DNA from: a virus | Lineage: Duplodnaviria > Heunggongvirae > Uroviricota > Caudoviricetes | DNA length: 61,994 nt | Strand: one strand, 5' to 3' | Virus record (IMG/VR): IMGVR_UViG_3300033463_000016 | Location: 1 to 61,994 of that record | The notes under the pieces: generated by a model | The model's input: only the letters and a program-made list of their open reading frames with translations | The model's database searches: none | What the model was told of the DNA's origin: nothing | Position numbers and translations under genes: made by a program | Shown here: piece after piece, positions 1-61,994 of the stretch | Layout of the letters: the number at the start of each line of letters is the position of its first letter | Numbering within the stretch: position 1 is the first letter of the stretch

Positions 1-1011
1 AGGAGTTTGCGATATGCAGCGGAATTTGCAGAATATTATTATAGAAATGGTTATGTTGTTTATGATAGACCAATCACCACACCGACAGATATAAATAGTA
101 ATAATCCAGATATAAATGATATTCTAAGAATCATTAAACCTGGTGATCTATTGTTTTGGTCTAAAGCAAAAACAGATGGTAACGGCAATTTAGTAATGAA
201 ACGCGCAGAAAGATTTAGATGTGTTTCTCATATCGCTATGGCAGCCGTTGATACAACAAGGACTATTGAGGTTACTGCCGGAAGTACAATGCCAAATGCA
301 ATTTATTATCGTAAACTTCAAGAAGATAGATTAGATAGTCTTACTCTAATTATTCGTCCTGATTATCGCCCGCAAAGAATGAAATATTTTTCTGACAGAA
401 AGAATGTACTAAATATCGATCTCTTTGATAGCACTTTATCTGCAAGTCCTACCCCTTTAGAGTCATATTATTACCATAGACAAAATTTATGTGCATACCC
501 TTGGACGTTTGCCCAAAAACAAGAAAATGAATTATCCACATATAAAATCAGTAGAAATACTAATGGTTATAATTCAATACATCTTTCGAGAAATTTACAA
601 AGCGGGGAAAATGTTAATAGTTTAAATACAAGTATTAAGGGTAGTGCAGACAAGAGATATTCTATTCCTTATGAAAACTGTATAACTTTATCAGAAGGAA
701 TATATGAACTTAGTGGGATGGAAAATACAGGGCAGAATAATGATAAATGTTCTTTATTGATACAGTTATGGGATGAACGTTATGGTTGGGTTGATTATAA
801 AACAAATATAGAATACTATAATAAAGATGATTCAAATAATCCGGTTTGGTCATCATCCAGCAATACTGTGGTAAAGTGTTATGGGACAAGTCATTCGATT
901 GTAAAATTTCAAGTATTTTCAAAAATAAACATAAGAGTAATTCTGTATATTGACAGTAGTATAAGATCATTGAATTGCGATGTTAATCCACATTTAGTTA
1001 GAGTTGAGTAA
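1..1011 (+). CDS. Tail-associated protein, 5'-truncated by the window edge; N-terminal part resembles the C-terminal half of an NlpC/P60-type peptidase domain
   Basis: Frame is open from base 1. 'IKPGDLLFW...SHIAMA' resembles the NlpC/P60 PGDL..F/His motifs. Lies upstream of tail genes. Confidence 0.5.
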   Translation, partial: RSLRYAAEFAEYYYRNGYVVYDRPITTPTDINSNNPDINDILRIIKPGDLLFWSKAKTDGNGNLVMKRAERFRCVSHIAMAAVDTTRTIEVTAGSTMPNAIYYRKLQEDRLDSLTLIIRPDYRPQRMKYFSDRKNVLNIDLFDSTLSASPTPLESYYYHRQNLCAYPWTFAQKQENELSTYKISRNTNGYNSIHLSRNLQSGENVNSLNTSIKGSADKRYSIPYENCITLSEGIYELSGMENTGQNNDKCSLLIQLWDERYGWVDYKTNIEYYNKDDSNNPVWSSSSNTVVKCYGTSHSIVKFQVFSKINIRVILYIDSSIRSLNCDVNPHLVRVE

Positions 1012-1021
1012 GGAGAAAGAT

Positions 1022-1243
1022 ATGGAAAACGAAATTGTTAAACCAATGTCTATAGAGAGAGCTGAATTTATTGCTACTCTCGCTGATTTGATTAAAAATA
1101 CAAAATTGCCACCATTTGTGATTGAGCCGATATTCAAAGATATTCTAAGTGATATTCGTATATTATCACAGCGACAATTAGAAAGTGATATGCGGCAATA
1201 TAAAGAGTCGCTTTCAAAAAAAGAAAATGAGGGCAATGAATAA
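1022..1243 (+). CDS. Small hypothetical phage protein
   Basis: AAGGAG SD before ATG 1022 (MENEIVKP...). Confidence 0.7.
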   Translation: MENEIVKPMSIERAEFIATLADLIKNTKLPPFVIEPIFKDILSDIRILSQRQLESDMRQYKESLSKKENEGNE

Positions 1244-1312
1244 AACATATTATCGGTTAAATCAATAGTATGTTTGTGCATATTAGTATAACTTAACGAA
1301 GGAGGTTGCTAA

Positions 1313-2146
1313 ATGTATGCGATTGATTTCGAGTATGATGGTCATTTTTTAAGTGACCGAGGGTTTATGATATGCAATTTTGATTATAACGATGGGATTT
1401 CAGAATTAGAATCAGGTTCACAAATAACATTAAATAAAGTGCCTCATTTTGGAGGAAAGAAATACAGTATATCAAGTACACAGTATGATGATTGTATTGA
1501 AACCACCTTTGACATTTGCAGAATACCAGAAGATTATGAATATTCTAATAGAGAAATATCTATGAATGATTTCAGAGATATTGTACGGTGGCTTAATCGA
1601 AGTGAATTTTTGTTGTTCCGCTTTATAGAGAATGATGAAGATACATTCTTCGAGAAGCCATATTGTTATTTTTACGCAACTTTTAATGTTACGAAACTGA
1701 TGTTAAATGATAGACTATATGGTATTCGCCTGAAAATGCTTACCAATAGCCCGTTTGGTTTTGCAGAAGAAGAAACCTACACCGTTGATTTTGCAACTAA
1801 TAATAGCGTAACAATCATAGATAAGAGCGATGAAATTGGGTATATCTCTCCTGACGTAACTATTACTTGCAATGCAGCCGGAAAAGTTTATTTTGAAAAT
1901 TCTTCGGCAGGAATAAAAACGGAAATCAAAAATTGCACTCAGGGCGAAGTGATTACTATTAAGGGTGAACAGCAGATTATTACTACAGATAGTACGGCTC
2001 ATAAAATATATAATGATTTTAACTTCGTTTTTCCGAAGATTAAAAATACTTATTCAAGCCGTGCAAATGTTTTTACAAAATTAAGTGATTGTATTTCCTG
2101 CACAATAGTTATCAAATATCGTCCAATCATAAAAGAAGTCTTTTGA
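1313..2146 (+). CDS. Distal tail (Dit)-like siphovirus tail component
   Basis: AAGGAGG SD; 277 aa. N-terminal 'DFEYDGHFLSDRG' and beta-rich C-terminus are typical of Firmicutes phage tail components; synteny agrees. Confidence 0.55.
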   Translation: MYAIDFEYDGHFLSDRGFMICNFDYNDGISELESGSQITLNKVPHFGGKKYSISSTQYDDCIETTFDICRIPEDYEYSNREISMNDFRDIVRWLNRSEFLLFRFIENDEDTFFEKPYCYFYATFNVTKLMLNDRLYGIRLKMLTNSPFGFAEEETYTVDFATNNSVTIIDKSDEIGYISPDVTITCNAAGKVYFENSSAGIKTEIKNCTQGEVITIKGEQQIITTDSTAHKIYNDFNFVFPKIKNTYSSRANVFTKLSDCISCTIVIKYRPIIKEVF

Positions 2147-2203
2147 GAAAGAAGAATGAGATGAAATGAAATACAAACAATTCTATGAAAAGGAGGAAAT
2201 CAT

Positions 2204-3670
2204 ATGGCTGTAACGAGTTCGGTGAGAACACACGATATATATGCGGGACAAAACGCTAATATTGCAATAAAGTGTTTGCAAGGCGAACAAGGCATTAAAA
2301 TGGCTGAATTTCACCTTAAAAACAGTGATGCTAATCACACAGCAGTAAATCTTACAGATGCGACAGTAGTTCTATATAATGGCACAAAGTCAGATGGAAC
2401 ACCTTGTTGGTCTGATTGTACTGTTTCAAGTGCGGCAAATGGCGTTGTTACTCTTACTCAGAATATTGGTATGACAGACGTTCCCGGTATAGTTAGTGGC
2501 AGAATTATAGTTTTTGCGGCAAATGGCAATATCCAGTTTAATGGAATCAATCTCGTCGTTAAGAATAATCCATCGTTGGCAAGCCTTTCAAATTCTCACG
2601 CTTTTCTTGCATTGCAAAATGCTTTGAATAAGGTTGAAGTGATAACCCCAGGTGGAACCATTACCGTTGATGATGAATTATCAACTGAAAGCGTAGACCC
2701 TGTTCAAAATAAGATTGTCACGGCGGCAATTAATCTTTTGACCTCAACAAAGATTGATTCAGACGATGCCGTAAAATTCGTGAATTTGGTTACAAATCCA
2801 GATTCAACCGCTCCCTCCGGTGATCCGGTCGCAAATTGCATATCGCCCGATACTGTTTATTGGGGAACCGTAAATAATGTAGGTTGTGCCGTTATCACAA
2901 TGAGTGGATCAAATTACAGAACACAATATAAGTTTTCAACTATGGGTAAGTTGGAATATAGAACAACACATAAGGATAATGGTGTTTGGGGTAGTTGGGG
3001 GAGTTGGAATGCTATCGGATCGACTGATAATATCCAAGACGAAGCCGTTACTCCTGCAAAATTAGATCGCGCCTATGTGGAAAAGAGCCAGACTATCGCG
3101 GGCGTTGATTTTCAAGACAATATCACCGCTACGGAACTTGCATCTGCACTTGCGTCAACTATGGTTTCAAATCACGGAATGGTTACGCACTCGGCAGAAA
3201 TCTTTATTGGAAGTACCGACAAAACTGCAAGCGAAACAGGAACAGATATAAGGGCATATCAAGTAAATGATAGGTACATAAATAAGTATAATGGTAAGAT
3301 ATGGTATTGTTCAAATGTTACGCTCGATACTTCATCAATTCCAAATAAATTTGTTTATACTTGGGCTTCTATTGGAAATTTATATAACTATCCTATTACT
3401 ACAACATACACGCTTCTTGCAACTGCTTGGAATAATGATAATGAGATTACATTAAGCACGTTGCCAACCATTGCCGCTGGTAGGACAAGGGTAGATGTTG
3501 ATTTTGGACAAACTGTTTACGATCAACTAATCTCCGATGGCTGCTCCGGATTGTGTGTGACTACCGATGTTTCCGGTGTATCGCCTGTATTTACTATGCA
3601 CGCATATGGTAATACTCCAACTGTTGATATTACCGTACAACTAACGCTATGGCATATTATTGACGCCTAA
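2204..3670 (+). CDS. Baseplate/tail fibre protein with BppU-like N-terminus
   Basis: AAGGAGG SD. N-terminus 'VNLTDATVVLY..TKSDGT' resembles BppU_N; 'VDDELSTESVDPVQNKIV' is a motif common in tail fibres. Confidence 0.55.
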   Translation: MAVTSSVRTHDIYAGQNANIAIKCLQGEQGIKMAEFHLKNSDANHTAVNLTDATVVLYNGTKSDGTPCWSDCTVSSAANGVVTLTQNIGMTDVPGIVSGRIIVFAANGNIQFNGINLVVKNNPSLASLSNSHAFLALQNALNKVEVITPGGTITVDDELSTESVDPVQNKIVTAAINLLTSTKIDSDDAVKFVNLVTNPDSTAPSGDPVANCISPDTVYWGTVNNVGCAVITMSGSNYRTQYKFSTMGKLEYRTTHKDNGVWGSWGSWNAIGSTDNIQDEAVTPAKLDRAYVEKSQTIAGVDFQDNITATELASALASTMVSNHGMVTHSAEIFIGSTDKTASETGTDIRAYQVNDRYINKYNGKIWYCSNVTLDTSSIPNKFVYTWASIGNLYNYPITTTYTLLATAWNNDNEITLSTLPTIAAGRTRVDVDFGQTVYDQLISDGCSGLCVTTDVSGVSPVFTMHAYGNTPTVDITVQLTLWHIIDA

Positions 3671-3687
3671 GTAAGAGAGGTGATATT

Positions 3688-4797
3688 ATGCCTACCGTAA
3701 AATGTTATGATAAATATGGGGTTGAAATAGAGCGTTTGACTCAGTGGGATATTAATGTCAGTTTGAAGATTTATGATTTCCCATATGATATTGCTCCGGT
3801 GTGTCATTTCGCAAGTAGATTTGATAAGACAGCCAAAACAGTAACTACCACACTTGATGGTACGACAGTATCAGTCAAAGTTCCCAACATTCTATTGAAC
3901 GAGAGTAAACCAATCAAAATATTCGTTTTCTTATATGATTCGGAAGAAGATACTGGAAGAACGATTTATACGATTGAACTACCTGTTTCACCAAAGCCAA
4001 GACCTGACGATTACGAATACAGCGATAATGTTGAAATTATCGAAATTACTGCTCTGAAAGCACGTCTTGAAGCGTTGGTTGCAGAAGCAGATAAAATGGT
4101 TAATGTAAAAATAGGCGAATTGGCTCTTGCTTATGATAACACTATTGCAGAGATCAAAACAGGTATTGCGGATGATGTTCATAATCTGAACCAACAAATA
4201 ACCAATGCTAATACCCATTTGATTTCAGAAATCCGTGAAAAGAAAACTCAATTATCTGATGAAATCCAAACTGCCGTCCAAACTCTCATAAACGGTATGA
4301 AAGATGGTTCTCCTAAAGGCACATTCAAAATCGCCACCGATTTGGAACATTCAGCTCCCGGACTCTATCTATTAGCAGACGAGCAAAATGAGAATAATGG
4401 ATGGGTTTACTATTGGGATGGTTCAGAATTATCTGCGAGAATCTTGTACTATGCGGGAATGATTATCAATCACGATACCATTACGTATAGTATGTTTACG
4501 GATGAGTTGAAGAAACAAAGTGTGGAAACGGTCATTTCTTATGTACTACCCGCAGAAAGTTGGGATTCGGGGGAACAAGAAATTGATATTTCAGAGGAAT
4601 ATACTGTAACCGAGCATACAAAGGTCGATGTCGATTTGAATAATGCTGCCTACAATCAATTGGTTGATGATGGTTGTGTCGGAATCTATATTGTAACACA
4701 AACCGAGGATAAAGATACATCATTGTCTGCTCGATATATCGGCAATGCTCCGAGTGCAGATATTACAATACAATTAACAATTCGTGAAACTGTTTGA
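3688..4797 (+). CDS. Tail-associated protein with coiled-coil middle; C-terminal domain paralogous to that of the upstream gene
   Basis: GAGGTG SD. Last ~90 aa align by eye with the C-terminus of 2204..3670. Confidence 0.55.
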   Translation: MPTVKCYDKYGVEIERLTQWDINVSLKIYDFPYDIAPVCHFASRFDKTAKTVTTTLDGTTVSVKVPNILLNESKPIKIFVFLYDSEEDTGRTIYTIELPVSPKPRPDDYEYSDNVEIIEITALKARLEALVAEADKMVNVKIGELALAYDNTIAEIKTGIADDVHNLNQQITNANTHLISEIREKKTQLSDEIQTAVQTLINGMKDGSPKGTFKIATDLEHSAPGLYLLADEQNENNGWVYYWDGSELSARILYYAGMIINHDTITYSMFTDELKKQSVETVISYVLPAESWDSGEQEIDISEEYTVTEHTKVDVDLNNAAYNQLVDDGCVGIYIVTQTEDKDTSLSARYIGNAPSADITIQLTIRETV

Positions 4798-4847
4798 ATG
4801 TCATAGTCGTTTGGCTATGGCATTTTTCTTTGATGGAGGTGATTAAA

Positions 4848-5318
4848 TTGAGTCACTTGACTGAAAACGACTTCAATGAAAAGTTGCAGAAAATTAAAGC
4901 CAAAAATCAACAGAAAGAGTACAAGCGTCAGCTTGAAGAAGAAAAAAGAAAAGGGCGTAAAGGTTCACATATAGAAACTAATAAACTATTTGCTGTTTAC
5001 CTATTCATCCTCTTAAATGCGATCGTTACATATTCTATGGTTGCTATGTGGCATTTCCAAGACCTATCGTATCTTGGTGTTTTGATTTCAGATATTGCCG
5101 CACAAGTTCTAATCTACGGAATCTATTGTATGAAAGCATTTAAGTCCAAACAGTCAGAGGAAGAATTGAAGTTTAGAAAAGAGAAATTTAGAGGTTCATT
5201 AGCAAACATTCTACAGGCGGGAGCCGATAGCATTCAGCCCGTTCCCGTGAATGGCAGCGTAGATAGTTTTGATGAGCCTACTGAGAGCAAGGAATCTTAT
5301 TATGAGGAGGAATCGTAA
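4848..5318 (+). CDS. Two-TM membrane protein (holin-like, lysis cassette)
   Basis: GGAGGTG SD before TTG 4848; two hydrophobic segments; sits upstream of the endolysin. Confidence 0.55.
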   Translation: MSHLTENDFNEKLQKIKAKNQQKEYKRQLEEEKRKGRKGSHIETNKLFAVYLFILLNAIVTYSMVAMWHFQDLSYLGVLISDIAAQVLIYGIYCMKAFKSKQSEEELKFRKEKFRGSLANILQAGADSIQPVPVNGSVDSFDEPTESKESYYEEES

Positions 5319-5725
5319 TGCTCAAAGGTATTCAAAATTTTTTGCAGTTCATTTATGACAATTGGACTACTATTACCATTATCATTGCTTTGTTAGTTGC
5401 TTTGTATGGTAAAATTAAATCTTTCTTGAAGAAGGACAAGAATGAGAAGATTGGCGCCGCAAAGGAACAGGCAAAAGAAATGATCCTAAAATGGGTAACT
5501 GCTGCGGAGATTGATTTTAGTTCTTGGTCAAAAGCGGGTGCTATTAAACGTGCGCAGGTTATCGAACAGGTTTATACGACATTCCCGATTTTGGCGACGT
5601 TTGCAAAGCAAGAAGAAATCATTGCTTGGATCGACGAAATCATTAATGATTCGTTGAAAGACCTCCGTAAGATTGTCGCGGAGAATCAGCCTAAAGACGA
5701 AGATGAATCTGAATCGGCTGAATAA
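5318..5725 (+). CDS. Putative holin (single N-terminal TM, LL-H-like)
   Basis: TAATG overlap with the previous gene; N-terminal TM 'WTTITIIIALLVALY'; 'AE..F.....G..KRAQV' pattern; adjacent to the endolysin. Confidence 0.55.
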   Translation: MLKGIQNFLQFIYDNWTTITIIIALLVALYGKIKSFLKKDKNEKIGAAKEQAKEMILKWVTAAEIDFSSWSKAGAIKRAQVIEQVYTTFPILATFAKQEEIIAWIDEIINDSLKDLRKIVAENQPKDEDESESAE

Positions 5726-5759
5726 GAAAATGTTAATCAAATTTTAATTTTATTTACAG

Positions 5760-5790
5760 AGATTGTCGCTTTATTGTGGCAATCTTTTTT
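5760..5790 (+). terminator. Rho-independent terminator-like hairpin
   Basis: AGATTGTCGC-N6-GTGGCAATCT (10 bp, 2 GU pairs) followed by a T run. Confidence 0.65.
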
Positions 5791-5814
5791 ATTAATCAGT
5801 AAAGGAGAGATATT

Positions 5815-7551
5815 ATGGCAAGTATGAATGGTAAAAAGGGCGTTGATATTTCATATGCTAATGGCAATATTGATTTGGCAAAAGTCAAAAACGCCGGATA
5901 TGATTTCGTTATGATTCGCTGTGGATATGGTTCTGACATCAAAAGTCAGGATGACGATCAGTTTATTTCAAACGTAGCAAAAGCCGAAAAATTGGGAATG
6001 CCTTGGGGTGTTTATCTATTCTCATATGCTTGTTCAACCGCATCGGCAAAGAGTGAATTAGCGCATATTGATAGACTCTTAAAAGCTGAAAAAGCAAAGG
6101 GTCATTATCCCACTATGCCTATCGCGTTGGACATCGAGCCGTCTAACTATGTTTCAAACAACGGTGGTTGGACAAAATCTAATCTGACAAACGTTGCTAC
6201 CATTGTTTTGGATGGTTTGGCAAAACTCGGCTATTATCCAATGATCTACACAGGATATTCTGAGTTGGACTGGATGCTTTCAGATCACGTCCGTAATGAT
6301 TTTGATTGTTGGTACGCACAATGGTTTACAAGTCCTTCGGATTACAAATACAAGAGATTGGGAATCTGGCAGTATGGTGGAGAAACCAATTATCTTGAAA
6401 GTAATAAGATTAATGGCGTTGGCGTAATCGACAAGAATAAGTGCTACAAAGATTATCCTGCGATAATCAAGAATGGCGGCTACAATGGATTCAAGAAATC
6501 AACTACCAATATTACAACAACTAATCCGTCAACTAATACCACTACTGATACAACAGTTACTAAGTCAACTGTAAAATATACTGCCGATACTGTTATAGCT
6601 CTTGCAAAGGCAGAAGTAGGCTATAAAGAAAAGGCAAGCAATTCTCAGTTAGATAGTAAAACCGCAAATGCTGGCGCAAATAATTGGACAAAGTATGCGG
6701 CTTACATCGATAAGAATGCCCCCGATTTCTACAATGGTAAAAAGAACGGTTTCGCTTGGTGCGATATTTTCAATGACTATATCCACATTATGGCGGCGGG
6801 TGACGTTGAAACCGCAAGAAAAGCACTGTATCAGCCTAAGAAGTCTACCGGCGCAGGTTGTTCATTCTCAGCTCAGTTCTTCCGCGATAATAATGCGTGG
6901 ACTGATAGAGGTAAGGGTACGCCTAAATTGGGCGACCAAATCTTCTTCGGAACCAAAGGTAATGAATATCATACTGGCATTGTCGTCAAAGTGGACAGCA
7001 ATTATGTTTATACTGTAGAGGGTAACAGTTCTGATATGGTCGCAGAAAGAAAGTATGCACTGAACGATTCTAAGATTTCCGGTTATGGTCATCCGAAATA
7101 TACAGGCACTTCTGCTGTTACTACAAGTCCGACAATTGTGACGACAACAACCAACACTGGTAAGACTGCGATTAAAGAAGTTCAGACCTGGCTAAACAAA
7201 ACCTACAAGTTCAATCTGACTGTCGATGGTGTCTATGGCGCAAAGACTAAGGCTGCTCTTGTTAAGGCTCTGCAAACTGAACTGAATAAGCAGACAGGGG
7301 CAAAACTTGTTGTTGATGGTGTATATGGCTCAAAGACTAATGCTGCTGTGTTTAATCTAAGTATTGGTTGCAAGGGCAATATCACCAGAGTGCTACAAGG
7401 TCTGTTAGTGTGCAATGGATATAGCACAAATGGTTTTGATGGTGTATTTGGTACGGGTACGTTCGCCGCTGTAAAGAGCTATCAATCAAAGAAGGGGCTA
7501 ACGGTTGATGGCGTCGCAGGAAAGCAGACTTTTGGAAAATTGTGTGCCTAA
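5815..7551 (+). CDS. Endolysin: GH25 muramidase + CHAP domain + C-terminal peptidoglycan-binding repeats
   Basis: 'GVDISY' and 'LDIE' (GH25); 'WCDIF...HTGIV...TVEGN' (CHAP Cys/His); repeated 'L.VDG.YG.KT' PG-binding units; Thr-rich linkers. Confidence 0.9.
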   Translation: MASMNGKKGVDISYANGNIDLAKVKNAGYDFVMIRCGYGSDIKSQDDDQFISNVAKAEKLGMPWGVYLFSYACSTASAKSELAHIDRLLKAEKAKGHYPTMPIALDIEPSNYVSNNGGWTKSNLTNVATIVLDGLAKLGYYPMIYTGYSELDWMLSDHVRNDFDCWYAQWFTSPSDYKYKRLGIWQYGGETNYLESNKINGVGVIDKNKCYKDYPAIIKNGGYNGFKKSTTNITTTNPSTNTTTDTTVTKSTVKYTADTVIALAKAEVGYKEKASNSQLDSKTANAGANNWTKYAAYIDKNAPDFYNGKKNGFAWCDIFNDYIHIMAAGDVETARKALYQPKKSTGAGCSFSAQFFRDNNAWTDRGKGTPKLGDQIFFGTKGNEYHTGIVVKVDSNYVYTVEGNSSDMVAERKYALNDSKISGYGHPKYTGTSAVTTSPTIVTTTTNTGKTAIKEVQTWLNKTYKFNLTVDGVYGAKTKAALVKALQTELNKQTGAKLVVDGVYGSKTNAAVFNLSIGCKGNITRVLQGLLVCNGYSTNGFDGVFGTGTFAAVKSYQSKKGLTVDGVAGKQTFGKLCA

Positions 7552-7568
7552 GTTAAGGAGAGATTGAG

Positions 7569-8045
7569 ATGGACACTAAATCGGTTTGGGATTTTCTGTC
7601 CGGTATATCAATAGGCACTATTATAGCGTGGGTTACGGTAATCGGCGCTATAATAACTATTCTTTGTACTGGAACGGTGAAATTATATAAATGGTTTACC
7701 AAGTACAGAGAAGTCAAAGATGAAAATGAGAGATACAAACAAGCATCGGAGCGGCACGAGCAAAAAATTGACGAGATGTGCGAGAAGATAGATAAAATCT
7801 TCAATGAAGTTGAATTGCAAAGACAAATCAATTATAAGCAAGTTCGTCATAGTATTGTTCGTACTTGTGATGAAGCTATTAGAACAGGTCAGATTTCGGC
7901 AAACAAATATAAGTCCTTGATGGAAATGTACGAGGAATATATTACTGTATTTGCAGACCTAAAACCAAACGGATATGTTCATAAAATGGTTGACAGAGTT
8001 AGTGATCCGCATCAAGTGGAGATTATCGGTCAATTAGACGAGTGA
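7569..8045 (+). CDS. Membrane-anchored coiled-coil protein (lysis-associated, hypothetical)
   Basis: AAGGAG SD; N-terminal hydrophobic helix followed by a coiled coil. Confidence 0.6.
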   Translation: MDTKSVWDFLSGISIGTIIAWVTVIGAIITILCTGTVKLYKWFTKYREVKDENERYKQASERHEQKIDEMCEKIDKIFNEVELQRQINYKQVRHSIVRTCDEAIRTGQISANKYKSLMEMYEEYITVFADLKPNGYVHKMVDRVSDPHQVEIIGQLDE

Positions 8046-8048
8046 AAT

Positions 8049-8086
8049 AGGTAGGCGAGTTTCCTTCTCGCCTACCTTATTAATTT
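8049..8086 (+). terminator. Terminator-like hairpin after the lysis cassette
   Basis: Perfect 11-bp stem AGGTAGGCGAG/CTCGCCTACCT with a 7-nt loop, followed by AT-rich sequence. Confidence 0.7.
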
Positions 8087-8139
8087 ATTAGAAAGGAAAA
8101 TATAACAAATGTTTTTAGTTTTATTTGGAGGTGTAATAT

Positions 8140-11100
8140 ATGCCTAATCAGATTATAGGTAGAATTTCTCCAGGCGCTTCGCCAACAGCGGAAGATACAC
8201 GTGTTTTTGATACTGAAACTGCGTTAAATAATTATTTGGCTTCACCACGAGCCAAAGCGGGTCAGGGTATAAAACTGCTCGACTCGACAAGTGGAAGATA
8301 TAAAGCATATATCATCCAAGGTACAGCAGGAAGTTTTGAAAAGACACCTATGGGTGCTGGTGATTATGTTGGTAATTCTCTACCATCTGTTGCCGATGGC
8401 GATCGTGATTTGATTTATTTCATCTATGATAGTGAAGATGATCTTTACAGACAGTATCGTTTTAATGGCACTAAATATGTACTTGTAGGTGGAAACTCTT
8501 ATGATAAGAGCCAAACATATACAAACACAGAGATTGATACTAAATTAGCCGATAAACAAGAGTCATATGTCGCAAGTTCACTGCCGATAGATGGTGATGA
8601 GAACACCGATTATTACATTGGCAACAGCCAAGATGGATTCGTTCATTATCGTTATTTTGGTGGACTTATTGATGAATTTATCGCCGTAGGCGGCGATTCT
8701 TATACAAAAGAAGAAGTAGATAATAAAATTGCATCAAAAGTTGTCTATTATTATTATCTCTCTTATGGAACCGCCATCGTAGAGGAAAACAACGAGCAAA
8801 TTGAAAAGAATAATATTTTACGCTTATGGAGATACACAGACCCAAGTAACGTCGGTGATACCACTGGCGAGGTTGGGGAAGTTGTCAAATGGATTGAAAT
8901 TCAAGGTGGCGGAAGTGGCTCTACGAGGGCTACAAATATGACATTTGAACGTGTCACCCCTGCTAATATTGTGACTTCCGCTGGCGCCGTAGAGTCAGAC
9001 GGCATTATCATTACTGCTTCTTTCTCTGATTATGAATCAGATGGTGGAGAAGCGGTATCGGCAACATATACCGTTTCGGTTGGTAATAAAGTCGTTGAAA
9101 CAGGTGTGGCTGTTCAGTGCAAAGATTCAAGCAATAATCAATTGTATGATGAAGATGAAAATCCAATCTATAATGTGTTTGATGTTACTCAATATTGTTC
9201 AAGTGGTCAACAGACTATTTCAATTGCAATTACTGATGAATATGGAAATATGGTTATCAGAAAATGGAATGTTGAAATAATTGATATTAGAATTGAAAGT
9301 CAATTCGATGATTCTTATTCAAGAGCAATTGGTTCTCAGATCAATTTTACATATAAACTTTTTGGTTCAACATCAAAAGTCGTACATTTTATTTTAGATG
9401 GAGTGGAGATCGGCACATTAACTACCACAGGAACAGGAGAAACAACTTATCCGATTGCTTCTACATATGCAACTTATGGAACACATTTCCTTGATTGTTA
9501 TGTTACTACAGTAGTTAATGGTACAACAATTTATTCAAATCATATCTATAAAGATATTGTTTGTTATGATGTGGCAGGTAGTGTTCCCGTTATCGGTAGT
9601 ATGTATAGATATGATTCCGATAGCCATATCGGATATGGAGTTGTTCGGATTAATCAATATGATACTTTAAATATCCCATATACGGTTTACGATCCATCTA
9701 CGAGTTCACCTACCGTAACACTATCTGTCGATGGAATGACCGTAAACACGTTGGAACTTTCTTCACATAGTAATGTTTGGGCGTTCAAGGGTAGTGAAAT
9801 CGGAAGTCATACGTTAATCATTTCTTGTGGCGCAACAAGTATAGAGATTGATGTTGATGTTATTGATTTAGGGTATGACATTGCTCCTGTAACAAGCGGA
9901 TTGGCTTTTGACTTTGATCCAACAGGCATCACTAATAGCAGTTCAAATAGACTTTGGACTGATGAGAATGATTCCAATGTCAAACTTTCTGTTTCTGAAA
10001 ATTTCGACTGGGATAATGGTGGTTATCAAATTGATAGTACAACGGGTGAAAGTTATTTCCTCGTTAAAGCTGGAACAAGAGCAACAATTTCATATAATCT
10101 TTTCGGTACAAATCCGAAATATGATGGTGCTGAGTTTAAAATTGTATTCAAGACTTCAAATGTAAGGGATGTGGAAGCTACATTTTTAAGTTGTCTTTCT
10201 GATAGTATCGGATTGAGAATGGACGTTCACTCTGCGATATTAGCAAATAGCACTAATATTCAGAATCCGTTATGGCTGCCATATAGCGAAGAAGATATTA
10301 TTGAGTTTGAGTACAATATCAATCCGAGCGTCAACGGTTTATCTTATAGACCATTGATTATGACATATGAAGATGGCGTACCTTTTAAGCCACTATCATA
10401 TACAAGTGGTACATTTAATTCTACGACCGGAGAATGGGATGGTGGTGCGCAATTGCATCAGACTACACCAGTTCCTATCACTATCGGTTCGGACGATTGT
10501 GATGTATATATTTATCGTATGAAAGCCTATAACACTTTCCTTTCAGATTCTCAAATACTCAATAACTTTATTGCTGATTCAAGAAATTCTGAAACGATGG
10601 TGAAAAGATATACGAGAAATCAGATTTATACTCAGGATAACAAACTTACACCTGAATCTGTTGCAGAGGCTTGCCCTAATCTTCGTGTTATCAAGATTTC
10701 GGCTCCATATTTTACTAATGATAAGGATGAAAAGGTTCCGGATACTACCATAGAATGTATCTATAAAAATGGTGATCCTATACTTGAAAACTGGATTGCA
10801 ACTGGTTGTAAACACTCTGGACAGGGTACGACATCAAATGACTATGGTTTCGCTGGTAGAAATCTATTACTTTATTTGAATGATTCTAATACTGTAATTA
10901 CTTTAGGTGATGAAGAAACCACAGTCAATAAAGTTGCATTAAGTTATGATAGACAAACACCAACATCAATTCCTACTAATGTTTTCAACATTAAAGTTAA
11001 TATCGCTTCTTCTGAAAACGCCAATAACGCTTTGTTGGCTAAACGATTCAATGATTATCTTCCTTACAAAATGCCCGCACAAAAGAGAGATAGCAGAGTC

Positions 11101-14100
11101 AAAAATACTATGGAATTCGTTAATTGTGTGGTATTTATTCAAGAAACTGCTGACAACGTAAATACACATAGAGAGTTTGCCGATAAAAACTGGCATTTTT
11201 ATGCTCTTGGCAATTTAGGAGATGCGAAGAAAACTGACTCAACAAGAGTGAATGATAAAAATGATCCTAAAGAATTTGTTGTTGAAATTAAGGATAATTA
11301 TAAACCAAATTCCGGTTTTAACACAGGAACGGATTCGTATCCAATCAGTTCTGGACAGTGGGTAGCGGGTAATTCTGCGTATGATTCTCTCTACAACAAT
11401 TGGGATACCTCTTTTGAGTTCCGCTACACAAAAGCAGAGTATGATCCAAAGAATAATATTACAAGCCCACAGGCGGAAGCTAATAAGCAAAAGTGGCGTG
11501 ATTTCTACGAATGGGTTATTACTTCATCTGATGCTAACTTTGTAGCACAACTTGGTAATTGGTTTATCGTTGATTCTGCTTTATACTTCTATGTATTTAC
11601 ACATCGTTATACTATGATTGATAACCGTGCTAAAAATACATTCTGGCATTGGAGCAAGGTTTATATAACCGAAGCAGAAGCCGCTGAATTGGGAGAAACA
11701 GAAGCAAGTTACTACACTGTAGATAATGCTAAAGCTGCCATCAATGAGGGCTATCGTTTTGAGATGTGGGGTTATGACTTCGATACTGCGCTTGGTATTA
11801 ACAACTCAGGTGTAATGAGTAAACAATACCGTTATGGTAGAGAAGATAGCGACTACAGAGAAGAAGGCGACTCAACATCTGGCTATCTTTACAATGAGGC
11901 GACAAGTGTATTCTGGTGTAGATTACGCGATTTAATGCCTTCAGAAATTGAGGGAATGTATAAGACTGTTGCCGAAAATCACGGTACAGCTTGGGATGCA
12001 GAACACTTCATCGAAGAATTTGATGAATGGCAAGCACAGTTCCCGGAAGAAATTTGGAGATTAAATTACGAAAGAGAATATACCCGTACATATCAATCTG
12101 GTACAGATAGATTTATGACCCAAATGATGCAAGGCAGGAAGAAATATCACCGTAGACAATGGGAACGCGATCAGGCTCCTTATTTTGGAACTAAATATGG
12201 ATTGCCGTATTACAAAAATACAGATCGTATTTCATTCAGATGTAATACTCCTATTTTTGAAGTTGATCCGAGTCGTGTGTTTGCTACTCAAGCGACCGCC
12301 AACACATATCTTTCATCTGCGAATGCGGCGGCAGAACAAAACGTTAAAATCAAGCAGCAAGATAACTCTTATAAGTTATATGTTATTAAATCAGTCAACA
12401 ATGCATTGACATATATTCCGATCGTTGAACCAAATTATGATTTAACAATCACACCATTCTCTGATATTTATTTGAATGCTGAATTTGGTAACGAGGGTGA
12501 AACAACTGAAAGAATTGCTATTAGAGCAAAAGCTGGACAATCATATACTATTGAATGCCCCGAAAACAGAAGAATGACAAGTACAATGATTAAAATATAT
12601 TGTGCTTCACGTATTCAGGCTTTAAGCGATTTATCTCCTTGTTATATTGAAGATAACGATTTCAGCAAGGCAAAGAAATTAAGAGAATTAATTATCGGTA
12701 ACGATACTCTTGGTTATAAGAGCTTTATTACTTCACTTACTTTGAGTAATAACCAAATCCTTGAAGTATTAAATATTGAGAATTGTAATACGTTTACAGA
12801 TCAATCGGTTGATTTATCTAATTGTGGTAATCTTGAAGAATTCTATGCTGAAGGAAGCAATATTACGGAAGTTGTATTTGCTAACTACGGAAAAGTGAAC
12901 ACCGTGGAAATGCCTAATACACTTGTAAATCTTACAATGAGAAATCTAAATAATCTTGAAGATAATGATTTTAGTTTACCAACATACAACACTATGCGCA
13001 ATGTTACTCTTGTTAATGGTGTTCTTGACACAAAGACTCTTATGGGTAATTTGAGTCCATACTTAACAACTCTGTATCTATCAGGATTTGATTGGTCATT
13101 CGGTTCTGTTGATTTTACTGATCCGTCAAACTTCTTGATTGAAAAACTTTATAATGTCAACAGTGTAACTCTAAAAGGAACTATTAGATTAGATAGAATC
13201 CCACAGAGATATGTAACCAAATATGCTGAAAAGTGGGGTTCTGATTTCCACATTGTAGGTACGGTTATTCCCGAATACAGTATTACTTTTATCAACGATG
13301 ATAAAACGGCAATTTTATCGAAGTCTGATAACACTACTCCATATGTGGAGTGGGTAGATGGAGAGAGTGCAACATACAATCCGATTACCGAAAATCTTGT
13401 TAATACGCCTACAAAAGCACAGTCAGACAAATATACTTATACATTTAGCCATTGGGCTGTATATGCAAACAATACTGTTGGTGCTGAATATACATTTGGT
13501 CGTGTATTATCGTCAAATATCACCCTTATTGCTGTTTATACAAGCACTTTGAGAACATTCACTGTTAATTGGTACACCGCTCCGGTGAATACAAATATTC
13601 TGTCAGGAGAATGGAACTCAAAGAACAATTTGGCTAATAGAGGCGAACCGCTACATACTGAAACAAACGTGCAGTACGGTTCGGAAGTATCTTATGATAT
13701 TGCTCAAAAGATCATTTGCACCAATGGTTCTTACGGCGGTATGGATTATATTGAAAGTTACTCATTCATCTCGTGGAATGACTCTACCGGATGTGTAACT
13801 GGAAATATGGATGTCTATGCTGTTTGGCGTTATGCGAAGATTTATAAGAGCAATGGAAACCTGATTCTTGAAGATGCTTTGAGCAACAGAAAGAAATTGA
13901 AGGATATGACATCTGCTGAAATCGCGGCTGTTTGTGCTAATGGTGAAGCAACAACATTCTTCGATGACAAAGATTACTTTGATTTCGTTATGGGTCACGA
14001 TTATACATTCTCTAATGTGGATCAATATGAAATCGTACCTCTCGGAGAAGAATTGCATCTTGATGGTATCACACCGGTTATTCCCGTAGATAGTCAAGGT

Positions 14101-15513
14101 CATCAATTCAAGTTATTCTCCGCTGATGCTCCTTCATTTACTATGGCAATTGATTATCAATTCTCAAACGATGTAAATGATTATGCTCCGGCTGATGAGA
14201 AAACATTAGTTTCTTGTTTCGCAAATCCAGATAACGGTAATGATGGCTTTGCTTTAAGGTATAAGTCAAACAAAGCAAATATTCTTTGGGGCGATAAAAA
14301 TCAGAATGTAGCAACTGAAAAGAATCGTGATATGGTTGTTTTACGTCATAAACAAGGTAGTGATGTATTATATATCTATGCTTTTAATGGTGCCGATCTG
14401 CAAGCAAATTACTATTCAAATAAAATTGTAACTGCAACTTTGACTCGCACATCATTCAGTGATACCGATGCTCCGCTTGTATTTGGTGGAATTGCTGAAT
14501 ATGATTCAGGAAATCATACATATACCGCCACTGATACATCTACCTATATAGGCGCAGGTGTGATCTTCTGGTGTAAGATATGGTATGATGATCTTGGCGA
14601 TGCAGTTGCAAGAAAACTTGCTTCTTGGACACGCGACGAAGATCGTCAAGAATATTTCGAGGTACAATTGGATTCTGCTGGAACACTTTTCGGTAGCCCA
14701 TATGTTATGACTGGCACTTCGACAAATGCAAGTGCATCGTTTATGTCTAACAACCTATTGAGATACCTGCATCAAATGAATAGCGGTAACTACAATAGAG
14801 GTGGTTGGGGTGGTGACACAACATCTACCGCAACATATGAGGCATCGATGCACTACTTTATGCAGAACAAGTTCTATCCTGCGATACCTGATGAAATAAG
14901 GAATCTTATTGTTCAAGTTAAAGTGCCTTCTACTGTTGGTAATAGTTCATCTACACTTGCCAATTACGATAGTTACACTTACATTCCTTGTTTGAGGGAA
15001 GTCACACCTGCTAATGATGGTACAAGTAAGAACGAACCATACTTATCAGAAGGTTCTTGCATCAGTTGGAACACAACTCAATACCGTAGAATATGTTTCC
15101 GAGATGTTATTACGTTGGATACCTCTTTACTTGCTAATGGCAACCAGAAATTCACTGGCTCGTCAGAACCTATTTTTGGTCAGAATAAAGGCTTCTATGA
15201 CGCTGACAGTAATCCAAATGGCGTTAGGGAGTATGATATTTGGTATATCGATAACAACACGGCAAGTAGGATTTATCTATCCGCAGCAACTCTGAGGAAG
15301 AAGAACATCACGCCTACCGTTTGGATTACTCAGGGAACTGAGCGTATCGGCGGTTGGGTAGGCGCCAATAACTATTTCTTGCGTTCTCCGTATGCCGGTG
15401 CCACTAACTATTTCTGGGGTGTGGACTACAGTGGAGTTACCAACTACAACAGCGCTTACAACTGGAATGGCGTGCGTCCCTGCTTCTCATTCTATGCTAC
15501 TATTACTCAATAA
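8140..15513 (+). CDS. 2457-aa DGR target protein (receptor-binding/adhesin-like): LamG-like, CotH-kinase-like, LRR-like and B-repeat-like regions, C-terminal C-type-lectin-fold (DUF6273-like) variable domain
   Basis: GGAGGTG SD. VR occupies codons 2407-2451 ('YFLRSP...GVRPCF'). 'DNRAKN' and 'YDFD' are CotH-like motifs; 'LEVLNIENC/LEEFYAEGS' are LRR-like. Confidence 0.85.
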   Translation: MPNQIIGRISPGASPTAEDTRVFDTETALNNYLASPRAKAGQGIKLLDSTSGRYKAYIIQGTAGSFEKTPMGAGDYVGNSLPSVADGDRDLIYFIYDSEDDLYRQYRFNGTKYVLVGGNSYDKSQTYTNTEIDTKLADKQESYVASSLPIDGDENTDYYIGNSQDGFVHYRYFGGLIDEFIAVGGDSYTKEEVDNKIASKVVYYYYLSYGTAIVEENNEQIEKNNILRLWRYTDPSNVGDTTGEVGEVVKWIEIQGGGSGSTRATNMTFERVTPANIVTSAGAVESDGIIITASFSDYESDGGEAVSATYTVSVGNKVVETGVAVQCKDSSNNQLYDEDENPIYNVFDVTQYCSSGQQTISIAITDEYGNMVIRKWNVEIIDIRIESQFDDSYSRAIGSQINFTYKLFGSTSKVVHFILDGVEIGTLTTTGTGETTYPIASTYATYGTHFLDCYVTTVVNGTTIYSNHIYKDIVCYDVAGSVPVIGSMYRYDSDSHIGYGVVRINQYDTLNIPYTVYDPSTSSPTVTLSVDGMTVNTLELSSHSNVWAFKGSEIGSHTLIISCGATSIEIDVDVIDLGYDIAPVTSGLAFDFDPTGITNSSSNRLWTDENDSNVKLSVSENFDWDNGGYQIDSTTGESYFLVKAGTRATISYNLFGTNPKYDGAEFKIVFKTSNVRDVEATFLSCLSDSIGLRMDVHSAILANSTNIQNPLWLPYSEEDIIEFEYNINPSVNGLSYRPLIMTYEDGVPFKPLSYTSGTFNSTTGEWDGGAQLHQTTPVPITIGSDDCDVYIYRMKAYNTFLSDSQILNNFIADSRNSETMVKRYTRNQIYTQDNKLTPESVAEACPNLRVIKISAPYFTNDKDEKVPDTTIECIYKNGDPILENWIATGCKHSGQGTTSNDYGFAGRNLLLYLNDSNTVITLGDEETTVNKVALSYDRQTPTSIPTNVFNIKVNIASSENANNALLAKRFNDYLPYKMPAQKRDSRVKNTMEFVNCVVFIQETADNVNTHREFADKNWHFYALGNLGDAKKTDSTRVNDKNDPKEFVVEIKDNYKPNSGFNTGTDSYPISSGQWVAGNSAYDSLYNNWDTSFEFRYTKAEYDPKNNITSPQAEANKQKWRDFYEWVITSSDANFVAQLGNWFIVDSALYFYVFTHRYTMIDNRAKNTFWHWSKVYITEAEAAELGETEASYYTVDNAKAAINEGYRFEMWGYDFDTALGINNSGVMSKQYRYGREDSDYREEGDSTSGYLYNEATSVFWCRLRDLMPSEIEGMYKTVAENHGTAWDAEHFIEEFDEWQAQFPEEIWRLNYEREYTRTYQSGTDRFMTQMMQGRKKYHRRQWERDQAPYFGTKYGLPYYKNTDRISFRCNTPIFEVDPSRVFATQATANTYLSSANAAAEQNVKIKQQDNSYKLYVIKSVNNALTYIPIVEPNYDLTITPFSDIYLNAEFGNEGETTERIAIRAKAGQSYTIECPENRRMTSTMIKIYCASRIQALSDLSPCYIEDNDFSKAKKLRELIIGNDTLGYKSFITSLTLSNNQILEVLNIENCNTFTDQSVDLSNCGNLEEFYAEGSNITEVVFANYGKVNTVEMPNTLVNLTMRNLNNLEDNDFSLPTYNTMRNVTLVNGVLDTKTLMGNLSPYLTTLYLSGFDWSFGSVDFTDPSNFLIEKLYNVNSVTLKGTIRLDRIPQRYVTKYAEKWGSDFHIVGTVIPEYSITFINDDKTAILSKSDNTTPYVEWVDGESATYNPITENLVNTPTKAQSDKYTYTFSHWAVYANNTVGAEYTFGRVLSSNITLIAVYTSTLRTFTVNWYTAPVNTNILSGEWNSKNNLANRGEPLHTETNVQYGSEVSYDIAQKIICTNGSYGGMDYIESYSFISWNDSTGCVTGNMDVYAVWRYAKIYKSNGNLILEDALSNRKKLKDMTSAEIAAVCANGEATTFFDDKDYFDFVMGHDYTFSNVDQYEIVPLGEELHLDGITPVIPVDSQGHQFKLFSADAPSFTMAIDYQFSNDVNDYAPADEKTLVSCFANPDNGNDGFALRYKSNKANILWGDKNQNVATEKNRDMVVLRHKQGSDVLYIYAFNGADLQANYYSNKIVTATLTRTSFSDTDAPLVFGGIAEYDSGNHTYTATDTSTYIGAGVIFWCKIWYDDLGDAVARKLASWTRDEDRQEYFEVQLDSAGTLFGSPYVMTGTSTNASASFMSNNLLRYLHQMNSGNYNRGGWGGDTTSTATYEASMHYFMQNKFYPAIPDEIRNLIVQVKVPSTVGNSSSTLANYDSYTYIPCLREVTPANDGTSKNEPYLSEGSCISWNTTQYRRICFRDVITLDTSLLANGNQKFTGSSEPIFGQNKGFYDADSNPNGVREYDIWYIDNNTASRIYLSAATLRKKNITPTVWITQGTERIGGWVGANNYFLRSPYAGATNYFWGVDYSGVTNYNSAYNWNGVRPCFSFYATITQ
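15358..15491 (+). repeat. DGR variable repeat (VR)
   Basis: 134-bp ungapped match to 16426-16559 with 14 mismatches, all at TR adenines. Confidence 0.97.
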
Positions 15514-15523
15514 CTTTACAACA

Positions 15524-15571
15524 AAGTCCCTACAAATCTGGCGGTAACTCGCTTACCGCTTGTAGGGGCTT
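15524..15571 (+). promoter_or_regulatory. Hairpin/cruciform downstream of VR (DGR target-recognition element and/or terminator)
   Basis: Outer stem AAGTCCCTACAA/TTGTAGGGGCTT (one GU pair), 5-nt bulge, inner stem GCGGTAA/TTACCGC with a 5-nt loop. Confidence 0.65.
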
Positions 15572-15596
15572 ATTAAATACGTGACAGTTATATTCA

Positions 15597-16400
15597 ATGA
15601 GTGTAATAACAGCGAAAAGACATACAGCAAAGAGCGAGTTTGAGCATACATTCTCGCTCTTTTATGCTGATTCGAGAAGATTACTATCTAAAGTCCCTAA
15701 AAGACGTGAAAGATTTATTTGTCCAAAAATTATTTGGCTTAATAATTCTATTTACAACGACTTGATGATAGTGCAGGAGATTTTATTTACAAAGCAAAAA
15801 GATAAAAAGATTGAGAAGCAAAACCGAATTAAAAACGCATTAGAGAAAATTGCGGAATTGGAAAAACCTATTATGGTATATTCAAATATTATGGCAATGC
15901 CTTTTGATAAACAGTGTAATTGGTGTAAAACACTTAATAAGGAAATTGCCTTATTAAATGGAATGTTGGAAAACGAGTCTGATAAATCCAACTGTAGAAT
16001 TGAAGTATTAGATTGGGAAAAGATACACAAATTTAAAGCCGTGAATAATATGTGTTCTTTACATAGATATACTCACGGCAAAGCCGTTAGAGCGGTCAAT
16101 ATATTCGATAATGGAGATACAGCGTTGGTTATCGAATTAATTGATGAAGCATTTTATAACGTCATTAAGGCAAATTCCTCTTTTCCAAATAATAAAGAGG
16201 AATATGAAATGAGGATCAAGCGGATTGAAAGGGCGTTACAATGCTTAAATGAAATTCAAAGACCTATGTTATCTTACTTTAATGTTATGAAATATAGCAA
16301 TAGAGTTATGAGAGAATGGTCAGATATTTTGAATAAGGAAATAAAGCTATTAAAAGGTTTGCAGAAGTCCGATAAAAAGCGGTTCTGCAAACTTTCTTAA
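15597..16400 (+). CDS. avd: DGR accessory protein, Avd-like, tandem two-domain form (267 aa)
   Basis: Lies between VR and TR; basic and helical; 'MSV...KR' start and 'EI.LLKG..KSD.KR' end; internal duplication with 18/46 identity, ungapped. Confidence 0.8.
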   Translation: MSVITAKRHTAKSEFEHTFSLFYADSRRLLSKVPKRRERFICPKIIWLNNSIYNDLMIVQEILFTKQKDKKIEKQNRIKNALEKIAELEKPIMVYSNIMAMPFDKQCNWCKTLNKEIALLNGMLENESDKSNCRIEVLDWEKIHKFKAVNNMCSLHRYTHGKAVRAVNIFDNGDTALVIELIDEAFYNVIKANSSFPNNKEEYEMRIKRIERALQCLNEIQRPMLSYFNVMKYSNRVMREWSDILNKEIKLLKGLQKSDKKRFCKLS

Positions 16401-16425
16401 TATACACACTGGTTAAATCCTATAC

Positions 16426-16559
16426 GTAGGCGCCAATAACTATTTCTTGCGTTCTCCGAATACCGGTAACACTAACAATTTCTGGAATGTGAACAACAAT
16501 GGAGTTACCAACAACAACAACGCTAACAACTGGAATGGCGTGCGTCCCTGATTCTCATT
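16426..16559 (+). ncRNA. DGR template repeat (TR)
   Basis: Non-coding near-copy of VR with 42 adenines and 17 AAY triplets in the VR reading frame. Confidence 0.97.
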
Positions 16560-16871
16560 TTGTAGTAGCTATGTATTAAGAGTGAATTGAGATTAGGCGA
16601 TCTTTTGGATTGTCCGATATTTTCATAGGAATTGAGAAGGAGGATTTGACCATCTATTTGAAAAAATAGTAAATAATATGTTTTTGTGTTTAATGAAAAC
16701 TCGCTGTTGTGGCGATCCGTTACGGTTGAGTGGAACGCTTCTTGCATAGATAAGAGTTTGCTGAACTTATTTTTATACTCAACTATGTTAGCCGGTTACA
16801 GCAAAATATACAAAGGCTAAACGGAGGAAAAGACTAAATAACTAAATACAATACGAAAGGAGGTAGTATTT

Positions 16872-18161
16872 TTGAATCAAAAAGAAAGAATCAGAGCAAG
16901 GATTGAAAGAGATAAGGCACGTCGGGCTGCCAAGAAAGCTCTACGCAATGAGAAAACAAAAGCTGACGACTATGATAAAGTTATGACAATGCAGAATTAT
17001 TATGGTGCTTTGAAGAAATGTCGTAAGGGCGTTATGTGGAAAGGAAAGCCACAGAAGTATTGTCAAACTTCAAACACACAGGTTACAGGAACTTTGGAAC
17101 ATATAGATGATTATGAGTTGCCGCCATTAGAGAATACTTCTCAAATTACTTTATATGAACGCGGTAAGAAAAGAATCATTACACCAATCCAATTTAGTGA
17201 TCGAATGACTCAACGTGTCCTCTGCGATTACTCTTTGATTCCGATAATTCAGCCAACCTTGATTTACGATAATGGTGCAAGCACTGAAGGAAAGGGAACT
17301 GATTTTGCTCGGAAAAGAGTTGAAATGTTTTTAAGGGACTCCATTAAAGAATACGGTGAAGATTTTTACATCTTATCATTTGATTTCAAGAGCTTTTTCG
17401 ATAGCATCCCACATTCGACCTGCTACAATGTTCTGAATGAATATTATTCTGACAAAAGAATTGTTGAACTAATTATTGAGGTGGTTAAGTCTTATCAAAG
17501 ACCAGAAATATTAAAGATAGAAGATGATTCAAAAAGAACACTCCTGTTAGATTTACTTGAAAATAACCAAATGAAGGGAATCTGTCTTGGTAGCCAAATA
17601 TCTCAAATACTCGCTTTGGTTGTGCCTAATCAGTTGGATCACTACATAAAGGACAAGCAACGTATGAAGCGGTATGTTAGATATATGGATGACGGAATTA
17701 TAATTCATAAGAATAAAGAAGTTTTACAAGAATTGTATGAAGGTATGAGAGATGTTTGTAATAATTTAGGATTAACGTTTAATGAAAAGAAAACGAAAAT
17801 TGTGAAAGCTACAAAAGGCTTTTCTTTCCTAAAGATCAAATACCGTGTTGTTGGTTCACGTCTTGTAAAGACCCTGGCAAGGAGTGGGATAGTTAGAATG
17901 AGGAGGAAACTTAAAAAGTTTAAGATCAAAGTTGATAATGGCGTAATGAAATTGGACGATGTGTATAATTCTATGCAATCGTGGTTGTCACACGCCAAGT
18001 TAGCCCAATCCTATCATACGGTCAGGAGTATGTTGAAATTATATGATGAATTATTTGATGGTTATAAAATAACTAAGAAATATTTTAAAAAGGAGGACAA
18101 CAATGAGATATTACAAAGTGATAAATGGGCTGAATTTCGTTGGGATAGCTACGACGACTGA
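16872..18161 (+). CDS. DGR reverse transcriptase
   Basis: AAGGAGG SD with TTG start; 'DFKSFFDSI', 'GICLGSQISQ' (GxxxSQ, typical of DGR RTs) and 'YVRYMDD'; no intron maturase or endonuclease extension. Confidence 0.95.
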   Translation: MNQKERIRARIERDKARRAAKKALRNEKTKADDYDKVMTMQNYYGALKKCRKGVMWKGKPQKYCQTSNTQVTGTLEHIDDYELPPLENTSQITLYERGKKRIITPIQFSDRMTQRVLCDYSLIPIIQPTLIYDNGASTEGKGTDFARKRVEMFLRDSIKEYGEDFYILSFDFKSFFDSIPHSTCYNVLNEYYSDKRIVELIIEVVKSYQRPEILKIEDDSKRTLLLDLLENNQMKGICLGSQISQILALVVPNQLDHYIKDKQRMKRYVRYMDDGIIIHKNKEVLQELYEGMRDVCNNLGLTFNEKKTKIVKATKGFSFLKIKYRVVGSRLVKTLARSGIVRMRRKLKKFKIKVDNGVMKLDDVYNSMQSWLSHAKLAQSYHTVRSMLKLYDELFDGYKITKKYFKKEDNNEILQSDKWAEFRWDSYDD

Positions 18162-18846
18162 ACTGCGAAAAATTCAGTTACAACATAATATTTTAATCTC
18201 CTGTGCAGAACAAGATGCAGAGTGTGTCCAAATTGAAAATGACTATTATCACGCTGGTTGGATGAAATCTGTTAGAGAAGATATTGGAGCAGTATTCGCG
18301 GAAGTAATTGAGATTGATAAAGAAGAATACGATGAACTTATTGAAATGATTGAGCGTGATGAGGAAATTGAACCATATCCCGAACCAGAACCGGAGCCTG
18401 AACCTGTTCCCGATCCTGAACAGGAGGATATAACGGTTGCTTATGCTAAGAAGCTCAAATTAAAAGAAATGAGTAATACTTGTGAAAATAACATATTTGC
18501 TGGAATTGATGTGGTTCTTTCAGACGAAGAAACGCATCATTTTTCTTTGACCGAGTACGATCAGCTAAATATATTCAAATTAGAAACATTAGCTCGTTCC
18601 GGCGAACAAGTATTGCCTTATCACGAAGATGGTGAACTATGCAAGTTTTATCCCGCCGCAGATATTATCACTATTGCCGATGCTGCTACTCAGTATATTA
18701 CATATCACACCACGTATTTCAATAGTTTGAAAGCATATATTAATTCGTTGCGTTCTGTCAATACGATAAGCAGAGTGACCTATGGTATGGAAATCCCCGA
18801 AAAGTATCAATCAGAGGTTTGGAAAGAGATTAATCAATATGAATAA
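18103..18846 (+). CDS. Tail-fibre-associated/assembly chaperone-like protein (DUF4376-like C-terminus, PE-repeat linker)
   Basis: AAGGAGG SD inside the RT 3' end; PEPEPEPVP linker; 'HFSLT..DQ.N...YHEDGE.C..Y' C-terminal domain. Confidence 0.55.
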   Translation: MRYYKVINGLNFVGIATTTELRKIQLQHNILISCAEQDAECVQIENDYYHAGWMKSVREDIGAVFAEVIEIDKEEYDELIEMIERDEEIEPYPEPEPEPEPVPDPEQEDITVAYAKKLKLKEMSNTCENNIFAGIDVVLSDEETHHFSLTEYDQLNIFKLETLARSGEQVLPYHEDGELCKFYPAADIITIADAATQYITYHTTYFNSLKAYINSLRSVNTISRVTYGMEIPEKYQSEVWKEINQYE

Positions 18847-19261
18847 TCTTAGAACTATCGGTAAATATCTAATCCTCTTAATTGTTGGTGGATTTGTTTA
18901 TTGCGGAATTGAACTTCTTTGGCGCGGTCATACACATTGGACGATGTTTATAGTAGGTGGAATATGTTTTATATTCTGCGGGAGTATCAACGAATTATTT
19001 GAATGGGATATGGCTTTGTGGAAACAAATGCTATGTTGTGCAATCGGAATAACTCTTATTGAGTTCTTTTCCGGCTTTATTATCAATGTAATATTTGATC
19101 TTGGCGTTTGGGATTACAGTAATCTTCCGCTTAACGTCATAGGTCAAATATCTTTGCCGTTTACTGTATTTTGGTTTTTCTTATCGGTTATCGCCATAGT
19201 GCTTGATGATTATTTGAGGTATTGGTGGTTCGGTGAAGAAAAACCGCGTTACAAATTGTGA
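18839..19261 (+). CDS. Multi-pass membrane protein (putative ABC-transporter-permease/CmpB-like family, frequent in Firmicutes phages)
   Basis: 'IELLWRGHTHWTM..VGG', 'EF.SG', 'WDYS..P.N..GQI.LPF'; ATG overlaps the upstream stop. Confidence 0.7.
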   Translation: MNNLRTIGKYLILLIVGGFVYCGIELLWRGHTHWTMFIVGGICFIFCGSINELFEWDMALWKQMLCCAIGITLIEFFSGFIINVIFDLGVWDYSNLPLNVIGQISLPFTVFWFFLSVIAIVLDDYLRYWWFGEEKPRYKL

Positions 19262-19268
19262 TGATGTT

Positions 19269-19457
19269 ATGGGTAAAGCATTTCGTAAACCGAAGCCAGA
19301 AATCCCATATTGGGAATGGCTCGATAGAGATAACTGTTGGTTTTGCAAAAACCGTAATAACTGCAATCAATGTAAAGCAAACCGAAAATTTGCTAAAGAA
19401 AATATGCCTAAGAAAATAAAAGGAAAACGCTATATTGACGATAAAACTGCTATTTGA
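19269..19457 (+). CDS. Small basic Cys-rich protein
   Basis: CWFC...CNQC motif; 62 aa from ATG 19269. Confidence 0.55.
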   Translation: MGKAFRKPKPEIPYWEWLDRDNCWFCKNRNNCNQCKANRKFAKENMPKKIKGKRYIDDKTAI

Positions 19458-19476
19458 TTATTAATAATCAGACAAA

Positions 19477-19513
19477 TAGGGCTATAAGATCACTCTTATA
19501 GCCCTAAATTTTT
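19477..19513. terminator. Terminator between the convergent late and integrase transcripts
   Basis: Perfect 13-bp stem TAGGGCTATAAGA-TCAC-TCTTATAGCCCTA at the strand switch. Confidence 0.85.
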
Positions 19514-19518
19514 GCGCT

Positions 19519-20670
19519 TTATAGGTCATCAAGTGTTTTAACGGCAAGGTATCCTTCAGCTTCCGCAAAGTGAATATACGTATCGAGAGTAATCTGCACA
19601 CTTGCGTGACCTAATAATGTTGAGATAGTTTTAATATCAACTTTCTTTCGGAACAATCTGTTTGCAAAAGTATGCCTCAATGAATGCGTTGATCCTTTGT
19701 TTAATTTTGTATTTTTGACAATCCTGCGAAATGTGCGATCATATTGTTGTGGTGCAAGGACTCCCCCATTTTTAGCACAGACAATATATTCACTATTAGG
19801 ATGTTCATCAAACATACGTTGCAAGGCGCATTCAGCCATTTCGTTCAGTGGAACCTTACGATAGCCGGAATAAGTTTTCGTTGTCATAGCAATGGTTTCA
19901 TATCCGGTTGCATTTCCCTCTGAATCACGTGTCTTGACTGTTTGCACGTTTTCGCGGATATAAAGAAGATGGTTATCTTTGTCCCAATCTGATTTTTTTA
20001 ATCCAACAATTTCGCCACGTCTTGCTCCTGTGTTCAACTGTAAGATATAAGCGTCGCCATAAAGATATTTAGGCGTTTCAGAGTTTGGATATAATCTTCT
20101 GCATTCTTCTATAATTAACCGAGCTTCATTCTCATCATACCAAACCATTTCTTTTTTGGGGAATGTTGATTCTGCTGGCATTATCACGCCTTCCATTGGA
20201 TTCTTGGCTATGTCATTTTGACTTAATGCGTGTTTGATAACCATATTAGTTCCATCGTATGTTTTCTTAACTCTGGAATACGAAAGACCCTGCCTTTTAA
20301 TATCATTCAGCATCTTCTGAATATCGTTGGTTGTGATTTCAGAAATTCGCAAAATACCGATATGGGGGAATATTTGATTTTTGAATGTCCCTTCGAGTGT
20401 ATCATAACTCGATGCTTTCATTGTTGTCATTTTGTAAGTAACAAGCCATTTCTTTGCGTAGGTTTCAAAAGAAGTCGTGACGGGATCAATATGAGAATCC
20501 AAATCAAATTTATTCATTTGTTTTTGAACTTCCATTTTTGTAGTCCCAGAGAAATAGATGACTTCCGGCTTACCATTCGACTTATATCTGCCGGTATGGA
20601 TTCTTCCATAAAATTTTGACCCACGCTTGTAGATGCTGCCTGTACCCTTTGGACGCCTTTTGTTTGCCAT
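19519..20670 (-). CDS. int: Tyrosine recombinase (phage integrase)
   Basis: AAGGAG SD before ATG 20670; 'LNTGARRGE', 'HSLRHTFA' and 'LGHASVQITLDTY' give the catalytic R/HxxR/H/Y residues; N-terminal arm-binding-like region. Confidence 0.95.
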   Translation of the reverse strand: MANKRRPKGTGSIYKRGSKFYGRIHTGRYKSNGKPEVIYFSGTTKMEVQKQMNKFDLDSHIDPVTTSFETYAKKWLVTYKMTTMKASSYDTLEGTFKNQIFPHIGILRISEITTNDIQKMLNDIKRQGLSYSRVKKTYDGTNMVIKHALSQNDIAKNPMEGVIMPAESTFPKKEMVWYDENEARLIIEECRRLYPNSETPKYLYGDAYILQLNTGARRGEIVGLKKSDWDKDNHLLYIRENVQTVKTRDSEGNATGYETIAMTTKTYSGYRKVPLNEMAECALQRMFDEHPNSEYIVCAKNGGVLAPQQYDRTFRRIVKNTKLNKGSTHSLRHTFANRLFRKKVDIKTISTLLGHASVQITLDTYIHFAEAEGYLAVKTLDDL

Positions 20671-20721
20671 AATAAGCACTCCTTTATAATTAGAATATGT
20701 AAAAACAAGTGATTATTCTGG

Positions 20722-20766
20722 ATAGTGCTACACTTTGTAGATTTGTAGCACTATTGTAGCACTATT
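20722..20766. repeat. Putative integrase arm-type sites: TGTAGCACTAT, one inverted copy plus two tandem direct copies
   Basis: ATAGTGCTACA at 20722-32; TGTAGCACTAT at 20744-54 and 20755-65. Confidence 0.8.
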
Positions 20767-20848
20767 TTCTGATATTAGATGATACTATCTGATAAACAGT
20801 ATTAAAGAAAAAAAAGAGCCGTTTAAACGAACAAATTTTCTAATATCA

Positions 20849-20877
20849 ATTATAGCATATATGTTCTAATATTGCAA
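20849..20877 (-). promoter_or_regulatory. sigmaA-type promoter, probably for int
   Basis: TTGCAA-17 nt-TATAAT with an extended TG on the - strand. Confidence 0.7.
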
Positions 20878-20930
20878 GGAATGATTCTAATTATTTCAAA
20901 ACGCCCAAAATGGCTTATCTATGCGGTTTT

Positions 20931-20968
20931 TGAAAGAAAAACACCTTAACCCAACAGGATTAAGGTGT
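20931..20968 (-). terminator. Terminator directly after tRNA-Cys
   Basis: - strand ACACCTTAATCC-TGTT-GGGTTAAGGTGT followed by TTTTCTTTC. Confidence 0.8.
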
Positions 20969-20973
20969 CATCT

Positions 20974-21048
20974 TGGAGGCGACGACCAGATTTGAACTGG
21001 TGAATCAGGCTTTTGCAGAGCCGTGCCTTACCACTTGGCTACGTCGCC
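20974..21048 (-). tRNA. tRNA-Cys (GCA), complete, CCA encoded
   Basis: GGCGACG/CGTCGCC acceptor stem, GCC/GGC D-stem, CGGCT-CTGCAAA-AGCCT anticodon arm, ACCAG-TTCAAAT-CTGGT T-arm, U73 and CCA. Confidence 0.95.
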
Positions 21049-21072
21049 GGACAGATTATTAAATTGAGAAAT

Positions 21073-21089
21073 AAGGTTTTGCAGACCTT
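21073..21089 (-). other. Isolated tRNA-Cys anticodon stem-loop (AAGGT-CTGCAAA-ACCTT); candidate attP core
   Basis: Perfect 5-bp stem around a 7-nt Cys anticodon loop, located between the two clusters of arm-type repeats. Confidence 0.6.
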
Positions 21090-21147
21090 GATTCCTCATT
21101 CAAATATTGCAGGTGACACCTATATTTTTAAGTATGGTTTCTGTTTC

Positions 21148-21170
21148 TGTAGCACTATTGTAGCACTATT
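21148..21170. repeat. Putative integrase arm-type sites (second cluster)
   Basis: TGTAGCACTATTGTAGCACTATT, identical to 20744-20766. Confidence 0.8.
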
Positions 21171-21190
21171 ATATTTCTAAATAAGAAATT

Positions 21191-21394
21191 TCAATACCGA
21201 AACGTCTTATTTATATACTTGTCTAACCATTTTTCAAAGTTCAGCTTTGTGACATACAGGCGATTATTCAACTTAAACGAAGGGAATCCATCACTTCTCA
21301 TTAGTTCATATGCACGAGTTTTTCCTAATGCCAATATTCGTTGAATATCGTTTACTGTATATACCACAATATCACAATCTGCATTATTTGTCAA
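21191..21394 (-). CDS. xis: Excisionase/recombination directionality factor (HTH_17-like)
   Basis: AAGGAG SD before TTG 21394; 'YTVNDIQRIL.LGKTRAYELM...FPSFKL..R..V' winged-helix pattern; adjacent to attP/int. Confidence 0.75.
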   Translation of the reverse strand: MTNNADCDIVVYTVNDIQRILALGKTRAYELMRSDGFPSFKLNNRLYVTKLNFEKWLDKYINKTFRY

Positions 21395-21445
21395 TATTAT
21401 CTCCTTATAATGTATATACATATTATTGTAGTGGGGCGAGTTATC

Positions 21446-21883
21446 TCACCCGCCCCACCAATCTTTCCTCAGTTCTTTACGCCAGATCATTATTCCTTTG
21501 TTCTTTTCTGCTTCTTCCTCGGTATTAAATACACGCATCTGTAAACTTTTTGGATTTGATAAAGTTAAATCATTTGTTGGCTGTCCCGCTTGCGTACCAC
21601 TTATGGTAAAACTATAATAGAACTTTCGTTTTTGCGTTATTTTATATAGTCGCATTTTGACTACTTTATTTGTGATGTCATCTTCCGGCATAACAACGTA
21701 GTATTCTGATCCTACGGTTAATTGTTTATTTAGATGATTCATTATAATACCGAGTGCATCAGACAATCCCGCGACATAGTGTTCTTGGTAACTATCCTTT
21801 ATTCCCGCCATCTCACGGGTTATTTTGTTTTGTAATTCTTTGATGGCGGGATTCACACTATGTAATGTTGCTTGAATTTCCAC
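21446..21883 (-). CDS. Hypothetical protein
   Basis: 145-aa ORF in the - strand gene run. Confidence 0.6.
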   Translation of the reverse strand: MEIQATLHSVNPAIKELQNKITREMAGIKDSYQEHYVAGLSDALGIIMNHLNKQLTVGSEYYVVMPEDDITNKVVKMRLYKITQKRKFYYSFTISGTQAGQPTNDLTLSNPKSLQMRVFNTEEEAEKNKGIMIWRKELRKDWWGG

Positions 21884-21889
21884 GTTATA

Positions 21890-22318
21890 TTATTTTGTTC
21901 CGGTGCTACCAAATCCTCCGCGATCGGTATCATCGAGTGAATCTGCCTCAGTAAATGTAACGGTCGGTTGTTTCTCCATAATTCTGAACTGACAAATGCG
22001 GTCGCCCTTATTGATAACAGTATCCTTTACAGCAAAAGCAGGGAACTTCCAAATATCATTTGTACCGCTATAAGAATTGTCGATAACGCCCATAGAGTTG
22101 GCTTGCAGCACACCCCAATTCTTAAATGTTGAACTGCGAGGTACAACGTGTGCTTCATATCCTTCAGGAAGTTTCATTGAAACTCCAAGACTAATAAGGG
22201 CAAATGCGCCCCGGTTTAGTTCTACGTTTTCTGCCGCTCTGAGATCAATCCAATCTCCTTTTTCGATCTTTTCAAGTTTTTCGATCCCTGTATCGTGATA
22301 CTTAATTAAGATTTGCAT
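21890..22318 (-). CDS. dut: Trimeric dUTPase
   Basis: 'GDWIDL', 'PRSS', 'GVIDNSYSG', 'RICQ' and 'RGGFGSTG' motifs. Confidence 0.95.
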
Positions 22319-22889
22319 TATAATCACTCCATTCATTCTTAGCAAAACAGTTATTATCTTTGATGTATTGAATTACATTGTTCTTAAATTGCGGAATATC
22401 TATAACTCTTTGATTGTAGCTTCCAGCCCAAATAATGTGCTTATTATATGTATCAATCTTTTCGTGTTCAAATTGACCGTCCACGATTATGTCAGCCAAA
22501 AGAATTGCGGAAGCTCTCAGAACATCAAAGGAATTATCATCGTTTATGGCTTTTTCAAAGATTTCATCGATCTTGTAACCGGTATATATCCAGATTTGCT
22601 TGTCCGGGAATTTCTCACGAATTTTTAGTAACAGAATATATACATTTGAAACGTTCTCATCACATAATGGTTCTCCACCCAAAATTGTCAGCCTATCAAT
22701 ATAAGGATGGGATAGATATTTAATTAGTTGGTTTTCCGCACAACCATTCCATAAATTACCGCCGGAAAAATCCCAAGTTTCCGGATTAAAGCAACCTTTA
22801 CAGTGGAAGTGGCATCCTTGAACAAAGAGGGACACCCCAATACCCTCTCCGTTCGTATATTCGCACTTCTCTATCAAAGCATATCTCAT
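22302..22889 (-). CDS. nrdG: Anaerobic RNR activating enzyme (radical SAM)
   Basis: '[23 protein letters not shown]' (CxxxCxxC) and 'GSYNQRVID'. Confidence 0.95.
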
Positions 22890-22893
22890 TTGA

Positions 22894-25206
22894 TTATCCT
22901 TTTAAGTGCTTGACTCTTTCTTCTGTTTCAGCTTGCTTTCCCGGATTAAAGGCTGTTTTGTAATCTCCGGTAAGGTAGCCCGTTACACGGCGCAATCTGC
23001 GAATTTCAGTACATCCACACATCGGACAGGCATCCTCGATTTCAGCGGTATAACCGCAATTTGTACACATATCATTAGGAACGTTGACCGCAAAATAAGG
23101 AATATCCTTATCCATAGCATAATTGACGATGGTTTCCAACGCTTTGATATTATCCTTTACACGGGCATTGAGTTCAATATATGTAATGCAACCTGCACTC
23201 GAATAGCCGGTAAGTTGAGATTCAATATCGATCTTCTCAAACGGTGTCATCTCTTTCCATACAGGAACGTGGATGGAGTTTGTGAAGTATTCACGATCTG
23301 ATACGTTCGGAATAACACCAAAGCGATCCTTGAATTTCTGCATAGCAGTATAGCAAAGATTTTCAGCGGGAGTAAAGTAAACACCAAAATTGAGTTTGTA
23401 TTCCTGTTTAAACTCAGCACATCTATCTTTGAATAACTGCTCGATTTTCTTTGCTACTTCCATACCTCTCGGTTCGGTATGATCGCATCCGACAAGAATT
23501 TGCAGAGTTTCGGCAAGACCTAACTGACCCATAGCCAACGTTCCGTGCTTTAAAGCGGAACGAATATCCTTGCCATCATACCCCTCCATCAGTCCGTTTT
23601 CATACATAAATTTTGCGGAATCTGGTGATTGTGAAGCGATGTACTCAAATCTTTCAATAAGCATATCTTTTGCTTCGTGGATTTTTTGGTCGAGATATTT
23701 TAAGAATACATCTACAACATTATCGTCGTATGTACTATCAAATTTCTCTTTTGCTTCCATAGCAATAGTAGGAAGAATTATTGTCGTCGGGCAGATGTTT
23801 CCACGACCATCTTTTAATTGTCCGAACCCATTAATGTCGAAGCCATTGGCTGTTCTGCAACCCATTGTGCTGAAAATTGTTCTCGGATCATCAGGGTCAT
23901 AACCGGCGTTACCCGACCAATCAATATTGGCATAATTCGGATAGAGTCTTAACGAGGTTGATACAAGAGCCATCTTGAACAAATCATAGTTCGGATCACC
24001 ATCCTTGCGGTTGATTCCCTTGCCTAATTGGAAGATGCCACAGGGGAAGATAGAAGTCTTATTTAGTTTACCTATTCCTCCAATAGAAACGTCAATCAGA
24101 GTTTTTGTGATAAGTCTGCCCTCAGTCTTTGTACAAGTACCATAATTAATTGAAGTAAACGGCAACTGATTGCCCGATCTACTTTGCAGTGTGTTTAAGT
24201 TATGATATAATCCCTCAACCGCTTGTTTGATTTCAACGATGGTATCATATAAGGCACTCTGATAATACTTACCAATCAGTTCATCTTTGTTATCGAGAAA
24301 ATAATCTGATTCTTCTGTACCGGTAAAATGGAAGAAGTCTTTCTTATGGTCATCTACCCAATCTTCAAACTTATTGCGGGTAATAGTGATTCCGTTCGGA
24401 AGTTTCTCCAAATAACAGTCAAACATCAAATCAATTAGATTGAGTTTCGTGAAATCAGGTCTGTCCTTCAGCCAAGCGGCAATGTAATGCTTTAAGAAAC
24501 TCTTTTTGACGTAAGGAACCATAGTCCAATCAAGGTGGGTTGATGATACGCCGCCGAACTGCTGAAGGCTCTGTAATTGGAACAGAACGGCTACGAGCTG
24601 AAACGCCGTGCCTACCGATTGCGCCGGTCTAACATCTGTCTGGCGAGTGTTAAAACCATTTGCAAGCAGTTTATCAAACGGAATGGAGAGGCAGTTATGA
24701 TCTCCGACAGAATAATGGTCTAAATCGTGAATATAAATCCTGTTGTTGATATGGTTCTCTCTCGCCATAGGCGACATTCTGTAATTTAGAGCGTCATTTT
24801 TCATATAAACGCTCAATGCTGCGCCCATCTTTCCTCCAGATGATTTCTCATCAACATTGGCATTTTGATTTTCTACGTGCTTTGCAAATAGTTTGTCCTC
24901 AAATTCTGTTTGAAGTTTGCTCTTTTGTTGTCTGGCTCTCGTTCTATCGTTACGATAGATGATATAAGCCTTTGCTACATCTTTGCGAGAACTCTGCATA
25001 AGTTGTTTCTCAACCATATCCTGAATATCCTCAACTTGGAATCTCTCTCTGTCGAGGTTTTCAATATCTTTGGCAATTTTCTCGCAAATTTCTCTGGACG
25101 TATCATCAACATAGCCATCAATCTCAATAAATGCCTTTTCAATTGCATTGATTATCTTGTTAATGTCAAAGTCAACGATTCGCCCATCACGTTTAATGAT
25201 TTCCAT
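22894..25206 (-). CDS. nrdD: Class III anaerobic ribonucleoside-triphosphate reductase with ATP cone
   Basis: N-terminal 'IIKRDG' ATP cone, 'IYIHDLD', 'TPAE.L', C-terminal CxxC...CxxC and 'RRVTGY' glycyl-radical loop. Confidence 0.97.
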   Translation of the reverse strand: MEIIKRDGRIVDFDINKIINAIEKAFIEIDGYVDDTSREICEKIAKDIENLDRERFQVEDIQDMVEKQLMQSSRKDVAKAYIIYRNDRTRARQQKSKLQTEFEDKLFAKHVENQNANVDEKSSGGKMGAALSVYMKNDALNYRMSPMARENHINNRIYIHDLDHYSVGDHNCLSIPFDKLLANGFNTRQTDVRPAQSVGTAFQLVAVLFQLQSLQQFGGVSSTHLDWTMVPYVKKSFLKHYIAAWLKDRPDFTKLNLIDLMFDCYLEKLPNGITITRNKFEDWVDDHKKDFFHFTGTEESDYFLDNKDELIGKYYQSALYDTIVEIKQAVEGLYHNLNTLQSRSGNQLPFTSINYGTCTKTEGRLITKTLIDVSIGGIGKLNKTSIFPCGIFQLGKGINRKDGDPNYDLFKMALVSTSLRLYPNYANIDWSGNAGYDPDDPRTIFSTMGCRTANGFDINGFGQLKDGRGNICPTTIILPTIAMEAKEKFDSTYDDNVVDVFLKYLDQKIHEAKDMLIERFEYIASQSPDSAKFMYENGLMEGYDGKDIRSALKHGTLAMGQLGLAETLQILVGCDHTEPRGMEVAKKIEQLFKDRCAEFKQEYKLNFGVYFTPAENLCYTAMQKFKDRFGVIPNVSDREYFTNSIHVPVWKEMTPFEKIDIESQLTGYSSAGCITYIELNARVKDNIKALETIVNYAMDKDIPYFAVNVPNDMCTNCGYTAEIEDACPMCGCTEIRRLRRVTGYLTGDYKTAFNPGKQAETEERVKHLKG

Positions 25207-25219
25207 ATAAGACCTCTTT

Positions 25220-25648
25220 TCATATTAAAAGATATGTAACTATAAAGTCGGCAGCATCCTCAACCGTACTTGCTTTGTAGAACACGCCAGATTCAATCCA
25301 AGGATGATCTGTGTCGGGTTCTCCTATTCCGATAGTAGAGATGTGTTTACCGGCAAGCCTATTAACTGCGTGAATAACTCCCATTTCCATATGTGTACCG
25401 ATGCTATCTCTGATGTTGGACAGATTAAATACAACAATATCGCTTTCCATAATCTGTCTGATCTCCCATTCTTTCGCGGCTCTTTGATCGGGAAAATCAT
25501 AATCGAAGAATAACGGTGGATGCACAAATATTATTTTCTTATCAGTTTTGAGTCGGATTATTTCTTCCAATTCACGTCGCCATTCCATTTGCTCTAAATG
25601 GGATATTCCACTCATTTTTCCAGAAGTAAAGATTTTATATTGCTTCAT
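25220..25648 (-). CDS. Nucleoside 2-deoxyribosyltransferase-like protein
   Basis: 'IFTSGKM', 'SDIVVFNL' and 'SIGTHMEMG' fit the Rcl/NDT fold. Confidence 0.65.
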   Translation of the reverse strand: MKQYKIFTSGKMSGISHLEQMEWRRELEEIIRLKTDKKIIFVHPPLFFDYDFPDQRAAKEWEIRQIMESDIVVFNLSNIRDSIGTHMEMGVIHAVNRLAGKHISTIGIGEPDTDHPWIESGVFYKASTVEDAADFIVTYLLI

Positions 25649-26215
25649 TTATTCTCCTTTACAGTTGTAATAATTTAGTGGTTTTTCGCCATAAAGCAAT
25701 TCACCGGTTATTTCAAGAGCGACACGCCATAAATCTCTTTTATCGCCATTGTTATTGATTACAATGTCATAGTCATAATCAAACACACTACCATCTGCTA
25801 TATTTGACGTAATCTGCGGGATAGAATCTCTTTTAATTAGAATGGTAGTAGCGCCGAATTCTTGTTTTACTCTTTCGATTTCTTGGGGTTCTCTTATATG
25901 AAGAAATAGCATTACAGCGTTATCTATATCCTGAAATTCCTCTACTTTTTCTTTCATACTGTTAAATGGTAGATCATTATAATCGGACAAAAGCATTTTC
26001 AAGTCTGATAAGAATTTTCGATTTCTTTCAGTTTTGGTTCCATCCCAACCCATCAATTCTGCGAATTGTTTTATCTTTTCTACCGATGAATAGTTCAATA
26101 CTACGGCTTTATTGTTAATACCTTTTGCTACGCAATCGGATACACAATCTACAAATGTGTCTTTGCCTACACAACCCGATCCATTTAATACCACAATGAC
26201 TTTACGCTCATTCAT
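25649..26215 (-). CDS. P-loop nucleotide (dNMP-type) kinase-like protein
   Basis: N-terminal 'LNGSGCVGKDT' Walker A; located in the dNTP cluster. Confidence 0.6.
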   Translation of the reverse strand: MNERKVIVVLNGSGCVGKDTFVDCVSDCVAKGINNKAVVLNYSSVEKIKQFAELMGWDGTKTERNRKFLSDLKMLLSDYNDLPFNSMKEKVEEFQDIDNAVMLFLHIREPQEIERVKQEFGATTILIKRDSIPQITSNIADGSVFDYDYDIVINNNGDKRDLWRVALEITGELLYGEKPLNYYNCKGE

Positions 26216-26218
26216 TTT

Positions 26219-26551
26219 TTAATCACCAACTTTCCTAACATACATATCAAGGAGTTCAATCTTTTCGCTTCGTGTGCAATCGTAATGAAACAGATCATCA
26301 AGCTCATTTTCTGGCATATTTGACTCGCCAAGAAGTTTCGCTTTTTCATCAACTGATTTCATAGCCCATTCAAGATTGATCTTTTTATCGAGGCATTCTT
26401 CACAAATATCCTCACCCTCATAGTGATATTCAGCATCTTCTACCCCACAAGTATCGCAATAATACGTTGGAACGTTGTAATACCTACAGGATTTGCCGAG
26501 GCATCCAAGGTTAGGTGGACAACCAACGCATTCATTAACGTACTTTATCAT
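26219..26551 (-). CDS. Cys-rich hypothetical protein
   Basis: AGGTGG SD; CVGC, CDTC and CEEC motifs. Confidence 0.6.
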   Translation of the reverse strand: MIKYVNECVGCPPNLGCLGKSCRYYNVPTYYCDTCGVEDAEYHYEGEDICEECLDKKINLEWAMKSVDEKAKLLGESNMPENELDDLFHYDCTRSEKIELLDMYVRKVGD

Positions 26552-27071
26552 TAAATCCACCTATGTTTTTGAAAGTTATGAACTGATATTGGATTCCTTT
26601 ATATTCTCCAACATCTCCGAAATACTCACATTCCCAACCAGGATCATCATCTAAATTCGGGAAATATGTATCTGCCTTAAATGTTTGTGCCGTCATTGTT
26701 ATTAGGGCTTTGTCACAATACTTTATGAGTTGTTTATAGATACTGCCACCACCGATAACATAAACATCGTGACCAACAACATCCTTTAATGACTTATTGC
26801 TGCGGATATATGAAATAGCATCTTCCAAACTCAAATAAATGACGCCATTTTTATCACGAACCGGATTAGAGTATCCATATGAAATCACCATATTGATTCT
26901 GTTTTTCAAAGGTTCGGAACCCATAGATTCAAATGTTTTTTGCCCCATAATCACGACGTTATATTCAGTTAGTGCCTTGAAGCGCTTCATATCTTCGGGA
27001 ATGCGGAATAATAACTCGTTTTTATACCCTATCCCCCAATTCCAATCTACTGCTGCGATCGCGTAAATCAT
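26535..27071 (-). CDS. folA: Dihydrofolate reductase
   Basis: 'GIGYKNELL..IPEDMKRF', 'VIMG.KTFES', 'VIGGGSIY' and 'ADTYFP'. Confidence 0.95.
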   Translation of the reverse strand: MIYAIAAVDWNWGIGYKNELLFRIPEDMKRFKALTEYNVVIMGQKTFESMGSEPLKNRINMVISYGYSNPVRDKNGVIYLSLEDAISYIRSNKSLKDVVGHDVYVIGGGSIYKQLIKYCDKALITMTAQTFKADTYFPNLDDDPGWECEYFGDVGEYKGIQYQFITFKNIGGFNDKVR

Positions 27072-27925
27072 ATTCCCAACTCCAATCTAATCTGCGGCTT
27101 AATCGGCTCATAATTCTGCATCTCAAAATCTTCAATAGTCATTTCAAAGAAATTTTCATTATTAGAATTAAGAATCAACTTTGGATTAAGTCTTTTTCCT
27201 TCGATAGATTCTTCTAATCTCTGTCTTGTATTTCTTTTTAATAATTCTTTGGCTGCGTCAATGTGTCTGTCATATATTTGTTCATTAGCAACGAAATGAG
27301 TAAACACGCCCTCTTTATATCCTGTGTGACGAGCAATCATCATAAGCAATGCCGCATATTGTACTTCATTGACCATACCGCCACCTGATGCTGTGAGCAT
27401 ATCGCCAGAACGTTGAATCATACACATATCGAGATATTCATCACGCACATTCCAGATCGTACAGAACGCACACGGAGCAAGTCCGGCAGTTTCACGTAGA
27501 TCAGTTTCTTGCCAAAGGCTAATTACTTTTCTGCGACCGTATGGGTCTTTTTTAATACTATCAATAAGGTTATTGATTAGGTCGTATCTCTTGACTGTGC
27601 CGCCGTATCTTTGACCGATTGTACCGTCGCCAATATCCCAATCTTTCCACCAACCAACACCCATTTCCTCCATTTCAGAGATCACATTTGTTGGTTTCTG
27701 ATAGATTGTGAAAATCTCTTTAATTGCTGTTTTCCAAGCAACAGGTCGCAAGGTGCAAATTGGAAATTCGCCATTACTTAAATCATATTTTCTTACAGTG
27801 TGATTAATTGAGATTGTATGTGCGGGAGTCCCATCAGCATATTTTGGTCTTGGATTAACATCCTTATATCCGTGTTCTTGAATATTTAAGATAGTATCAA
27901 CCAAGTATTTATCTGCTTTTGTCGT
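27068..27925 (-). CDS. thyA: Thymidylate synthase ThyA; the SD-predicted start codon is ACG
   Basis: 'LAPCAF', 'QRSGD' and 'IYDRH'; AGGAGGT lies 7 nt before ACG-ACA-AAA-GCA. Confidence 0.9.
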   Translation of the reverse strand, partial: TTKADKYLVDTILNIQEHGYKDVNPRPKYADGTPAHTISINHTVRKYDLSNGEFPICTLRPVAWKTAIKEIFTIYQKPTNVISEMEEMGVGWWKDWDIGDGTIGQRYGGTVKRYDLINNLIDSIKKDPYGRRKVISLWQETDLRETAGLAPCAFCTIWNVRDEYLDMCMIQRSGDMLTASGGGMVNEVQYAALLMMIARHTGYKEGVFTHFVANEQIYDRHIDAAKELLKRNTRQRLEESIEGKRLNPKLILNSNNENFFEMTIEDFEMQNYEPIKPQIRLELGI

Positions 27926-28340
27926 ATATCTCACCTCCTGGTGCATTCGCTTGCATACATTCCAATTCAAAATGACAATCATCTTCGCCACGCTTGATAT
28001 GGCATTTTGGAATATCAAGTTCAACATAAGTAGTTTCGTATCCGTATTTCTTTAACCACTTTTTGTTGATTCGTCTTTTCTTATGTCTGCGTTTTTGCCT
28101 TGTTCCGTCCGGGATCATCATAGTCACCTTAAAATTAGTCGCATATTCATTTTTTGCTATTTCTTGAATAGCAGATAGATTTACCGGTTCTGTTTCCAAA
28201 TGAAAAGATAATGACGATTTGGTTATAATAGGCTTTTCCATATTGTCACATTGGCATTCTTCAAATGAATGGACTTCTGGAATTTTTGATAATTTAATGG
28301 AATTAATGAACAGATTACCATTAGTTAATGATAAACTCAT
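27909..28340 (-). CDS. Hypothetical protein
   Basis: AAGGAGG SD; TGATG coupling to the upstream ORF. Confidence 0.6.
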   Translation of the reverse strand: MSLSLTNGNLFINSIKLSKIPEVHSFEECQCDNMEKPIITKSSLSFHLETEPVNLSAIQEIAKNEYATNFKVTMMIPDGTRQKRRHKKRRINKKWLKKYGYETTYVELDIPKCHIKRGEDDCHFELECMQANAPGGEIYDKSR

Positions 28341-28525
28341 CACATTGCCCTCCTTGGTGGAGCTTGTAGCCAGTGTACGGCGCACCGCGTAAAAGTATTG
28401 CATACCGGACATCTCCTTAAAAATTCAACTCTATTCTCTGTTGTTGGTTTCAAAATAATTGTCCCACATTTCAAGCACTGATAATGGTAATCAAAATGAT
28501 TTTCGATTCTCGTAACATTATTCAT
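28340..28525 (-). CDS. Small zinc-ribbon protein
   Basis: CLKC...CPVC; start overlaps the dnaE stop. Confidence 0.55.
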   Translation of the reverse strand: MNNVTRIENHFDYHYQCLKCGTIILKPTTENRVEFLRRCPVCNTFTRCAVHWLQAPPRRAM

Positions 28526-31500
28526 TGGCATACTCCAAATGAGCAAGGCTGTAATCTGTGACCCATAACTCGTTAGTTCCTTCAACTTCTACCCATTTTC
28601 CTGTTTCATCCTTGTGAACTTTTGGCTTTTTACGAACCTTGCTTATGAGAATCACATCTCCACAATCGAGAGGTGCTTTACCAAATGTTTTTTTATTGAT
28701 CTTGCAATCTAATATCGTGCCATTTTTTAGGGAATACAATTTGACTTTTGGAGAATACTTTGTATCAACCTCTAATACTGCCGCATATCCACTATAATTA
28801 TCATTTGGTGGTATATCAACGTATCCGAGATAATCAACCTGTGATTTTATGACATCATTCATAGAACGAGGTGTATAGTGAATATAGGGCGCTAATGCAG
28901 TAATCATTTCTTGCATACAACTGATTGAAAACTGCGTAGCGGATTCAGAATCAGCAAACTGTCGAGCGATGCCTTCTGGTAATGAAAGTTGCTCACATTC
29001 AGATTTCTTTAGTGTTTTTCTCTTTGAATATTTTTGGAACATTTCGTGTTGAGCAATAAGCATATTGGCGTCGCCAAATTCTTCAAAGAAGTTTAATTCA
29101 ATTAACACTGATGTTTGTTTAGAATTGATTGAAGTGTTGTTTTTAAGGTCATATAATAAATCAATGAAATTGCTGTACTTGTTTGATCGTAATTCATACA
29201 TTTCTTCGGCACATTTAGCATTTAGATTCTTAATGCTTGATATTCCCTTATATATGCTGTTATCCTCTTTTGACATAGCATAAGTACCTTTTGAATATCT
29301 GAATTTTACAGGCTTTAACTTAATACCGAAGTATTCAAGTTCCTTTGTCAATCTGGATGTTCTTGCAGAATCGCCATCATAGGCGTTTAATGCGACGGTA
29401 TAATATTCTAATGGATAGTGTGATTTCAAATATGCACCATATAGGCTATCGTAGGCATATGATAATGAGTGTGATGCGTTAAAGGAATACCTCGCAGCAT
29501 CTTGAACTATCCCCCAAGTTCCCTCAAATCCATTCATAGAGCCTACTTGTGATAACCATCCTTTTGATAGTTTAACCTTCAGATTATTAAGCTCCGCTTC
29601 CTTAAACTTTTTCTTTGAAATCTTTTTGATAATGTCATACGACCCGGTTTCAGGAATACTGAGCCAAATCAGATATTTCATTATCAATTCCTGATAGATC
29701 ATCCTATGATTACCTTCGATAAGTAAGTTATCAAGGGCTTCAACTCCCGTTGAATAGGGTTTCCGATCTATGAAGTCCTGTAATAGTTTCGCACACCCAG
29801 GTCTGATGATCGCAACAAAAGCAGACATTTCCGATACGCTATGGGGACAATATCTTGCGACTAAATCCGTAGCCCAATCACTATCGGCTTGGTTTATTGT
29901 GCAGGTCAATCGCTCTTTATAAATATCGAATGTTTTTTCATCTAACAGTTTGTCCAATTCTCTGATCGTAGGAATTGGTATTCCAGCGAGTTCACAGGTT
30001 GAACGAATCATAGACCAAACAATTACTGAAAGATAATCGTTCTTCAAATATTTATATTTGTCGCAATTGATACCATCTAATAAGCAACAATACACTCCCG
30101 CGTTGGTTCTTACTATTCCGAGTTCTTTTCTAACGGGTTTATCATATAAAAGCATTGAGCAAGGGCTTTCAGAAACGGCTACCACAACCTCACGGAAAGG
30201 TATGCTCTTTTCTATGAGTTTCCCCCACTTTTTATCTTCCGTATAGGCATCAAGATTTTTTGCAATCTCATCGTATTCGCTAATGTGCATCCCGATACCC
30301 TTGCAATAGGTTCTGAATGCTTCTGATTTTTGCATTGGTTTCCAAGTGAGCATCCACGCACAATTCTCTTTACCAAGTAAATCTTCTGTCGCCTTAATAA
30401 AAGGTTCTCTATCAGCCATATTCAAGTCAATGTCCGGTAGGCTCTTGGTTCCCAAGATTCTCTCTACAGACATAAACCTTGTCGGGAATAATGTGATAGG
30501 AGCAGCGATTCTGTCAATATCAGTTAGCCCTAATAGTTTAGTAATATAGAATGATGGAGCAGAGCCACGACCCGTATTTGTGAGTTTGCCGCCATATTTT
30601 TCCTGCCCGTTCTTAGCTACGATGTAGTCAATAAGGAAGTAGTTTTCCATATGGGTTTTCTCTACAATATCAAGTTCGTATCTTATGGCTTCTTCATATT
30701 CACTCCAACGTTCCTCTGGGACATTGTTTCTCTCCTTACTCCACTGTGAGGCTATTAGATTCCTCAAATCTTCCGTAGGATTTTTGGAAATGTTCGGAAG
30801 TTTAATATCATCATTGATTAATGTGATTGGTTCGCATTCATCAAAAATGTTTGTATTGTTCAGCATTTCAGTGACAATTTGCCTTGAACAAACACCTTGC
30901 TGCTCGTACCTTTCAAATATTGTATCCTCTGATGGATAATCAAGAATCATTCCATCTTCGCGGATATAAGACATTCCCTTTGCACGTAATAGAATATCTC
31001 TGTATGATGAATCTTCCGGGAGAATGTAATGGCTATCATTAGCGTGAATGATTGGAATGCCGGTCATTTTATGTAAATCCAACATTCTCCTGTTGACTTC
31101 TTTTTGAAGGTCAATATTATGATCCTGTAATTCTAAGAAGAAATTGCCCTTAAACTTGTTATTCAACGCCAAAACCAGTTCGGTATCTTTCCAAATACCA
31201 GCAACACAAGCCGTTGTAATAATGAAATTTTGCGGTTCTAACGAAAATAATAGTTGCTTATCAATTCTTGGACGAGAATAGAATCCGGTTATATGCGCCT
31301 CCGACATAATATCATTAAGCTGCATTACCCCATCATTATTTTTTGCAATCACAATTAGATGGCGTCTATATTCGCCGGGATTCTTTTCAAATCTATCGTC
31401 CACATAATATGCTTCTGTACCGTAGCACATTTTTAGATTGTATTTGTGTGATTGCTCCATCCAATCGAAGATATTGCCGGTAACTCCGTGATTTACAGTG

Positions 31501-31616
31501 AATACTGTGTCGTGTCCTAATTCAACGGCTCTTTTGCAATAATCCTCTGGCTTCACGGCTACGTCCATTATCCAAGGATTGCCATAGTGGTCGTGTTTGT
31601 GATAATTTTTATACAT
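28518..31616 (-). CDS. dnaE: DNA polymerase III alpha subunit (family C, DnaE-type)
   Basis: PHP domain 'HKHDHYG', 'GRGSA', 'LPDIDL', 'KNDYL', 'YSFNASH' and 'GISSIK'. Confidence 0.95.
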   Translation of the reverse strand: MYKNYHKHDHYGNPWIMDVAVKPEDYCKRAVELGHDTVFTVNHGVTGNIFDWMEQSHKYNLKMCYGTEAYYVDDRFEKNPGEYRRHLIVIAKNNDGVMQLNDIMSEAHITGFYSRPRIDKQLLFSLEPQNFIITTACVAGIWKDTELVLALNNKFKGNFFLELQDHNIDLQKEVNRRMLDLHKMTGIPIIHANDSHYILPEDSSYRDILLRAKGMSYIREDGMILDYPSEDTIFERYEQQGVCSRQIVTEMLNNTNIFDECEPITLINDDIKLPNISKNPTEDLRNLIASQWSKERNNVPEERWSEYEEAIRYELDIVEKTHMENYFLIDYIVAKNGQEKYGGKLTNTGRGSAPSFYITKLLGLTDIDRIAAPITLFPTRFMSVERILGTKSLPDIDLNMADREPFIKATEDLLGKENCAWMLTWKPMQKSEAFRTYCKGIGMHISEYDEIAKNLDAYTEDKKWGKLIEKSIPFREVVVAVSESPCSMLLYDKPVRKELGIVRTNAGVYCCLLDGINCDKYKYLKNDYLSVIVWSMIRSTCELAGIPIPTIRELDKLLDEKTFDIYKERLTCTINQADSDWATDLVARYCPHSVSEMSAFVAIIRPGCAKLLQDFIDRKPYSTGVEALDNLLIEGNHRMIYQELIMKYLIWLSIPETGSYDIIKKISKKKFKEAELNNLKVKLSKGWLSQVGSMNGFEGTWGIVQDAARYSFNASHSLSYAYDSLYGAYLKSHYPLEYYTVALNAYDGDSARTSRLTKELEYFGIKLKPVKFRYSKGTYAMSKEDNSIYKGISSIKNLNAKCAEEMYELRSNKYSNFIDLLYDLKNNTSINSKQTSVLIELNFFEEFGDANMLIAQHEMFQKYSKRKTLKKSECEQLSLPEGIARQFADSESATQFSISCMQEMITALAPYIHYTPRSMNDVIKSQVDYLGYVDIPPNDNYSGYAAVLEVDTKYSPKVKLYSLKNGTILDCKINKKTFGKAPLDCGDVILISKVRKKPKVHKDETGKWVEVEGTNELWVTDYSLAHLEYANE

Positions 31617-32409
31617 CTGAACCTCTAATACTCATTAGCCTGTATTCACAACTGTTTCGGAAATTACATAAATTCGTACAATAGAAGAAATCTTCATTTG
31701 GTTCAAATTCAATTTCTTTTTCGATTTCTTTTATGACATCATCGAACCAGATCATTGTTTCATTATAGGTTTCCTTTATGAATGGGATGGTTGCGAATTT
31801 ACCACCATCTTTAAATAGATTCCAAGTCATTTCCTTGGGAAACTCACCATACAACTGATATATGGCGTGAGAATACAAATACATCTGCTTCTTGTACCCA
31901 TTGAAACTCTTTTCCTCTTTCTTTTTCAGTGTCCCGTCCTTTTTGAAAGGATATTCTGCACTTTTGTGATCCAGGATTACGATTCTGCCATCTTTTTTAT
32001 CTCTCAGAAGTAAATCTATAAATCCAATGAATGGTAAACCATTCACAGTGAATTCAACTTCTTTTTCAACACCGAGAATTTCATAATTGTCTATCCAACT
32101 TATATCTAATGTCGCAAAATAATCGGACATAATGGCAAGGTTTTTCTCCATAGTAGACTTTCGCACCTTGTAGTAGATTCGATCGTCATAATTGTCAATG
32201 AAGTAATCCAAAGCATCTTCCGGCTTCAATTCTTTTTCAAAAATCATAGCCAGTATTTCGTGTATGTAACTACCAAATTCTGCGTAGTAATTGCCCTCGG
32301 AAAAATATAGATCGTCATCGTTCACGACGTAATTTAGATAGTATTCGTATTTGCAATTATGAAAACTGGTGGTGCGAGAGTACGAATAACGTGTCTTTTC
32401 GTTTTCTAT
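31609..32409 (-). CDS. PD-(D/E)XK (RecB-like) nuclease; the SD-predicted start codon is ATA
   Basis: 'SYSR...F..C', 'FGSYIHEIL', 'GFIDLL..D....ILDHKS' and C-terminal 'CxxxCxF.xC'. Confidence 0.8.
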   Translation of the reverse strand: MENEKTRYSYSRTTSFHNCKYEYYLNYVVNDDDLYFSEGNYYAEFGSYIHEILAMIFEKELKPEDALDYFIDNYDDRIYYKVRKSTMEKNLAIMSDYFATLDISWIDNYEILGVEKEVEFTVNGLPFIGFIDLLLRDKKDGRIVILDHKSAEYPFKKDGTLKKKEEKSFNGYKKQMYLYSHAIYQLYGEFPKEMTWNLFKDGGKFATIPFIKETYNETMIWFDDVIKEIEKEIEFEPNEDFFYCTNLCNFRNSCEYRLMSIRGSDV

Positions 32410-32413
32410 ATCC

Positions 32414-33427
32414 TTACACCACCTTTCTTTTATTTGCGTATAATTCTTCCCATATTTCCAACCCGCAATCAACGGGAGAGTTTTTTGTAGCGATGCCACC
32501 CAAAAGTTCATCATCGTCGGCGATGATATATACATTGGTTACTCTTTTGAGTTTGTCTATGTTTTCAGCCACTTCACCAGATGAATAGTCAACATCGGTA
32601 TCGTATCCGATAACAATATCCGCGTGTAAACTGACCAATAATAAGATTTGTTCAGGAGTCAATGTATGTTTTTCAGCAGAGATGCAGTTTTTGTATCCCC
32701 ATTCATATGCTTTCATCACACTTTTGATGGATTCAAAAACAATAACTTCGTGCTGCTCTCGAATATACGGCAATGCCTTTTCTAAACTTTGTAGATAATC
32801 CATAGTGCCTATCTTGTAGTAGTTTATGTACTTGGCTATATCCAACTTTTTATAGTTTGTATATCTTGTACGCCCTTTAATATTGATTAGTTTGCCGTTA
32901 ATATCAAATACCGGATAAACAATACGATTACCTATATCATCTATTCTGATTCCAAATTCTTTTTGGGTTTCGGCGCTTATATTTTCATCAAGCCATTCTT
33001 CTGCTGGCTTTAATTTGTACCTATATAACTCCGATTTTTTAATCTCAGGATGAACGGCAACTTCAACCTGTTTTGGAGTCAAATATGGTCGCCATTTCTT
33101 TAGAAGAATTATGGTTGGGGATTGGCACATTTGAGAAGTATCAATCTTAGCAATTCGGGAGGCTTTCTCGACTGCTTCATCGAATGTTAGCCCCTCGAAT
33201 TGCATTAAGTAGCCAATCATCTTTCCTTTTGCCCCACAAGAGAAGCAATAGAAAGAATTCTCTGAAGGAGTGAAAGACAAGGAAGGTGTTTTATCTTCGT
33301 GTAAGGGGCAATGAGCAAAATAATCATCACCCTTCTGCACCAAGTCCAAAGATTCTCTCACATAGGCTAATAAATCGGCTTTTTCGTTGATTTCTTGTAA
33401 CATTTCATCATCGTATTTAATAGCCAA
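32414..33427 (-). CDS. dnaG: DNA primase (CHC2 zinc finger + Toprim)
   Basis: 'CPLHEDKTPS...CFSC', Toprim 'VFE' and 'GYDTD'; AAGGAG SD with TTG start. Confidence 0.9.
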   Translation of the reverse strand: MAIKYDDEMLQEINEKADLLAYVRESLDLVQKGDDYFAHCPLHEDKTPSLSFTPSENSFYCFSCGAKGKMIGYLMQFEGLTFDEAVEKASRIAKIDTSQMCQSPTIILLKKWRPYLTPKQVEVAVHPEIKKSELYRYKLKPAEEWLDENISAETQKEFGIRIDDIGNRIVYPVFDINGKLINIKGRTRYTNYKKLDIAKYINYYKIGTMDYLQSLEKALPYIREQHEVIVFESIKSVMKAYEWGYKNCISAEKHTLTPEQILLLVSLHADIVIGYDTDVDYSSGEVAENIDKLKRVTNVYIIADDDELLGGIATKNSPVDCGLEIWEELYANKRKVV

Positions 33428-33442
33428 TGTTAATCTCCTTCC

Positions 33443-34801
33443 CTAAAAGTATGTATCTTTGACTCTCTTATGTTGTGTTTTTGATTCTGTAATGGTCATT
33501 ATGTCGCCTCGGAAAACAAAGTCGATATAATCTTCATCGTCATCCTCTTGCATTTGCCTACCGAGTCGGTTGACATATACTTTGGCGTAAGTGTTACCGC
33601 ATTCCATAGTATCTTTTTGAACCAACGATTCAGGTTTGAAATCCCACTTAATGCCGACAGATAAGTAACGGTTAATCTTATCTGAATCTGCAACTTCGCC
33701 TGAGCGATTAAGCTGACAGGCTGATAGAACTGCGAGTTCCAATTCACCGGCGATCCTGTTCTTTAAGAAATCGCATTTAGCACCGAGGATGTTATAGTTA
33801 TCACTTGTTGATGTTTCGTTTGATTTGATGTAGTCAAAAACAACGAATTGTAAACCGATCTGATACTTTAACATCTTACAGATTGAGTACAATTTCTCGT
33901 TGGTCATCTGGGGATCATAGATATGTACAAACGGCTGTTTCTTTAGCCATTCGATACTCTTTTGGATTTTTGCGGCTTCCTGATTGTTATAATTACCATT
34001 TTTGATTCGCTTTACTTCAATCCCTGTAATATGAGATAGAAGTCTTTCTGTATATAAGCGCGTTGGCATTTCGGTATCTACAACGAGTGTTGCTATACCG
34101 TTTTGCAATTTATGTACAGCCTCATTCATAAGGAAAACAGATTTGCCACGCTTATATTTGGCTTGTAATACTGCAAGTTCTCCAATCTCATAGGTGAAGT
34201 ATTCATTCAACAATGAGAATTTTGAGAGAATACCAGACAATCCATTTTCGTTACGCCGGCTAACGATTTCTCCCCAAATTGAATCAATGTCACTTCCGAG
34301 AGTGTGTACTTCGTTGTGAACTATATATCTTTGAGTCAAATCATCAAGCTCGTCCGAAACGCTAACATTGAGTTCGTCCAAGTCGATATTTTTCTGATAA
34401 CATCTCTTTTCTATTTTTTTTAGGGTGAATATTAATTCTCGCTTAAAGGAATTGCTGACGATGTTATTTGCAAATACTTGGTATTCTTCTAACGTATCCC
34501 TTGCGGTCTGTCTATATAAACCCATCAATTCTTGGATCGATGGAAGATTCAATGATTCGAGTTTTTGTTTAACTCCACGATGGCTGTTGATCTTACTCGA
34601 TAAGTTATAGGCATCCAAATTAGTGACGCCATCTTTATAAAGCTCTCGAATAGCCCAATACAAACAACCGTTTTCTTTGTTGTAAAAGTATTCCGGCTTT
34701 AGGTAATCACTATGTAAGATAAAATCGGGGTGCGCGAATAACGTGCCTATAACTGCACCCTCTGATTGAATATCGGATAGTTCCGCGATTTCGTTTTTTA
34801 T
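33443..34801 (-). CDS. dnaB: DnaB-like replicative helicase, 452 aa if started at ATA 34801
   Basis: Walker A 'AKYKRGKS', 'DTEM', 'FDYIK' and 'CQLNR'. The N-terminal 'IQSEGAVIGTL' segment lies upstream of the ORF-track TTG (34663). Confidence 0.9.
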   Translation of the reverse strand: MKNEIAELSDIQSEGAVIGTLFAHPDFILHSDYLKPEYFYNKENGCLYWAIRELYKDGVTNLDAYNLSSKINSHRGVKQKLESLNLPSIQELMGLYRQTARDTLEEYQVFANNIVSNSFKRELIFTLKKIEKRCYQKNIDLDELNVSVSDELDDLTQRYIVHNEVHTLGSDIDSIWGEIVSRRNENGLSGILSKFSLLNEYFTYEIGELAVLQAKYKRGKSVFLMNEAVHKLQNGIATLVVDTEMPTRLYTERLLSHITGIEVKRIKNGNYNNQEAAKIQKSIEWLKKQPFVHIYDPQMTNEKLYSICKMLKYQIGLQFVVFDYIKSNETSTSDNYNILGAKCDFLKNRIAGELELAVLSACQLNRSGEVADSDKINRYLSVGIKWDFKPESLVQKDTMECGNTYAKVYVNRLGRQMQEDDDEDYIDFVFRGDIMTITESKTQHKRVKDTYF

Positions 34802-35340
34802 TGTTTCTCACCCCTCAAAATACTGCCAAAACCAGTTGGTTTAGGTTTACTTATTTTGAATGATGGTGAATCAGTAGGATTATCTATCGGTAATTCATTA
34901 TTCTCCCACATCTTTTTTCGAGCTGCGGCTTGATATGCTTTCTTGATGTAATCCTTATCAACGAAATATTTGAAACCCATTGGATAACGCAAATTCAAGC
35001 GGTGATCTATGATGTAATCTAATGTAAATGCCAAATATTCGCTTGAAATTCCTCTGGCAAGAAGTTCGTTTAAGCATCGGTTTAATTCGCTAAATACAAC
35101 AGTTTGATTAATATGAGTCACCCATTGGTTACGGATATATTTCAAATCATTTTTTGTTTTCTTTTCGCGTCTTGCAATTGCTTTTGCTTCTTCCAGACAA
35201 TCCTTGTGATAGTAATGACCTTTATGGATCATCAGATAATCATCTTTATAGATGTCTATTTTACCGCCGTGTTTGCATTTGTTATATCGGCAAGTTCTTA
35301 TGTGTTTTTTGGGGTTCACTGAAAATTCCGATATTGACAT
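34798..35340 (-). CDS. Hypothetical replication-module protein (possible helicase loader/initiator)
   Basis: CxxxxC/HxxC N-terminus; coupled to dnaB. Function inferred from synteny only. Confidence 0.5.
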   Translation of the reverse strand: MSISEFSVNPKKHIRTCRYNKCKHGGKIDIYKDDYLMIHKGHYYHKDCLEEAKAIARREKKTKNDLKYIRNQWVTHINQTVVFSELNRCLNELLARGISSEYLAFTLDYIIDHRLNLRYPMGFKYFVDKDYIKKAYQAAARKKMWENNELPIDNPTDSPSFKISKPKPTGFGSILRGEKQ

Positions 35341-35957
35341 TATTCTTTTTCCTCCATTAAATATGTAGCTTCCAAATCGGCAATGCTAATGGCTAATACC
35401 AGAGGATATTTCTCAATAGCAGCGGATAATGTCTTATGGCTTTCTTTAGGTTCAGAGAATCCCATATGCCAACGAATAGCATATCGCTCAATTGGTTCCA
35501 ATTTGATATACTGTTCAATCATCATTACTGACTTTTCGCCGTGACCGTAAGGAATCCGGTCATCAACCGTATAGCTCTCATATGATTCCCAATCAAATCG
35601 ACCTATACTATCTTTTTTGGTTCCGTTATCCGAATAAATCTTTCTATTACGAACCTCTTTTGCGTAAAAGTAAGATTTACATATATCGTGTAATAAGGCG
35701 GCGATCGTAATATTGGTCTGTGTGGCATTGCACGATTCAGCCCAAAGTTGATCGTCAAGTTTTTTAATGAGCCTGTTATATACGTTCAAAGAGTGTTCCA
35801 ATAAACCACCCTCGTGACAGGAATGGTAAACTGTACTTGCGGGGGCAGTATAGAAATCTGATTTGCGGATAAACGCAATCAAATCTTCTATACCTTCCCT
35901 ATTGGTTTCCCTCAATAAACGCTCGAACAGTTCAATGTTGCCCTTGCTATCCGCCAT
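35340..35957 (-). CDS. HD-domain phosphohydrolase
   Basis: 'YHSCHEGGLLEHS', 'LLHDICK', 'GHGEKS' and 'IRWHMG'. Confidence 0.85.
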   Translation of the reverse strand: MADSKGNIELFERLLRETNREGIEDLIAFIRKSDFYTAPASTVYHSCHEGGLLEHSLNVYNRLIKKLDDQLWAESCNATQTNITIAALLHDICKSYFYAKEVRNRKIYSDNGTKKDSIGRFDWESYESYTVDDRIPYGHGEKSVMMIEQYIKLEPIERYAIRWHMGFSEPKESHKTLSAAIEKYPLVLAISIADLEATYLMEEKE

Positions 35958-35959
35958 AA

Positions 35960-36505
35960 TTAGAACGGTAGATCATCTTCACCGGATTCTTCATCTGGTT
36001 CAGTTTCGGGAGTCATTTGTTTCTTTGTCTTTGTGGTTTTTTCAGCCTTTGCGGTTTTCTTGGTAGATTTGCTCTCTGATGCGCTCTTATTGCTTTTTGC
36101 GTTTTCTTCTACAAGTTCAAACGCAAAAATAGCGTAATTGTGATACGTCTTTTCTGTTTTTGAACTGAAATATGTTGTAGCTTCGCAGGAGGTAATCTGA
36201 ATAGGCAATCCTAAAGTCTTACCTTTTGAATCGGTTGGGATGCTTAGTCCCATAACCTTTTCGTAAGCATTTCCGACAAAGCGGATGAACCCATCTTGAA
36301 AATCGGGAATCCAATTCTTCCCGTCGGCTGCCTTACGGCTTGTACTTAACCTGCATTCAGCATAAGACTCCTTATCCTCAATTTCCCAAATACGGGCATA
36401 TCCGCCTGTTCTATTTTTTGCGAGAGCGTCTGATAGAACATTTTCGTCAATGCCAAGTGCATCCGCTAAACCTTTAATATAAATATTTGCTTGTCTAAAA
36501 CCCAT
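35960..36505 (-). CDS. Single-stranded DNA-binding protein-like
   Basis: OB-fold-like core, acidic tail ending 'DDLPF'; next to the SSAP gene. Confidence 0.7.
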   Translation of the reverse strand: MGFRQANIYIKGLADALGIDENVLSDALAKNRTGGYARIWEIEDKESYAECRLSTSRKAADGKNWIPDFQDGFIRFVGNAYEKVMGLSIPTDSKGKTLGLPIQITSCEATTYFSSKTEKTYHNYAIFAFELVEENAKSNKSASESKSTKKTAKAEKTTKTKKQMTPETEPDEESGEDDLPF

Positions 36506-36518
36506 TATGTTGCACCTA

Positions 36519-37157
36519 TTACTTTCTTATCTTCAATAATTGCTTACGTAACTTTTCGAGGACATCAATATCGTTGATGTTTTCGATCTTGCCGGTGATG
36601 TATGAATCATCCAGATCGGGATTAGTTTCTTTCTCTGCTGTTTTGCAAAGATTAATTGCTTCTTCCTGTGCCTTGTCTGACAGTTTTGACTTCGATTTTG
36701 CCAATCCCTTAACTACTTCTTGGAGTTCAAGAATCTTGCCCTCTGTTTCGGGAATATCCTCATTCATATACAGATAACCGCCGATTCCCAATCTTGCGAT
36801 ACACTTGGTAAGGCTTCTTTGGATTGTCTTATTGACAGCCATTGCATCAACTTTATCGTAAGGGATCGCATTGTTTCTGAAATCCATACAGGGCAAATAT
36901 TCGGTAACAGTATGCTCTCGTTTGATATTATCGTCATCAAACCACACGATAGTAACCGACGTTTTGACGTGACAACCAATAGGATCGCGCCATACAAGCA
37001 TTCCATCCTCTGTTTCGTGGACAGTTGAATATGATAGTGGAAATCTCTCTTTGAGCTTTTGCCAAGCCCACATCCAACTGAGATACTTCATTCCATTCTT
37101 TTCTCTAACGTAATCATTAACGTTAATTTCACTCAGTTCTTTGAACCAATTTTCGAT
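36519..37157 (-). CDS. Sak/DUF1071-like single-strand annealing protein; the SD-predicted start codon is ATC
   Basis: 'KNGMKYLSW.WAW', 'EYLPCMD.RNNAI' and 'NKTIQRSLTKCIA.LGIG.YLY..ED.P'. Confidence 0.85.
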   Translation of the reverse strand: MENWFKELSEINVNDYVREKNGMKYLSWMWAWQKLKERFPLSYSTVHETEDGMLVWRDPIGCHVKTSVTIVWFDDDNIKREHTVTEYLPCMDFRNNAIPYDKVDAMAVNKTIQRSLTKCIARLGIGGYLYMNEDIPETEGKILELQEVVKGLAKSKSKLSDKAQEEAINLCKTAEKETNPDLDDSYITGKIENINDIDVLEKLRKQLLKIRK

Positions 37158-37207
37158 AGTAACACCTCCCAAAAATGAAGTAAATAAAAAACTAATTTTA
37201 TTGTCAG

Positions 37208-37290
37208 TTTTGATTCTTATTTAGAATTATAACAGCATTTTTGATTCTTTATAAGAATTATAAATGCCTTTTAATTCTTTCATAGAACAA
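37208..37290. repeat. Three ~30-bp tandem units, each with an ATTCT-N5-AGAA(T/C) palindrome; overlaps TATAAT boxes upstream of the replication genes
   Basis: Units begin at 37208, 37239 and 37269. Confidence 0.7.
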
Positions 37291-37353
37291 TCATCTACAC
37301 CAACTCCTTCACTTTTTGCTATCTATATCATCACTCATAAATGAGTGTAATTT

Positions 37354-38328
37354 TTAGTGCGCTTTAGTGTCGGCTTCGTGTAGAAGAAGAATATCGTCAT
37401 ACATTTTGCCGAGCATTGCCTTATCTCTCTTGACACATCTCTCTGATTGCTTCCATTGGATATAAGGGTGCATATGATAGTAGATGATGTTTGCGACATA
37501 TGTAATTTTCTCGGAATCATTACCAGCAAGGTTCAGCACATAAAACATAGAGTCGTATGATCCTGTATTTTGGTGCTGGTAATAATGACAGTTACCATCA
37601 TCAATACCTTTGCGATTTGTGCGAGTCTTTGTGAAAAGTTTACCGTTGTCGTGAAGTTTCGCAGCAACATATAACATAAAGTTGTCCGGTCTATTGATTA
37701 CAACGTATCCCGATGCTTTCTCACAATGTTCTCCGAGAGTTAAACTATGGTGTTTATTCTCTTGATCGAATTTGTTTGCCTGGGTAAAGAATGAACCAAC
37801 AGTGTATGTATTTTCGTGATTGTCAAAGGCAAACTCATATTCAATTTCTTGGAATCCCTCTCCCTTATGTGGCGGCTCCCAATTCATATACATACGTTTG
37901 ATTGCTTTGCCAGGAACTTGGCGTTCTCTTTGAGAATTGCGTTCCAGACAAACTTCATAAGGAACAGCCATCACGATCGCATACGGGACGCAGCGTGTAT
38001 TCTTAATTTGCTGAAGGAAATGAATCCTTTGCTTCTTATTGATGTTTGTTGCATCATACACGACATCTCTGCCAGCCCTCAAATCTTCAATGATTCTCTT
38101 ATGTAGTAGATTGAACACTTTTTCGTGATCTATCTGTAAACTCTCGTCACCATACAATTCCTTGCGGATAGCGTCGGACGAATGGACTTTCGGGGGAACA
38201 GCAGAATCAATATATGAATCTCTAATAACTGTGATGGTTTCTGCGAATGTGGATTTTCCGCTTCCAGGCAACCCACAAAGCATAATCATAAAAGGACTAC
38301 CATCAGAATTACGTTTCAGTATTTTCAA
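37354..38328 (-). CDS. Polynucleotide kinase (AAA_33-like P-loop) fused to an HD domain
   Basis: 'CGLPGSGKST', 'SSDAIRKEL', 'YDATN'; C-terminal 'HH..TLGEH...LHD.GK...Y.H'. Confidence 0.8.
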   Translation of the reverse strand: MKILKRNSDGSPFMIMLCGLPGSGKSTFAETITVIRDSYIDSAVPPKVHSSDAIRKELYGDESLQIDHEKVFNLLHKRIIEDLRAGRDVVYDATNINKKQRIHFLQQIKNTRCVPYAIVMAVPYEVCLERNSQRERQVPGKAIKRMYMNWEPPHKGEGFQEIEYEFAFDNHENTYTVGSFFTQANKFDQENKHHSLTLGEHCEKASGYVVINRPDNFMLYVAAKLHDNGKLFTKTRTNRKGIDDGNCHYYQHQNTGSYDSMFYVLNLAGNDSEKITYVANIIYYHMHPYIQWKQSERCVKRDKAMLGKMYDDILLLHEADTKAH

Positions 38329-38761
38329 CCGTATCACCTTTTGCTGTATTTCCTGAATTGGCTATGTTTCCAAGCACCTTATCAGCATTAGCCAGAGGCG
38401 TCTTACAGTATCTTCTTACCTTTTCGATTCTCTTTAGCAGAGGCTTGGATTTGTCATTTAGCATATCCAGCACAATCTTACTAACTGTTAATGCTCCGAT
38501 TTGAAGCCCACGAAAATACTGTTGCTGCATTGCATCTCGGATAACCTTTTCAATATCCTGATCCGCTTTTTCATCCTCGTCGGTAGGTTTCGGCTCTGTA
38601 TTGAATTCAAGATTCTGTGCCAGTGGTTCTCCATATGTATCTGAACTAATAGCCAAATGATGATCGGCTACGAACCCTTTGTGATCTTCACCAACTTCGA
38701 TTTCTTCTACTTCTTTTGTTGGCGGGACAGTCATTTTGATCGTTGTCTTATTATCGTCCAT
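38309..38761 (-). CDS. Hypothetical protein
   Basis: AGGTG SD; 150 aa. Confidence 0.6.
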   Translation of the reverse strand: MDDNKTTIKMTVPPTKEVEEIEVGEDHKGFVADHHLAISSDTYGEPLAQNLEFNTEPKPTDEDEKADQDIEKVIRDAMQQQYFRGLQIGALTVSKIVLDMLNDKSKPLLKRIEKVRRYCKTPLANADKVLGNIANSGNTAKGDTVENTET

Positions 38762-38762
38762 T

Positions 38763-40085
38763 TTACTCACCTGCATTTTCTTCAATAATTAATTCTTCGG
38801 CTTCTTCCATATCCGGTGCGTCTGAGGTATCTTTGACTATACCTTCGAGGCATTTGAAATAGAAGTTTTTATGCTTATATGCCGTGAATGAAGCCCTATT
38901 GTCAATTCTGACGACTACGCCTTCTCTCACGTGAGTCTTGCCAATCGGATCGGCGCCATCATAATACTTCTCGACTCTCGCCATTAGATCGTCCCAAGTG
39001 GTGAAAATAAACTTTTCAAACAGAGGTACGGTCTTTGCGCCCATCTTTTCACACTCGATTTCGACCTGTTCCCAAGGTATTTCTACGGCATATCCATCTT
39101 CGTTGGTCATCGTCATACGGTAAACATAGCAATCATTATCTCCAACATTACAACCATAAGAGAATGTAGTTACATCTCCATATTGCTTGGTGAACTCCTT
39201 GTCTTTGATAAGTTTGTTGTTACACCTACCCATAATAGGAGTATCATCGTGAACGTAACCAACGATTTCATAGAAAATTTCTACCCCCTTCGGGAGCCTC
39301 GTCTTAAAGAAATCGTGATATTTCTCACGGAAAGCGTTAGTTCCATACCAACCGCCCTCATAATCTCTTAGGGTACATCTACGAGTACCACTGACAAACT
39401 TGTATGTTCTAACCTGCTTGTCCTTAGTGTGGAACAACTTTTTGATAAGCCTCGGCTTTTTCTTGGTGGTTACTTCGATAGCGTTCATCGTTCTGGCACT
39501 GGTTCCGTGCATTTTTAATGTGATGTAGCAGGTATCGCCGGGTTTGAACGCCTTTTCGTTATACGCAAGCTGCTGAGTGTCGATATGCTCCACAAAGAAC
39601 GGATAAGCAACTTTTAACTTGGCTTCTTTAAGGTTTTTCTTTTTGCTATTACCACTGTTCGGGTTATGTGTTCTGTTCTTTCTTGCAGGAATATACTTTC
39701 TGCAAATCTCAACGCCATTCAGAGTAGTAATCTGTTCCCCATCAGTTAGTTTCGCAACATCAATATATTTACTTAAAACTTCAATCGGGAGAACAAGTCC
39801 ATCTGACTTTTCGCCACGAAGTTTCAGCGCCGTAATGTTGCGTTTATCGGGATCGAGATAACCACCGATGTTATTGCCGTTCTCGTCTTTCTTCCGGATG
39901 AGGTTGTTTTCCTCGGCAAATTCTTTGCCTAATTGACCGTCCGTAGGAAAATAAACTACTCTTTGACCGTTTTGATATGATAGATCGACAATGACGTTGT
40001 TTCCGAAAACAGTTGCACATTGTAGCCTATCCGCATTGTCGTGCTTGCGTAAATCCTTTAATGTAGTTATGTACGCACAATACAA
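38763..40085 (-). CDS. ATP-dependent RNA ligase (Rnl2/DRB0094-like, with N-terminal OB-like domain)
   Basis: N-terminal 'HDNADRL...VYFP.DG...LRGEKS.GL'; motif I 'TLKMHGT'; 'FYEIVG', 'REGVVVR' and 'YKHKN..F'. Confidence 0.8.
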   Translation of the reverse strand: MYCAYITTLKDLRKHDNADRLQCATVFGNNVIVDLSYQNGQRVVYFPTDGQLGKEFAEENNLIRKKDENGNNIGGYLDPDKRNITALKLRGEKSDGLVLPIEVLSKYIDVAKLTDGEQITTLNGVEICRKYIPARKNRTHNPNSGNSKKKNLKEAKLKVAYPFFVEHIDTQQLAYNEKAFKPGDTCYITLKMHGTSARTMNAIEVTTKKKPRLIKKLFHTKDKQVRTYKFVSGTRRCTLRDYEGGWYGTNAFREKYHDFFKTRLPKGVEIFYEIVGYVHDDTPIMGRCNNKLIKDKEFTKQYGDVTTFSYGCNVGDNDCYVYRMTMTNEDGYAVEIPWEQVEIECEKMGAKTVPLFEKFIFTTWDDLMARVEKYYDGADPIGKTHVREGVVVRIDNRASFTAYKHKNFYFKCLEGIVKDTSDAPDMEEAEELIIEENAGE

Positions 40086-40286
40086 TTACTGCTCGACCTT
40101 CTTCCTCTTTTTCTTCTTAGGCTGTCCGTGCCTAATTACAAGGTTGCCCTTATCGTCGTACTCGATAGGTCTGAGTTTAGTTTGTCCACCACACATTGGG
40201 CATTTTCTTGTCTGATACTGTTCACCATTCGTAGTGAAAATATAAACTCTTTCCATCGGTTGACCGCAATCCTTACATTTGAACAT
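40086..40286 (-). CDS. Small zinc-ribbon protein with basic tail
   Basis: CKDC...CPMC. Confidence 0.6.
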   Translation of the reverse strand: MFKCKDCGQPMERVYIFTTNGEQYQTRKCPMCGGQTKLRPIEYDDKGNLVIRHGQPKKKKRKKVEQ

Positions 40287-40867
40287 TAATTTGTTTCCTC
40301 CATCTTGGGTGTAATTTCGTTGCCCCAACTATCGAATCCTGGATTCTCTTGTCTTGCATATAACTCCAATTTCTTCAAGTCGGGATATAATCTATTTATA
40401 ATCTCATATGAGATTTTCGGCTTTTGACTGTGTTTTTGAACTTGTTCGGTAAATACTGTATGTATCTTCCCTCGTTCTTCTGTGGCAACTGGTATCAGTT
40501 TGCCCTTATACATATATAATAGGTATTCGTGACCGTACCTGACGGTAAATGCTGCCGGAATCCCCGTTACCTTATTCCAAATCATCCTCGCGTGCAGTTT
40601 ATAACCAAGGCTTTCGGCTATTGACTGTGCTTCAAACAAGTATTTATCTATCGTCCAGAGAAACAATATTGAGTTCTCCCCCTGAACAAGACTTGTTGCT
40701 TGTTGTAAATGTTCTTTTATTTCTTCTAAAGAACATACAGGATAATCAAGCTCGGTTCCGCTGCTTATGGGTCTTACTTTCTTCTTGCCGCCTTTTGCTT
40801 GCTTCCAAGGTGGATCAGCAAGAATCAGATCATATTGCTTATCCGTATTGTAAATATCAACTATCAT
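40286..40867 (-). CDS. MT-A70-family adenine methyltransferase
   Basis: 'YDLILADPPW', 'LFLWT', 'HEYLL', 'HSQKP' and 'LELYAR...GFDSWGNE'. Confidence 0.9.
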   Translation of the reverse strand: MIVDIYNTDKQYDLILADPPWKQAKGGKKKVRPISSGTELDYPVCSLEEIKEHLQQATSLVQGENSILFLWTIDKYLFEAQSIAESLGYKLHARMIWNKVTGIPAAFTVRYGHEYLLYMYKGKLIPVATEERGKIHTVFTEQVQKHSQKPKISYEIINRLYPDLKKLELYARQENPGFDSWGNEITPKMEETN

Positions 40868-41418
40868 CTTGAATATTCCTCGACAACCGCTTGAACCATA
40901 GACCAATCATTTACTCGGATAAGACCATAATCTCCGGCTATAAAGTTTTGATTATGTGGCATATTTATCAGCATTTTGACCGTTTGGTTGCCGTTAATCA
41001 AATTATGAATACCATCATCGACAATGAAATCCGCGTGGATCAACTGTTTATTTGAAGTCACAATAATGTGCTTCCAATCAATGAACGGAAAATATTTTTG
41101 AATCACTTTCTCGTATTTTGGCTTGATATTGCGATAATCGGTAGAGGTACATACATATATCTCATATCCCCTATCGTGCAACTCTTTCAAAACCTTTTGA
41201 GCTTGTCCACGAGGTTTGACGTTATCCCATATTTCCTCTGTGGTTAAAGGCTCATAAATCTGCTCTTTGGTTAGTGTTGGGAACGGAGCTGCCATATCCC
41301 ATTGAGTAATATCGTGCCAATCTACGGAAAGGTTATATTTCTCGTTCAACCACCTGACCCAATGTGGTAATAGCCAAGTGATGGTATCATCCATATCAAC
41401 TAAGATAATGCCTTTCAT
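40864..41418 (-). CDS. 5'(3')-deoxyribonucleotidase (HAD, NT5C-like)
   Basis: 'LVDMDDT' and 'KQLIHADFIVDDG..N'. Confidence 0.85.
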   Translation of the reverse strand: MKGIILVDMDDTITWLLPHWVRWLNEKYNLSVDWHDITQWDMAAPFPTLTKEQIYEPLTTEEIWDNVKPRGQAQKVLKELHDRGYEIYVCTSTDYRNIKPKYEKVIQKYFPFIDWKHIIVTSNKQLIHADFIVDDGIHNLINGNQTVKMLINMPHNQNFIAGDYGLIRVNDWSMVQAVVEEYSR

Positions 41419-41426
41419 CATACCTC

Positions 41427-42047
41427 CTAATCCCACAGATAATAGAAATGCTTAGATAACAACTTGAAAAATTCATTTTTGCAATCTTCTCTGTATTTCT
41501 CGATCTCTATTTCGGCGGCTATATATTTTTGGTTTATTTCTTGATTTTCCGGCAGTTCAGACGCCATATGCCAAACTTTATACCCCTTTTCCTCATATTC
41601 TTTGAGTTCTTCTGGGGTTTGAAGTTTTTCACCAAACATACCATACTTTTCACGAAACTCTTTATGTACCCTACTCCATTCATCAAAGTAGGGATTCTTA
41701 CGTGAACAGGTTTCCTCGTTCATCTCGCCAAGAAGAAAGATCAACCGGTCAATATAAGCATCCCAAAGTTTTCCTTGCTTTTCCCAATCCTCGTTCGACT
41801 CTGGCTTGAAACCATCCTCTATTTCGCAAGGTGGAATACAATGATGATCTTCTCGGAATTTTATGAGCATTTCCTTGACTTTCTCGCAAAACCACCAATC
41901 AAAACTCCATAAAGCGCAGATGTCGTAGCCGTGTTTCATCAGGAAATGCAATTGCCGGAAGTATTCTGGAATTTGCGCGAGATTCTTATACCAGTATCGC
42001 GGGCGGTAACAGAAACATCTTTTGAATATTGTTTTGTTGTAAAGCAT
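41427..42047 (-). CDS. Hypothetical protein
   Basis: GGAGGTG SD; 206 aa. Confidence 0.65.
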   Translation of the reverse strand: MLYNKTIFKRCFCYRPRYWYKNLAQIPEYFRQLHFLMKHGYDICALWSFDWWFCEKVKEMLIKFREDHHCIPPCEIEDGFKPESNEDWEKQGKLWDAYIDRLIFLLGEMNEETCSRKNPYFDEWSRVHKEFREKYGMFGEKLQTPEELKEYEEKGYKVWHMASELPENQEINQKYIAAEIEIEKYREDCKNEFFKLLSKHFYYLWD

Positions 42048-42048
42048 A

Positions 42049-42228
42049 TTACTTTACACCTCCAATTAGTTCCTCAAATTTTCTGTTTAATATTTTCACA
42101 TATTCAGCGTGAACCATCATATTGATTTGATTAGCAAGGTATTTTCTCTCATTCCGTTCGATGTCATACGGCAACATATATCTTCTGCGATTCATATAAC
42201 AACAATCAATAGGACTAAATGTTATCAT
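42049..42228 (-). CDS. Small hypothetical protein
   Basis: GGAG SD; fills the gene run. Confidence 0.5.
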   Translation of the reverse strand: MITFSPIDCCYMNRRRYMLPYDIERNERKYLANQINMMVHAEYVKILNRKFEELIGGVK

Positions 42229-42778
42229 CGTTTTTCTTTCTCCATTCTCCAACTATGAGATCAACTGTATCATCACAAAACGTACACTTGCCATTATGTA
42301 GCGGCGCACCGCACTCTAAACAAGTCAGCAGTGGTCTATGATTTTTCGCAATCAAATCAGAAATTGCTTTGTTGTTTATTTCAAACGGAGTTTCAACACT
42401 ATCCTGTTCTTTCAGTTTGAGTTTATCTTTCAGCTTACGCTCGTATTCTTCTCTTTCTCTCGCTTCTTCTTGGAGTGCTTGTAATCGCCATTCCCACGCA
42501 CCTTTTGGATAAACGCTGACAACTATCAGACCGTTCGGACTTGCCATATCACATACAGGCATATCCCAATAGTCACCTTGCAAGATTTTGCTTAAACACC
42601 AAATCTCTAACTGCTCCGGCGTCCTCTTTATATGCAATTGCCTGAGTCCTACCAATTCACGCAATGTTGTATATTTGTCAACTTTGACTTCCTTTTGCTC
42701 GATACCATTTCCGAATTTGCCTATATCGCGGAAGTGCTGAACCAAGACCGGAATTTTGCAGCGTGAAAACAACCCCAT
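42215..42778 (-). CDS. Hypothetical protein with C-terminal zinc ribbon
   Basis: CLEC...CTFC. Confidence 0.6.
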   Translation of the reverse strand: MGLFSRCKIPVLVQHFRDIGKFGNGIEQKEVKVDKYTTLRELVGLRQLHIKRTPEQLEIWCLSKILQGDYWDMPVCDMASPNGLIVVSVYPKGAWEWRLQALQEEAREREEYERKLKDKLKLKEQDSVETPFEINNKAISDLIAKNHRPLLTCLECGAPLHNGKCTFCDDTVDLIVGEWRKKNDDNI

Positions 42779-42798
42779 AATAACCACTTCCTTTATTT

Positions 42799-42984
42799 TT
42801 ACTCTACTATTTCAATTCCCAAGTCGGCGCAAATCTGCTTGATTTCGTCCCACTTATCATCGGGAACCACGATACACTCAATGGGTGTATTTGAAGAAAT
42901 ATTGATATTAAATGTAGTAACGCAATCTTCTGTCGTTGACATTTCAATCAAATCTGGAAACTCCATTTTTATTGGATTACTCAT
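42799..42984 (-). CDS. Small acidic hypothetical protein
   Basis: TAATG coupling to the upstream gene. Confidence 0.5.
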   Translation of the reverse strand: MSNPIKMEFPDLIEMSTTEDCVTTFNINISSNTPIECIVVPDDKWDEIKQICADLGIEIVE

Positions 42985-43475
42985 TATCCATCACCATATT
43001 TGCTGAATAATTCTCCGAGAGTCATATGATTGATTCTTGCGAGATCAACAGCGATTGCACATACATTCGTTTCTGTACTGGCTCCGATTTCATCACAGAG
43101 ATAACTTCTAATACCCTTATATTTTGTCGAGAAGAAATCGCGTATTGCTTCTTCTTTTGTCATTTCGCCGTCTTTAGTCCAATACTTGATATGATATTCA
43201 AGACGATCTTCTTCATAGAAGCCAAGCATTATTTGATTGTTGACAAAGAATCTATGAGCAGGATAATAGGTGATATTGCAACCTTTGGCATAACGCCACC
43301 AACCCCATTCGTCTTTCCAATCCGCATTTGGAACGTCATTCAATATCTTGAAATCAGATTCAGACAGTTTCCATACGCAGCAGGAGTTACCGTGATATGT
43401 TTTTTCGCCGGAGATACCTAAATACTCAAATGCTTTAGGTAAATCAAATCCGCCGAGAATTTCAATCATTTTCAT
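42984..43475 (-). CDS. Hypothetical protein
   Basis: GGGAGG SD. Confidence 0.6.
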   Translation of the reverse strand: MKMIEILGGFDLPKAFEYLGISGEKTYHGNSCCVWKLSESDFKILNDVPNADWKDEWGWWRYAKGCNITYYPAHRFFVNNQIMLGFYEEDRLEYHIKYWTKDGEMTKEEAIRDFFSTKYKGIRSYLCDEIGASTETNVCAIAVDLARINHMTLGELFSKYGDG

Positions 43476-44181
43476 AGTCCTCCCAAGGGATTCTTACTTT
43501 GTAATCGCCTTGATAATATGTAGTTCCGCATCCGCTTGTCACACACCATTTATCAAGATAATCTTGTAATTCCTTGATTTTCTTATCAGATATGCTATCA
43601 TAAGCATCTTCGTATAAGTCCTCTGTGGCAGATAAAACAATGTCGCCAGCCCACAATTTTAGATCGACCGGCTCTGTAGTCCACACATATTCTGGTCTTA
43701 CCTTTGGTGCTTCTCCGTCATATTCTAATTCGTGCCAATAATCAAAGAAATCATCCCATTCATTGAAATAACCCTCATTATAGCCGTAACAATCAGAATA
43801 GAAATATTCGCTTTTCTTTAATATCTCAGGCGTGGCGTCGGGTGCAAGAGATAACTTTGTTGCCTCTCTTTTCTCACGCTCGATTTCATCAATTTCTCTT
43901 TGCTTTTCACAGTTGCATTTAGTTCTTTGCAGAGGGATTATTCCTCCGCAAAGATTACAACGCCTGATTACGCCGTTATAGCAAGTCGGACATAAAATAA
44001 GAGATTGCTTTTTATATGGGAACATAATGGTTTTATTCGGATCATTATCCAAACCATATATGTTATCTCGTACTACAACTCCGAGTCCTTTACAAGTTGG
44101 GCAAATTTCATCACCTTCACACAAGTCTTTGTGCAGAGTTATGTCAATTTCAATATGTTTAGGTTTTACAAATTCACACAT
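43462..44181 (-). CDS. Hypothetical protein with DnaJ-like CxxCxG zinc-binding repeats
   Basis: 'CPTCKGLG', 'CPTCYNG' and 'CNLCGG'. Confidence 0.6.
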   Translation of the reverse strand: MCEFVKPKHIEIDITLHKDLCEGDEICPTCKGLGVVVRDNIYGLDNDPNKTIMFPYKKQSLILCPTCYNGVIRRCNLCGGIIPLQRTKCNCEKQREIDEIEREKREATKLSLAPDATPEILKKSEYFYSDCYGYNEGYFNEWDDFFDYWHELEYDGEAPKVRPEYVWTTEPVDLKLWAGDIVLSATEDLYEDAYDSISDKKIKELQDYLDKWCVTSGCGTTYYQGDYKVRIPWEDYEND

Positions 44182-44183
44182 TA

Positions 44184-44519
44184 TCAATCACACGATCTAT
44201 TTTTAATTGCTTCAATATCTTCTTGAATATATCTTATTTTGGTTTCGGTATCTTCTAATTTACTATCTATTGAATCCAATAAATCAAAAATATGTTGTAA
44301 TAATTCATCATTACTTAAATTGTTAGACATTATTTTCGCCTCCAAATCTTTATCTATTATTTCTTTTGTCGTGAATAGTAGTAGATTTATTTCATTATCC
44401 GTTCCATTTTTAATACAGTTGAGATCATCAAGAATATTAGCAATAGAATAATTGATTTGAGATATATGAATATTAAATGATTGTATTATTTTGATAATAT
44501 TTAGGTATTTTGTTTTCAT
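44184..44519 (-). CDS. AT-rich hypothetical protein with an internal in-frame start at 44330
   Basis: GAGGTG SD at the first start; GGAGG SD at the internal start. Confidence 0.5.
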   Translation of the reverse strand: MKTKYLNIIKIIQSFNIHISQINYSIANILDDLNCIKNGTDNEINLLLFTTKEIIDKDLEAKIMSNNLSNDELLQHIFDLLDSIDSKLEDTETKIRYIQEDIEAIKNRSCD

Positions 44520-44535
44520 ATAACACCTCGATTCT

Positions 44536-45477
44536 TTACTCATATTTTACATTTATATATTCAAGTACATTCTTCATTCCAAGACCACCATCGTCCCAAT
44601 CGCGCATACAATAATCCCACAACTTCGGATGCGTTTCGTGCAACCTCTGAAATCAGTTCGGCTTTTTTTCAAGATGACATCCAAATCCACAGAAAACACA
44701 GCCAGTCCTATCGCAGCCGGTAGTATATAACTTTCCATTTTCATCTTCCTTGATCTCGCCGTAAACAGATGCGTAAGGAACACTATAATCACGAAGATAT
44801 TGCAGTACATCTTGTTCAGTCCAAAAACTCATAGGTTGAGAATGTGGATTTTGTGAATCGAAAGCATTACAGCCTGTTTTTAACCACGCCATTTTTCGGG
44901 TTTGACTCTCGTAAGCCATAGTTGCTATTATTGGTGTTCTTCCTGATTCCTTTTGAAATTTCTTCGCAGGATTTTTCTTCATCACATCACAGCATCTATG
45001 ACTTATAAGAAAATCGCTATCAACTAAGAACTTCCATTTCTCTTTATTGAAAAAACTCTTTTCTCCGTTTGCTTTCCTTAATAACCCATTAAACTCTTTA
45101 TATGCGCTACTTTCAGTAAGTCTGCCCTTACGTTCTGCATTACGGTATTCAGTAACACGTTTAGCCACCTCTTTGCTAATCACTGGATAGCCATAGGTTT
45201 CAATAACTTTTCTGAATGTCATCTCCGGTTTTACACGGATCACGTTTTCTTGGCTTAAAGCGAATTGTCTTACTTCTGGATATTCAAGCCCTGTGTCTAC
45301 GAACACCGCAGGAATATCTTTGGTTAAACAAAAATTTCGTGCTATATGTAATAGAACAGTGCTATCTTTTCCTCCACTAAATGAAATATAAGATGGATAT
45401 TCACTCACCCACTCTCTGATTCTCTGCTGCGTCAAACTAACCTTGATACTCAAAGGCATTGATTGAAGATAGCGCAA
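44536..45477 (-). pseudogene. PAPS-reductase-like protein with an in-frame TGA at 44653-55 and no clear start
   Basis: 'SFSGGKDST', 'DTGLEYPE', 'CCDVMKK' and 'RTGC.FC'. The frame resumes after TGA as FQRLHETHPKLWDYCM...GGLGMKNVLEYINVKYE*. Confidence 0.75.
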
Positions 45478-45658
45478 ATGCTCAATATTAAATGGGTTGT
45501 ATGAATTTGATTTTTTATTTATAGATTCATTGCGGTGATGTTCTATTATTGAACACTATAATCTTTACTTAACCGCGATCAAAGTAGATAAAAAGTAAAG
45601 AAAGGCGTGAAAATTAGGGATTTTATGGCAGAAAGTGATAATAAAAAATCAATTTGAT

Positions 45659-46108
45659 TTATGCTGCTTTCAGTTTTGATCGCAACCTATTAAGCTGGGA
45701 ACAAAACTCTCTTTGTGTAAGTACCGTTTCTTCAATCTTTCTTTTACCGATCGAATGAGTAAACGTGCAATCTCCGGCAGCGTTCAGTGCTTTTCTGAAG
45801 GAATCATTTTCAAATAAAGCATCATAAGCGCCGGTAAGTAAGTCTTGGTATTCTTGACTACCTCGCTGGATTGGATTACCTTTCCAATATAATGTCTGTG
45901 TCGCATACCAATTCTTTTTCCTGCCTTTATTCTTAGCCTTGATTCCAACCAATTTACAGACTTCTTCCTGCATATTTTGGTCTTTGAATTTCAGGCTTTG
46001 TAAAAATCCTTCCATACTTGCGCATTGCACGCCATCATACTCGAACGGATGCGGTGCGAAATTAGATAAGGCGCTCGATGGATAGGAATTCTTACTTCCT
46101 ACATCCAT
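45659..46108 (-). CDS. NADAR-family protein (T4 gp30.3-like)
   Basis: 'SYPSSALSNFAPHPF..DGV.CASMEGFLQSLKF'...'TLYW.G'...'F.HSIG......TVLT..EF'. Confidence 0.7.
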   Translation of the reverse strand: MDVGSKNSYPSSALSNFAPHPFEYDGVQCASMEGFLQSLKFKDQNMQEEVCKLVGIKAKNKGRKKNWYATQTLYWKGNPIQRGSQEYQDLLTGAYDALFENDSFRKALNAAGDCTFTHSIGKRKIEETVLTQREFCSQLNRLRSKLKAA

Positions 46109-46109
46109 T

Positions 46110-46589
46110 TCAGGTTTTTCCTTTCTCTTTTTCAATTAGCGATTCAGCGATATATTCCATAGTGAATACTTCGTGAACACTTATATAATATCTATTTACT
46201 TTATAATCGGCATAAGATACTTCACGAACTTGCTTATATATCTTGATTTCGCTATTATCATCTATCGTAAGCCAAAGATATTTGACTCTTTGATTGTATC
46301 GTTCATCATATACTCGATAATCTTGTCCGGGAGCAATCTTAAAATCATTGGTGATAGCATCTTCTCTGAATTCGATAAATGCACCGTAATCACCAATAAC
46401 AATTCGATCGTACCACTCGCAGATAGGAGAACCATTTATCGTGAATAATGGCACTCTTGCTCCGTTAATTTTTAAATATTTTGGTATATTTTCGATCCAA
46501 AATATATGATATTTTCTTGATAGGTTATCCGGTAAATTTTTATATTTGTATTTCTCGGCAAGTTTTGCTTCAATTTTCAGCGTATTCAT
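46110..46589 (-). CDS. Hypothetical protein
   Basis: 159-aa ORF in the gene run. Confidence 0.6.
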   Translation of the reverse strand: MNTLKIEAKLAEKYKYKNLPDNLSRKYHIFWIENIPKYLKINGARVPLFTINGSPICEWYDRIVIGDYGAFIEFREDAITNDFKIAPGQDYRVYDERYNQRVKYLWLTIDDNSEIKIYKQVREVSYADYKVNRYYISVHEVFTMEYIAESLIEKEKGKT

Positions 46590-46598
46590 TATCTTGGT

Positions 46599-46844
46599 TT
46601 ATATATCTTTTCTTTCAACAACGTTTTTGAGTGTATCTAACAATTCATCTACGGTATCTACACTAAATTGGAGATCACCAACGTTTGCCTGTGCAATCAT
46701 AGATTTTTTACTGCTCGTGAATAAACTCTCAGGCATATTGCTGAGATAATCATCTTCATCACAAAGAATATTATGTAAACTCTCGCGCACAGTGGTTAGC
46801 TGTGTTTGCACTTCTTTGATTTGTTTTCTTCTTTTATTATTCAT
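46599..46844 (-). CDS. Hypothetical protein
   Basis: GGGAG SD; 'MNNKRRKQI' start is common in phage ORFs. Confidence 0.6.
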   Translation of the reverse strand: MNNKRRKQIKEVQTQLTTVRESLHNILCDEDDYLSNMPESLFTSSKKSMIAQANVGDLQFSVDTVDELLDTLKNVVERKDI

Positions 46845-47152
46845 TGATAAACTCCCTTTACGATAATCTGACGATCTTTAATATATTTCATAATATTATC
46901 AAGTGCATAACATTCGCCATCAATCATACCGACGCAATGCCACTCACCATCCGAATTTCTTTCACGGCATTGTTTACTTACCTTATCGTGATATTCTGAA
47001 ATATATTGAACCAATAATGTAAGTTCATCGTCATCAATAACCGGAGTCGGCAACTTGTCCGGCGTAAACGTTGGATCAATGTTCAACACCATATTCCGTG
47101 CTTCCGGCGACATATTATCCCACGTCTTTTGTTTATTTTCGAGTTCCGTCAT
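46841..47152 (-). CDS. Hypothetical protein
   Basis: ATGA couplings at both ends. Confidence 0.6.
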   Translation of the reverse strand: MTELENKQKTWDNMSPEARNMVLNIDPTFTPDKLPTPVIDDDELTLLVQYISEYHDKVSKQCRERNSDGEWHCVGMIDGECYALDNIMKYIKDRQIIVKGVYQ

Positions 47153-47397
47153 TGCCACTGTCCTTCTTTCTTGTTCGGATAATCCCTTACTCGTTTATAC
47201 CATTGCGATCTGGCGGACGACATTGCTCTTTCGATTGTGGCTTTTGCAGAACTTGCTCGGAACTGCTTGTGTTTTTTGCACCAGATCGTCACTGATCCGC
47301 CCATACCACAAGAGCCTTTGACATTAATCTTTGGAGTTTTGCCACAAATCGGACACGGCGGCAGCGGATATTTTTCTTGTTTCTTTTTGAATATCAT
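47149..47397 (-). CDS. Lar-like zinc-ribbon protein
   Basis: 'LPPCPICGKTP...IWC'. Confidence 0.5.
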   Translation of the reverse strand: MIFKKKQEKYPLPPCPICGKTPKINVKGSCGMGGSVTIWCKKHKQFRASSAKATIERAMSSARSQWYKRVRDYPNKKEGQWQ

Positions 47398-47415
47398 TTT
47401 ATTTTCCTATTATTG

Positions 47416-48033
47416 TCATTCCAACATATCTGGATTATCAAAGATATTGCCTATTACAACAATGTCGTGTAAAAAGCTGGATGCACTACGATGCTTATGT
47501 TCGATATACCACTTCAAATTTTCTTCCGATATATAATGTCCCCATCCATAATGAGATAGGTTTTCCCAATGGTGTAAGCAACGCTTTATCTTCTCGCCAT
47601 TACGAGGCTCACATAACTTGTCGTTGTAATTATTTTCAAAATATAATTGCCAATATCCACCACGAAAAACAATTACTCCACGAACCTTTATGTTGGTATC
47701 ATTTTTAGTAATTACTCTTTCATTCCAGTAATAAGGTCGCCTTTCAGCCCAAACCTCAACAATATCGTGCTCAAATATTGGTTTATTCTTGCTGCGATCC
47801 TCAAAAACAAATTCGTTATATCCCGTATATTGTCCTACGGTTCTTGACATAACACGGAAGTTACTTTCTTCTAAGCCTGTTTGACGAATATTGATGGTCG
47901 CGTAGTCATATTCAGGTACATAACGCGATAGATTACCTTCAACCCATTCGTTATGCCTATCTGCACGTTTTCCTCGAAAGAATATATCACGTGTATGTAA
48001 ACCTAAATTGATGATTAGAGATTCGTTTTCCAT
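47416..48033 (-). CDS. YopX-family protein
   Basis: 'RDIFFRGKR..WVEG', 'VGQYTG', 'IFEHDIV' and 'VIGNIFDNPDMLE'. Confidence 0.85.
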   Translation of the reverse strand: MENESLIINLGLHTRDIFFRGKRADRHNEWVEGNLSRYVPEYDYATINIRQTGLEESNFRVMSRTVGQYTGYNEFVFEDRSKNKPIFEHDIVEVWAERRPYYWNERVITKNDTNIKVRGVIVFRGGYWQLYFENNYNDKLCEPRNGEKIKRCLHHWENLSHYGWGHYISEENLKWYIEHKHRSASSFLHDIVVIGNIFDNPDMLE

Positions 48034-48041
48034 ATCTGTAG

Positions 48042-48716
48042 TTATTCACCTTGCGGTAACAATCTTCCCATACCGTCAGATAGCTTCTTATATGTATCGC
48101 TGCACATCAGCATAGACACAACATTTTCGGTAAGCGTCTGTCTGGTGGATTCATCAAAATAGGTCTTGATGTTCTGATTGATTTCTTTCTGTAATCCTTT
48201 TGTGAACTTATCAATCTGTATCGCTGCTTCACATTCGGCGGTATATTTGATTTTTCCAACGTCAATCTTTGACAGTCTGCTTTCAACTTCTTGCGCGATA
48301 TACTGGCGTCGGGTCATTTTTTTACTGCTGCAAAAACCACCAATACAGATTTCAGCGTCAAGGAAATCGTTAAATGCTTTATCAATAACAGAGTCAATCT
48401 TAGCATCAACTTTTGTGGCAACCTTTGTGCGGATTTCTTCTCTCATTTCGTCATCAATGATTTTTTTGACTTCTGCGCTTGCGATTGATTCTGCCTTTGA
48501 TTCAACAGTATTTTGGATTGTATGCCTGATATAATCAGACATAAACTGAGAATCAATTTCGATCTTCATACCCTTGTTTCTGATTTCCGCTTGATCGTTA
48601 TAAGGGCAATACTCATATCCGCGACAACCTTGCTCGTCCTCATAATCACAATGCGGAGTACCGTCGTCCCAAGACCAACCACCGAAATGATCGCATTTGC
48701 TACATTCTTTGCTCAT
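48042..48716 (-). CDS. Hypothetical protein (Cys-rich N-terminus, coiled-coil body)
   Basis: AAGGA SD; 224 aa. Confidence 0.6.
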   Translation of the reverse strand: MSKECSKCDHFGGWSWDDGTPHCDYEDEQGCRGYEYCPYNDQAEIRNKGMKIEIDSQFMSDYIRHTIQNTVESKAESIASAEVKKIIDDEMREEIRTKVATKVDAKIDSVIDKAFNDFLDAEICIGGFCSSKKMTRRQYIAQEVESRLSKIDVGKIKYTAECEAAIQIDKFTKGLQKEINQNIKTYFDESTRQTLTENVVSMLMCSDTYKKLSDGMGRLLPQGE

Positions 48717-48766
48717 TGTTTCATTCCTTTACTTTCCTGAATGTAAATTATTTCTCTTTAGAATCA

Positions 48767-48883
48767 TTAAATACTAAGCCAAATTTTACAATTCCAATCT
48801 TCCCATTTATAAAGATATGGATAATAAGGGGTTATTAGCCACCACCAACCGCTCTCGGTTAGTCCTACAAGTTCGGCTTTCAT
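48767..48883 (-). CDS. Possible 38-aa Trp/Tyr-rich ORF missed by the ORF track
   Basis: MKAELVGLTESGWWWLITPYYPYLYKWEDWNCKIWLSI fills an otherwise empty gap; SD is weak. Confidence 0.35.
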   Translation of the reverse strand: MKAELVGLTESGWWWLITPYYPYLYKWEDWNCKIWLSI

Positions 48884-48889
48884 TCGACT

Positions 48890-49135
48890 TTAATCATTCT
48901 CCGTATCTCCGGCAGCCATAAATTGATCCACCATTGATTCCGGTGATCCATCTGGTATTTCTTCACATACCAGAGTAGAAAGGATAATGCAGGGATATTT
49001 AACCTCATCGTCGGCAATCAAAACGCATTCTTCGATTTTGTGGACGATATTCTTTTGATAATTGATAATCGGGATATGTACGTGAGCGTTTTCATCAAAA
49101 CGCTGAAGGTATTCGATTAGTTCTTTTGCTGTCAT
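48890..49135 (-). CDS. Hypothetical protein
   Basis: AAGGAG SD before MTAKELIEYL. Confidence 0.6.
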   Translation of the reverse strand: MTAKELIEYLQRFDENAHVHIPIINYQKNIVHKIEECVLIADDEVKYPCIILSTLVCEEIPDGSPESMVDQFMAAGDTEND

Positions 49136-49561
49136 TTTTATCTCCTTTGTTATAAACAACAACCATAGATGGGAACGGAGCAGAATTTTCGCTGCCGCCA
49201 AATTTCAGCCTACCTCTTATGAATCTAATCTCAGCTTTTCCTAAGATGTAGTCGTGAAACCATCTCGTATCTGTTCTCGCTGGCAATAGCATTACAATGG
49301 TTTTACCCTTTAGGCTCTCCTTATATGCTTTCTGAACCCAACTAATTACCCCCTGCCGTATGGTGGGTTACAGTATGTACTGTCATCCCACTCTTGGCTG
49401 AGTCCGTCATTTTCTTTCGTGTAGTATCTATCGCATTTATGATTCGTGTCACTTGCCGCAGAATCTAATGTAAATCCAAACTCTGAGTTTAGATTATCAA
49501 AGAAAATTTGTGGTGTTTCCCAATCATCTTTCGCGCTCGAAAACATCAAATCAGTGTTCAT
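49095..49561 (-). pseudogene. Phage Dam-type N6-adenine DNA methyltransferase, frameshifted in a G5 tract (49349-53)
   Basis: First half 'DDWETP...F.LD.AA...CNPPYGR'; second frame 'ISWVQKAY...MLLPARTDTRWF...RGRLKF..SAPFPS'. Confidence 0.85.
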
Positions 49562-49977
49562 TAGATACCGCCAAGAATGTCCGCTAAGGAATCCACCTTC
49601 AGTTCGGTTGCCTTTTCTGACGAGAGCAAAGAATCCAACTGTGATTCAAGCCGATCGAGTTCTCTGCGCTTCACCTTACCTGTTGCGATCTTTTCCAAGG
49701 TAGTAATGTCATCGAACCAATCAGTAAGGGCAAATCCGCAGTAAATTGTTTCTTCCGGCTTCTTTCCGAGTTCTTCCGCAGCCATCATTAAAGCCTTAAC
49801 AGGAAGAATCAGATCGTTATACTCGGTGATTGTATGTAGATTGTAGTTATGCCCGAAAAGTACAAGCATACAGTTTGTTTTCGGGACAAATTTTGTAGGA
49901 ATCTTTTTCAATTCCTCACGCTTTTCTGCCACAGTTTTCTTTAATTGTAGAATCTTTTCATCGTTCTTATTACTCAT
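49561..49977 (-). CDS. Hypothetical coiled-coil protein
   Basis: Coupled to its neighbours; AGGT SD. Confidence 0.6.
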   Translation of the reverse strand: MSNKNDEKILQLKKTVAEKREELKKIPTKFVPKTNCMLVLFGHNYNLHTITEYNDLILPVKALMMAAEELGKKPEETIYCGFALTDWFDDITTLEKIATGKVKRRELDRLESQLDSLLSSEKATELKVDSLADILGGI

Positions 49978-51133
49978 TTCCAATACCTATCCTTTTATAT
50001 TCTTTACCATTCATCAAATATTGGATGCCACAACAGGGCTTGAACACATCAAAAATAGTTTTAATGCTACAATAACTTGTTTTATTGTAACTTCTACCTC
50101 TATTTGAAACGTACAAAGATGCAATTTGATTATCGTAATATATCGTTTCAGAATCAAATACTCCATCTTTACAGAAAAAGAATTGTTTGCCCCAATATTT
50201 TGATGAACTTGTTGCTATCCAAATGCTTATATCATTATGAAATTGATCGTAAGTTAAAGGCACAATTTTGTTTTTCGTCACATCAATAGGAGAAAAGAAG
50301 TCTTGATTTTCGACCTTATTTTCAAAGAAAACTTTGTAGTCGGGATGGCACGTCGAATCTACACATTCGATAAACTTTTTAGGCAACGATCTCCAATGCG
50401 AAACGTAAGAACCCCATCTTCCCATATCCAATCTGTTATTTTCTAATTCAGCAAAATAATATTGGTAGCCGCAATCCTTGTACATATAGTATGCGTCAAC
50501 TATTTTGAAGTCTTGGCGTAATATAGTCAAATTGTCTATCGCACAATTGAAATCTTCTCTTGGAACGGTGGAGTGAGTGGTATCATAGTATTTGTATCTT
50601 CCTAAGTACACATATAACTTGTCAGTCAAGGTTTTATATGTGGCTCCAACAATCAAATCCTTGCCTTTTATAAAATTGTTGTTCTGGCGAATGGTGTTCT
50701 TATCTACAATAGTTTGGTAATCCGGCGACTCTGTTGGAACGAGAACCAGGTCTTTTCCGTCCCATCCATAGATGTACTTTCCTTCAAGACCTTTGCCCTT
50801 GATGCAATTTGAGCATTCCAAAATCCAAAGCAAATTCTCTATTGTTATCTCAAACTCAAATCCACGCGGATCATAAACTCTCGAATATGTATTTCGGTGG
50901 TTCCAGCCATAATTGTCACCACCAGCCTTTTTGTTGAGAACGAATCCCTCTAAAGGCTCGTTCTCATAGATTTCATTAGGAATGTCTTTATTGCGCCAGC
51001 CATTCCAAGACGGCTCTTTATGTAGTTTTCCTTTGTCGTCAAAGTAAACCACATAAGCGAGTTTGCCAGTATAAGTATCTTGCCTGTTCTGAAATCCGAC
51101 GTTAATCTTCGGAGGTATGTAAATATTACTCAT
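49970..51133 (-). CDS. Hypothetical phage protein (387 aa)
   Basis: GAGG SD; long ORF in the gene run. Confidence 0.7.
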   Translation of the reverse strand: MSNIYIPPKINVGFQNRQDTYTGKLAYVVYFDDKGKLHKEPSWNGWRNKDIPNEIYENEPLEGFVLNKKAGGDNYGWNHRNTYSRVYDPRGFEFEITIENLLWILECSNCIKGKGLEGKYIYGWDGKDLVLVPTESPDYQTIVDKNTIRQNNNFIKGKDLIVGATYKTLTDKLYVYLGRYKYYDTTHSTVPREDFNCAIDNLTILRQDFKIVDAYYMYKDCGYQYYFAELENNRLDMGRWGSYVSHWRSLPKKFIECVDSTCHPDYKVFFENKVENQDFFSPIDVTKNKIVPLTYDQFHNDISIWIATSSSKYWGKQFFFCKDGVFDSETIYYDNQIASLYVSNRGRSYNKTSYCSIKTIFDVFKPCCGIQYLMNGKEYKRIGIGNE

Positions 51134-51722
51134 CTTCTTCAACCTCGTACTTGCTGATACAATCAACTATTCCGGTTGCGACGCCATATTTCAAAGCATC
51201 TTCGCTATGGAAATACCAATTTTGCTTTTTCTCTCGATTTTCTTTGAGTGTTTTCCGAGAAATCTTTGTGCGATCGGCGACGTATTCTTCCTGAGAGTTT
51301 TGAAGCCAATCTAATTCCTTTTGGTTTTCAAATAAATCCTGGAACTTGCCGCTGCGCCGAGCGGATAGCTGATGATACATCAAAGTAGCGTGAGTAGTTA
51401 CAATTCTTTGATCTCCTGCCAAGAAAATCATAAACGCAGCACTCATAGCGTAACCAGTGCAGTAAGTGATAATAGGTGTTTCAGATTGAAGAATAATATC
51501 AATGAGTGACCACATATTGTAAACATCACCCCCGAAAGAGTTGATATAAATATGTATCGGTTCTCTTTGATAGTTCTTTTCTTTTTCATCTTTTATCTTG
51601 TCCTGTGCGAGAAGATACAATAAGTTGAAATTGATCCGGCTGATCGTATCCTCGTCAACGGTATCGGTTATATAAAAGATGCGTTCATCAGTATGGATAT
51701 AAATATTATCTCTGCTTGAAAT
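51126..51722 (-). CDS. ClpP-like serine protease; the SD-predicted start codon is ATT
   Basis: 'IYINSFGGDV', 'GYAMSAAF' (Ser), 'LMYHQ' (His) and 'W...EDA.KYG'. Confidence 0.8.
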   Translation of the reverse strand: MSSRDNIYIHTDERIFYITDTVDEDTISRINFNLLYLLAQDKIKDEKEKNYQREPIHIYINSFGGDVYNMWSLIDIILQSETPIITYCTGYAMSAAFMIFLAGDQRIVTTHATLMYHQLSARRSGKFQDLFENQKELDWLQNSQEEYVADRTKISRKTLKENREKKQNWYFHSEDALKYGVATGIVDCISKYEVEEDE

Positions 51723-51873
51723 GGCTACCACCTACCTTATTATTTTTTAGGTTCTTAATCATTACAATAAGCTGTAATGTGCAAACGATCAGATTCAATG
51801 AGCCGACAACAAGAATCGCAAAGGAGAAGTTGCCTAATGTCATTTCTCTGAATATTGTCTGAAAGAAGTCTAT
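51706..51873 (-). CDS. Small single-TM protein missed by the ORF track (start ATA 51873 or ATG 51843)
   Basis: 'FSFAILVVGSLNLIVCTLQLIVMI' hydrophobic helix; fills the gap between genes. Confidence 0.45.
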   Translation of the reverse strand: MDFFQTIFREMTLGNFSFAILVVGSLNLIVCTLQLIVMIKNLKNNKVGGSHFKQR

Positions 51874-52121
51874 AAACAATCACTCCTTTCGATTGCTCGA
51901 TCATAGAAATGGTCAAATTTATAATCTATTCCCGGAACGCACACTCTCGACATTCCATAATTTTGACCATAATACTGAGTCCAAAAATCTTTGAAAGCCT
52001 CTAATCGTTTCTTTTCTTTAATCGCTTTAGCGTAATCGCAAAAGTCATCACATTCTTTTGAATACTCTCGACTGTAGCGGTTTTTGCATTCAAAACACGG
52101 ACAATAGTTAGATTCCATCAC
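51870..52121 (-). CDS. Small Cys-rich hypothetical protein
   Basis: CPCFEC...CDDFC. Confidence 0.55.
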   Translation of the reverse strand: MMESNYCPCFECKNRYSREYSKECDDFCDYAKAIKEKKRLEAFKDFWTQYYGQNYGMSRVCVPGIDYKFDHFYDRAIERSDCL

Positions 52122-52321
52122 TTATTACTGCGATAACTTTCAATCGCATCCTCGTTAGTCGTAAACACATAGTTTCTTTCACCGTTCTTTTCCTGCTTAA
52201 CAGACAGATACAATCGAGCATTTTGATTAAGATATATGTTTACGATAGATAGCGCCAAATCCGCGAAGTTTCTTTCAACGACAGGTTTCATATCGACCTT
52301 TATTTCAAGATTGGTATTCAT
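52118..52321 (-). CDS. Small hypothetical protein
   Basis: AAGGTG SD. Confidence 0.55.
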   Translation of the reverse strand: MNTNLEIKVDMKPVVERNFADLALSIVNIYLNQNARLYLSVKQEKNGERNYVFTTNEDAIESYRSNK

Positions 52322-52602
52322 TAAAGCTCACCTTCCGTTACGTCAATACAACGATTCTCGAACTTCTTGTAGGCATCAAGGTAAATCTCACCCTTATCTC
52401 CGTTGAAAGTAATCTCATAATACATACCATCGAATAACGTGGTGCTTGCAAGTGCCTTGTGATTTTGTAGAGTCTTGCAATACCAGACGATAAATACCTC
52501 GTCGGTAGTGATTTGGATATTATCTGACTTGTCAAGATGCTCGTTAGCGTAATCAGCAACGAGCTGCTTTACTTTCTCGATAAATTCTTTTGAACCAAAC
52601 AT
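52321..52602 (-). CDS. DUF6275-like phage protein
   Basis: 'VFIVWYCKTLQNHKAL.ST...DGMYYEITFNGDK.E.YLDAYKK'. Confidence 0.7.
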   Translation of the reverse strand: MFGSKEFIEKVKQLVADYANEHLDKSDNIQITTDEVFIVWYCKTLQNHKALASTTLFDGMYYEITFNGDKGEIYLDAYKKFENRCIDVTEGEL

Positions 52603-52606
52603 AGGC

Positions 52607-52810
52607 TTATGTATCTCCTTTTCTTTCTCTTATTAAATAATTCGGCATAAAGAATTGCGATGTTGCGATCGCACACGATAAACCATCGGAATCATATACT
52701 CGATCTTTCAATGATGGTTGCAAGCCTTTAATGCCATTTCGTCCGCCTTTACTATTCAAACATATTAGTTCTCCCCCTGTCTTAACAGGGCGTTTGAATC
52801 TTATGTTCAT
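52607..52810 (-). CDS. Small protein resembling a variable segment of phage C5-cytosine methyltransferases
   Basis: 'QPS..DRVYDSDG.S..I.T' recalled from MTase variable regions; no catalytic PC motif. Confidence 0.35.
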   Translation of the reverse strand: MNIRFKRPVKTGGELICLNSKGGRNGIKGLQPSLKDRVYDSDGLSCAIATSQFFMPNYLIRERKGDT

Positions 52811-53086
52811 TTATAAATCCTGTTCTGCTTTGTGTTCGCTCAACAAGTATTCGATAATACCGCCGACACATTTTGATTCATCACATTTAGGTGTGCAATT
52901 GTAAAGACAATAATCACATAAATCCGAGTTAGTCACATCAACAATAAATTCAGCAAACTTATGTACCGGCAGATAAGTTAGATAATCATAATTAGTTTTC
53001 TTCTGTTGGCTCACCGCAGAAATATCAAAATTCGGAAATGGAATACTTTTTGAATTTTCTGTGGCGACTTCGTAATCATTCTGCAT
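52811..53086 (-). CDS. Hypothetical protein, Cys-rich C-terminus
   Basis: AGGAGG SD. Confidence 0.6.
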   Translation of the reverse strand: MQNDYEVATENSKSIPFPNFDISAVSQQKKTNYDYLTYLPVHKFAEFIVDVTNSDLCDYCLYNCTPKCDESKCVGGIIEYLLSEHKAEQDL

Positions 53087-53378
53087 TTTGTTCCTCCTGA
53101 TCTTCATCAATCATATAATGCTTCCCAATTGAGCCATCGGGTTCGATCAACTCAACTTCCGAAAAGTATCTGTAAAGCGTTGAACGCTTCATATATAGCA
53201 CCATAGGATAATCAGGCAAACAACGCAGATCATCAAAATCCCAAGCAATATATCCCATAATCTTTGCATAGATTCTGCGGAAGATATTGATTTCTTTGGT
53301 TACGTCATTGATGATGTCGTTCTCTTGGATTTCCGTAAACGACTCTGGTATATATACCGTTCTCGTACATCTGTACAT
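53076..53378 (-). CDS. Hypothetical protein
   Basis: AAGGGA SD. Confidence 0.55.
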   Translation of the reverse strand: MYRCTRTVYIPESFTEIQENDIINDVTKEINIFRRIYAKIMGYIAWDFDDLRCLPDYPMVLYMKRSTLYRYFSEVELIEPDGSIGKHYMIDEDQEEQNAE

Positions 53379-53379
53379 A

Positions 53380-54873
53380 TTAACCATCCCTTTCTTGTTT
53401 CATACCCATTTCCAAATAAAGTTCGTCAACTGTGTTTGCCTTACGCTGCAAACAGTCGTATATCTTTTCCTCGATTGAATCTCTGGCTTGCAGAATAATA
53501 TATGTACATTTGTCGTTTTGCCCGATTCTATGAATTCTGTCTTGACTCTGCTTAAATTCCTCATAACTGAAACTAAGAGAGTAATATATGTTATAAGTAC
53601 AATTTGTGAATGTAAGACCTTTGCCTATCAGCTTCGGGTGAGTAAACAATAATTTGATTTTGCAGGACTTGAAATCACGAATTATATCATCACGATTTTT
53701 AGTCTGTGATGTCAAGCCGACGCCATTGAATTTTGCGGCAAGGCTATCAATCTCGTGTTGGAACTGACACCATATAATAATCGGTGTATCTCCAATTTCA
53801 GAAATTACATCACCAAGCAATTCATCTTTGTTGTTATCAAATGTTGTTATTGTCTTATCTTTGTTTATTACAAATCCGCTTGTAACTTCGCGGAGTTTCA
53901 TCAATTTTGCGGTAAACTCAAACTTACTCCATTGGTTTATGTTCTCACGAATATCATTCACAATGTCATCGTAGTATTGGCGCTGTTTCTTAGCCATCGT
54001 AAACTTACGGATTTCAAATACCTTCTCCGGCAAGTCTACGCAATCTTCTTTTTTGAGGAATACAGATTTTTCGGATAGTTTTGCAAAATAGCGTTCTTTA
54101 TCTTCGTCGGTCTGATACCAATTATGGGGATTTGCCATATCCTGATGAAAGTATCGAGCGAGGAATCCATAGTAGTTATTGCCAAATAACTCTGGATCAA
54201 CGAATTTCATTTGTGGGAAAATCTCGCTGTTATGATTCGGTGTCGGACAACCTGATAGTACAAATCTGTGCGGGATAACTTCGATTAGCGAAAGCAACAT
54301 TGTCGTAATCTGGCTACTCATATTTTTCATTACGCTGCTTTCGTCTACAATCACGCAATCAAAATTCATTTTGATGATTTCGTTATAGAGGATTTTGAAA
54401 CTCTCGTAATTCATTACATAGATGTCGGCAGGTGTATTAAGATTCTTTATACGTTGCGCCCTTGAAGTTCCCCAAACGTTGATGATCCTCTGTTGCGGAT
54501 AGAATTTGTGGCAATCATCAATCCACGCTGTTTCGAGGACAGAAAGTGGTGATAAAATGGCTGTTTTATTGTGGTATTTAGCGATTTCTAAGCCCATAAG
54601 GGTCTTTCCCGTGCCTGTATCAGCGAAAACACCATAACAGGAGGTATTGAGAGCCTTGTTGATAATCGTGCGCTGGTAGGCGTATAGAAAGGACGAGAGG
54701 AAGTATTCTGTGGGCTTGTTATCTTGAATTTCAATGTCGTATTCAATTAAACCCAAATCAATAAGTTTATGCTTTGCTGAATCCGGGAATAACCACTTGC
54801 CATTCTTGAACTTCCTACCTTCGATTGTTCTGATATACGGTATCTGCTCAACGGGAATTTCAAGTTCAATCAT
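53380..54873 (-). CDS. SNF2-family (SF2) helicase/translocase
   Basis: 'ADTGTGKT', 'IVDESS', 'LSGCP', 'GKGLTF' and 'QSQDRIHRIGQ'. Confidence 0.9.
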   Translation of the reverse strand: MIELEIPVEQIPYIRTIEGRKFKNGKWLFPDSAKHKLIDLGLIEYDIEIQDNKPTEYFLSSFLYAYQRTIINKALNTSCYGVFADTGTGKTLMGLEIAKYHNKTAILSPLSVLETAWIDDCHKFYPQQRIINVWGTSRAQRIKNLNTPADIYVMNYESFKILYNEIIKMNFDCVIVDESSVMKNMSSQITTMLLSLIEVIPHRFVLSGCPTPNHNSEIFPQMKFVDPELFGNNYYGFLARYFHQDMANPHNWYQTDEDKERYFAKLSEKSVFLKKEDCVDLPEKVFEIRKFTMAKKQRQYYDDIVNDIRENINQWSKFEFTAKLMKLREVTSGFVINKDKTITTFDNNKDELLGDVISEIGDTPIIIWCQFQHEIDSLAAKFNGVGLTSQTKNRDDIIRDFKSCKIKLLFTHPKLIGKGLTFTNCTYNIYYSLSFSYEEFKQSQDRIHRIGQNDKCTYIILQARDSIEEKIYDCLQRKANTVDELYLEMGMKQERDG

Positions 54874-55801
54874 TTCCAGATTTCGCTTTCTTCTTTTCTT
54901 CTCGTTCGGCTTTCTTACGAGCCTTTTCAGCTTTTGCCGCCTCGGACTGTGCCTTTCCGATCGCAAGCTGCTCTGCAAACCTTTCCTTCATTTGAGCAAT
55001 CGAATCGTCGCATTCGTAGTCACTTGATTTCCACTGCGCAAATCTTTTCTCGATAGCGAGATTATAAAAATCTTCATTTAGCTCGATTCCGATAGCATTT
55101 CGGTGGTTCTCAATCGCAACCTTATTTACGGTTCCTGCTCCGGCGAATGGGTCTAACACAGTATCTCCCGGACAAGACCATAGTTTAATGATTCTTTTAA
55201 TAAGTTCTTCGGCAAACGGTGTAGTATGACCGATACCAGAGTTTGAGATATTCCAAACACCATCAGCCCAATCAGCCCATTCTGCAAGGGTAATGTCGGA
55301 AGCCTTAATTACTTCAACGTCGCCTTGTTTCTTATAGACATAGACAAATCCTACATTAGCAGCAAGAATTGTATCTCTGGCTTTCATATTCCGGTAATAC
55401 AGGTTGCCCTGGGCTAACATTGCTCTTTGAGCGGAATATTTTCTCCAAAAAGCCTTCGTCCATAATGAAAAATGATTGTTTTTGAAAATCTCATCAATAG
55501 CACCCGTTAGACTTTCCTGCCCGTTTTTGCCATCTCGACCCAATGTATAATTGTAATCCTCATATTGAATTACAAATTTACCCCCTGGGACAAGAACCCT
55601 TTGGCATTCTGCTATTACCAATCCGAGCAAATAATAGTATTCATCATACGTTTCACAATTTGATAAATCACACGGATCGTTGCTGTAAACACGCAGATTG
55701 TGGTAAGGTGGGGATGTGATAACGAGATGCACACTTTCATCCGGCAACTTTTTCAGTTCCTTCAGACAATCACCGTGAATCCACTTATTATCTAATCTCA
55801 T
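54866..55801 (-). CDS. N4-cytosine/N6-adenine DNA methyltransferase (beta order)
   Basis: 'VITSPPY' precedes 'VLDPFAGAGT...GIEL'; 'H.TPF'. Confidence 0.9.
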   Translation of the reverse strand: MRLDNKWIHGDCLKELKKLPDESVHLVITSPPYHNLRVYSNDPCDLSNCETYDEYYYLLGLVIAECQRVLVPGGKFVIQYEDYNYTLGRDGKNGQESLTGAIDEIFKNNHFSLWTKAFWRKYSAQRAMLAQGNLYYRNMKARDTILAANVGFVYVYKKQGDVEVIKASDITLAEWADWADGVWNISNSGIGHTTPFAEELIKRIIKLWSCPGDTVLDPFAGAGTVNKVAIENHRNAIGIELNEDFYNLAIEKRFAQWKSSDYECDDSIAQMKERFAEQLAIGKAQSEAAKAEKARKKAEREEKKKAKSGND

Positions 55802-55841
55802 TTGATTGTCCTTTCATTTTGCTTTATTTCTTGAATAATTT

Positions 55842-56180
55842 CTAAATTAGTTCCCGCCCACAACGAGGACAGTATTTGGCGTCAACCAGATTAAATTGTC
55901 CTATCGTCTTTGGATAACGGGAATCATATAGTAAGCAATGGCATTTTGAACATTTCATATTTGTGATACCACTACGTTTATATATTTTTCGTTTCGCCAG
56001 CCGGTCGTTAAGCTCATCATCCGAAATGTTCTTATATATCTCGATCATCTCTGAATACTTCGCCCAAGCAATCCAAGCGCCACAGTCTAAACAGTAAACG
56101 CCCATTCTGCGTCCGTCAGGCTTGGCATATACTTTTTCACATCCGCATTTGCGGCATTTGTATGTTGTTTGGCTACTCAT
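55842..56180 (-). CDS. Double zinc-ribbon protein
   Basis: Four CxxC pairs. Confidence 0.65.
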   Translation of the reverse strand: MSSQTTYKCRKCGCEKVYAKPDGRRMGVYCLDCGAWIAWAKYSEMIEIYKNISDDELNDRLAKRKIYKRSGITNMKCSKCHCLLYDSRYPKTIGQFNLVDAKYCPRCGRELI

Positions 56181-57525
56181 CGGTCATCACCTGCGGAATG
56201 GCGATAATCAAATCATCTTTGTTGTTTTTGACTTTATCTTGCATAACAAGATCAAGCAAGCCACTTAGAATCATTCCAATTTCTCGCCCTTTATAGCCGA
56301 GTTCCTTCAGGTCGTTTCCGTTGATAGCCATATACTTTAAATCATAAACATCTTGGTTCTTCCGACAATTGCTAATTGTCAGGTCTAACATTGTTAAACA
56401 TACACTATATACATCTTGGTCGAAATAGTTTGGATTATGATAATCCTTATCTCTATCCACGATAATAATACTTTTAGCGAAGTCATTAACGAGAAAACTT
56501 GGACAATGTGTTATATCGTGTATTAGTTTTCTCGCATAGTAGACATCAGCCCTTCTATTCTTAATATCTGTCCAATCAGGATAATCATCCGCAATCTTAT
56601 GACCATAGATATACATATCATTTATTGTATTGATTATCTCATTTGAAAACCGCAGATATTTCAGAATATCAATATAATTCGGAACATCAAAAATTATTGC
56701 CAAGTTGACTTCCAAGTGTGGAGAATTTGCATACCACAATCTTTTTAGAGTATATCCACTTGCTGAATACATCCCATCTGGCAAAACCGCCTCAATAACA
56801 TTGAGTAAGAACATATATATTGGGTCAAGTATTTTCATTCTGGATTTCATATTGTCATTGGGAAATACATCAAACATATGTCGGTGGAATACTTTTGTCA
56901 ATTCGGAACAAATGCGCTCAATAGAAATGTTTTTAATGAGATTTAGATTATCGTTTGCAGCATTTAATGTCGCTTCATCAATTTCAAAACCAAGACAAAT
57001 TGAAAATCTCAAAGCCCTCATAATACGCAAGGCATCTTCATTGAATCTTTCTGTTGGATTCCCGACGCAGCGGATCACTTTATTCTTAATGTCCCTCACA
57101 CCACCGAAAAGATCAATTAGTCCCTGTTTTTCGTTGTATGCCATAGCATTGATTGTGAAATCTCTGCGGGCAAGATCATCTCTGAGATTTGAAACAAATT
57201 CAACCTTTTCGGGATGCCGATTATCTTTATATTCCCCATCAACCCTGTATGTTGTTACTTCAAAAATGTTATATGGCTTTAATGAATCGTCAAATACAAT
57301 AGATACAGTGCCGTGCTGTATGCCGGTCGGAAGCACTTTGCAATCCTTAAAAACTTCAATGATTTGTTCCGGCAGCGCTGATGTACAAATATCCCAATCG
57401 TGGGGTTTATTATTCATAATACAATCCCTCACGCAACCGCCAACAATATATCCCTCATATCCATTTTCATATAGTCTGTTAAGGATAAACTGAACGGGCA
57501 TTGGGAGTTTAATTTCATTATTCAT
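56173..57525 (-). CDS. cca: Class II tRNA nucleotidyltransferase (CCA-adding enzyme-like)
   Basis: 'IVGGCVRD', 'DWD', 'EVTTYR', 'DLARRDFTINA' and 'EDALRIMRALRF'. Confidence 0.9.
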   Translation of the reverse strand: MNNEIKLPMPVQFILNRLYENGYEGYIVGGCVRDCIMNNKPHDWDICTSALPEQIIEVFKDCKVLPTGIQHGTVSIVFDDSLKPYNIFEVTTYRVDGEYKDNRHPEKVEFVSNLRDDLARRDFTINAMAYNEKQGLIDLFGGVRDIKNKVIRCVGNPTERFNEDALRIMRALRFSICLGFEIDEATLNAANDNLNLIKNISIERICSELTKVFHRHMFDVFPNDNMKSRMKILDPIYMFLLNVIEAVLPDGMYSASGYTLKRLWYANSPHLEVNLAIIFDVPNYIDILKYLRFSNEIINTINDMYIYGHKIADDYPDWTDIKNRRADVYYARKLIHDITHCPSFLVNDFAKSIIIVDRDKDYHNPNYFDQDVYSVCLTMLDLTISNCRKNQDVYDLKYMAINGNDLKELGYKGREIGMILSGLLDLVMQDKVKNNKDDLIIAIPQVMTDE

Positions 57526-57551
57526 TTCCCAACCTGTTTCTTCGTTAGTTG

Positions 57552-58502
57552 TTAGCTCCAAGGATTATCTACCTCCTGTAAGAATCGTGCGAGTTGACCA
57601 TTATATCTAAATACGAGATCATCTTCTGTGATTGGTTGATTGCAAAAATGCTTAATAACTTGATGAATAATATCGGGGCTAACGCACTTGAATTGTACGA
57701 CATCACTCACATATGTAGTTATAACCTTATACCAACCCCACTCGCATTTGTTCAGCCAAAACGATTCAACCCTCACCATTTCGCTTAGAGTATGCTGTTT
57801 TTCATTTATTGCATATCTAATGGTGTTTTCATTTACATCTGTATCGTTTTTTGAAATTATTATTATTTCATCATTGCTTAAACTATAAAAATTTATCTTG
57901 GATTCAAAAACATCCTTTAAGCAATGACAGATTTTCGACATTAGGAATTTTTCATATGTAACTTGCCTGCCCGGATTGCAAGCGCCAAGAATAACTTGCC
58001 TAATATATTTACTATTCTTGATATGTTCACTATTTGTAAACATAGAAATATATTCTTCCCAGGATTCTTTATTATCAAAAATTTCAGGAGAATAATATCG
58101 CAATGCTGAAAAATTTGCCTTTTTCATATCAATCGAAATAAAACTATGTGAATCATTTTCATCAATATATAGATTTCGATTTCCCACACCGGTTATTCTT
58201 ATACGTTCTTGCACACCTGGAAATTTATCTTCATTAAATCTCTTATATGCTTCGTTATCCCTGATGTGATTAATTACCGCGTCCTTAACCGAATTGTAGT
58301 ATTCAAAATAATCTTGTTCAGTTTCATATTGTTTTAGTTCTTCAATGAATAAGGCAAATTTACCGACACAATCATAAAAAGGATTAAGAATATCGAGTCT
58401 TTGCAAAAAATAAGGTTCGTCAAAGAGATTGATCGGTATGTTATTATCCTTGCAAAATCTCTTTTTCAAACCTATAGATTGTAATACTTCTTCTTTTGTC
58501 AT
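57552..58502 (-). CDS. Conserved-looking hypothetical protein, possibly a palm-type nucleotidyltransferase
   Basis: 'FISIDMKKANF', 'KYIRQVILG' and 'SNDEIII' are spaced like polymerase motifs A/B/C (inference). Confidence 0.4.
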   Translation of the reverse strand: MTKEEVLQSIGLKKRFCKDNNIPINLFDEPYFLQRLDILNPFYDCVGKFALFIEELKQYETEQDYFEYYNSVKDAVINHIRDNEAYKRFNEDKFPGVQERIRITGVGNRNLYIDENDSHSFISIDMKKANFSALRYYSPEIFDNKESWEEYISMFTNSEHIKNSKYIRQVILGACNPGRQVTYEKFLMSKICHCLKDVFESKINFYSLSNDEIIIISKNDTDVNENTIRYAINEKQHTLSEMVRVESFWLNKCEWGWYKVITTYVSDVVQFKCVSPDIIHQVIKHFCNQPITEDDLVFRYNGQLARFLQEVDNPWS

Positions 58503-59543
58503 TTATACCTCTCTATGTGCCGAACCAACAACAACTCTTTCGTTGACTCTCTCCACTAAATCCATAACCTTTGTCATATCGGGAGTTTCGGGCAACTCGG
58601 TTGTTTCTTTAAGTTTATCTAAGTGAGCTTCATATTCATCAACGATCTCATAGAACTCTTTTGTCGGCTGCCTGTTATCGTCCAAGTATTTGCCATTTCG
58701 GATGTCCATAAGGAAATCGTGTTCTCTTTCTCTGAATGTGATAATCTCGCCATTTTCAAGAATATCAAAAGCCATCAAATAGAGCCTGACTAAGTGCATC
58801 ATATGCTTACCGAGTTTGTTATGCTCAATCGCATTTTCATTGCGCTTGCCGATCTTGTTATACATTCTAATGATATTCGTCATATCATTGAGCATACCAC
58901 GATGATCCCGTAGCGGATAATGCGTAATGTTCACATCACAATAAATCTCAGTATCATATTCTTCTCTCGGAGATTTATCAATATATAGTTTGATAGAATC
59001 GTCCGGCATTTCAAAATATCTGGATTTGAACTCTGATGATGCGTGTTCGATACTTTTCAAAATGTGTCGCTCTAACTGACTCTGACTAACCAATCTGGCT
59101 GATTTGTTTTCCAAGCGCCTAAGTTGAGCGTTGGCATAACCACCAAAAGAGTAAATCGCTCGCTTTGAAAGGAACAGATGTCTACTTGCAATTAGTTCCT
59201 TTCCGGCGTCAGTTAAGAACAGATAATGTTCTGGCTTTAATCCGAGTATTTCAATGGTATTAGGATTACAAGATGTTAATAACTGAATGATCTTATCGAA
59301 CGAATAAATAGTGGTATCTGTCGGAACATCAACTACCTGTTCAAAATCTGTATTGGTCAGAATATTACGCTTGCTATTGGTCGCTATCCCCCGGATGTCA
59401 ATATCAGAATCAGCATTATTAGTGCCGTATGCGTGGCTCCCACCAAATCCGATCAAACAGATATTGTCACCTAAATTCGGATTTTTTCTAAGGAAATCGT
59501 ATTGCTCGGAAGTAATAATTTCATTGATATTTGTTACGCTCAA
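58503..59543 (-). CDS. Pol-beta superfamily nucleotidyltransferase (Nuc-transf/RlaP-like)
   Basis: 'GGSHAYGTNNADSDIDIRG', 'NPNTIEIL' and 'KHMMHLVRL'. Confidence 0.85.
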   Translation of the reverse strand: MSVTNINEIITSEQYDFLRKNPNLGDNICLIGFGGSHAYGTNNADSDIDIRGIATNSKRNILTNTDFEQVVDVPTDTTIYSFDKIIQLLTSCNPNTIEILGLKPEHYLFLTDAGKELIASRHLFLSKRAIYSFGGYANAQLRRLENKSARLVSQSQLERHILKSIEHASSEFKSRYFEMPDDSIKLYIDKSPREEYDTEIYCDVNITHYPLRDHRGMLNDMTNIIRMYNKIGKRNENAIEHNKLGKHMMHLVRLYLMAFDILENGEIITFREREHDFLMDIRNGKYLDDNRQPTKEFYEIVDEYEAHLDKLKETTELPETPDMTKVMDLVERVNERVVVGSAHREV

Positions 59544-59568
59544 ATCTCACTCACATCCTTATAATATA

Positions 59569-59597
59569 ATTGTAGCCGATAAATTTTCAGTTGTAAA
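59569..59597 (-). promoter_or_regulatory. sigmaA-type promoter
   Basis: TTTACA-17 nt-TACAAT upstream of the 59543 start. Confidence 0.6.
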
Positions 59598-59684
59598 TAC
59601 TCTTTGTTTTATTTCTTGAATAATTTACATATACTTAACATTTTATTAAAATATGATGATTTAGTTAGGAATAGCCCCACATTA

Positions 59685-59984
59685 TTATGCAGGGCTATAA
59701 CCTCGTGTTTCTATTCTATTACTGCGAATAAACCACCGGATATGTTGGTTTACACTATCGGGTATAAGCTGACTCATATCTATGATTGCCAACGCCTCGT
59801 CGTCCGTAATGGCGATACGATCAAAATCGTGATCCTCTTTAGTGTCGAGTCCAAAGTCTTTCGTAAACTGATCCTCGAAATTAACCCATTCGTCCCTCGC
59901 TGCTTCCGTGTCGAATACCGCTACATCGGCATACTTGTCCATAAAACCATCCATTTTGAATCGTGCAAAGTACATTGTTTTCAT
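59685..59984 (-). CDS. Small acidic hypothetical protein with its own promoter
   Basis: 99 aa; flanked by a promoter and a downstream hairpin (59671-59698). Confidence 0.6.
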   Translation of the reverse strand: MKTMYFARFKMDGFMDKYADVAVFDTEAARDEWVNFEDQFTKDFGLDTKEDHDFDRIAITDDEALAIIDMSQLIPDSVNQHIRWFIRSNRIETRGYSPA

Positions 59985-60047
59985 CCTTCTTTCATAACTT
60001 CACTTTTGAGCCTCACTTATTCAAACATACATTCGACTCTATAATTA

Positions 60048-60076
60048 ATTGTAGCAAAGTTATTTTGATTTGTCAA
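60048..60076 (-). promoter_or_regulatory. Strong sigmaA-type promoter
   Basis: TTGACA-17 nt-TACAAT with an extended TG. Confidence 0.75.
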
Positions 60077-60086
60077 CAGACAATTC

Positions 60087-60554
60087 TTAGTCAAATAATT
60101 CATTCAGCGATCCACACTTAGGACAGGCACATACATTTTTGCTCAATTCGGTAAGTGTGTGACCACAATTATCACAAACATACACATTAATTACTTCGTG
60201 TTTTAAGCCGCCCCATTCATCTTCTTTGAGTCGGAATCGCTGTGATTTCTTCCAATGTCCCTTTTTAACAGTAGATGGCTTATATAATTTCGCACGTTCT
60301 TCCAGTAGTTTAATCTTAAACTTATTGTCATCAATTATTCCCTGCAAATGTGTAATCTTTTGTTTTAACGAACAGTTCTCAGCAAGTATTTGAGTTAATC
60401 CTTCAGTTGACGCATCTCCATCCGGTGTAGCAGACTCCATATTAAGAACCAACTGTTCAATTCCCAATTTTTCATATGCGTGTCTATATAAACCGTGTTT
60501 ATCCAGATTATCACGCAATGCCTGAATTAAATCATCTCTATTGATTAATGACAT
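60087..60554 (-). CDS. Hypothetical protein with C-terminal zinc ribbon
   Basis: 'LINRDDL' start; CDNC...CPKC. Confidence 0.65.
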   Translation of the reverse strand: MSLINRDDLIQALRDNLDKHGLYRHAYEKLGIEQLVLNMESATPDGDASTEGLTQILAENCSLKQKITHLQGIIDDNKFKIKLLEERAKLYKPSTVKKGHWKKSQRFRLKEDEWGGLKHEVINVYVCDNCGHTLTELSKNVCACPKCGSLNELFD

Positions 60555-60615
60555 ACAGAATCCTCATTTCAAATAATTTGGCACGTTAGATAGATTCTCT
60601 GTAAATCTAATATTT

Positions 60616-61767
60616 TCATATACTACCCTCCCAAGGAAACATATTGATACCGAAATGACCAAATTTTGCAGTTTCATAAAAGGAAAAATTCTTATGTCTA
60701 CATCTGAGTATTGATGATTCATTAGGATCGAAAGTCACGAAATCATTTCTTTTCGGAACTTGACCTAAACACAAATCATTTATAATTCTATCCGGCGTAC
60801 ACTCTTTATATAACCTTTGGATTTCAGTTCTTGTACTATGAGGCTGCCAATTGGGATCATTATCTCTATTGGTTTTAATGTAAATCGCCAAAGGCTCTCT
60901 CATACCGATAGCATATGATAACTGAACTTGTACCCAATCAAGATCAGTGTTCTCATACAGATAACTCAGTGCAATACTTCTTGCCTTGTATGCTCCGCTG
61001 CGATCAACTTTTGTTGGGTCTTTGCCAGAAAAGGCTCCACCACCGACAGGAGCAAAACCTTGATATGTATCGCAAACGATTTTTCTGCCGGTAAGTCCGG
61101 CGTCACCATCGAATCCACCAATCAGAAACTTTCCTGTTGGATTGATATGAAAATTCTCAATAGCAATGTAATGCTGATGACAGAGATCACGGAGATAGTT
61201 CATAATGATTATATCGGTCTGTTCCCTATGTTCTTCCGTATTCTGATATGAAACAACGAAATCCTTAATGTATCTCAGTTTTCCCTGTTCATCATAACAT
61301 CCTGTAATTTGAGCCTTACCATCGGGCAAAAATCTGGAATCACTTCTTCTTAACTCGTCATAATACATTGAGAAAGTTTGAAGAATATGCATAGCAAGCG
61401 GAACACCATTATCCGTGTCGCGGCAAGCATAGCCAAACATCATTCCCTGATCTCCCGCTCCACCGGTATCTACTCCTTGCGATATGTCAAGTGATTGGTA
61501 TCCGAGATTATTAATAATCTGATAATCCGTACTATAACCAACATCATTGAGGACAAATTTTACGCATTCTTCAACATTTACCTTGGCTTGTGAAGTGACT
61601 TCTCCGGTTACAAAAATCTTGCCCTTTCCGCCCACAACTTCGATCGCACATCTGCTAAATGGGTCTTGTTTGAGATATTGGTCGAGCAGATAATCACTAA
61701 TCTGATCCGCTACTTTGTCCGGATGTCCTCTGAACACCATTTCGTTACTATAAAACACGTAATTCAT
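60616..61767 (-). CDS. metK: S-adenosylmethionine synthetase
   Basis: 'GHPDKVADQISD', 'GAGDQG', 'DGKAQIT' and 'GDAGLTGRK...GGGAFSGKDPTKVDRS'. Confidence 0.95.
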   Translation of the reverse strand: MNYVFYSNEMVFRGHPDKVADQISDYLLDQYLKQDPFSRCAIEVVGGKGKIFVTGEVTSQAKVNVEECVKFVLNDVGYSTDYQIINNLGYQSLDISQGVDTGGAGDQGMMFGYACRDTDNGVPLAMHILQTFSMYYDELRRSDSRFLPDGKAQITGCYDEQGKLRYIKDFVVSYQNTEEHREQTDIIIMNYLRDLCHQHYIAIENFHINPTGKFLIGGFDGDAGLTGRKIVCDTYQGFAPVGGGAFSGKDPTKVDRSGAYKARSIALSYLYENTDLDWVQVQLSYAIGMREPLAIYIKTNRDNDPNWQPHSTRTEIQRLYKECTPDRIINDLCLGQVPKRNDFVTFDPNESSILRCRHKNFSFYETAKFGHFGINMFPWEGSI

Positions 61768-61776
61768 CCTTTCATT

Positions 61777-61977
61777 TTAGTTATAGTCTATCAACATTGG
61801 CTCCCATACCATTTTGATAAATGTGTGCTTAACCATTGCCTGATACATAACCATATTTACACGATGAGCCTTGAATGTATCCATATCCACCATAACATAC
61901 AGCACACTTCCATTGCTGAAATATACAGTGTAATTCACATTACAAGGAATAATTTTTGTTATTCCCAAATCGGGCAA
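61777..61977 (-). CDS. Hypothetical protein at the window edge (start uncertain)
   Basis: 66-aa ORF upstream of metK. Confidence 0.4.
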   Translation of the reverse strand: MPDLGITKIIPCNVNYTVYFSNGSVLYVMVDMDTFKAHRVNMVMYQAMVKHTFIKMVWEPMLIDYN

Positions 61978-61994
61978 TGATAATAAGTATTCGA

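Follow-up and report, generated by a model that had tools for sequence, protein, structure and literature searches.

The question raised by this locus is whether a 267-aa ORF, located where the avd gene of a diversity-generating retroelement (DGR) is expected, encodes two Avd domains in one chain, and what such a protein would mean for a reverse transcription complex that in BPP-1 is built with five copies of a single-bundle Avd. The ORF lies in the window, which is the whole stretch of viral DNA that was analysed (61,994 nucleotides, positions 1 to 61,994 of IMG/VR record IMGVR_UViG_3300033463_000016). The window belongs to the large genome of a rumen phage and has its own genes for a DNA polymerase, a primase, helicases, NrdD and thymidylate synthase, as well as for an RNA ligase, a tRNA nucleotidyltransferase, an endolysin and an integrase. 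Its DNA was found in bovine gut metagenome runs.

A complete DGR spans positions 8140-18161 of the window, and its features are listed in Table 1. The last 400 aa of the target protein matched the Pfam family DUF6273 (PF19789; residues 353-393, E 1.5e-9). All of the differences between the template repeat and the variable repeat (14/14) are at TR adenines, and the VR of the window bears the adenine-specific signature of past retrohoming. A reverse transcriptase together with a TR/VR pair that differs at TR adenines only, the combination by which a whole DGR cassette is recognised, is therefore present in the window. The RT has a very basic and conserved N-terminal extension. The hairpin just 3' of the target gene stop has an MFE of -15.7 kcal/mol, compared with -4.84 +/- 1.88 in 200 shuffles (z -5.78, with 0 shuffles reaching this value), and is probably either a terminator or the target-recognition hairpin of the DGR. 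In an alignment of 12 loci, RNAalifold found three covarying helices in the TR-RT spacer, with compensatory changes in 16 of their 18 pairs, and the invariant core motif of the spacer in the same alignment is GAGAAGGA. By analogy with the Sp RNA of BPP-1, the spacer would be a cis-acting DGR RNA. The 267-aa ORF, located between the VR-bearing gene and the TR and RT, thus sits exactly at the usual place of a DGR avd gene.

Table 1. Positions in the window of the DGR features and of the two halves of the probable tandem Avd.
Feature	Position	Strand	Evidence or description
DGR target gene, 2457-aa phage tail-type protein	8140..15513	+	ORF; VR at C-terminal end
Variable repeat (VR)	15358..15491	+	134-nt direct repeat of 16426-16559, 90% identity; inside target gene
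Hairpin just 3' of target gene stop	15524..15570	+	MFE vs shuffles
Probable tandem two-bundle Avd, 267 aa	15597..16400	+	ORF, homology of halves, fold, profile comparison
N-terminal Avd bundle, residues 1-133	15597..15995	+	Model of half alone, structural match, hhalign
C-terminal Avd bundle, residues 134-267	15996..16397	+	Structural match (residues 146-262), hhalign
Template repeat (TR), 42 adenines	16426..16559	+	134-nt repeat paired with VR
TR-RT spacer, 312 nt	16560..16871	+	Conserved non-coding RNA region; 12-locus alignment, RNAalifold
DGR reverse transcriptase (RT), 429 aa, TTG start	16872..18161	+	Pfam RVT_1, E 4.7e-19

The ORF at 15597..16400 starts with ATG, and its coordinates include the stop codon. 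At 267 aa its product is about twice as long as a canonical Avd, as an earlier note on this DNA had pointed out: the Avd-type chains matched in the structural comparison have 107-115 residues, and the BPP-1 Avd has 128 aa (Wu et al. 2018, PMC5758913). The earlier note had also aligned one segment of the protein with another; these are residues 77-122 and 209-254, and a count on the translation gave the same gapless match with 18/46 identical positions. BLASTP of one half against the other found 21/54 identities (E 3e-9, in a single comparison). The halves are offset by 132 residues, and the two copies of a 26-nt direct DNA repeat (15936/16332) are separated by the corresponding 396 nt.

A word-indexed search for relatives of the protein gave 30 clusters at 90% identity, with lengths of 264-276 aa in 26 of them. 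Alignment A1 was made from 25 of the 30 matches, leaving out the short P0014, P0019, P0028 and P0030, plus P0004. When the profiles of the two halves, each made from the 25 family members, were compared with hhalign, 118 columns were aligned (8-126 vs 8-125) with a probability of 97.9% and an E-value of 5.5e-13. Since this covers nearly the whole bundle, the repeat is real and involves a whole domain, and is not restricted to the fourth helix.

The AlphaFold2 model of the whole chain, built from the 25-sequence alignment, has a mean pLDDT of 90.1 and a pTM of 0.87. It contains two bundles of four helices, the first at residues 14-123 (H14-30, H35-61, H68-98 and H103-123) and the second at residues 140-262 (H140-165, H174-192, H200-230 and H235-262), joined by a linker of ~15 residues whose blocks have a pLDDT of 92-93. 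The best PDB matches of the whole model were all on the C bundle (2gsc, Z 15.6; 2rld, Z 15.4), and because one domain can fill a whole list of structural matches, the N half was folded separately. Modelled alone from 22 sequences (pLDDT 79.8), it had as its top structural match the BPP-1 Avd chain 4dwl_D (Z 13.3, rmsd 2.3 Å, 105/107 residues), with 2gsc (13.2) and 2rld (13.1) next. In the bRT-Avd-RNA complexes 8ub8, 8ub7 and 8ube, the Avd chains gave Z 12.6-11.4 with the N half, compared with at most 11.0 for unrelated bundles. The C half (residues 146-262) matched 4dwl_D with Z 13.7 and an rmsd of 2.3 Å over 107/107 residues, with the next entry at Z 11.5. Among the structural matches, the six highest for the N half and the three highest for the C half were Avd-family chains, with 105-115 of their 107-115 residues covered. 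The earlier note had held that the proposal of a double Avd would fall if only one half had the Avd fold, and the matches to 4DWL place that fold in both.

The four-helix-bundle fold is thus common to the BPP-1 Avd (4DWL; 8UB7/8UB8/8UBE; PF22296) and to each tandem half. The 23S rRNA IVS or 'S23 ribosomal protein family' proteins 2GSC (Xcc0516) and 2RLD (BT_0352) were the best or joint-best fold match for both halves (Z 13.1-15.6); unlike the tandem Avd, they are single bundles, nothing in the present results links them to DGRs, and there is no sequence-model match between them and the protein. No Foldseek match in the PDB or BFVD reached E <= 0.001, and the relevant Foldseek rows were picked by probability and TM-score, then VIA Z. 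BFVD contained single-bundle models named 'Avd-like protein' (129-131 aa, TMt 0.77-0.79), and no full-length two-bundle counterpart was found in it. Unrelated helical bundles can reach Z ~13 by chance in such comparisons, and for this reason fold alone is insufficient and the case is made by fold, profile homology and cassette position together.

Curated families gave no direct sequence link. There was no relevant match in Pfam, including PF22296 (bAvd-like), for the window protein or its halves, and PF22296 was not matched by any of the 25 members at E <= 1. PF05635 (23S rRNA IVS / S23-like) was not matched by the protein or its halves at E <= 10, nor by the 25 members at E <= 1. The tandem Avd had no relevant NCBIfam match and no tblastn match in the phage GenBank collection, and the A1 profile had 0 matches among PDB sequences at E <= 10. 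The link came through PHROGs: the window protein matched phrog_3206, 'Avd protein of DGR', weakly and in the C half only (E 0.0069, residues 186-264), and 13 of the 25 family members matched it at E <= 0.01, the best at 2.1e-9.

An exhaustive profile search found three single-bundle relatives of 136-144 aa, P0167, P0171 and P0175, which matched phrog_3206 over their full length (E 4e-8 to 9e-11). A homologue search with P0175 alone found 2 proteins only. A profile comparison of each half with Avd had been proposed in the earlier note as a check, and with hhalign both halves aligned end to end with the single-bundle Avds, the N half with a probability of 98.4% (E 7e-15, 1-127 vs 1-126) and the C half with 98.8% (E 1.2e-16, 13-133 vs 13-133). 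The phrog_3206-type single-bundle Avds (P0167, P0175, P0171 and the L032/L033 loci) are therefore direct sequence relatives of both halves. They have an MSV..KR N-terminal tail as in the N half and a K.D..R C-terminal tail as in the C half and, unlike the tandem protein, consist of one bundle in 134-145 aa. The viral contig L032 has a single-bundle avd followed by a TR-sized gap and then by an RT sharing 39% identity with that of the window.

The charge of the protein is also that of an Avd. Avds have a mean pI of 9.5 +/- 0.7 (Wu et al. 2018, PMC5758913); the halves of the window protein have pI values of 9.41 and 9.49 with a net charge of +8 each, and over 25 sequences the N halves have a pI of 9.28 +/- 0.33 and the C halves one of 9.12 +/- 0.87. 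The tandem protein and the BPP-1 Avd share the cassette place, after the VR-bearing target gene and before the TR-RT, and both are basic. In contrast to the BPP-1 Avd, with its 128 aa (Wu et al. 2018, PMC5758913), the tandem protein has two non-equivalent bundles per chain in 267 aa and no detectable PF22296 sequence match. With its length and its two bundles it departs from the 'small single bundle, roughly 110-130 aa' that characterises Avds, and it was therefore filed as an Avd variant.

Taken with these differences, the identification of the ORF product as a tandem two-bundle Avd is well supported, and we regard it as very probable. The description 'tandem two-domain fusion' in the earlier note stands as regards the two Avd domains, which fold and profiles both bear out; 'fusion' is less apt, since the evidence favours an internal duplication over a merger of different genes. 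In Wu et al. (2018, PMC5758913) avd genes are said to be 'of similar length', and an Avd of double length, or one with tandem domains, went unmentioned in the article texts searched. The tandem Avd is apparently a conserved form that has gone undescribed.

The earlier note had called for a survey of how widespread double Avds are. The exhaustive profile search found 360 representatives (50% identity) at E <= 1e-3, 159 of them at <= 1e-10 and 87 at <= 1e-30. Among the best 150 representatives, 94 have 240-300 aa, and most family matches are of ~265 aa. In IMG/VR, 23 loci have a relative, on contigs of up to 164 kb, and every match covers at least residues 1-261 in one frame. An RT homologue is located 530-600 nt downstream on the same strand in 23/23 viral loci, and 22 of them have an A-biased TR/VR pair, with the TR in the avd-RT interval and the VR at the end of the preceding gene. 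In the remaining locus upstream DNA is missing, and several of the 23 are near-duplicates. Summed across the viral loci, 380 of 417 TR/VR mismatches are at a TR A.

Eight further loci were found in species-representative genomes, namely Ruminococcus sp. YE282 and gut MAGs labelled as Ruminococcus, Clostridia, Eubacteriales, Clostridiales, Gastranaerophilales and Treponema. The RT is downstream in seven of the eight, and the contig of the eighth stops at avd. The source annotation of the family's proteins is 'hypothetical protein'. An insertion of 20-24 aa before GxxLGSQ in the RT was considered as a marker of the tandem Avd and rejected: it is present in most tandem-linked RTs and absent in 3/3 single-Avd-linked RTs, but it is absent too from the tandem-linked L015, L016, L023 and L029, so it is not tied to the duplication.

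The history of the two halves was examined in a tree that comprised the halves of 92 full-length representatives together with four single-bundle Avds. There were 93 proteins with 255-300 aa to begin with, and one was omitted because it had a half of fewer than 110 aa. In this tree the N halves, 92 of 92, grouped in a single clade with support 0.953 and the C halves, also 92 of 92, in a second one with support 0.909, with the 4 single-bundle Avds outside both, indicating one duplication that predates the diversification of the family. These sequence relationships point to an origin of the tandem Avd by one old internal duplication of a phrog_3206-type single-bundle Avd. The mean pairwise identity is 0.43 for the N half and 0.55 for the C half.

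What each half kept was assessed against 107 single-bundle relatives out of a sister family of 132 clusters (E <= 1e-5). Of 63 columns conserved in these relatives, 5 are kept in both halves, 11 in the N half only, 10 in the C half only and 37 in neither. The positions kept in the N half only are those of the N-terminal tail (M1, S2, V3, K5, R8 and S11) and the P34-K35-R36 loop; R8 is present in 97% and R36 in 99% of the 92 N halves, and both are lost from the C half. The positions kept in the C half only, which include A192-N193, P197, R206 and the C-terminal K257, D259 and R262, agree with the invariant list from the family alignment. This complementary retention is the pattern of subfunctionalisation after duplication, so that the chain is better named a covalent pseudo-heterodimer. 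The 'covalent pseudo-dimer' of the earlier note was correct in describing a covalent pair of bundles, and understates a divergence in which the two halves keep complementary ancestral motifs.

From this pattern we propose, at about even confidence, that the tandem protein is an asymmetrised Avd, in which the tasks of the homopentamer protomer were split after one duplication between two linked bundles, giving a particle whose number of bundles and RT:Avd:RNA stoichiometry would be unlike the 1 RT : 5 Avd : 1 RNA of BPP-1. The split itself would leave the N-terminal tail and P-K-R loop to one bundle and the AN..P..R loop and C-terminal tail to its partner, an assignment that has, in our judgement, an equal chance of being right or wrong.

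In BPP-1, the RT becomes competent through Avd, which touches the N-terminal extension of the RT and holds on to a stem-loop in the spacer RNA; bRT contacts two of the five protomers, which are adjacent, and the Sp stem-loop contacts all five (Handa et al., bioRxiv 10.1101/2023.10.23.563531). The basic RT N-terminal extension and the structured spacer of the window make a ribonucleoprotein of the BPP-1 kind plausible by analogy. In the proposed working, a single 267-aa chain with two diverged bundles, its one reading frame kept since the duplication, would bind the neighbouring RT at its basic N-terminal extension and grip the structured spacer RNA 3' of the TR. As in BPP-1, the Avd-bound RT would then become competent for adenine-mutagenic cDNA synthesis, and the mutagenic cDNA would rewrite the C-terminal VR of the 2457-aa tail protein.

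Bundles that are joined two by two cannot make up the textbook ring, which has exactly five of them. The arithmetic is sound, and by this reasoning the RT-Avd-RNA architecture would, at least in part, differ from that of BPP-1, as the earlier note had argued. The assembly we prefer, with a likelihood that we place a little under one half, would have five chains and ten bundles, arranged as a stack of two five-fold rings, one made of N bundles and one of C bundles. Preference is given to it because the ancestral ring interfaces would be preserved, and it also fits the intact activity of a BPP-1 Avd with a pentamer-forming protein fused to its C-terminus (Handa et al., bioRxiv 10.1101/2023.10.23.563531). 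However, the fixed packing of the two bundles in the model (pTM 0.87) could equally mean that they pack side by side in a ring.

Side-by-side packing would lead to a single ring with an even number of bundles, in which N and C bundles alternate and two to four (or five) chains make up a total of 4, 6, 8 or 10. This is the next likeliest arrangement, and a rather unlikely one. Such a ring would offer RNA bases crevices of two types between its bundles, and the RT N-terminal extension could dock on a pair of covalently linked bundles. The confident placement of both bundles and of the linker in the single-chain model is consistent with it, and the lower confidence of the N half when it is modelled by itself hints at a genuine interface between the two bundles. 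In BPP-1 the RT touches one pair of neighbouring protomers and no more (Handa et al., bioRxiv 10.1101/2023.10.23.563531), and since the termini of an up-down bundle are at the same end, a 15-residue linker could reach the neighbouring bundle. Against such a ring, its curvature would have to change from the five-fold geometry of 4DWL, 2GSC and 2RLD, all of which are entries with chains A-E.

Less probable again is that one bundle only does the classical Avd job, with the C bundle forming the five-fold ring and the N bundle appended outside it as a module that has taken on another function, for example regulation or additional contacts with the RNA or the RT. The C half is the more conserved of the two, scores higher against Avd-type structures and holds the phrog_3206 match of the window protein; in addition, the 37 of 63 ancestral columns lost from both halves, and the difference in losses between the halves, agree with a change of role. 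On the other hand, the N half retains the most strongly conserved tail, with R8, and the R36 loop, both of which are lost from the C half, so the classical functions look divided and not concentrated in one half. Both halves are basic, and the N half is present in every full-length member since the single old duplication, which also argues against this reading.

Production of the protein as two pieces, which the earlier note had named as a result that would overturn its proposal, left no sign in the related loci, as the frame is continuous in 31/31 of them. The uninterrupted frame covers query residues 1-261 or more in 23/23 viral and 8/8 genome loci, which come from independent assemblies and have 30-78% identity. 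It is accordingly very unlikely that the ORF is an artefact, an error of assembly or sequencing having joined two neighbouring avd genes, or that it yields two Avd-sized proteins. One DGR with two avd genes has been described (Wu et al. 2018, PMC5758913), and the profile search did find proteins of ~115-145 aa, typically ~130 aa, that match only the N or only the C half. However, nine of ten such half-length proteins checked are on contigs of 517-1968 bp, and one is on a 7.5-kb contig. Their clusters contain 1-6 sequences, with a 275-aa member also present in one cluster, and the N-only proteins stop at differing points within helix 4. No viral loci were found for the half-length P0129 and P0113, and no internal Met is conserved at the domain boundary in the 25-sequence alignment. 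The half-length proteins are read from these features as probable truncated or frameshifted gene calls. A cleavage of the finished chain would not show in sequence data. Least probable of all is that the protein is a generic helical phage protein adjoining the RT and not an Avd: the missing Pfam and NCBIfam matches and the high chance Z-scores of helical bundles would allow it, but Avd-family chains head the structural lists of both halves, profile homology to phrog_3206-type Avds is at 98%, and the place of the gene in the order VR-avd-TR-RT does not vary.

DGR reverse transcription cannot do without Avd, and in the literature covered here the role of Avd is understood from the BPP-1 homopentamer alone. 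A widespread clade with non-equivalent, covalently linked pairs of bundles is a natural experiment on the surfaces of Avd and on the number of bundles needed by the RT and the RNA. The lack of Pfam and NCBIfam matches, together with the 'hypothetical protein' labels, means that DGR surveys would score such cassettes as having no Avd. DGRs are, in the same literature, being installed in E. coli as mutagenesis tools, for which a single-chain two-bundle Avd is a different and possibly simpler scaffold. If the asymmetrised reading is true, the clade would represent a second architecture of the DGR reverse-transcription machine, one that would reveal which Avd surfaces are needed no more than once per pair.

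The RTs linked to tandem Avds, in which two Avd-type four-helix bundles lie in one chain, were compared with those linked to single-bundle Avds across the related loci L001-L033. Most of the tandem-linked RTs contain an insertion of 20-24 aa directly before the G(I/L)xLGSQ motif. The insertion was missing in all three RTs linked to single-bundle Avds (3/3), and also in four tandem-linked loci, namely L015, L016, L023 and L029. In L032, a locus with a single-bundle avd, this gene is flanked on either side by a DGR-type RT gene (n = 2; 2274-3482 and 4864-6018). The avd match in both L032 and L033 starts with Ile instead of a standard start codon.

The spacer between TR and the RT gene (16560-16871) was found to be conserved in the A7 alignment, which includes this region from 12 loci, with GAGAAGGA as its invariant core. 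Three helices were found in the spacer, with compensatory changes in 16 of their 18 pairs in the same alignment, and its TGAGAA motif is the complement of TTCTCA at the 3' end of TR. These features recall the Sp RNA, the spacer RNA of the Bordetella phage BPP-1, with its template:primer duplex and its stem-loops.

A strong hairpin located shortly after the target gene is composed of an outer stem of 12 bp, an internal loop and a GC-rich inner stem of 7 bp. Its MFE was -15.7 kcal/mol (z -5.78), and equal stability was reached in none of the 200 shuffles (0/200). Target-recognition hairpins are an element described for DGRs, and this structure could be one of them or a terminator.

Features of the window and of locus L032
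Feature	Position	Setting	Match or comparison
Hairpin	window 15524-15570	11 nt past target gene stop codon	folding vs shuffles
RT insertion	window 17491-17565	RT residues ~207-231	across loci L001-L033
247-aa ORF	window 18103-18846	after RT	weak tail-fibre PHROG match, phrog_1348, E 3.2e-11
159-aa ORF	window 18782-19261	after RT	phrog_20274, E 7.6e-38
Tyrosine integrase	window 19519-20679	(-) strand	phrog_1, E 1.3e-65
L032 region	L032 2274-6018	viral contig	single-bundle avd and two RT genes

Assembled contigs were examined in the two runs containing window DNA, and in these contigs end or start within VR (15361-15387) and TR (16429-16455). Depth across 16454-16567 was several-fold higher in these runs, because the conserved repeat end is common to many other contigs. 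One run (X1) of the sample behind these runs also showed a second, diverged avd copy, with 29 differences in 170 nt.

The two ORFs that come after the RT gene overlap its end, and the tyrosine integrase is a close downstream neighbour of the DGR. The longest contig listed for the Avd of the window is 171 kb. Besides the integrase, the phage has genes of its own for replication and nucleotide metabolism (window 21446-61767), which encode DNA polymerase, primase, a DnaB-like helicase, NrdD, ThyA, RNA ligase, polynucleotide kinase, tRNA nucleotidyltransferase and a DNA methyltransferase.

What the first reader, a model, noticed from the sequence alone, without database searches (positions are those of the whole stretch)
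20722..21170. attP with an isolated tRNA-Cys anticodon arm followed by a complete, recoded replacement tRNA-Cys
Seen: two clusters of an 11-bp repeat (TGTAGCACTAT) lie between int and xis. On the - strand they enclose, in order, an isolated arm AAGGT-CTGCAAA-ACCTT (21089-21073), a 24-nt gap, a full tRNA-Cys (21048-20974) and a terminator. Known: tyrosine integrases often cross over in the 7-nt anticodon loop of a tRNA gene, and attP usually restores the gene by carrying the displaced half. Here the sequence after the arm (ATTTCTCAATTT...) is not a tRNA 3' half. Inference: integration truncates the host tRNA-Cys, and the phage places an intact copy directly behind the host tRNA promoter. That copy has a different anticodon stem (CGGCT/AGCCT), which would stop it acting as a second att site. 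Also, the left flank GAATCAAGGT is the inverted complement of ACCTTGATTC, the expected host right-hand core site if the host tRNA shares the phage tRNA's GATTC variable loop.
Basis: partly seen in the sequence, partly recalled or inferred. Interest (0 to 1): 0.85.

Follow-up and report, generated by a model that had tools for sequence, protein, structure and literature searches.

The report
Phage attP with built-in replacement tRNA-Cys
This is the attachment site of a 171-kb temperate gut phage that cuts the host's cysteine tRNA gene in two without repairing it and brings its own complete copy to sit just behind the host promoter: a new, compact form of the recently described "tRNA-dependent lysogeny".

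Summary
Between an HTH_17 (Xis-like) gene and a tyrosine integrase lie five exact copies of an 11-mer (the only copies in the 171-kb genome), an isolated copy of a tRNA-Cys anticodon arm, a 24-nt spacer, a complete tRNA-Cys and a terminator.

Five related viral contigs share this layout, and so does the reconstructed attP of one prophage. That prophage belongs to a relative (Int 76% identical) in a Clostridiales MAG, and it settles the interpretation.
- attL is host promoter, host tRNA-Cys 5' half, CTGCAAA, phage spacer, phage tRNA-Cys, int.
- attR is xis, arm sites, CTGCAAA, host tRNA 3' half.
- A sister genome holds the intact gene. The common core is 13 bp.
- Neither junction folds as a tRNA, and no other tRNA-Cys was found in the MAG.

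It is not a new principle. It is tRNA-dependent lysogeny (Guerrero-Bustamante and Hatfull 2024), also noted for Lj965 and for Sinorhizobium meliloti prophages.

Three features are new here:
- the setting: large Clostridia phages of the gut or rumen, targeting tRNA-Cys;
- the replacement tRNA lies inside attP, 14-27 nt from the core;
- its anticodon stem was not found in any sampled bacterial tRNA-Cys.

Expression of the phage tRNA and its necessity for the lysogen are untested.

The parts
21191..21394 (-). Xis-like small HTH protein, a candidate recombination directionality factor. The likely start is TTG 21394, behind the RBS AAGGAG; an in-frame ATG lies at 21421.
   Evidence: Pfam HTH_17, E 4e-08. 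Conserved at the same place in all relatives. Lies at the attR end of the prophage in the lysogen. The excisionase role is inferred from family and position only.
21148..21170 (-). P-arm: two direct arm-type Int-binding repeats (unit AATAGTGCTACA).
   Evidence: Exact repeats. Nearly invariant in all seven aligned attP regions, with one base changed in one copy in L003 and L006. Remain with xis at attR in the lysogen.
21085..21097 (-). Left core half-site C (GAGGAATCAAGGT), the inverted image of the right-hand side of a tRNA-Cys anticodon arm plus variable loop.
   Evidence: The pattern GGAATNANGGT is conserved across the free phages. In the prophage of G001 it reads GGGATTAGAGT, which matches that host's GAGT stem.
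21078..21084 (-). CTGCAAA, a copy of the tRNA-Cys anticodon loop. It is the presumed overlap (strand-exchange) region and the centre of the common core.
   Evidence: attL, attR and the intact attB of the relative's lysogen share GAGTCTGCAAAAC around it. Invariant in all attP copies.
21066..21077 (-). Right core half-site C' (ACCTTATTTCTC).
   Evidence: ACCTTAT is conserved in 5 of 7 aligned attP regions; L005 and L007 read ACCTAAA. It is on the phage side of attL in the lysogen.
21049..21065 (-). Variable remainder of the 24-nt spacer between the core and the phage tRNA. Not a tRNA 3' half.
   Evidence: The whole spacer (21049-21072) varies in length (14-27 nt) and in sequence among relatives. 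Similarity to a tRNA-Cys 3' half is weak.
20974..21048 (-). Complete phage tRNA-Cys(GCA) with discriminator U73 and an encoded CCA. It is the replacement for the disrupted host gene.
   Evidence: ARAGORN. Rfam 63.4 bits. Six pairs show compensatory changes among the phage and host copies. It is the only tRNA-Cys among the 28 tRNAs of the genome. It lies 26 nt behind the truncated host gene at attL of the relative.
20931..20969 (-). Intrinsic terminator of the tRNA-Cys unit.
   Evidence: 13-bp stem plus a T run. The stem covaries among relatives.
20907..20930 (-). Conserved 24-nt block AAAACCGCATAGATAAGCCATTTT of unknown role, within the P' arm. It could be a site for an accessory protein.
   Evidence: Nearly invariant in all seven attP regions while its flanks vary. 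No function was tested.
20849..20877 (-). Promoter-like site for int (TTGCAA, 17 nt, TG-TATAAT), with GAAC/GTTC-type palindromes in and just after it.
   Evidence: Promoter scan scored 10 of 12 with an extended -10. The hexamers are conserved in relatives.
20722..20766 (-). P'-arm: two direct arm-type repeats and one inverted one.
   Evidence: Exact repeats. Invariant in all relatives. Remain with int at attL in the lysogen.
19519..20670 (-). Tyrosine integrase, 383 aa.
   Evidence: Pfam Phage_integrase 4.4e-26, Phage_int_SAM_3 and Phage_int_M. PHROG 1 integrase, 1.8e-65. Relatives are 76-90% identical.

Best explanation
The 449-bp region is the attP of a temperate 171-kb phage of gut or rumen Clostridia that uses tRNA-dependent lysogeny at the host tRNA-Cys gene.

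How it works. Int, a tyrosine recombinase, binds the five arm-type 11-mers and a core that imitates the DNA of the tRNA-Cys anticodon arm: two inverted half-sites around CTGCAAA. Strand exchange with the host gene takes place in or next to the anticodon-loop sequence. Only about 11-17 bp are shared, and the phage DNA that follows the core is not a tRNA 3' half, so the host gene is split and not rebuilt.

The phage carries a complete tRNA-Cys with its own terminator inside attP, 24 nt beyond the core. After integration this copy lies directly behind the host promoter and the dead 5' half of the host gene. It is presumably transcribed from that promoter and cut out by RNase P, replacing the lost tRNA. 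Its anticodon stem (GGCT/AGCC) differs from the host types, which probably keeps Int from using it as a second att site. Excision, probably aided by the HTH_17 protein, would restore the host gene.

What is shown and what is inferred.
- Shown: the anatomy, its conservation, and the attL, attR and attB junctions of a relative.
- Inferred: that the window phage does the same, that the tRNA is expressed from the host promoter, that it is needed for the lysogen to survive, and the purpose of the changed stem.
For: 1. Anatomy. The arm-type repeats occur only here. The core arm is unique. The tRNA is genuine.

2. Conservation. Five viral contigs with Int 76-90% identical keep the order xis, 2 repeats, core, variable spacer, tRNA-Cys, terminator, conserved block, promoter, 2+1 repeats, int. 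One of them is a complete 143.8-kb genome with terminal repeats. The T stem and acceptor pair 7:65 of the tRNA change in a compensatory way.

3. Lysogen. In the Clostridiales MAG G001, contig C31 reads host promoter, then the first 30 nt of the host tRNA-Cys, then CTGCAAA, then the phage spacer, phage tRNA-Cys and int. Contig C26 reads xis, arm repeats, CTGCAAA, then the last 38 nt of the host tRNA-Cys, a terminator and tRNA-Val. The phage sides are syntenic with window 2.3-20.7 kb and 21.2-31.3 kb.

4. Empty site. Sister genome G013 has the intact tRNA-Cys. Its two halves match attL (100% over 41 nt) and attR (97% over 178 nt) and overlap by 13 nt, GAGTCTGCAAAAC.

5. No repair. No tRNA is detected at either junction. 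No other tRNA-Cys was found in G001 with either the phage tRNA or the host 3' half as query.

6. Promoter. A host promoter TTGACA-17-TAGAAT (11 of 12, with TG) lies 41 nt before the truncated gene. No comparable promoter lies between xis and the tRNA in the window.

7. Matching host genes. The arm AGGTCTGCAAAACCT is in tRNA-Cys genes of 92 of 301 sampled genomes of the class. The phage tRNA's stem was in none: five hits were chance matches in coding sequence and the sixth was the prophage itself.

8. Precedent. The same principle has been demonstrated experimentally in mycobacteriophages (PMC10865867).
Against: - Only one lysogen was found, and it is of a relative, in a MAG. No attL or attR of the window phage itself turned up in 401 genomes of the order, in the metagenome contigs or in IMG/VR.
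- The MAG may be incomplete, so a second tRNA-Cys could have been missed. At least one related genome (G034) shows two matches to the tRNA-Cys 3' half, i.e. probably two copies. Loss of one copy need not be lethal in every host.
- The rest of the prophage was not found in the MAG, so it could be a remnant.
- Expression of the phage tRNA, its dependence on the host promoter and its necessity are untested.
- The exact cleavage positions are not known. Only the 13-bp interval is.
- The phage carries 27 other tRNAs, so this one may also, or mainly, serve lytic translation.
Confidence: 0.82

Rival explanations
1. Classical tRNA-targeting attP. The full tRNA-Cys is the homology core, crossover occurs inside it, and the host gene is rebuilt. 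On this view the isolated arm is a meaningless relic.
For: Most tRNA-integrating elements work this way (Williams 2002, as cited in PMC11476347; Islander, PMC4383910, listed). The full tRNA is 80-84% identical to host tRNA-Cys genes.
Against: In the lysogen both junctions lie in the isolated arm. The complete phage tRNA sits intact 26 nt inside attL, and the host 3' half is left at attR. The isolated arm is as conserved as the arm-type sites while its surroundings vary.
Confidence: 0.03
2. Integration at tRNA-Cys does happen, but the phage tRNA-Cys is not a replacement. It is one more member of the phage's large tRNA set, serving lytic translation or countering tRNA-cleaving defences, and hosts survive on a second tRNA-Cys gene. 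Its place in attP would then be incidental.
For: The genome has 28 tRNAs covering 19 amino acids. At least one related genome (G034) shows two matches to the tRNA-Cys 3' half. Phage tRNAs are known to evade anticodon nucleases (van den Berg et al. 2023, in the reference list of PMC11476347).
Against: - The other 27 tRNAs lie in two clusters at 83.8-93.1 kb and 133.7-135.7 kb. Only tRNA-Cys is separate, and it is the isotype of the disrupted gene.
- The linkage core-spacer-tRNA is kept in all seven aligned attP regions despite free variation of the spacer.
- No second tRNA-Cys was found in the lysogen.
- Cluster L mycobacteriophages show the same split between clustered lytic tRNAs and a separate lysogeny tRNA.
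Confidence: 0.1
3. The junctions in the MAG are assembly or binning artefacts: chimeric contigs joined through shared tRNA k-mers. On this view they are not a real integration.
For: tRNA sequences do break and mis-join short-read assemblies. Logan contigs of the source runs all break inside the tRNA. The rest of the prophage is not in the bin.
Against: - Two independent contigs (18 kb and 101 kb) each cross a junction.
- The two host halves are reciprocal and add up exactly to the intact gene of a sister species, with a 13-nt overlap.
- The phage halves are the two sides of attP, split at the same point.
- The prophage's left half-site carries the host-type GAGT, which a chimera would not produce.
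Confidence: 0.03

Closest known systems
tRNA-dependent lysogeny of actinobacteriophages (Fionnbharth K4, Cluster L, Gaia, Gordonia CQ2/DL; Guerrero-Bustamante and Hatfull, mBio 2024, PMC10865867)
   Same: - A tyrosine integrase with arm-type sites flanking attP.
- attB inside a host tRNA gene.
- A common core of only 8-17 bp, so no tRNA is rebuilt.
[quoted passage not shown]
- In Cluster L the lysogeny tRNA also stands apart from a cluster of other tRNAs.
   Different: - Host phylum: Clostridia rather than Actinobacteria.
- Isotype: Cys rather than Lys, Ile2 or Leu.
- Genome size: 171 kb.
- Position of the tRNA: there it lies elsewhere in the genome and, in Fionnbharth, has its own demonstrated promoter. 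Here it is inside attP, 14-27 nt from the core, so it lands behind the host tRNA promoter.
- Secondary att sites: the mBio authors speculated that a plasmid-borne phage tRNA can serve as a secondary attB. Here the tRNA's anticodon stem differs from the core.
- Evidence: necessity of the tRNA was shown there by genetics and is not shown here.
[quoted passage not shown]
   Same: Prophages whose integration leaves a host tRNA unrepaired and that carry a cognate tRNA (PMC10865867 discussion; PMC11476347).
   Different: In the Lj965 record the four tRNA genes lie 12.8-13.4 kb from the prophage end, not at the attachment site. Neither case has been tested functionally. They involve a different isotype (tRNA-Leu in S. 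meliloti) and different hosts.
Classical anticodon-loop integration sites in tRNA genes (Williams 2002 sublocation classes; Islander islands)
   Same: - Crossover at the 7-nt anticodon loop, flanked by the symmetric stem.
- int lies next to the junction that carries the host 5' half.
- Arm-type sites lie on both sides.
   Different: Those elements carry the displaced 3' part of the tRNA and regenerate the gene (PMC4383910 abstract). Here the sequence after the core is not a tRNA 3' half, and the junction is not a tRNA.

Membership tests
tRNA-dependent lysogeny (PMC10865867) | A phage tyrosine integrase and an attP with arm-type sites flanking a core. | tested here: met
   Pfam and PHROG integrase hits. 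Five arm-type 11-mers confined to 20722-21169. Conserved in relatives.
tRNA-dependent lysogeny (PMC10865867) | attB overlaps a host tRNA gene. | tested here: met
   attL and attR of a relative's prophage split the tRNA-Cys of MAG G001, and the intact gene is present in G013, G008, G002 and G014. For the window phage itself this rests on conservation of the core and on matching tRNA-Cys arms in 92 of 301 genomes.
tRNA-dependent lysogeny (PMC10865867) | A short common core, so that no functional tRNA is rebuilt at attL or attR. | tested here: met
   The core is 13 bp in the lysogen. ARAGORN finds no tRNA at either junction apart from the phage copy and tRNA-Val. For the window, 11-17 bp would be shared, depending on the host type.
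tRNA-dependent lysogeny (PMC10865867) | The phage encodes a tRNA with the same isotype and anticodon as the disrupted one. | tested here: met
   tRNA-Cys(GCA) at 20974-21048, with compensatory changes among relatives. It is the only Cys tRNA in the genome.
tRNA-dependent lysogeny (PMC10865867) | The phage tRNA is required for viable lysogens. | not testable with these tools
   The only pointer is that no other tRNA-Cys was found in the lysogen MAG. The MAG may be incomplete.
Classical tRNA-restoring attP | attP carries the displaced part of the tRNA, so the gene is regenerated. | tested here: not met
   The sequence after the core is not a tRNA 3' half, and the hybrid at attL is not called as a tRNA.
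tRNA (Rfam RF00005), for 20974-21048 | A cloverleaf scoring above the gathering threshold, with pairs maintained in relatives. | tested here: met
   63.4 bits against a threshold of 29. Of 19 predicted pairs, 6 show double changes.
Excisionase / RDF, for the 21191-21394 product | A small DNA-binding protein that directs excision. | tested here: inconclusive
   Only the generic HTH_17 domain is found. The NCBIfam hit to the ICEBs1 excisionase is far below its cut-off. The position next to the P arm is suggestive.

The most novel reading that the evidence does not exclude
The attP is a self-contained gene-swap cassette. By placing a promoter-less tRNA-Cys between the core and the P' arm, the phage makes expression of the replacement tRNA depend on integration, through capture of the host tRNA promoter. 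A phage-specific anticodon stem insulates the tRNA from its own integrase, and possibly from host enzymes that recognise the native tRNA-Cys. If so, lysogens translate cysteine codons entirely with a viral tRNA. Such a design has not been described for tRNA-dependent lysogeny, and it could be common in large gut phages.
Probability: 0.35. Interest if true: 0.6.

Novelty: new variant of a known kind. Interest (0 to 1): 0.5.

Why it matters
- It extends tRNA-dependent lysogeny, demonstrated so far only in actinobacteriophages, to large uncultured Clostridia phages of the gut and rumen and to a new isotype. The authors of the 2024 paper predicted such an extension but did not show it.
- The arrangement is the most compact seen so far. 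Core, replacement tRNA, terminator, int promoter and int fit within about 1.6 kb. That would make a ready-made integration vector design for Clostridia, provided the tRNA is kept.
- It gives a concrete role to one of the many tRNAs in big phages.
- It offers a search rule for finding more cases: an isolated anticodon arm next to a full tRNA of the same isotype, between Int arm-type sites.
- It warns that tools which look for long tRNA-derived repeats to delimit prophages will miss such elements.

Tried and rejected
- **More lysogens.** An integrase search in 401 genomes of the host's order found only G001. The metagenome scan for core-spacer-tRNA gave only attP forms plus an unrelated marine chromosomal locus. 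Two IMG/VR scans for attL-type and attR-type junctions gave only ordinary tRNA-Cys genes or nothing.
- **Phage database.** blastn of the int-attP region against 50,697 phage records matched only the tRNA, at about 82%.
- **Sequencing runs.** No RNA holder was listed. Laying Logan contigs of four runs showed that contigs break inside the tRNA, so no junctions could be read. One run from an independent study holds a 139-nt contig spanning tRNA, spacer and arm, which is the attP form. One unresolved record joins a tRNA-Cys-like 5' part to the arm; it could be a host tRNA-Cys with the same arm or an attL.
- **Spacer as a decayed 3' half.** The idea was tested by shuffling. It was weak for the window (18 of 2000, uncorrected for 18 comparisons) and absent in the relatives, so it was dropped as evidence.
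- **Rest of the prophage in G001.** It was not found with 20 kb of window DNA.
- **Flank synteny.** Protein-level synteny of the host flanks between G001 and G013 beyond the tRNAs was not detectable in the 1.5 kb available.
- **Int N-terminus.** A Pfam search of the first 75 residues for an arm-binding domain found nothing significant.
- **A promoter for the tRNA in the free phage.** None was convincing. TTGAAA-18-AATAGT scored 9 of 12, and a TATAAT overlapping the first arm site is not conserved in L005 and L007.

Full report
**What is there**

The window is the first 62 kb of a 170,934-bp IMG/VR virus record that CheckV rates complete. On the minus strand the genes run nrdD, nrdG, dUTPase, an unknown ORF and a 67-aa HTH_17 protein. 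A 520-bp gap follows, and then a 383-aa tyrosine integrase.

Reading 5' to 3' on the minus strand, the gap holds:
- two direct copies of ATAGTGCTACA (21169-21148);
- about 60 nt of partly conserved sequence;
- the arm AAGGT-CTGCAAA-ACCTT (21089-21073);
- a 24-nt spacer;
- tRNA-Cys(GCA) (21048-20974);
- a 13-bp-stem terminator;
- a 24-nt conserved block;
- a promoter-like site, TTGCAA-17-TG-TATAAT;
- two more direct copies and one inverted copy of the 11-mer (20765-20722).

The five 11-mers are the only ones in the whole genome, where 0.12 are expected. The arm is unique. The tRNA scores 63.4 bits with Rfam.

**The layout is conserved**

The integrase has five relatives in IMG/VR at 76-90% identity. 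One of them is a complete 143.8-kb genome with terminal repeats. Two metagenome fragments belong to the same group. All show the same order of parts.

In an alignment of seven attP regions, the (nearly) invariant islands are the arm-type repeats, the core GTCTGCAAAACCT with its left flank GGAATNANGGT, the tRNA, the 24-nt block, the int promoter hexamers and the RBS. The spacer between core and tRNA varies freely in sequence and in length (14-27 nt).

The tRNA is under selection as a tRNA. The T stem takes three different fully paired forms and acceptor pair 7:65 switches between G-C and U-A. Comparison with the host genes adds A-U at 7:65 and the two changed anticodon-stem pairs, giving six pairs with double changes in all. 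Each related record holds a single tRNA-Cys. In the window's genome, tRNA-Cys is the only one of 28 tRNAs that lies outside the two tRNA clusters.

**A lysogen of a relative maps the crossover**

- Upstream of that int lie the P' repeats, promoter, conserved block, terminator and a complete phage-type tRNA-Cys.
- Then comes a 26-nt spacer ending in ACCTT, then CTGCAAA.
- Beyond that are the first 30 nt of a different tRNA-Cys, preceded by a strong promoter, TTGACA-17-TG-TAGAAT. This is attL.
- On another contig of the same MAG, xis and the two P repeats are followed by GGGATTAGAGT, CTGCAAA and then the last 38 nt of a tRNA-Cys, a terminator and tRNA-Val. This is attR.

The phage sides of the two contigs are syntenic with window 2.3-20.7 kb and 21.2-31.3 kb. 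So the prophage is opened exactly between int and xis.

Related genomes hold the uninterrupted tRNA-Cys; in three of the four inspected (G013, G008, G002) it is followed by a terminator and tRNA-Val. The G013 gene matches the host side of attL at 100% over 41 nt and the host side of attR at 97% over 178 nt. The two matches overlap by 13 nt, GAGTCTGCAAAAC. Strand exchange therefore lies within those 13 bp, centred on the anticodon loop.

Neither junction is recognised as a tRNA. Searches of the MAG with the phage tRNA and with the host 3' half found no further tRNA-Cys.

**What this means for the window phage**

No lysogen of the window phage itself was found, so its attB is inferred.
- Its core shares 11 bp with the G001-type tRNA-Cys.
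- AGGTCTGCAAAACCT occurs in 92 of 301 sampled genomes of the same class, with none in the reversed control.
- All twelve places inspected are ordinary tRNA-Cys genes, and two carry the whole 17-nt arm. With such a host the shared core would be 16-17 bp, still ending at the anticodon stem.

The prophage in G001 has GAGT where the free phages have AGGT or TGGT on the left of the loop. This matches its own host and breaks the hairpin complementarity. So the arm acts as a DNA site that tracks the host gene, not as an RNA hairpin.

The left flank of the core, read in inverse, resembles the right-hand side of the host arm plus variable loop: ACCTTGATTCC against ACCTTTATTCC or ACTCTGATTCC. It is what one expects of inverted core-type Int half-sites.

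**The replacement tRNA**

After integration the phage tRNA lies 26 nt (G001) or 24 nt (window) behind the dead host 5' half, and so downstream of the host tRNA promoter. In the free phage no convincing promoter lies between xis and the tRNA. Transcription from the host promoter and release by RNase P are inferred, not shown.

The phage tRNA's anticodon stem GGCT/AGCC is invariant in all phage copies. It was found in no bacterial tRNA-Cys among 301 sampled genomes. Five hits were chance matches in coding regions and the sixth was the prophage itself. The stem differs from both host types at the two pairs next to the loop, which are the positions shared by attP and attB.

The mycobacteriophage paper speculates that a plasmid-borne phage tRNA can indeed be used as a secondary attB. 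The idea remains an inference, and evasion of a tRNA-targeting host enzyme is an alternative.

**Comparison with what is known**

The principle is published. It is tRNA-dependent lysogeny, in which a tyrosine integrase recombines through an 8-17-bp core inside a host tRNA gene, the tRNA is not rebuilt, and a phage tRNA of the same isotype complements the loss and is required for lysogeny (PMC10865867). That paper also points to Lactobacillus johnsonii prophage Lj965. A 2024 survey reports two S. meliloti prophages that inactivate a tRNA-Leu and carry a substitute (PMC11476347).

The present case meets four of the five defining features. The fifth, necessity, cannot be tested here.

It differs in several ways:
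- in host (Clostridia of the gut or rumen; the source run is labelled bovine gut);
- in isotype (Cys);
- in phage size (171 kb);
- above all in geometry.

In Fionnbharth the tRNA overlaps gene 37 and has its own promoter. In Cluster L it lies in the tRNA region. In Lj965 the tRNAs lie 12.8-13.4 kb from the prophage end. Here the tRNA is part of attP itself.

I therefore rate the finding a new variant of a known kind. It is of moderate interest: a neat and well-supported extension, not a new principle.

**Limits**
- There is only one lysogen, of a relative, in a MAG of unknown completeness.
- The remainder of that prophage was not found in the bin.
- At least one related genome (G034) shows two matches to the tRNA-Cys 3' half, so disruption may not be lethal in every host.
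- Expression, necessity, the role of the HTH_17 protein and the exact cleavage sites are all untested.

Noticed in passing
window 20907-20930 (minus strand): A 24-nt block, AAAACCGCATAGATAAGCCATTTT, lies just after the tRNA terminator. It is nearly invariant in all seven aligned attP regions while its surroundings vary. It has no Rfam match and no obvious role; it might be a site for an accessory protein in the P' arm.
   Followed up: partly
window 20820-20877; L004, L005 and L008 just downstream of the int promoter: GAAC-N4-GTTC-like palindromes lie in and just after the int promoter (TAGAACATATATTCTA in the relatives; GAACATATATGC and GAAAATTTGTTC in the window). From memory they resemble LexA (Cheo) boxes of Firmicutes, which would tie int expression to the SOS response.
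   Followed up: no
whole genome G000: 83.8-93.1 kb and 133.7-135.7 kb: There are 27 further tRNA genes in two clusters, covering every amino acid except Val and Cys. Cys is supplied only by the attP copy.
   Followed up: partly
L049 and L054 (metagenome contigs Ga0066382_10024748 and Ga0310123_10040486): This is an unrelated bacterial chromosomal locus: amt, glnB, tRNA-Trp, tRNA-Leu, tRNA-Cys, ABC transporter. It also has an isolated AAAGGTCTGCAAAACCT 31 nt upstream of an intact tRNA-Cys with the same arm. No integrase lies within the 2-3 kb held. It may be a scar of an integration or a partial duplication.
   Followed up: partly
window 20400-21600, run X3 (table 5c): A contig from an independent gut metagenome joins a tRNA-Cys-like 5' part (laid on 21025-21048) through one extra base to the arm at 21089. 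It could be a host tRNA-Cys carrying the exact arm, or an attL of this phage. It could not be resolved with contigs.
   Followed up: partly
window 15358-18161: A reverse transcriptase (RVT_1) lies just downstream of int. Earlier notes of this scan describe a complete DGR here. It is not part of this finding.
   Followed up: no
window 21168-21173: A TATAAT hexamer overlaps the first P-arm repeat in the window and in L003, L004, L006 and the G001 prophage, but not in L005 or L007. If it is a -10 element, Int binding could shut off read-through into the core and the tRNA.
   Followed up: no

Follow-up and report, generated by a model that had tools for sequence, protein, structure and literature searches.

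This locus raises the question of whether a group of phage genes for replication, recombination and nucleotide metabolism begins at codons other than ATG, GTG or TTG. The window, i.e. the whole stretch of DNA analysed (61,994 nucleotides), belongs to the 171-kb genome of a cattle-gut phage, here called G000. The first-pass annotation had pointed to six near-cognate codons on the minus strand, and all six are present, each with a Shine-Dalgarno (SD) sequence upstream. It had also been claimed that ATG at the start of sak, dnaB, the nuclease gene or thyA would leave any overlapping protein unaltered, which is the case (TAA would become TGA at dnaB and TAC would become TAT at thyA). A codon one base from ATG proves nothing alone, however, because any single mutation of an ATG yields a near-cognate codon.

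In a scan of the whole genome, 176 of the 221 open reading frames combined a canonical start and an SD sequence, and five credible cases of a near-cognate start with a strong SD and without a canonical start were found. These are the genes for a single-strand annealing protein (sak), the DnaB helicase, a PD-(D/E)XK nuclease, thymidylate synthase (thyA) and a ClpP-like protease (Table 1), which lie within 24 kb and represent about 2 % of all the phage genes. Two additional flags, at 65707 and 150205, were dropped, one being an internal SD-like site and the other a poly-G frameshift site; several flags in the relatives G003 and G004 were dropped on the same grounds. None of the five credible cases lies on the plus strand of the window, in agreement with the first-pass annotation. 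Its association of weak starts with replication genes holds for this phage, where they cluster in the replication/recombination/nucleotide module, but not as an exclusive property across the clade, since in one relative the reverse transcriptase of the DGR has ATT/ATA. The genes for primase, the HD protein, Pol III alpha and two more members of the module have canonical starts in all relatives. The weak starts (ATA, ATC, ATT and once ACG) on several replication, recombination and nucleotide genes are, in our judgement, likely to be genuine initiation codons, and for sak, dnaB and the nuclease the predicted protein start at the near-cognate codon is firm.

Table 1 Positions (in the window) and supporting observations for the features discussed in the text
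Feature	Position	Strand	Observation
sak start codon ATC	37155..37157	-	Exact alignment with ATG of 69 % and 57 % identical homologues
sak extended SD GGGAGGTG	37163..37170	-	8-nt helix, aligned spacing 7
sak gene from ATC, 212 aa	36519..37157	-	Pfam PF06378, E = 4.7e-28
dnaB start codon ATA, sharing bases with upstream stop as ATAA	34799..34801	-	Frame opening, comparison with G001
dnaB SD	34808..34816	-	Helix GGGGTGA, aligned spacing 9
dnaB gene from ATA, 452 aa	33443..34801	-	Pfam DnaB_N and DnaB_C; 85 % identical to G001 over whole length
Nuclease start codon ATA, 4 nt past primase stop TAA	32407..32409	-	Same column ATA in G001 and G003
Nuclease SD AGAAAGGTGGTG, within primase 3′ end	32417..32428	-	Kept as AAGGTGGT in all relatives; one mismatch interrupts helix
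Nuclease gene from ATA, 266 aa	31609..32409	-	Pfam PDDEXK_1, E = 2.8e-21
thyA candidate start ACG	27923..27925	-	Aligns with ATG of essentially all of ~80 relatives, closest included
thyA extended SD AGGAGGTGA	27931..27939	-	9-nt helix, aligned spacing 8; strongest of the five
ClpP-like protease predicted start ATT	51720..51722	-	Column holds ATG in 54 % identical homologues and ATC in G003
ClpP-like SD AGGTGGT	51727..51733	-	Aligned spacing 8
Small membrane ORF	51706..51879	-	TTG 51879, 2 codons upstream of ATA 51873

The dnaB frame opens at 34807, two codons before the ATA, and has no canonical codon before codon 47 (TTG 34663); in the 85 %-identical phage G001, in which the ATA recurs, there is none before codon 92. 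Between the two phages 30 of the first 50 codons are identical, 14 differ synonymously and 6 non-synonymously, so that this region is clearly coding, and the Pfam domain DnaB_N begins at residue 11 of the open frame. A −1 frameshift joining dnaB to the gene before it was considered and rejected, as no slippery site precedes the stop and the G001 junction differs yet keeps ATAA.

The start column of the nuclease holds ATA in three phages and ATC in six contigs, and otherwise ATG, GTG or TTG. Position 2 of the PDDEXK_1 profile corresponds to the eighth residue from the ATA (the domain is found from residue 50 of the open frame), and in G001 and G003 not a single canonical codon occurs from the in-frame stop to the conserved WSYSR motif. 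The six contigs with ATC form one clade (support 92/89) whose sub-lineages share just 64-73 % DNA identity, and within it the nine codons past the ATC vary only synonymously. The starts of dnaB and the nuclease both lie close to an upstream stop (ATAA, and TAA, 4 nt, ATA, respectively), and both junctions are kept in relatives. Among the relatives of the nuclease the junctions TAATG, and TGA followed directly by ATC, were also observed.

The Pfam domain SSAP_Sak begins 3 residues past the sak ATC, at residue 9 of the open frame, and the start column holds ATA in G001 and ATG in others. As sak is the first cistron, preceded by an intergenic region of 180 nt, translational coupling is impossible there, and coupling is therefore not a general explanation of the weak starts. 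No minus-strand consensus promoter was found upstream of sak in a promoter scan.

The ClpP-like protease probably begins at its ATT, judging from the aligned homologues. The ACG of thyA is a weak candidate, the weakest of the five: among the relatives compared it is unique to G000, and it could be a recent damaging mutation. The Thymidylat_synt domain of Pfam begins at residue 44 of the thyA open frame. The small membrane ORF, which had been put forward as a possible sixth case, was removed from the set; its ATA 51873 is not needed, as TTG 51879 is usable, and its homologues in G001, G002 and G003 have an ATG start within one codon of the TTG column.

It is unlikely that the starts are mis-assigned, i.e. 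that most of these genes begin at a nearby TTG, GTG or ATG and that the near-cognate triplets are sense codons or untranslated bases. In-frame canonical codons are available at thyA (GTG 27934; TTG 27904, which is codon 8 and lies 4 nt past the upstream stop; and ATG 28027), at the ClpP-like gene (GTG 51731), at the small ORF (TTG 51879), at sak (TTG 37172) and at the nuclease (ATG 32535). However, dnaB has no nearby canonical codon, and ATG 32535, in frame upstream, would create an overlap of about 120 nt between the nuclease and primase genes and is missing in G001 and G003, where the nuclease frames open merely 48 and 63 nt upstream. TTG 37172, the only canonical codon near the sak start (the next one downstream is codon 23), sits 5′ of the SD and lacks an SD of its own. 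The GTGs of thyA and of the ClpP-like gene fall within the SD itself; that of the ClpP-like gene has no SD of its own, and its G003 orthologue likewise keeps a GTG in the SD. Use of downstream canonical codons would remove conserved N-terminal motifs.

SD scores were higher at the weak-start sites than at canonical genes (p = 0.026), and a start-proximal extended SD (GGTG(A)) was present at 4 of the 5 weak sites, compared with 38 of 176 canonical genes (22 %, Fisher p = 0.011). The aligned SD spacing was 7-9 at the weak sites, and canonical genes had a median spacing of 7 (range 3-12). No special or conserved RNA structure was found around the five weak sites (81-nt windows, z-scores -1.3 to +1.2). 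A-to-I editing of AUA was discarded as an explanation because it would leave ATC, ATT and ACG unexplained.

For the first-pass annotation, ATG at these sites in relatives would count against its reading, and here the outcome was mixed. The sak, thyA and ClpP columns hold ATG in the more distant relatives. In the closest ones dnaB and the nuclease still have ATA, and the ClpP-like gene and sak have ATC or ATA. The persistence of the weak codons in relatives is apparently under purifying selection; third-base conservation statistics gave roughly 0.05 combined, by our own estimate, and are suggestive only. The weakness of the codons may have been selected for or merely tolerated. Among phages deposited in GenBank, the module had no match by megablast, and all matches at the protein level were below 30 % identity and uninformative on starts. 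A scan of a genome collection yielded G004-like contigs binned with Clostridia MAGs, in which the starts are all canonical.

The best explanation, which we regard as probable, is that genuine near-cognate starts combined with extended SD sequences give a built-in low output. We infer that AUA, AUC, AUU and perhaps ACG would be decoded by the host initiator tRNA (fMet-tRNA), while a long SD pairing that continues toward the start (GGAGGTG(A) type) would fix the ribosome with the weak codon in the P site. In E. coli AUA, AUC and AUU give about 1-2 % of the output of AUG and the other near-cognates, including ACG, 0.1-1 % (10.1101/063800), so the weak codons must be expected to reduce output. The outcome would be a small, steady supply of protein, attenuating a helicase, a recombination nuclease, an annealing protein, a protease and thymidylate synthase, of which few copies may be needed or an excess may be harmful. 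At dnaB and the nuclease, ribosomes ending the upstream gene probably add initiation through termination-reinitiation.

The first-pass annotation had gone further and suggested that the output is gated by IF3 or initiation-factor status, possibly via a phage factor. Such a dynamic throttle of the replication module, in which the phage factor might relax start discrimination at some point during infection, is improbable. The codons used are indeed those for which an output of about 1-2 % of that of AUG has been reported in E. coli (10.1101/063800), initiation at S. aureus ccpN changes with the growth medium (PMC13009471) and overexpression of IF3 lowers re-initiation (PMC2268962). In addition, this is a temperate phage with 28 tRNAs, two of which are tRNA(CAU) with initiator-like features (A11:U24, U1:A72). 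However, the proposal found no support in the genome: IF3_C (PF00707) had no match in the 171 kb, although the control genomes did match, conserved RNA structure is lacking around the sites, and nothing in the sequence points to a switch. A similar initiator-like tRNA(CAU) also occurs in G002, where weak starts are almost absent. The products of the weak-start genes are unrelated to translation initiation. A special initiator role of the phage tRNAs was also rejected, as the tRNA-Ile(UAU) has no initiator features and the tRNA(CAU) occurrence in G002 applies here as well. It is equally doubtful that the clade has a 'start-codon regulon', with IF3-discriminated codons on the helicase, nuclease, annealing protein, protease and nucleotide enzymes of a temperate lineage; if it were true, host initiation fidelity (the IF3-to-ribosome ratio, growth state) would signal productive replication.

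That sequencing or assembly errors fell on start codons by chance is extremely unlikely, as the first-pass annotation had argued: although the thyA ACG is confined to contigs of the source sample, at about 12x depth, diverged relatives, assembled independently, carry the same weak codons, an RNA-library contig of another study (spanning 36738-37270) matches the sak ATC stretch without a difference, and five hits on the ~660 start-codon bases of 171 kb are implausible by chance. The contigs of the source run were identical at the thyA, nuclease, dnaB and sak start sites (the ClpP-like gene and the small ORF lie outside the compared stretch). Independent runs did not visibly cover the thyA and dnaB sites, and at the nuclease start they gave one 151-nt contig only, with one unlocated difference.

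If the near-cognate starts are genuine, gene finders that accept only ATG, GTG and TTG would clip or wrongly extend such proteins. The N-terminal domain of DnaB would be short of 46 residues here and of 91 in G001, and the nuclease would gain a false extension of 42 residues overlapping primase. The comparative evidence adds that phages of Clostridia-type hosts appear to keep certain replication and recombination enzymes on weak starts over long evolutionary spans. The cycling of the start of one nuclease gene among ATG, GTG, TTG, ATC and ATA supports the view that phages can tune expression through their choice of start codon.

In E. coli, infC (AUU) is subject to autoregulation by IF3 and pcnB (AUU) is translationally limited. 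The phage genes resemble both in that the output would be limited by a weak start codon, but infC is subject to feedback involving IF3, its own product, and no such link exists for the phage genes. The nuclease junction (TAA, 4 nt, ATA) also resembles that of thrS-infC, in which the infC AUU lies 3 nt past the thrS stop, and in the coupled UAA-GGU-AUU junction the infC AUU gave twice the level of the single-cistron AUU and one quarter of the ATG level (PMC3592434). The dnaB ATAA has the geometry of ATGA, with the SD inside the upstream gene, as in termination-reinitiation pairs of the ATGA and TAATG types (PMC6728339, PMC12548453); in the phage, however, the restart codon is near-cognate, and sak has no upstream cistron.

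Like the phage genes, infC, ccpN and citZ (AUA) and cvfC1 (AUU) of S. aureus have a Firmicute-type long SD extending toward the start and a weak codon in the AUG column of homologues (PMC13009471). In S. aureus this codon is conserved among relatives (PMC13009471); in the phage a weak codon recurs in relatives at dnaB, the nuclease and the ClpP-like gene, at sak in G001 but not in others, and at thyA in none. The starts of infC, ccpN and cvfC1 were mapped behind extended SDs by retapamulin ribosome profiling, and reporters of cvfC1, ccpN and citZ had an output strongly below that of the ATG versions (PMC13009471). The present cases differ in being phage genes, five of them in 24 kb, in including AUC and possibly ACG, in having two sites with stop-start coupling, and in having been read from the sequence alone. 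Low output through a weak start and a long SD is thus already known from Firmicutes, and the phage is a dense new example of it and not a new mechanism.

The studied phage genome (G000) is a single contig of 170,934 bases, and its first 62 kb make up the window. It has a CheckV completeness of 100 %, is classed in IMG/VR as linear without terminal repeats, carries 28 tRNA genes, and near-identical DNA is present in bovine gut metagenomes. Among 221 G000 ORFs picked by coding potential for a survey of Shine-Dalgarno (SD) sites and starts, 141 have a canonical start with a strong SD (ATG 123, TTG 11, GTG 7), mostly at an aligned spacing of 5-8 nt; SD sites are in use throughout the genome.

The whole genome was scanned by rule for strong SDs that precede a near-cognate codon where a canonical start is lacking, which gave five credible cases, listed in the table. 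Two further flags were discounted, one as a poly-G frameshift site and the other as an internal site. The six near-cognate codons named in the first-pass annotation were all confirmed in position. The five credible sites fall within a 24-kb stretch that belongs to the module for replication, recombination and nucleotide metabolism, and the proposed starts fit the edges of the Pfam domains.

Proposed near-cognate start codons in the module (window positions)
Gene	Codon	Position	Strand	Context
sak (single-strand annealing protein)	ATC	37157	-	7 nt downstream of GGGAGGTG
dnaB	ATA	34801	-	ATAA overlap with the stop of the upstream gene
PD-(D/E)XK nuclease	ATA	32409	-	4 nt after the primase stop
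thyA	ACG	27925	-	8 nt downstream of AGGAGGTGA
ClpP-like	ATT	51722	-	preceded by AGGTGGT

Start columns were compared with those of about 130 related loci, drawn from collections of viral, metagenome and genome sequences, and of four whole records of related phages (G001-G004). The dnaB frame opens just two codons before the ATA, and the next canonical codon is a TTG at codon 47. In G001 (85 % protein identity) the same column holds ATA with the same ATAA overlap, the flanking codons differ, and no canonical codon occurs in frame before codon 92. Within the first 50 dnaB codons the two phages show 14 synonymous against 6 non-synonymous codon differences, and these codons are therefore translated. 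More distant relatives start dnaB with ATG two codons further downstream.

The nuclease has ATA in the same column in G001 and G003, and in both phages the stretch from the in-frame stop to the conserved WSYSR motif is free of canonical codons. In six metagenome contigs the stop of the primase gene runs straight into ATC (TGA ATC); the nine codons after the start vary synonymously only, and the start is ATC in 6/6. These contigs form one clade in a maximum-likelihood tree (support 92/89), with three sub-lineages sharing only 64-73 % DNA identity; the sister of the clade carries TTG, and ATG or GTG occupies the column on other branches. The weak codon has been retained through 30-35 % divergence of DNA in two lineages of the nuclease, and also in dnaB, although a single transition would restore ATG, which argues that higher output is at least not favoured. 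Third-base statistics alone are only suggestive.

Conservation in relatives, the check proposed in the first-pass annotation, gave a mixed picture: weak codons recur at dnaB and the nuclease in the closest relatives, and more distant ones carry ATG in the sak, thyA and ClpP-like columns. The sak column is exactly ATG in relatives of 57-69 % identity; the more divergent G001 sak has ATA where its own relatives carry ATG, and sak starts with ACG on the related contig L116. The only in-frame canonical codon near the sak ATC is TTG 37172, upstream of its SD. The ClpP-like column is ATC in G003 and ATG in 54 %-identical homologues, and an in-frame GTG lies inside the SD both here and in the G003 orthologue. 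For thyA the column is ATG in essentially all of about 80 relatives, the closest included, and canonical alternatives are available (an in-frame GTG within the SD, an ATG located 34 codons upstream and, just past the stop of the preceding gene, a TTG at codon 8); the ACG may be a recent mutation. The possible sixth start, ATA 51873 of a small membrane ORF, is not needed, since TTG 51879 is available and matches the ATG starts of homologues to within one codon.

G000, G001 and G003 have many weak starts, G002 and G004 few. The G001 dNMP-kinase-like gene has ATA where the studied phage has ATG, and starts are canonical in every relative for the primase, an HD-domain protein, Pol III alpha and two small proteins. 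The reverse transcriptase of the DGR element (Pfam RVT_1; window 16872-18158, + strand) has TTG as its start codon here and in G002; in its G003 orthologue (G003 59323) that place is taken by ATT ATA. Outside the window, G000 128259-128273 (+) is a possible further weak start: an ATT follows AAGGTGGTG by 8 nt, and the SD contains two GTG in frame. In its G003 orthologue an ATT follows AGAAAGGAG, likewise by 8 nt, and the vicinity holds no canonical start.

Sequencing error was assessed against assembled contigs of public runs. Contigs of the probable source run (depth 10-13x) were identical at the four sites compared (thyA, nuclease, dnaB, sak), and a contig from an independent metatranscriptome study was identical across 36738-37270, including the sak ATC. 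Because of this identity and of the same weak codons in diverged relatives, random error is ruled out for sak, dnaB and the nuclease; the thyA ACG is without independent support. Contigs of a bovine gut metatranscriptome library match parts of the replication module (window 32432-37270) at 99-100 % identity, which places the phage or a close strain in the animals of another study, where it is perhaps also transcribed.

Other features were observed in the same genome. Upstream of sak (window 37173-37353, - strand), two direct repeats of about 30 nt, each starting TATAATTCT, may be paired promoters or operator sites of the sak operon. A Dam-type N6-adenine methylase gene (Pfam PF05869; window 49098-49561, - strand) is interrupted by a run of five G: its N part ends ...NPPYGRG-stop and its C part follows in frame -1 (profile positions 7-71 and 74-128). 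The interruption is either a phase switch at the poly-G run or an error in the homopolymer. Outside the window, G000 65700-65730 (-; locus L169), where the same CAGGGGGTA context precedes an IIIDPFANG methylase motif, is probably a second poly-G frameshift site.

Gating by IF3 or a phage factor, as first proposed, found no backing: no IF3 gene was found in the phage genome, no local RNA structure around the start sites and no lineage-specific tRNA that would indicate a phage-controlled switch. The phage has two tRNA(CAU) genes, at G000 83857-83933 (-) and 133932-134008 (+) (loci L170 and L171), with a common acceptor stem TGCGGGA and initiator-type A11:U24 and U1:A72; one has an AU/GC/GC anticodon stem with an odd loop, UUCAUUG. 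A tRNA-Ile(UAU) gene lies at G000 86439-86514.

At dnaB and the nuclease, the junction with the upstream gene is similar to that of coupled stop-start pairs, and at the UAA-GGU-AUU junction of E. coli infC coupling doubles AUU output (PMC3592434). As a general cause of the weak starts coupling was rejected, since sak is a first cistron with none upstream. Initiation at AUA, AUC or AUU in E. coli yields about 1-2 % of the output from AUG, and initiation at the remaining codons, including ACG, 0.1-1 % (10.1101/063800). In the phage, SD scores are higher at the five near-cognate sites than at canonical genes (p = 0.026), and GGTG(A) pairing with the 16S tail on the start-codon side of GGAGG is found at 4/5 of them versus 38/176 canonical genes (Fisher p = 0.011). 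To a mechanism already published for Firmicute chromosomal genes, the phage usefully adds a tree of nuclease start codons and, of practical value, the observation that such proteins are truncated by gene callers. In S. aureus, retapamulin profiling placed initiation at AUA (infC, ccpN) and AUU (cvfC1) behind extended SDs, and cvfC1, ccpN and citZ reporters gave output far below that of ATG versions (PMC13009471). The GGTG(A)-extended SD of four of the five phage sites is the hallmark of these S. aureus weak starts (PMC13009471), and since this defining feature was tested here, the phage is a dense, well-supported new example of the published mechanism.
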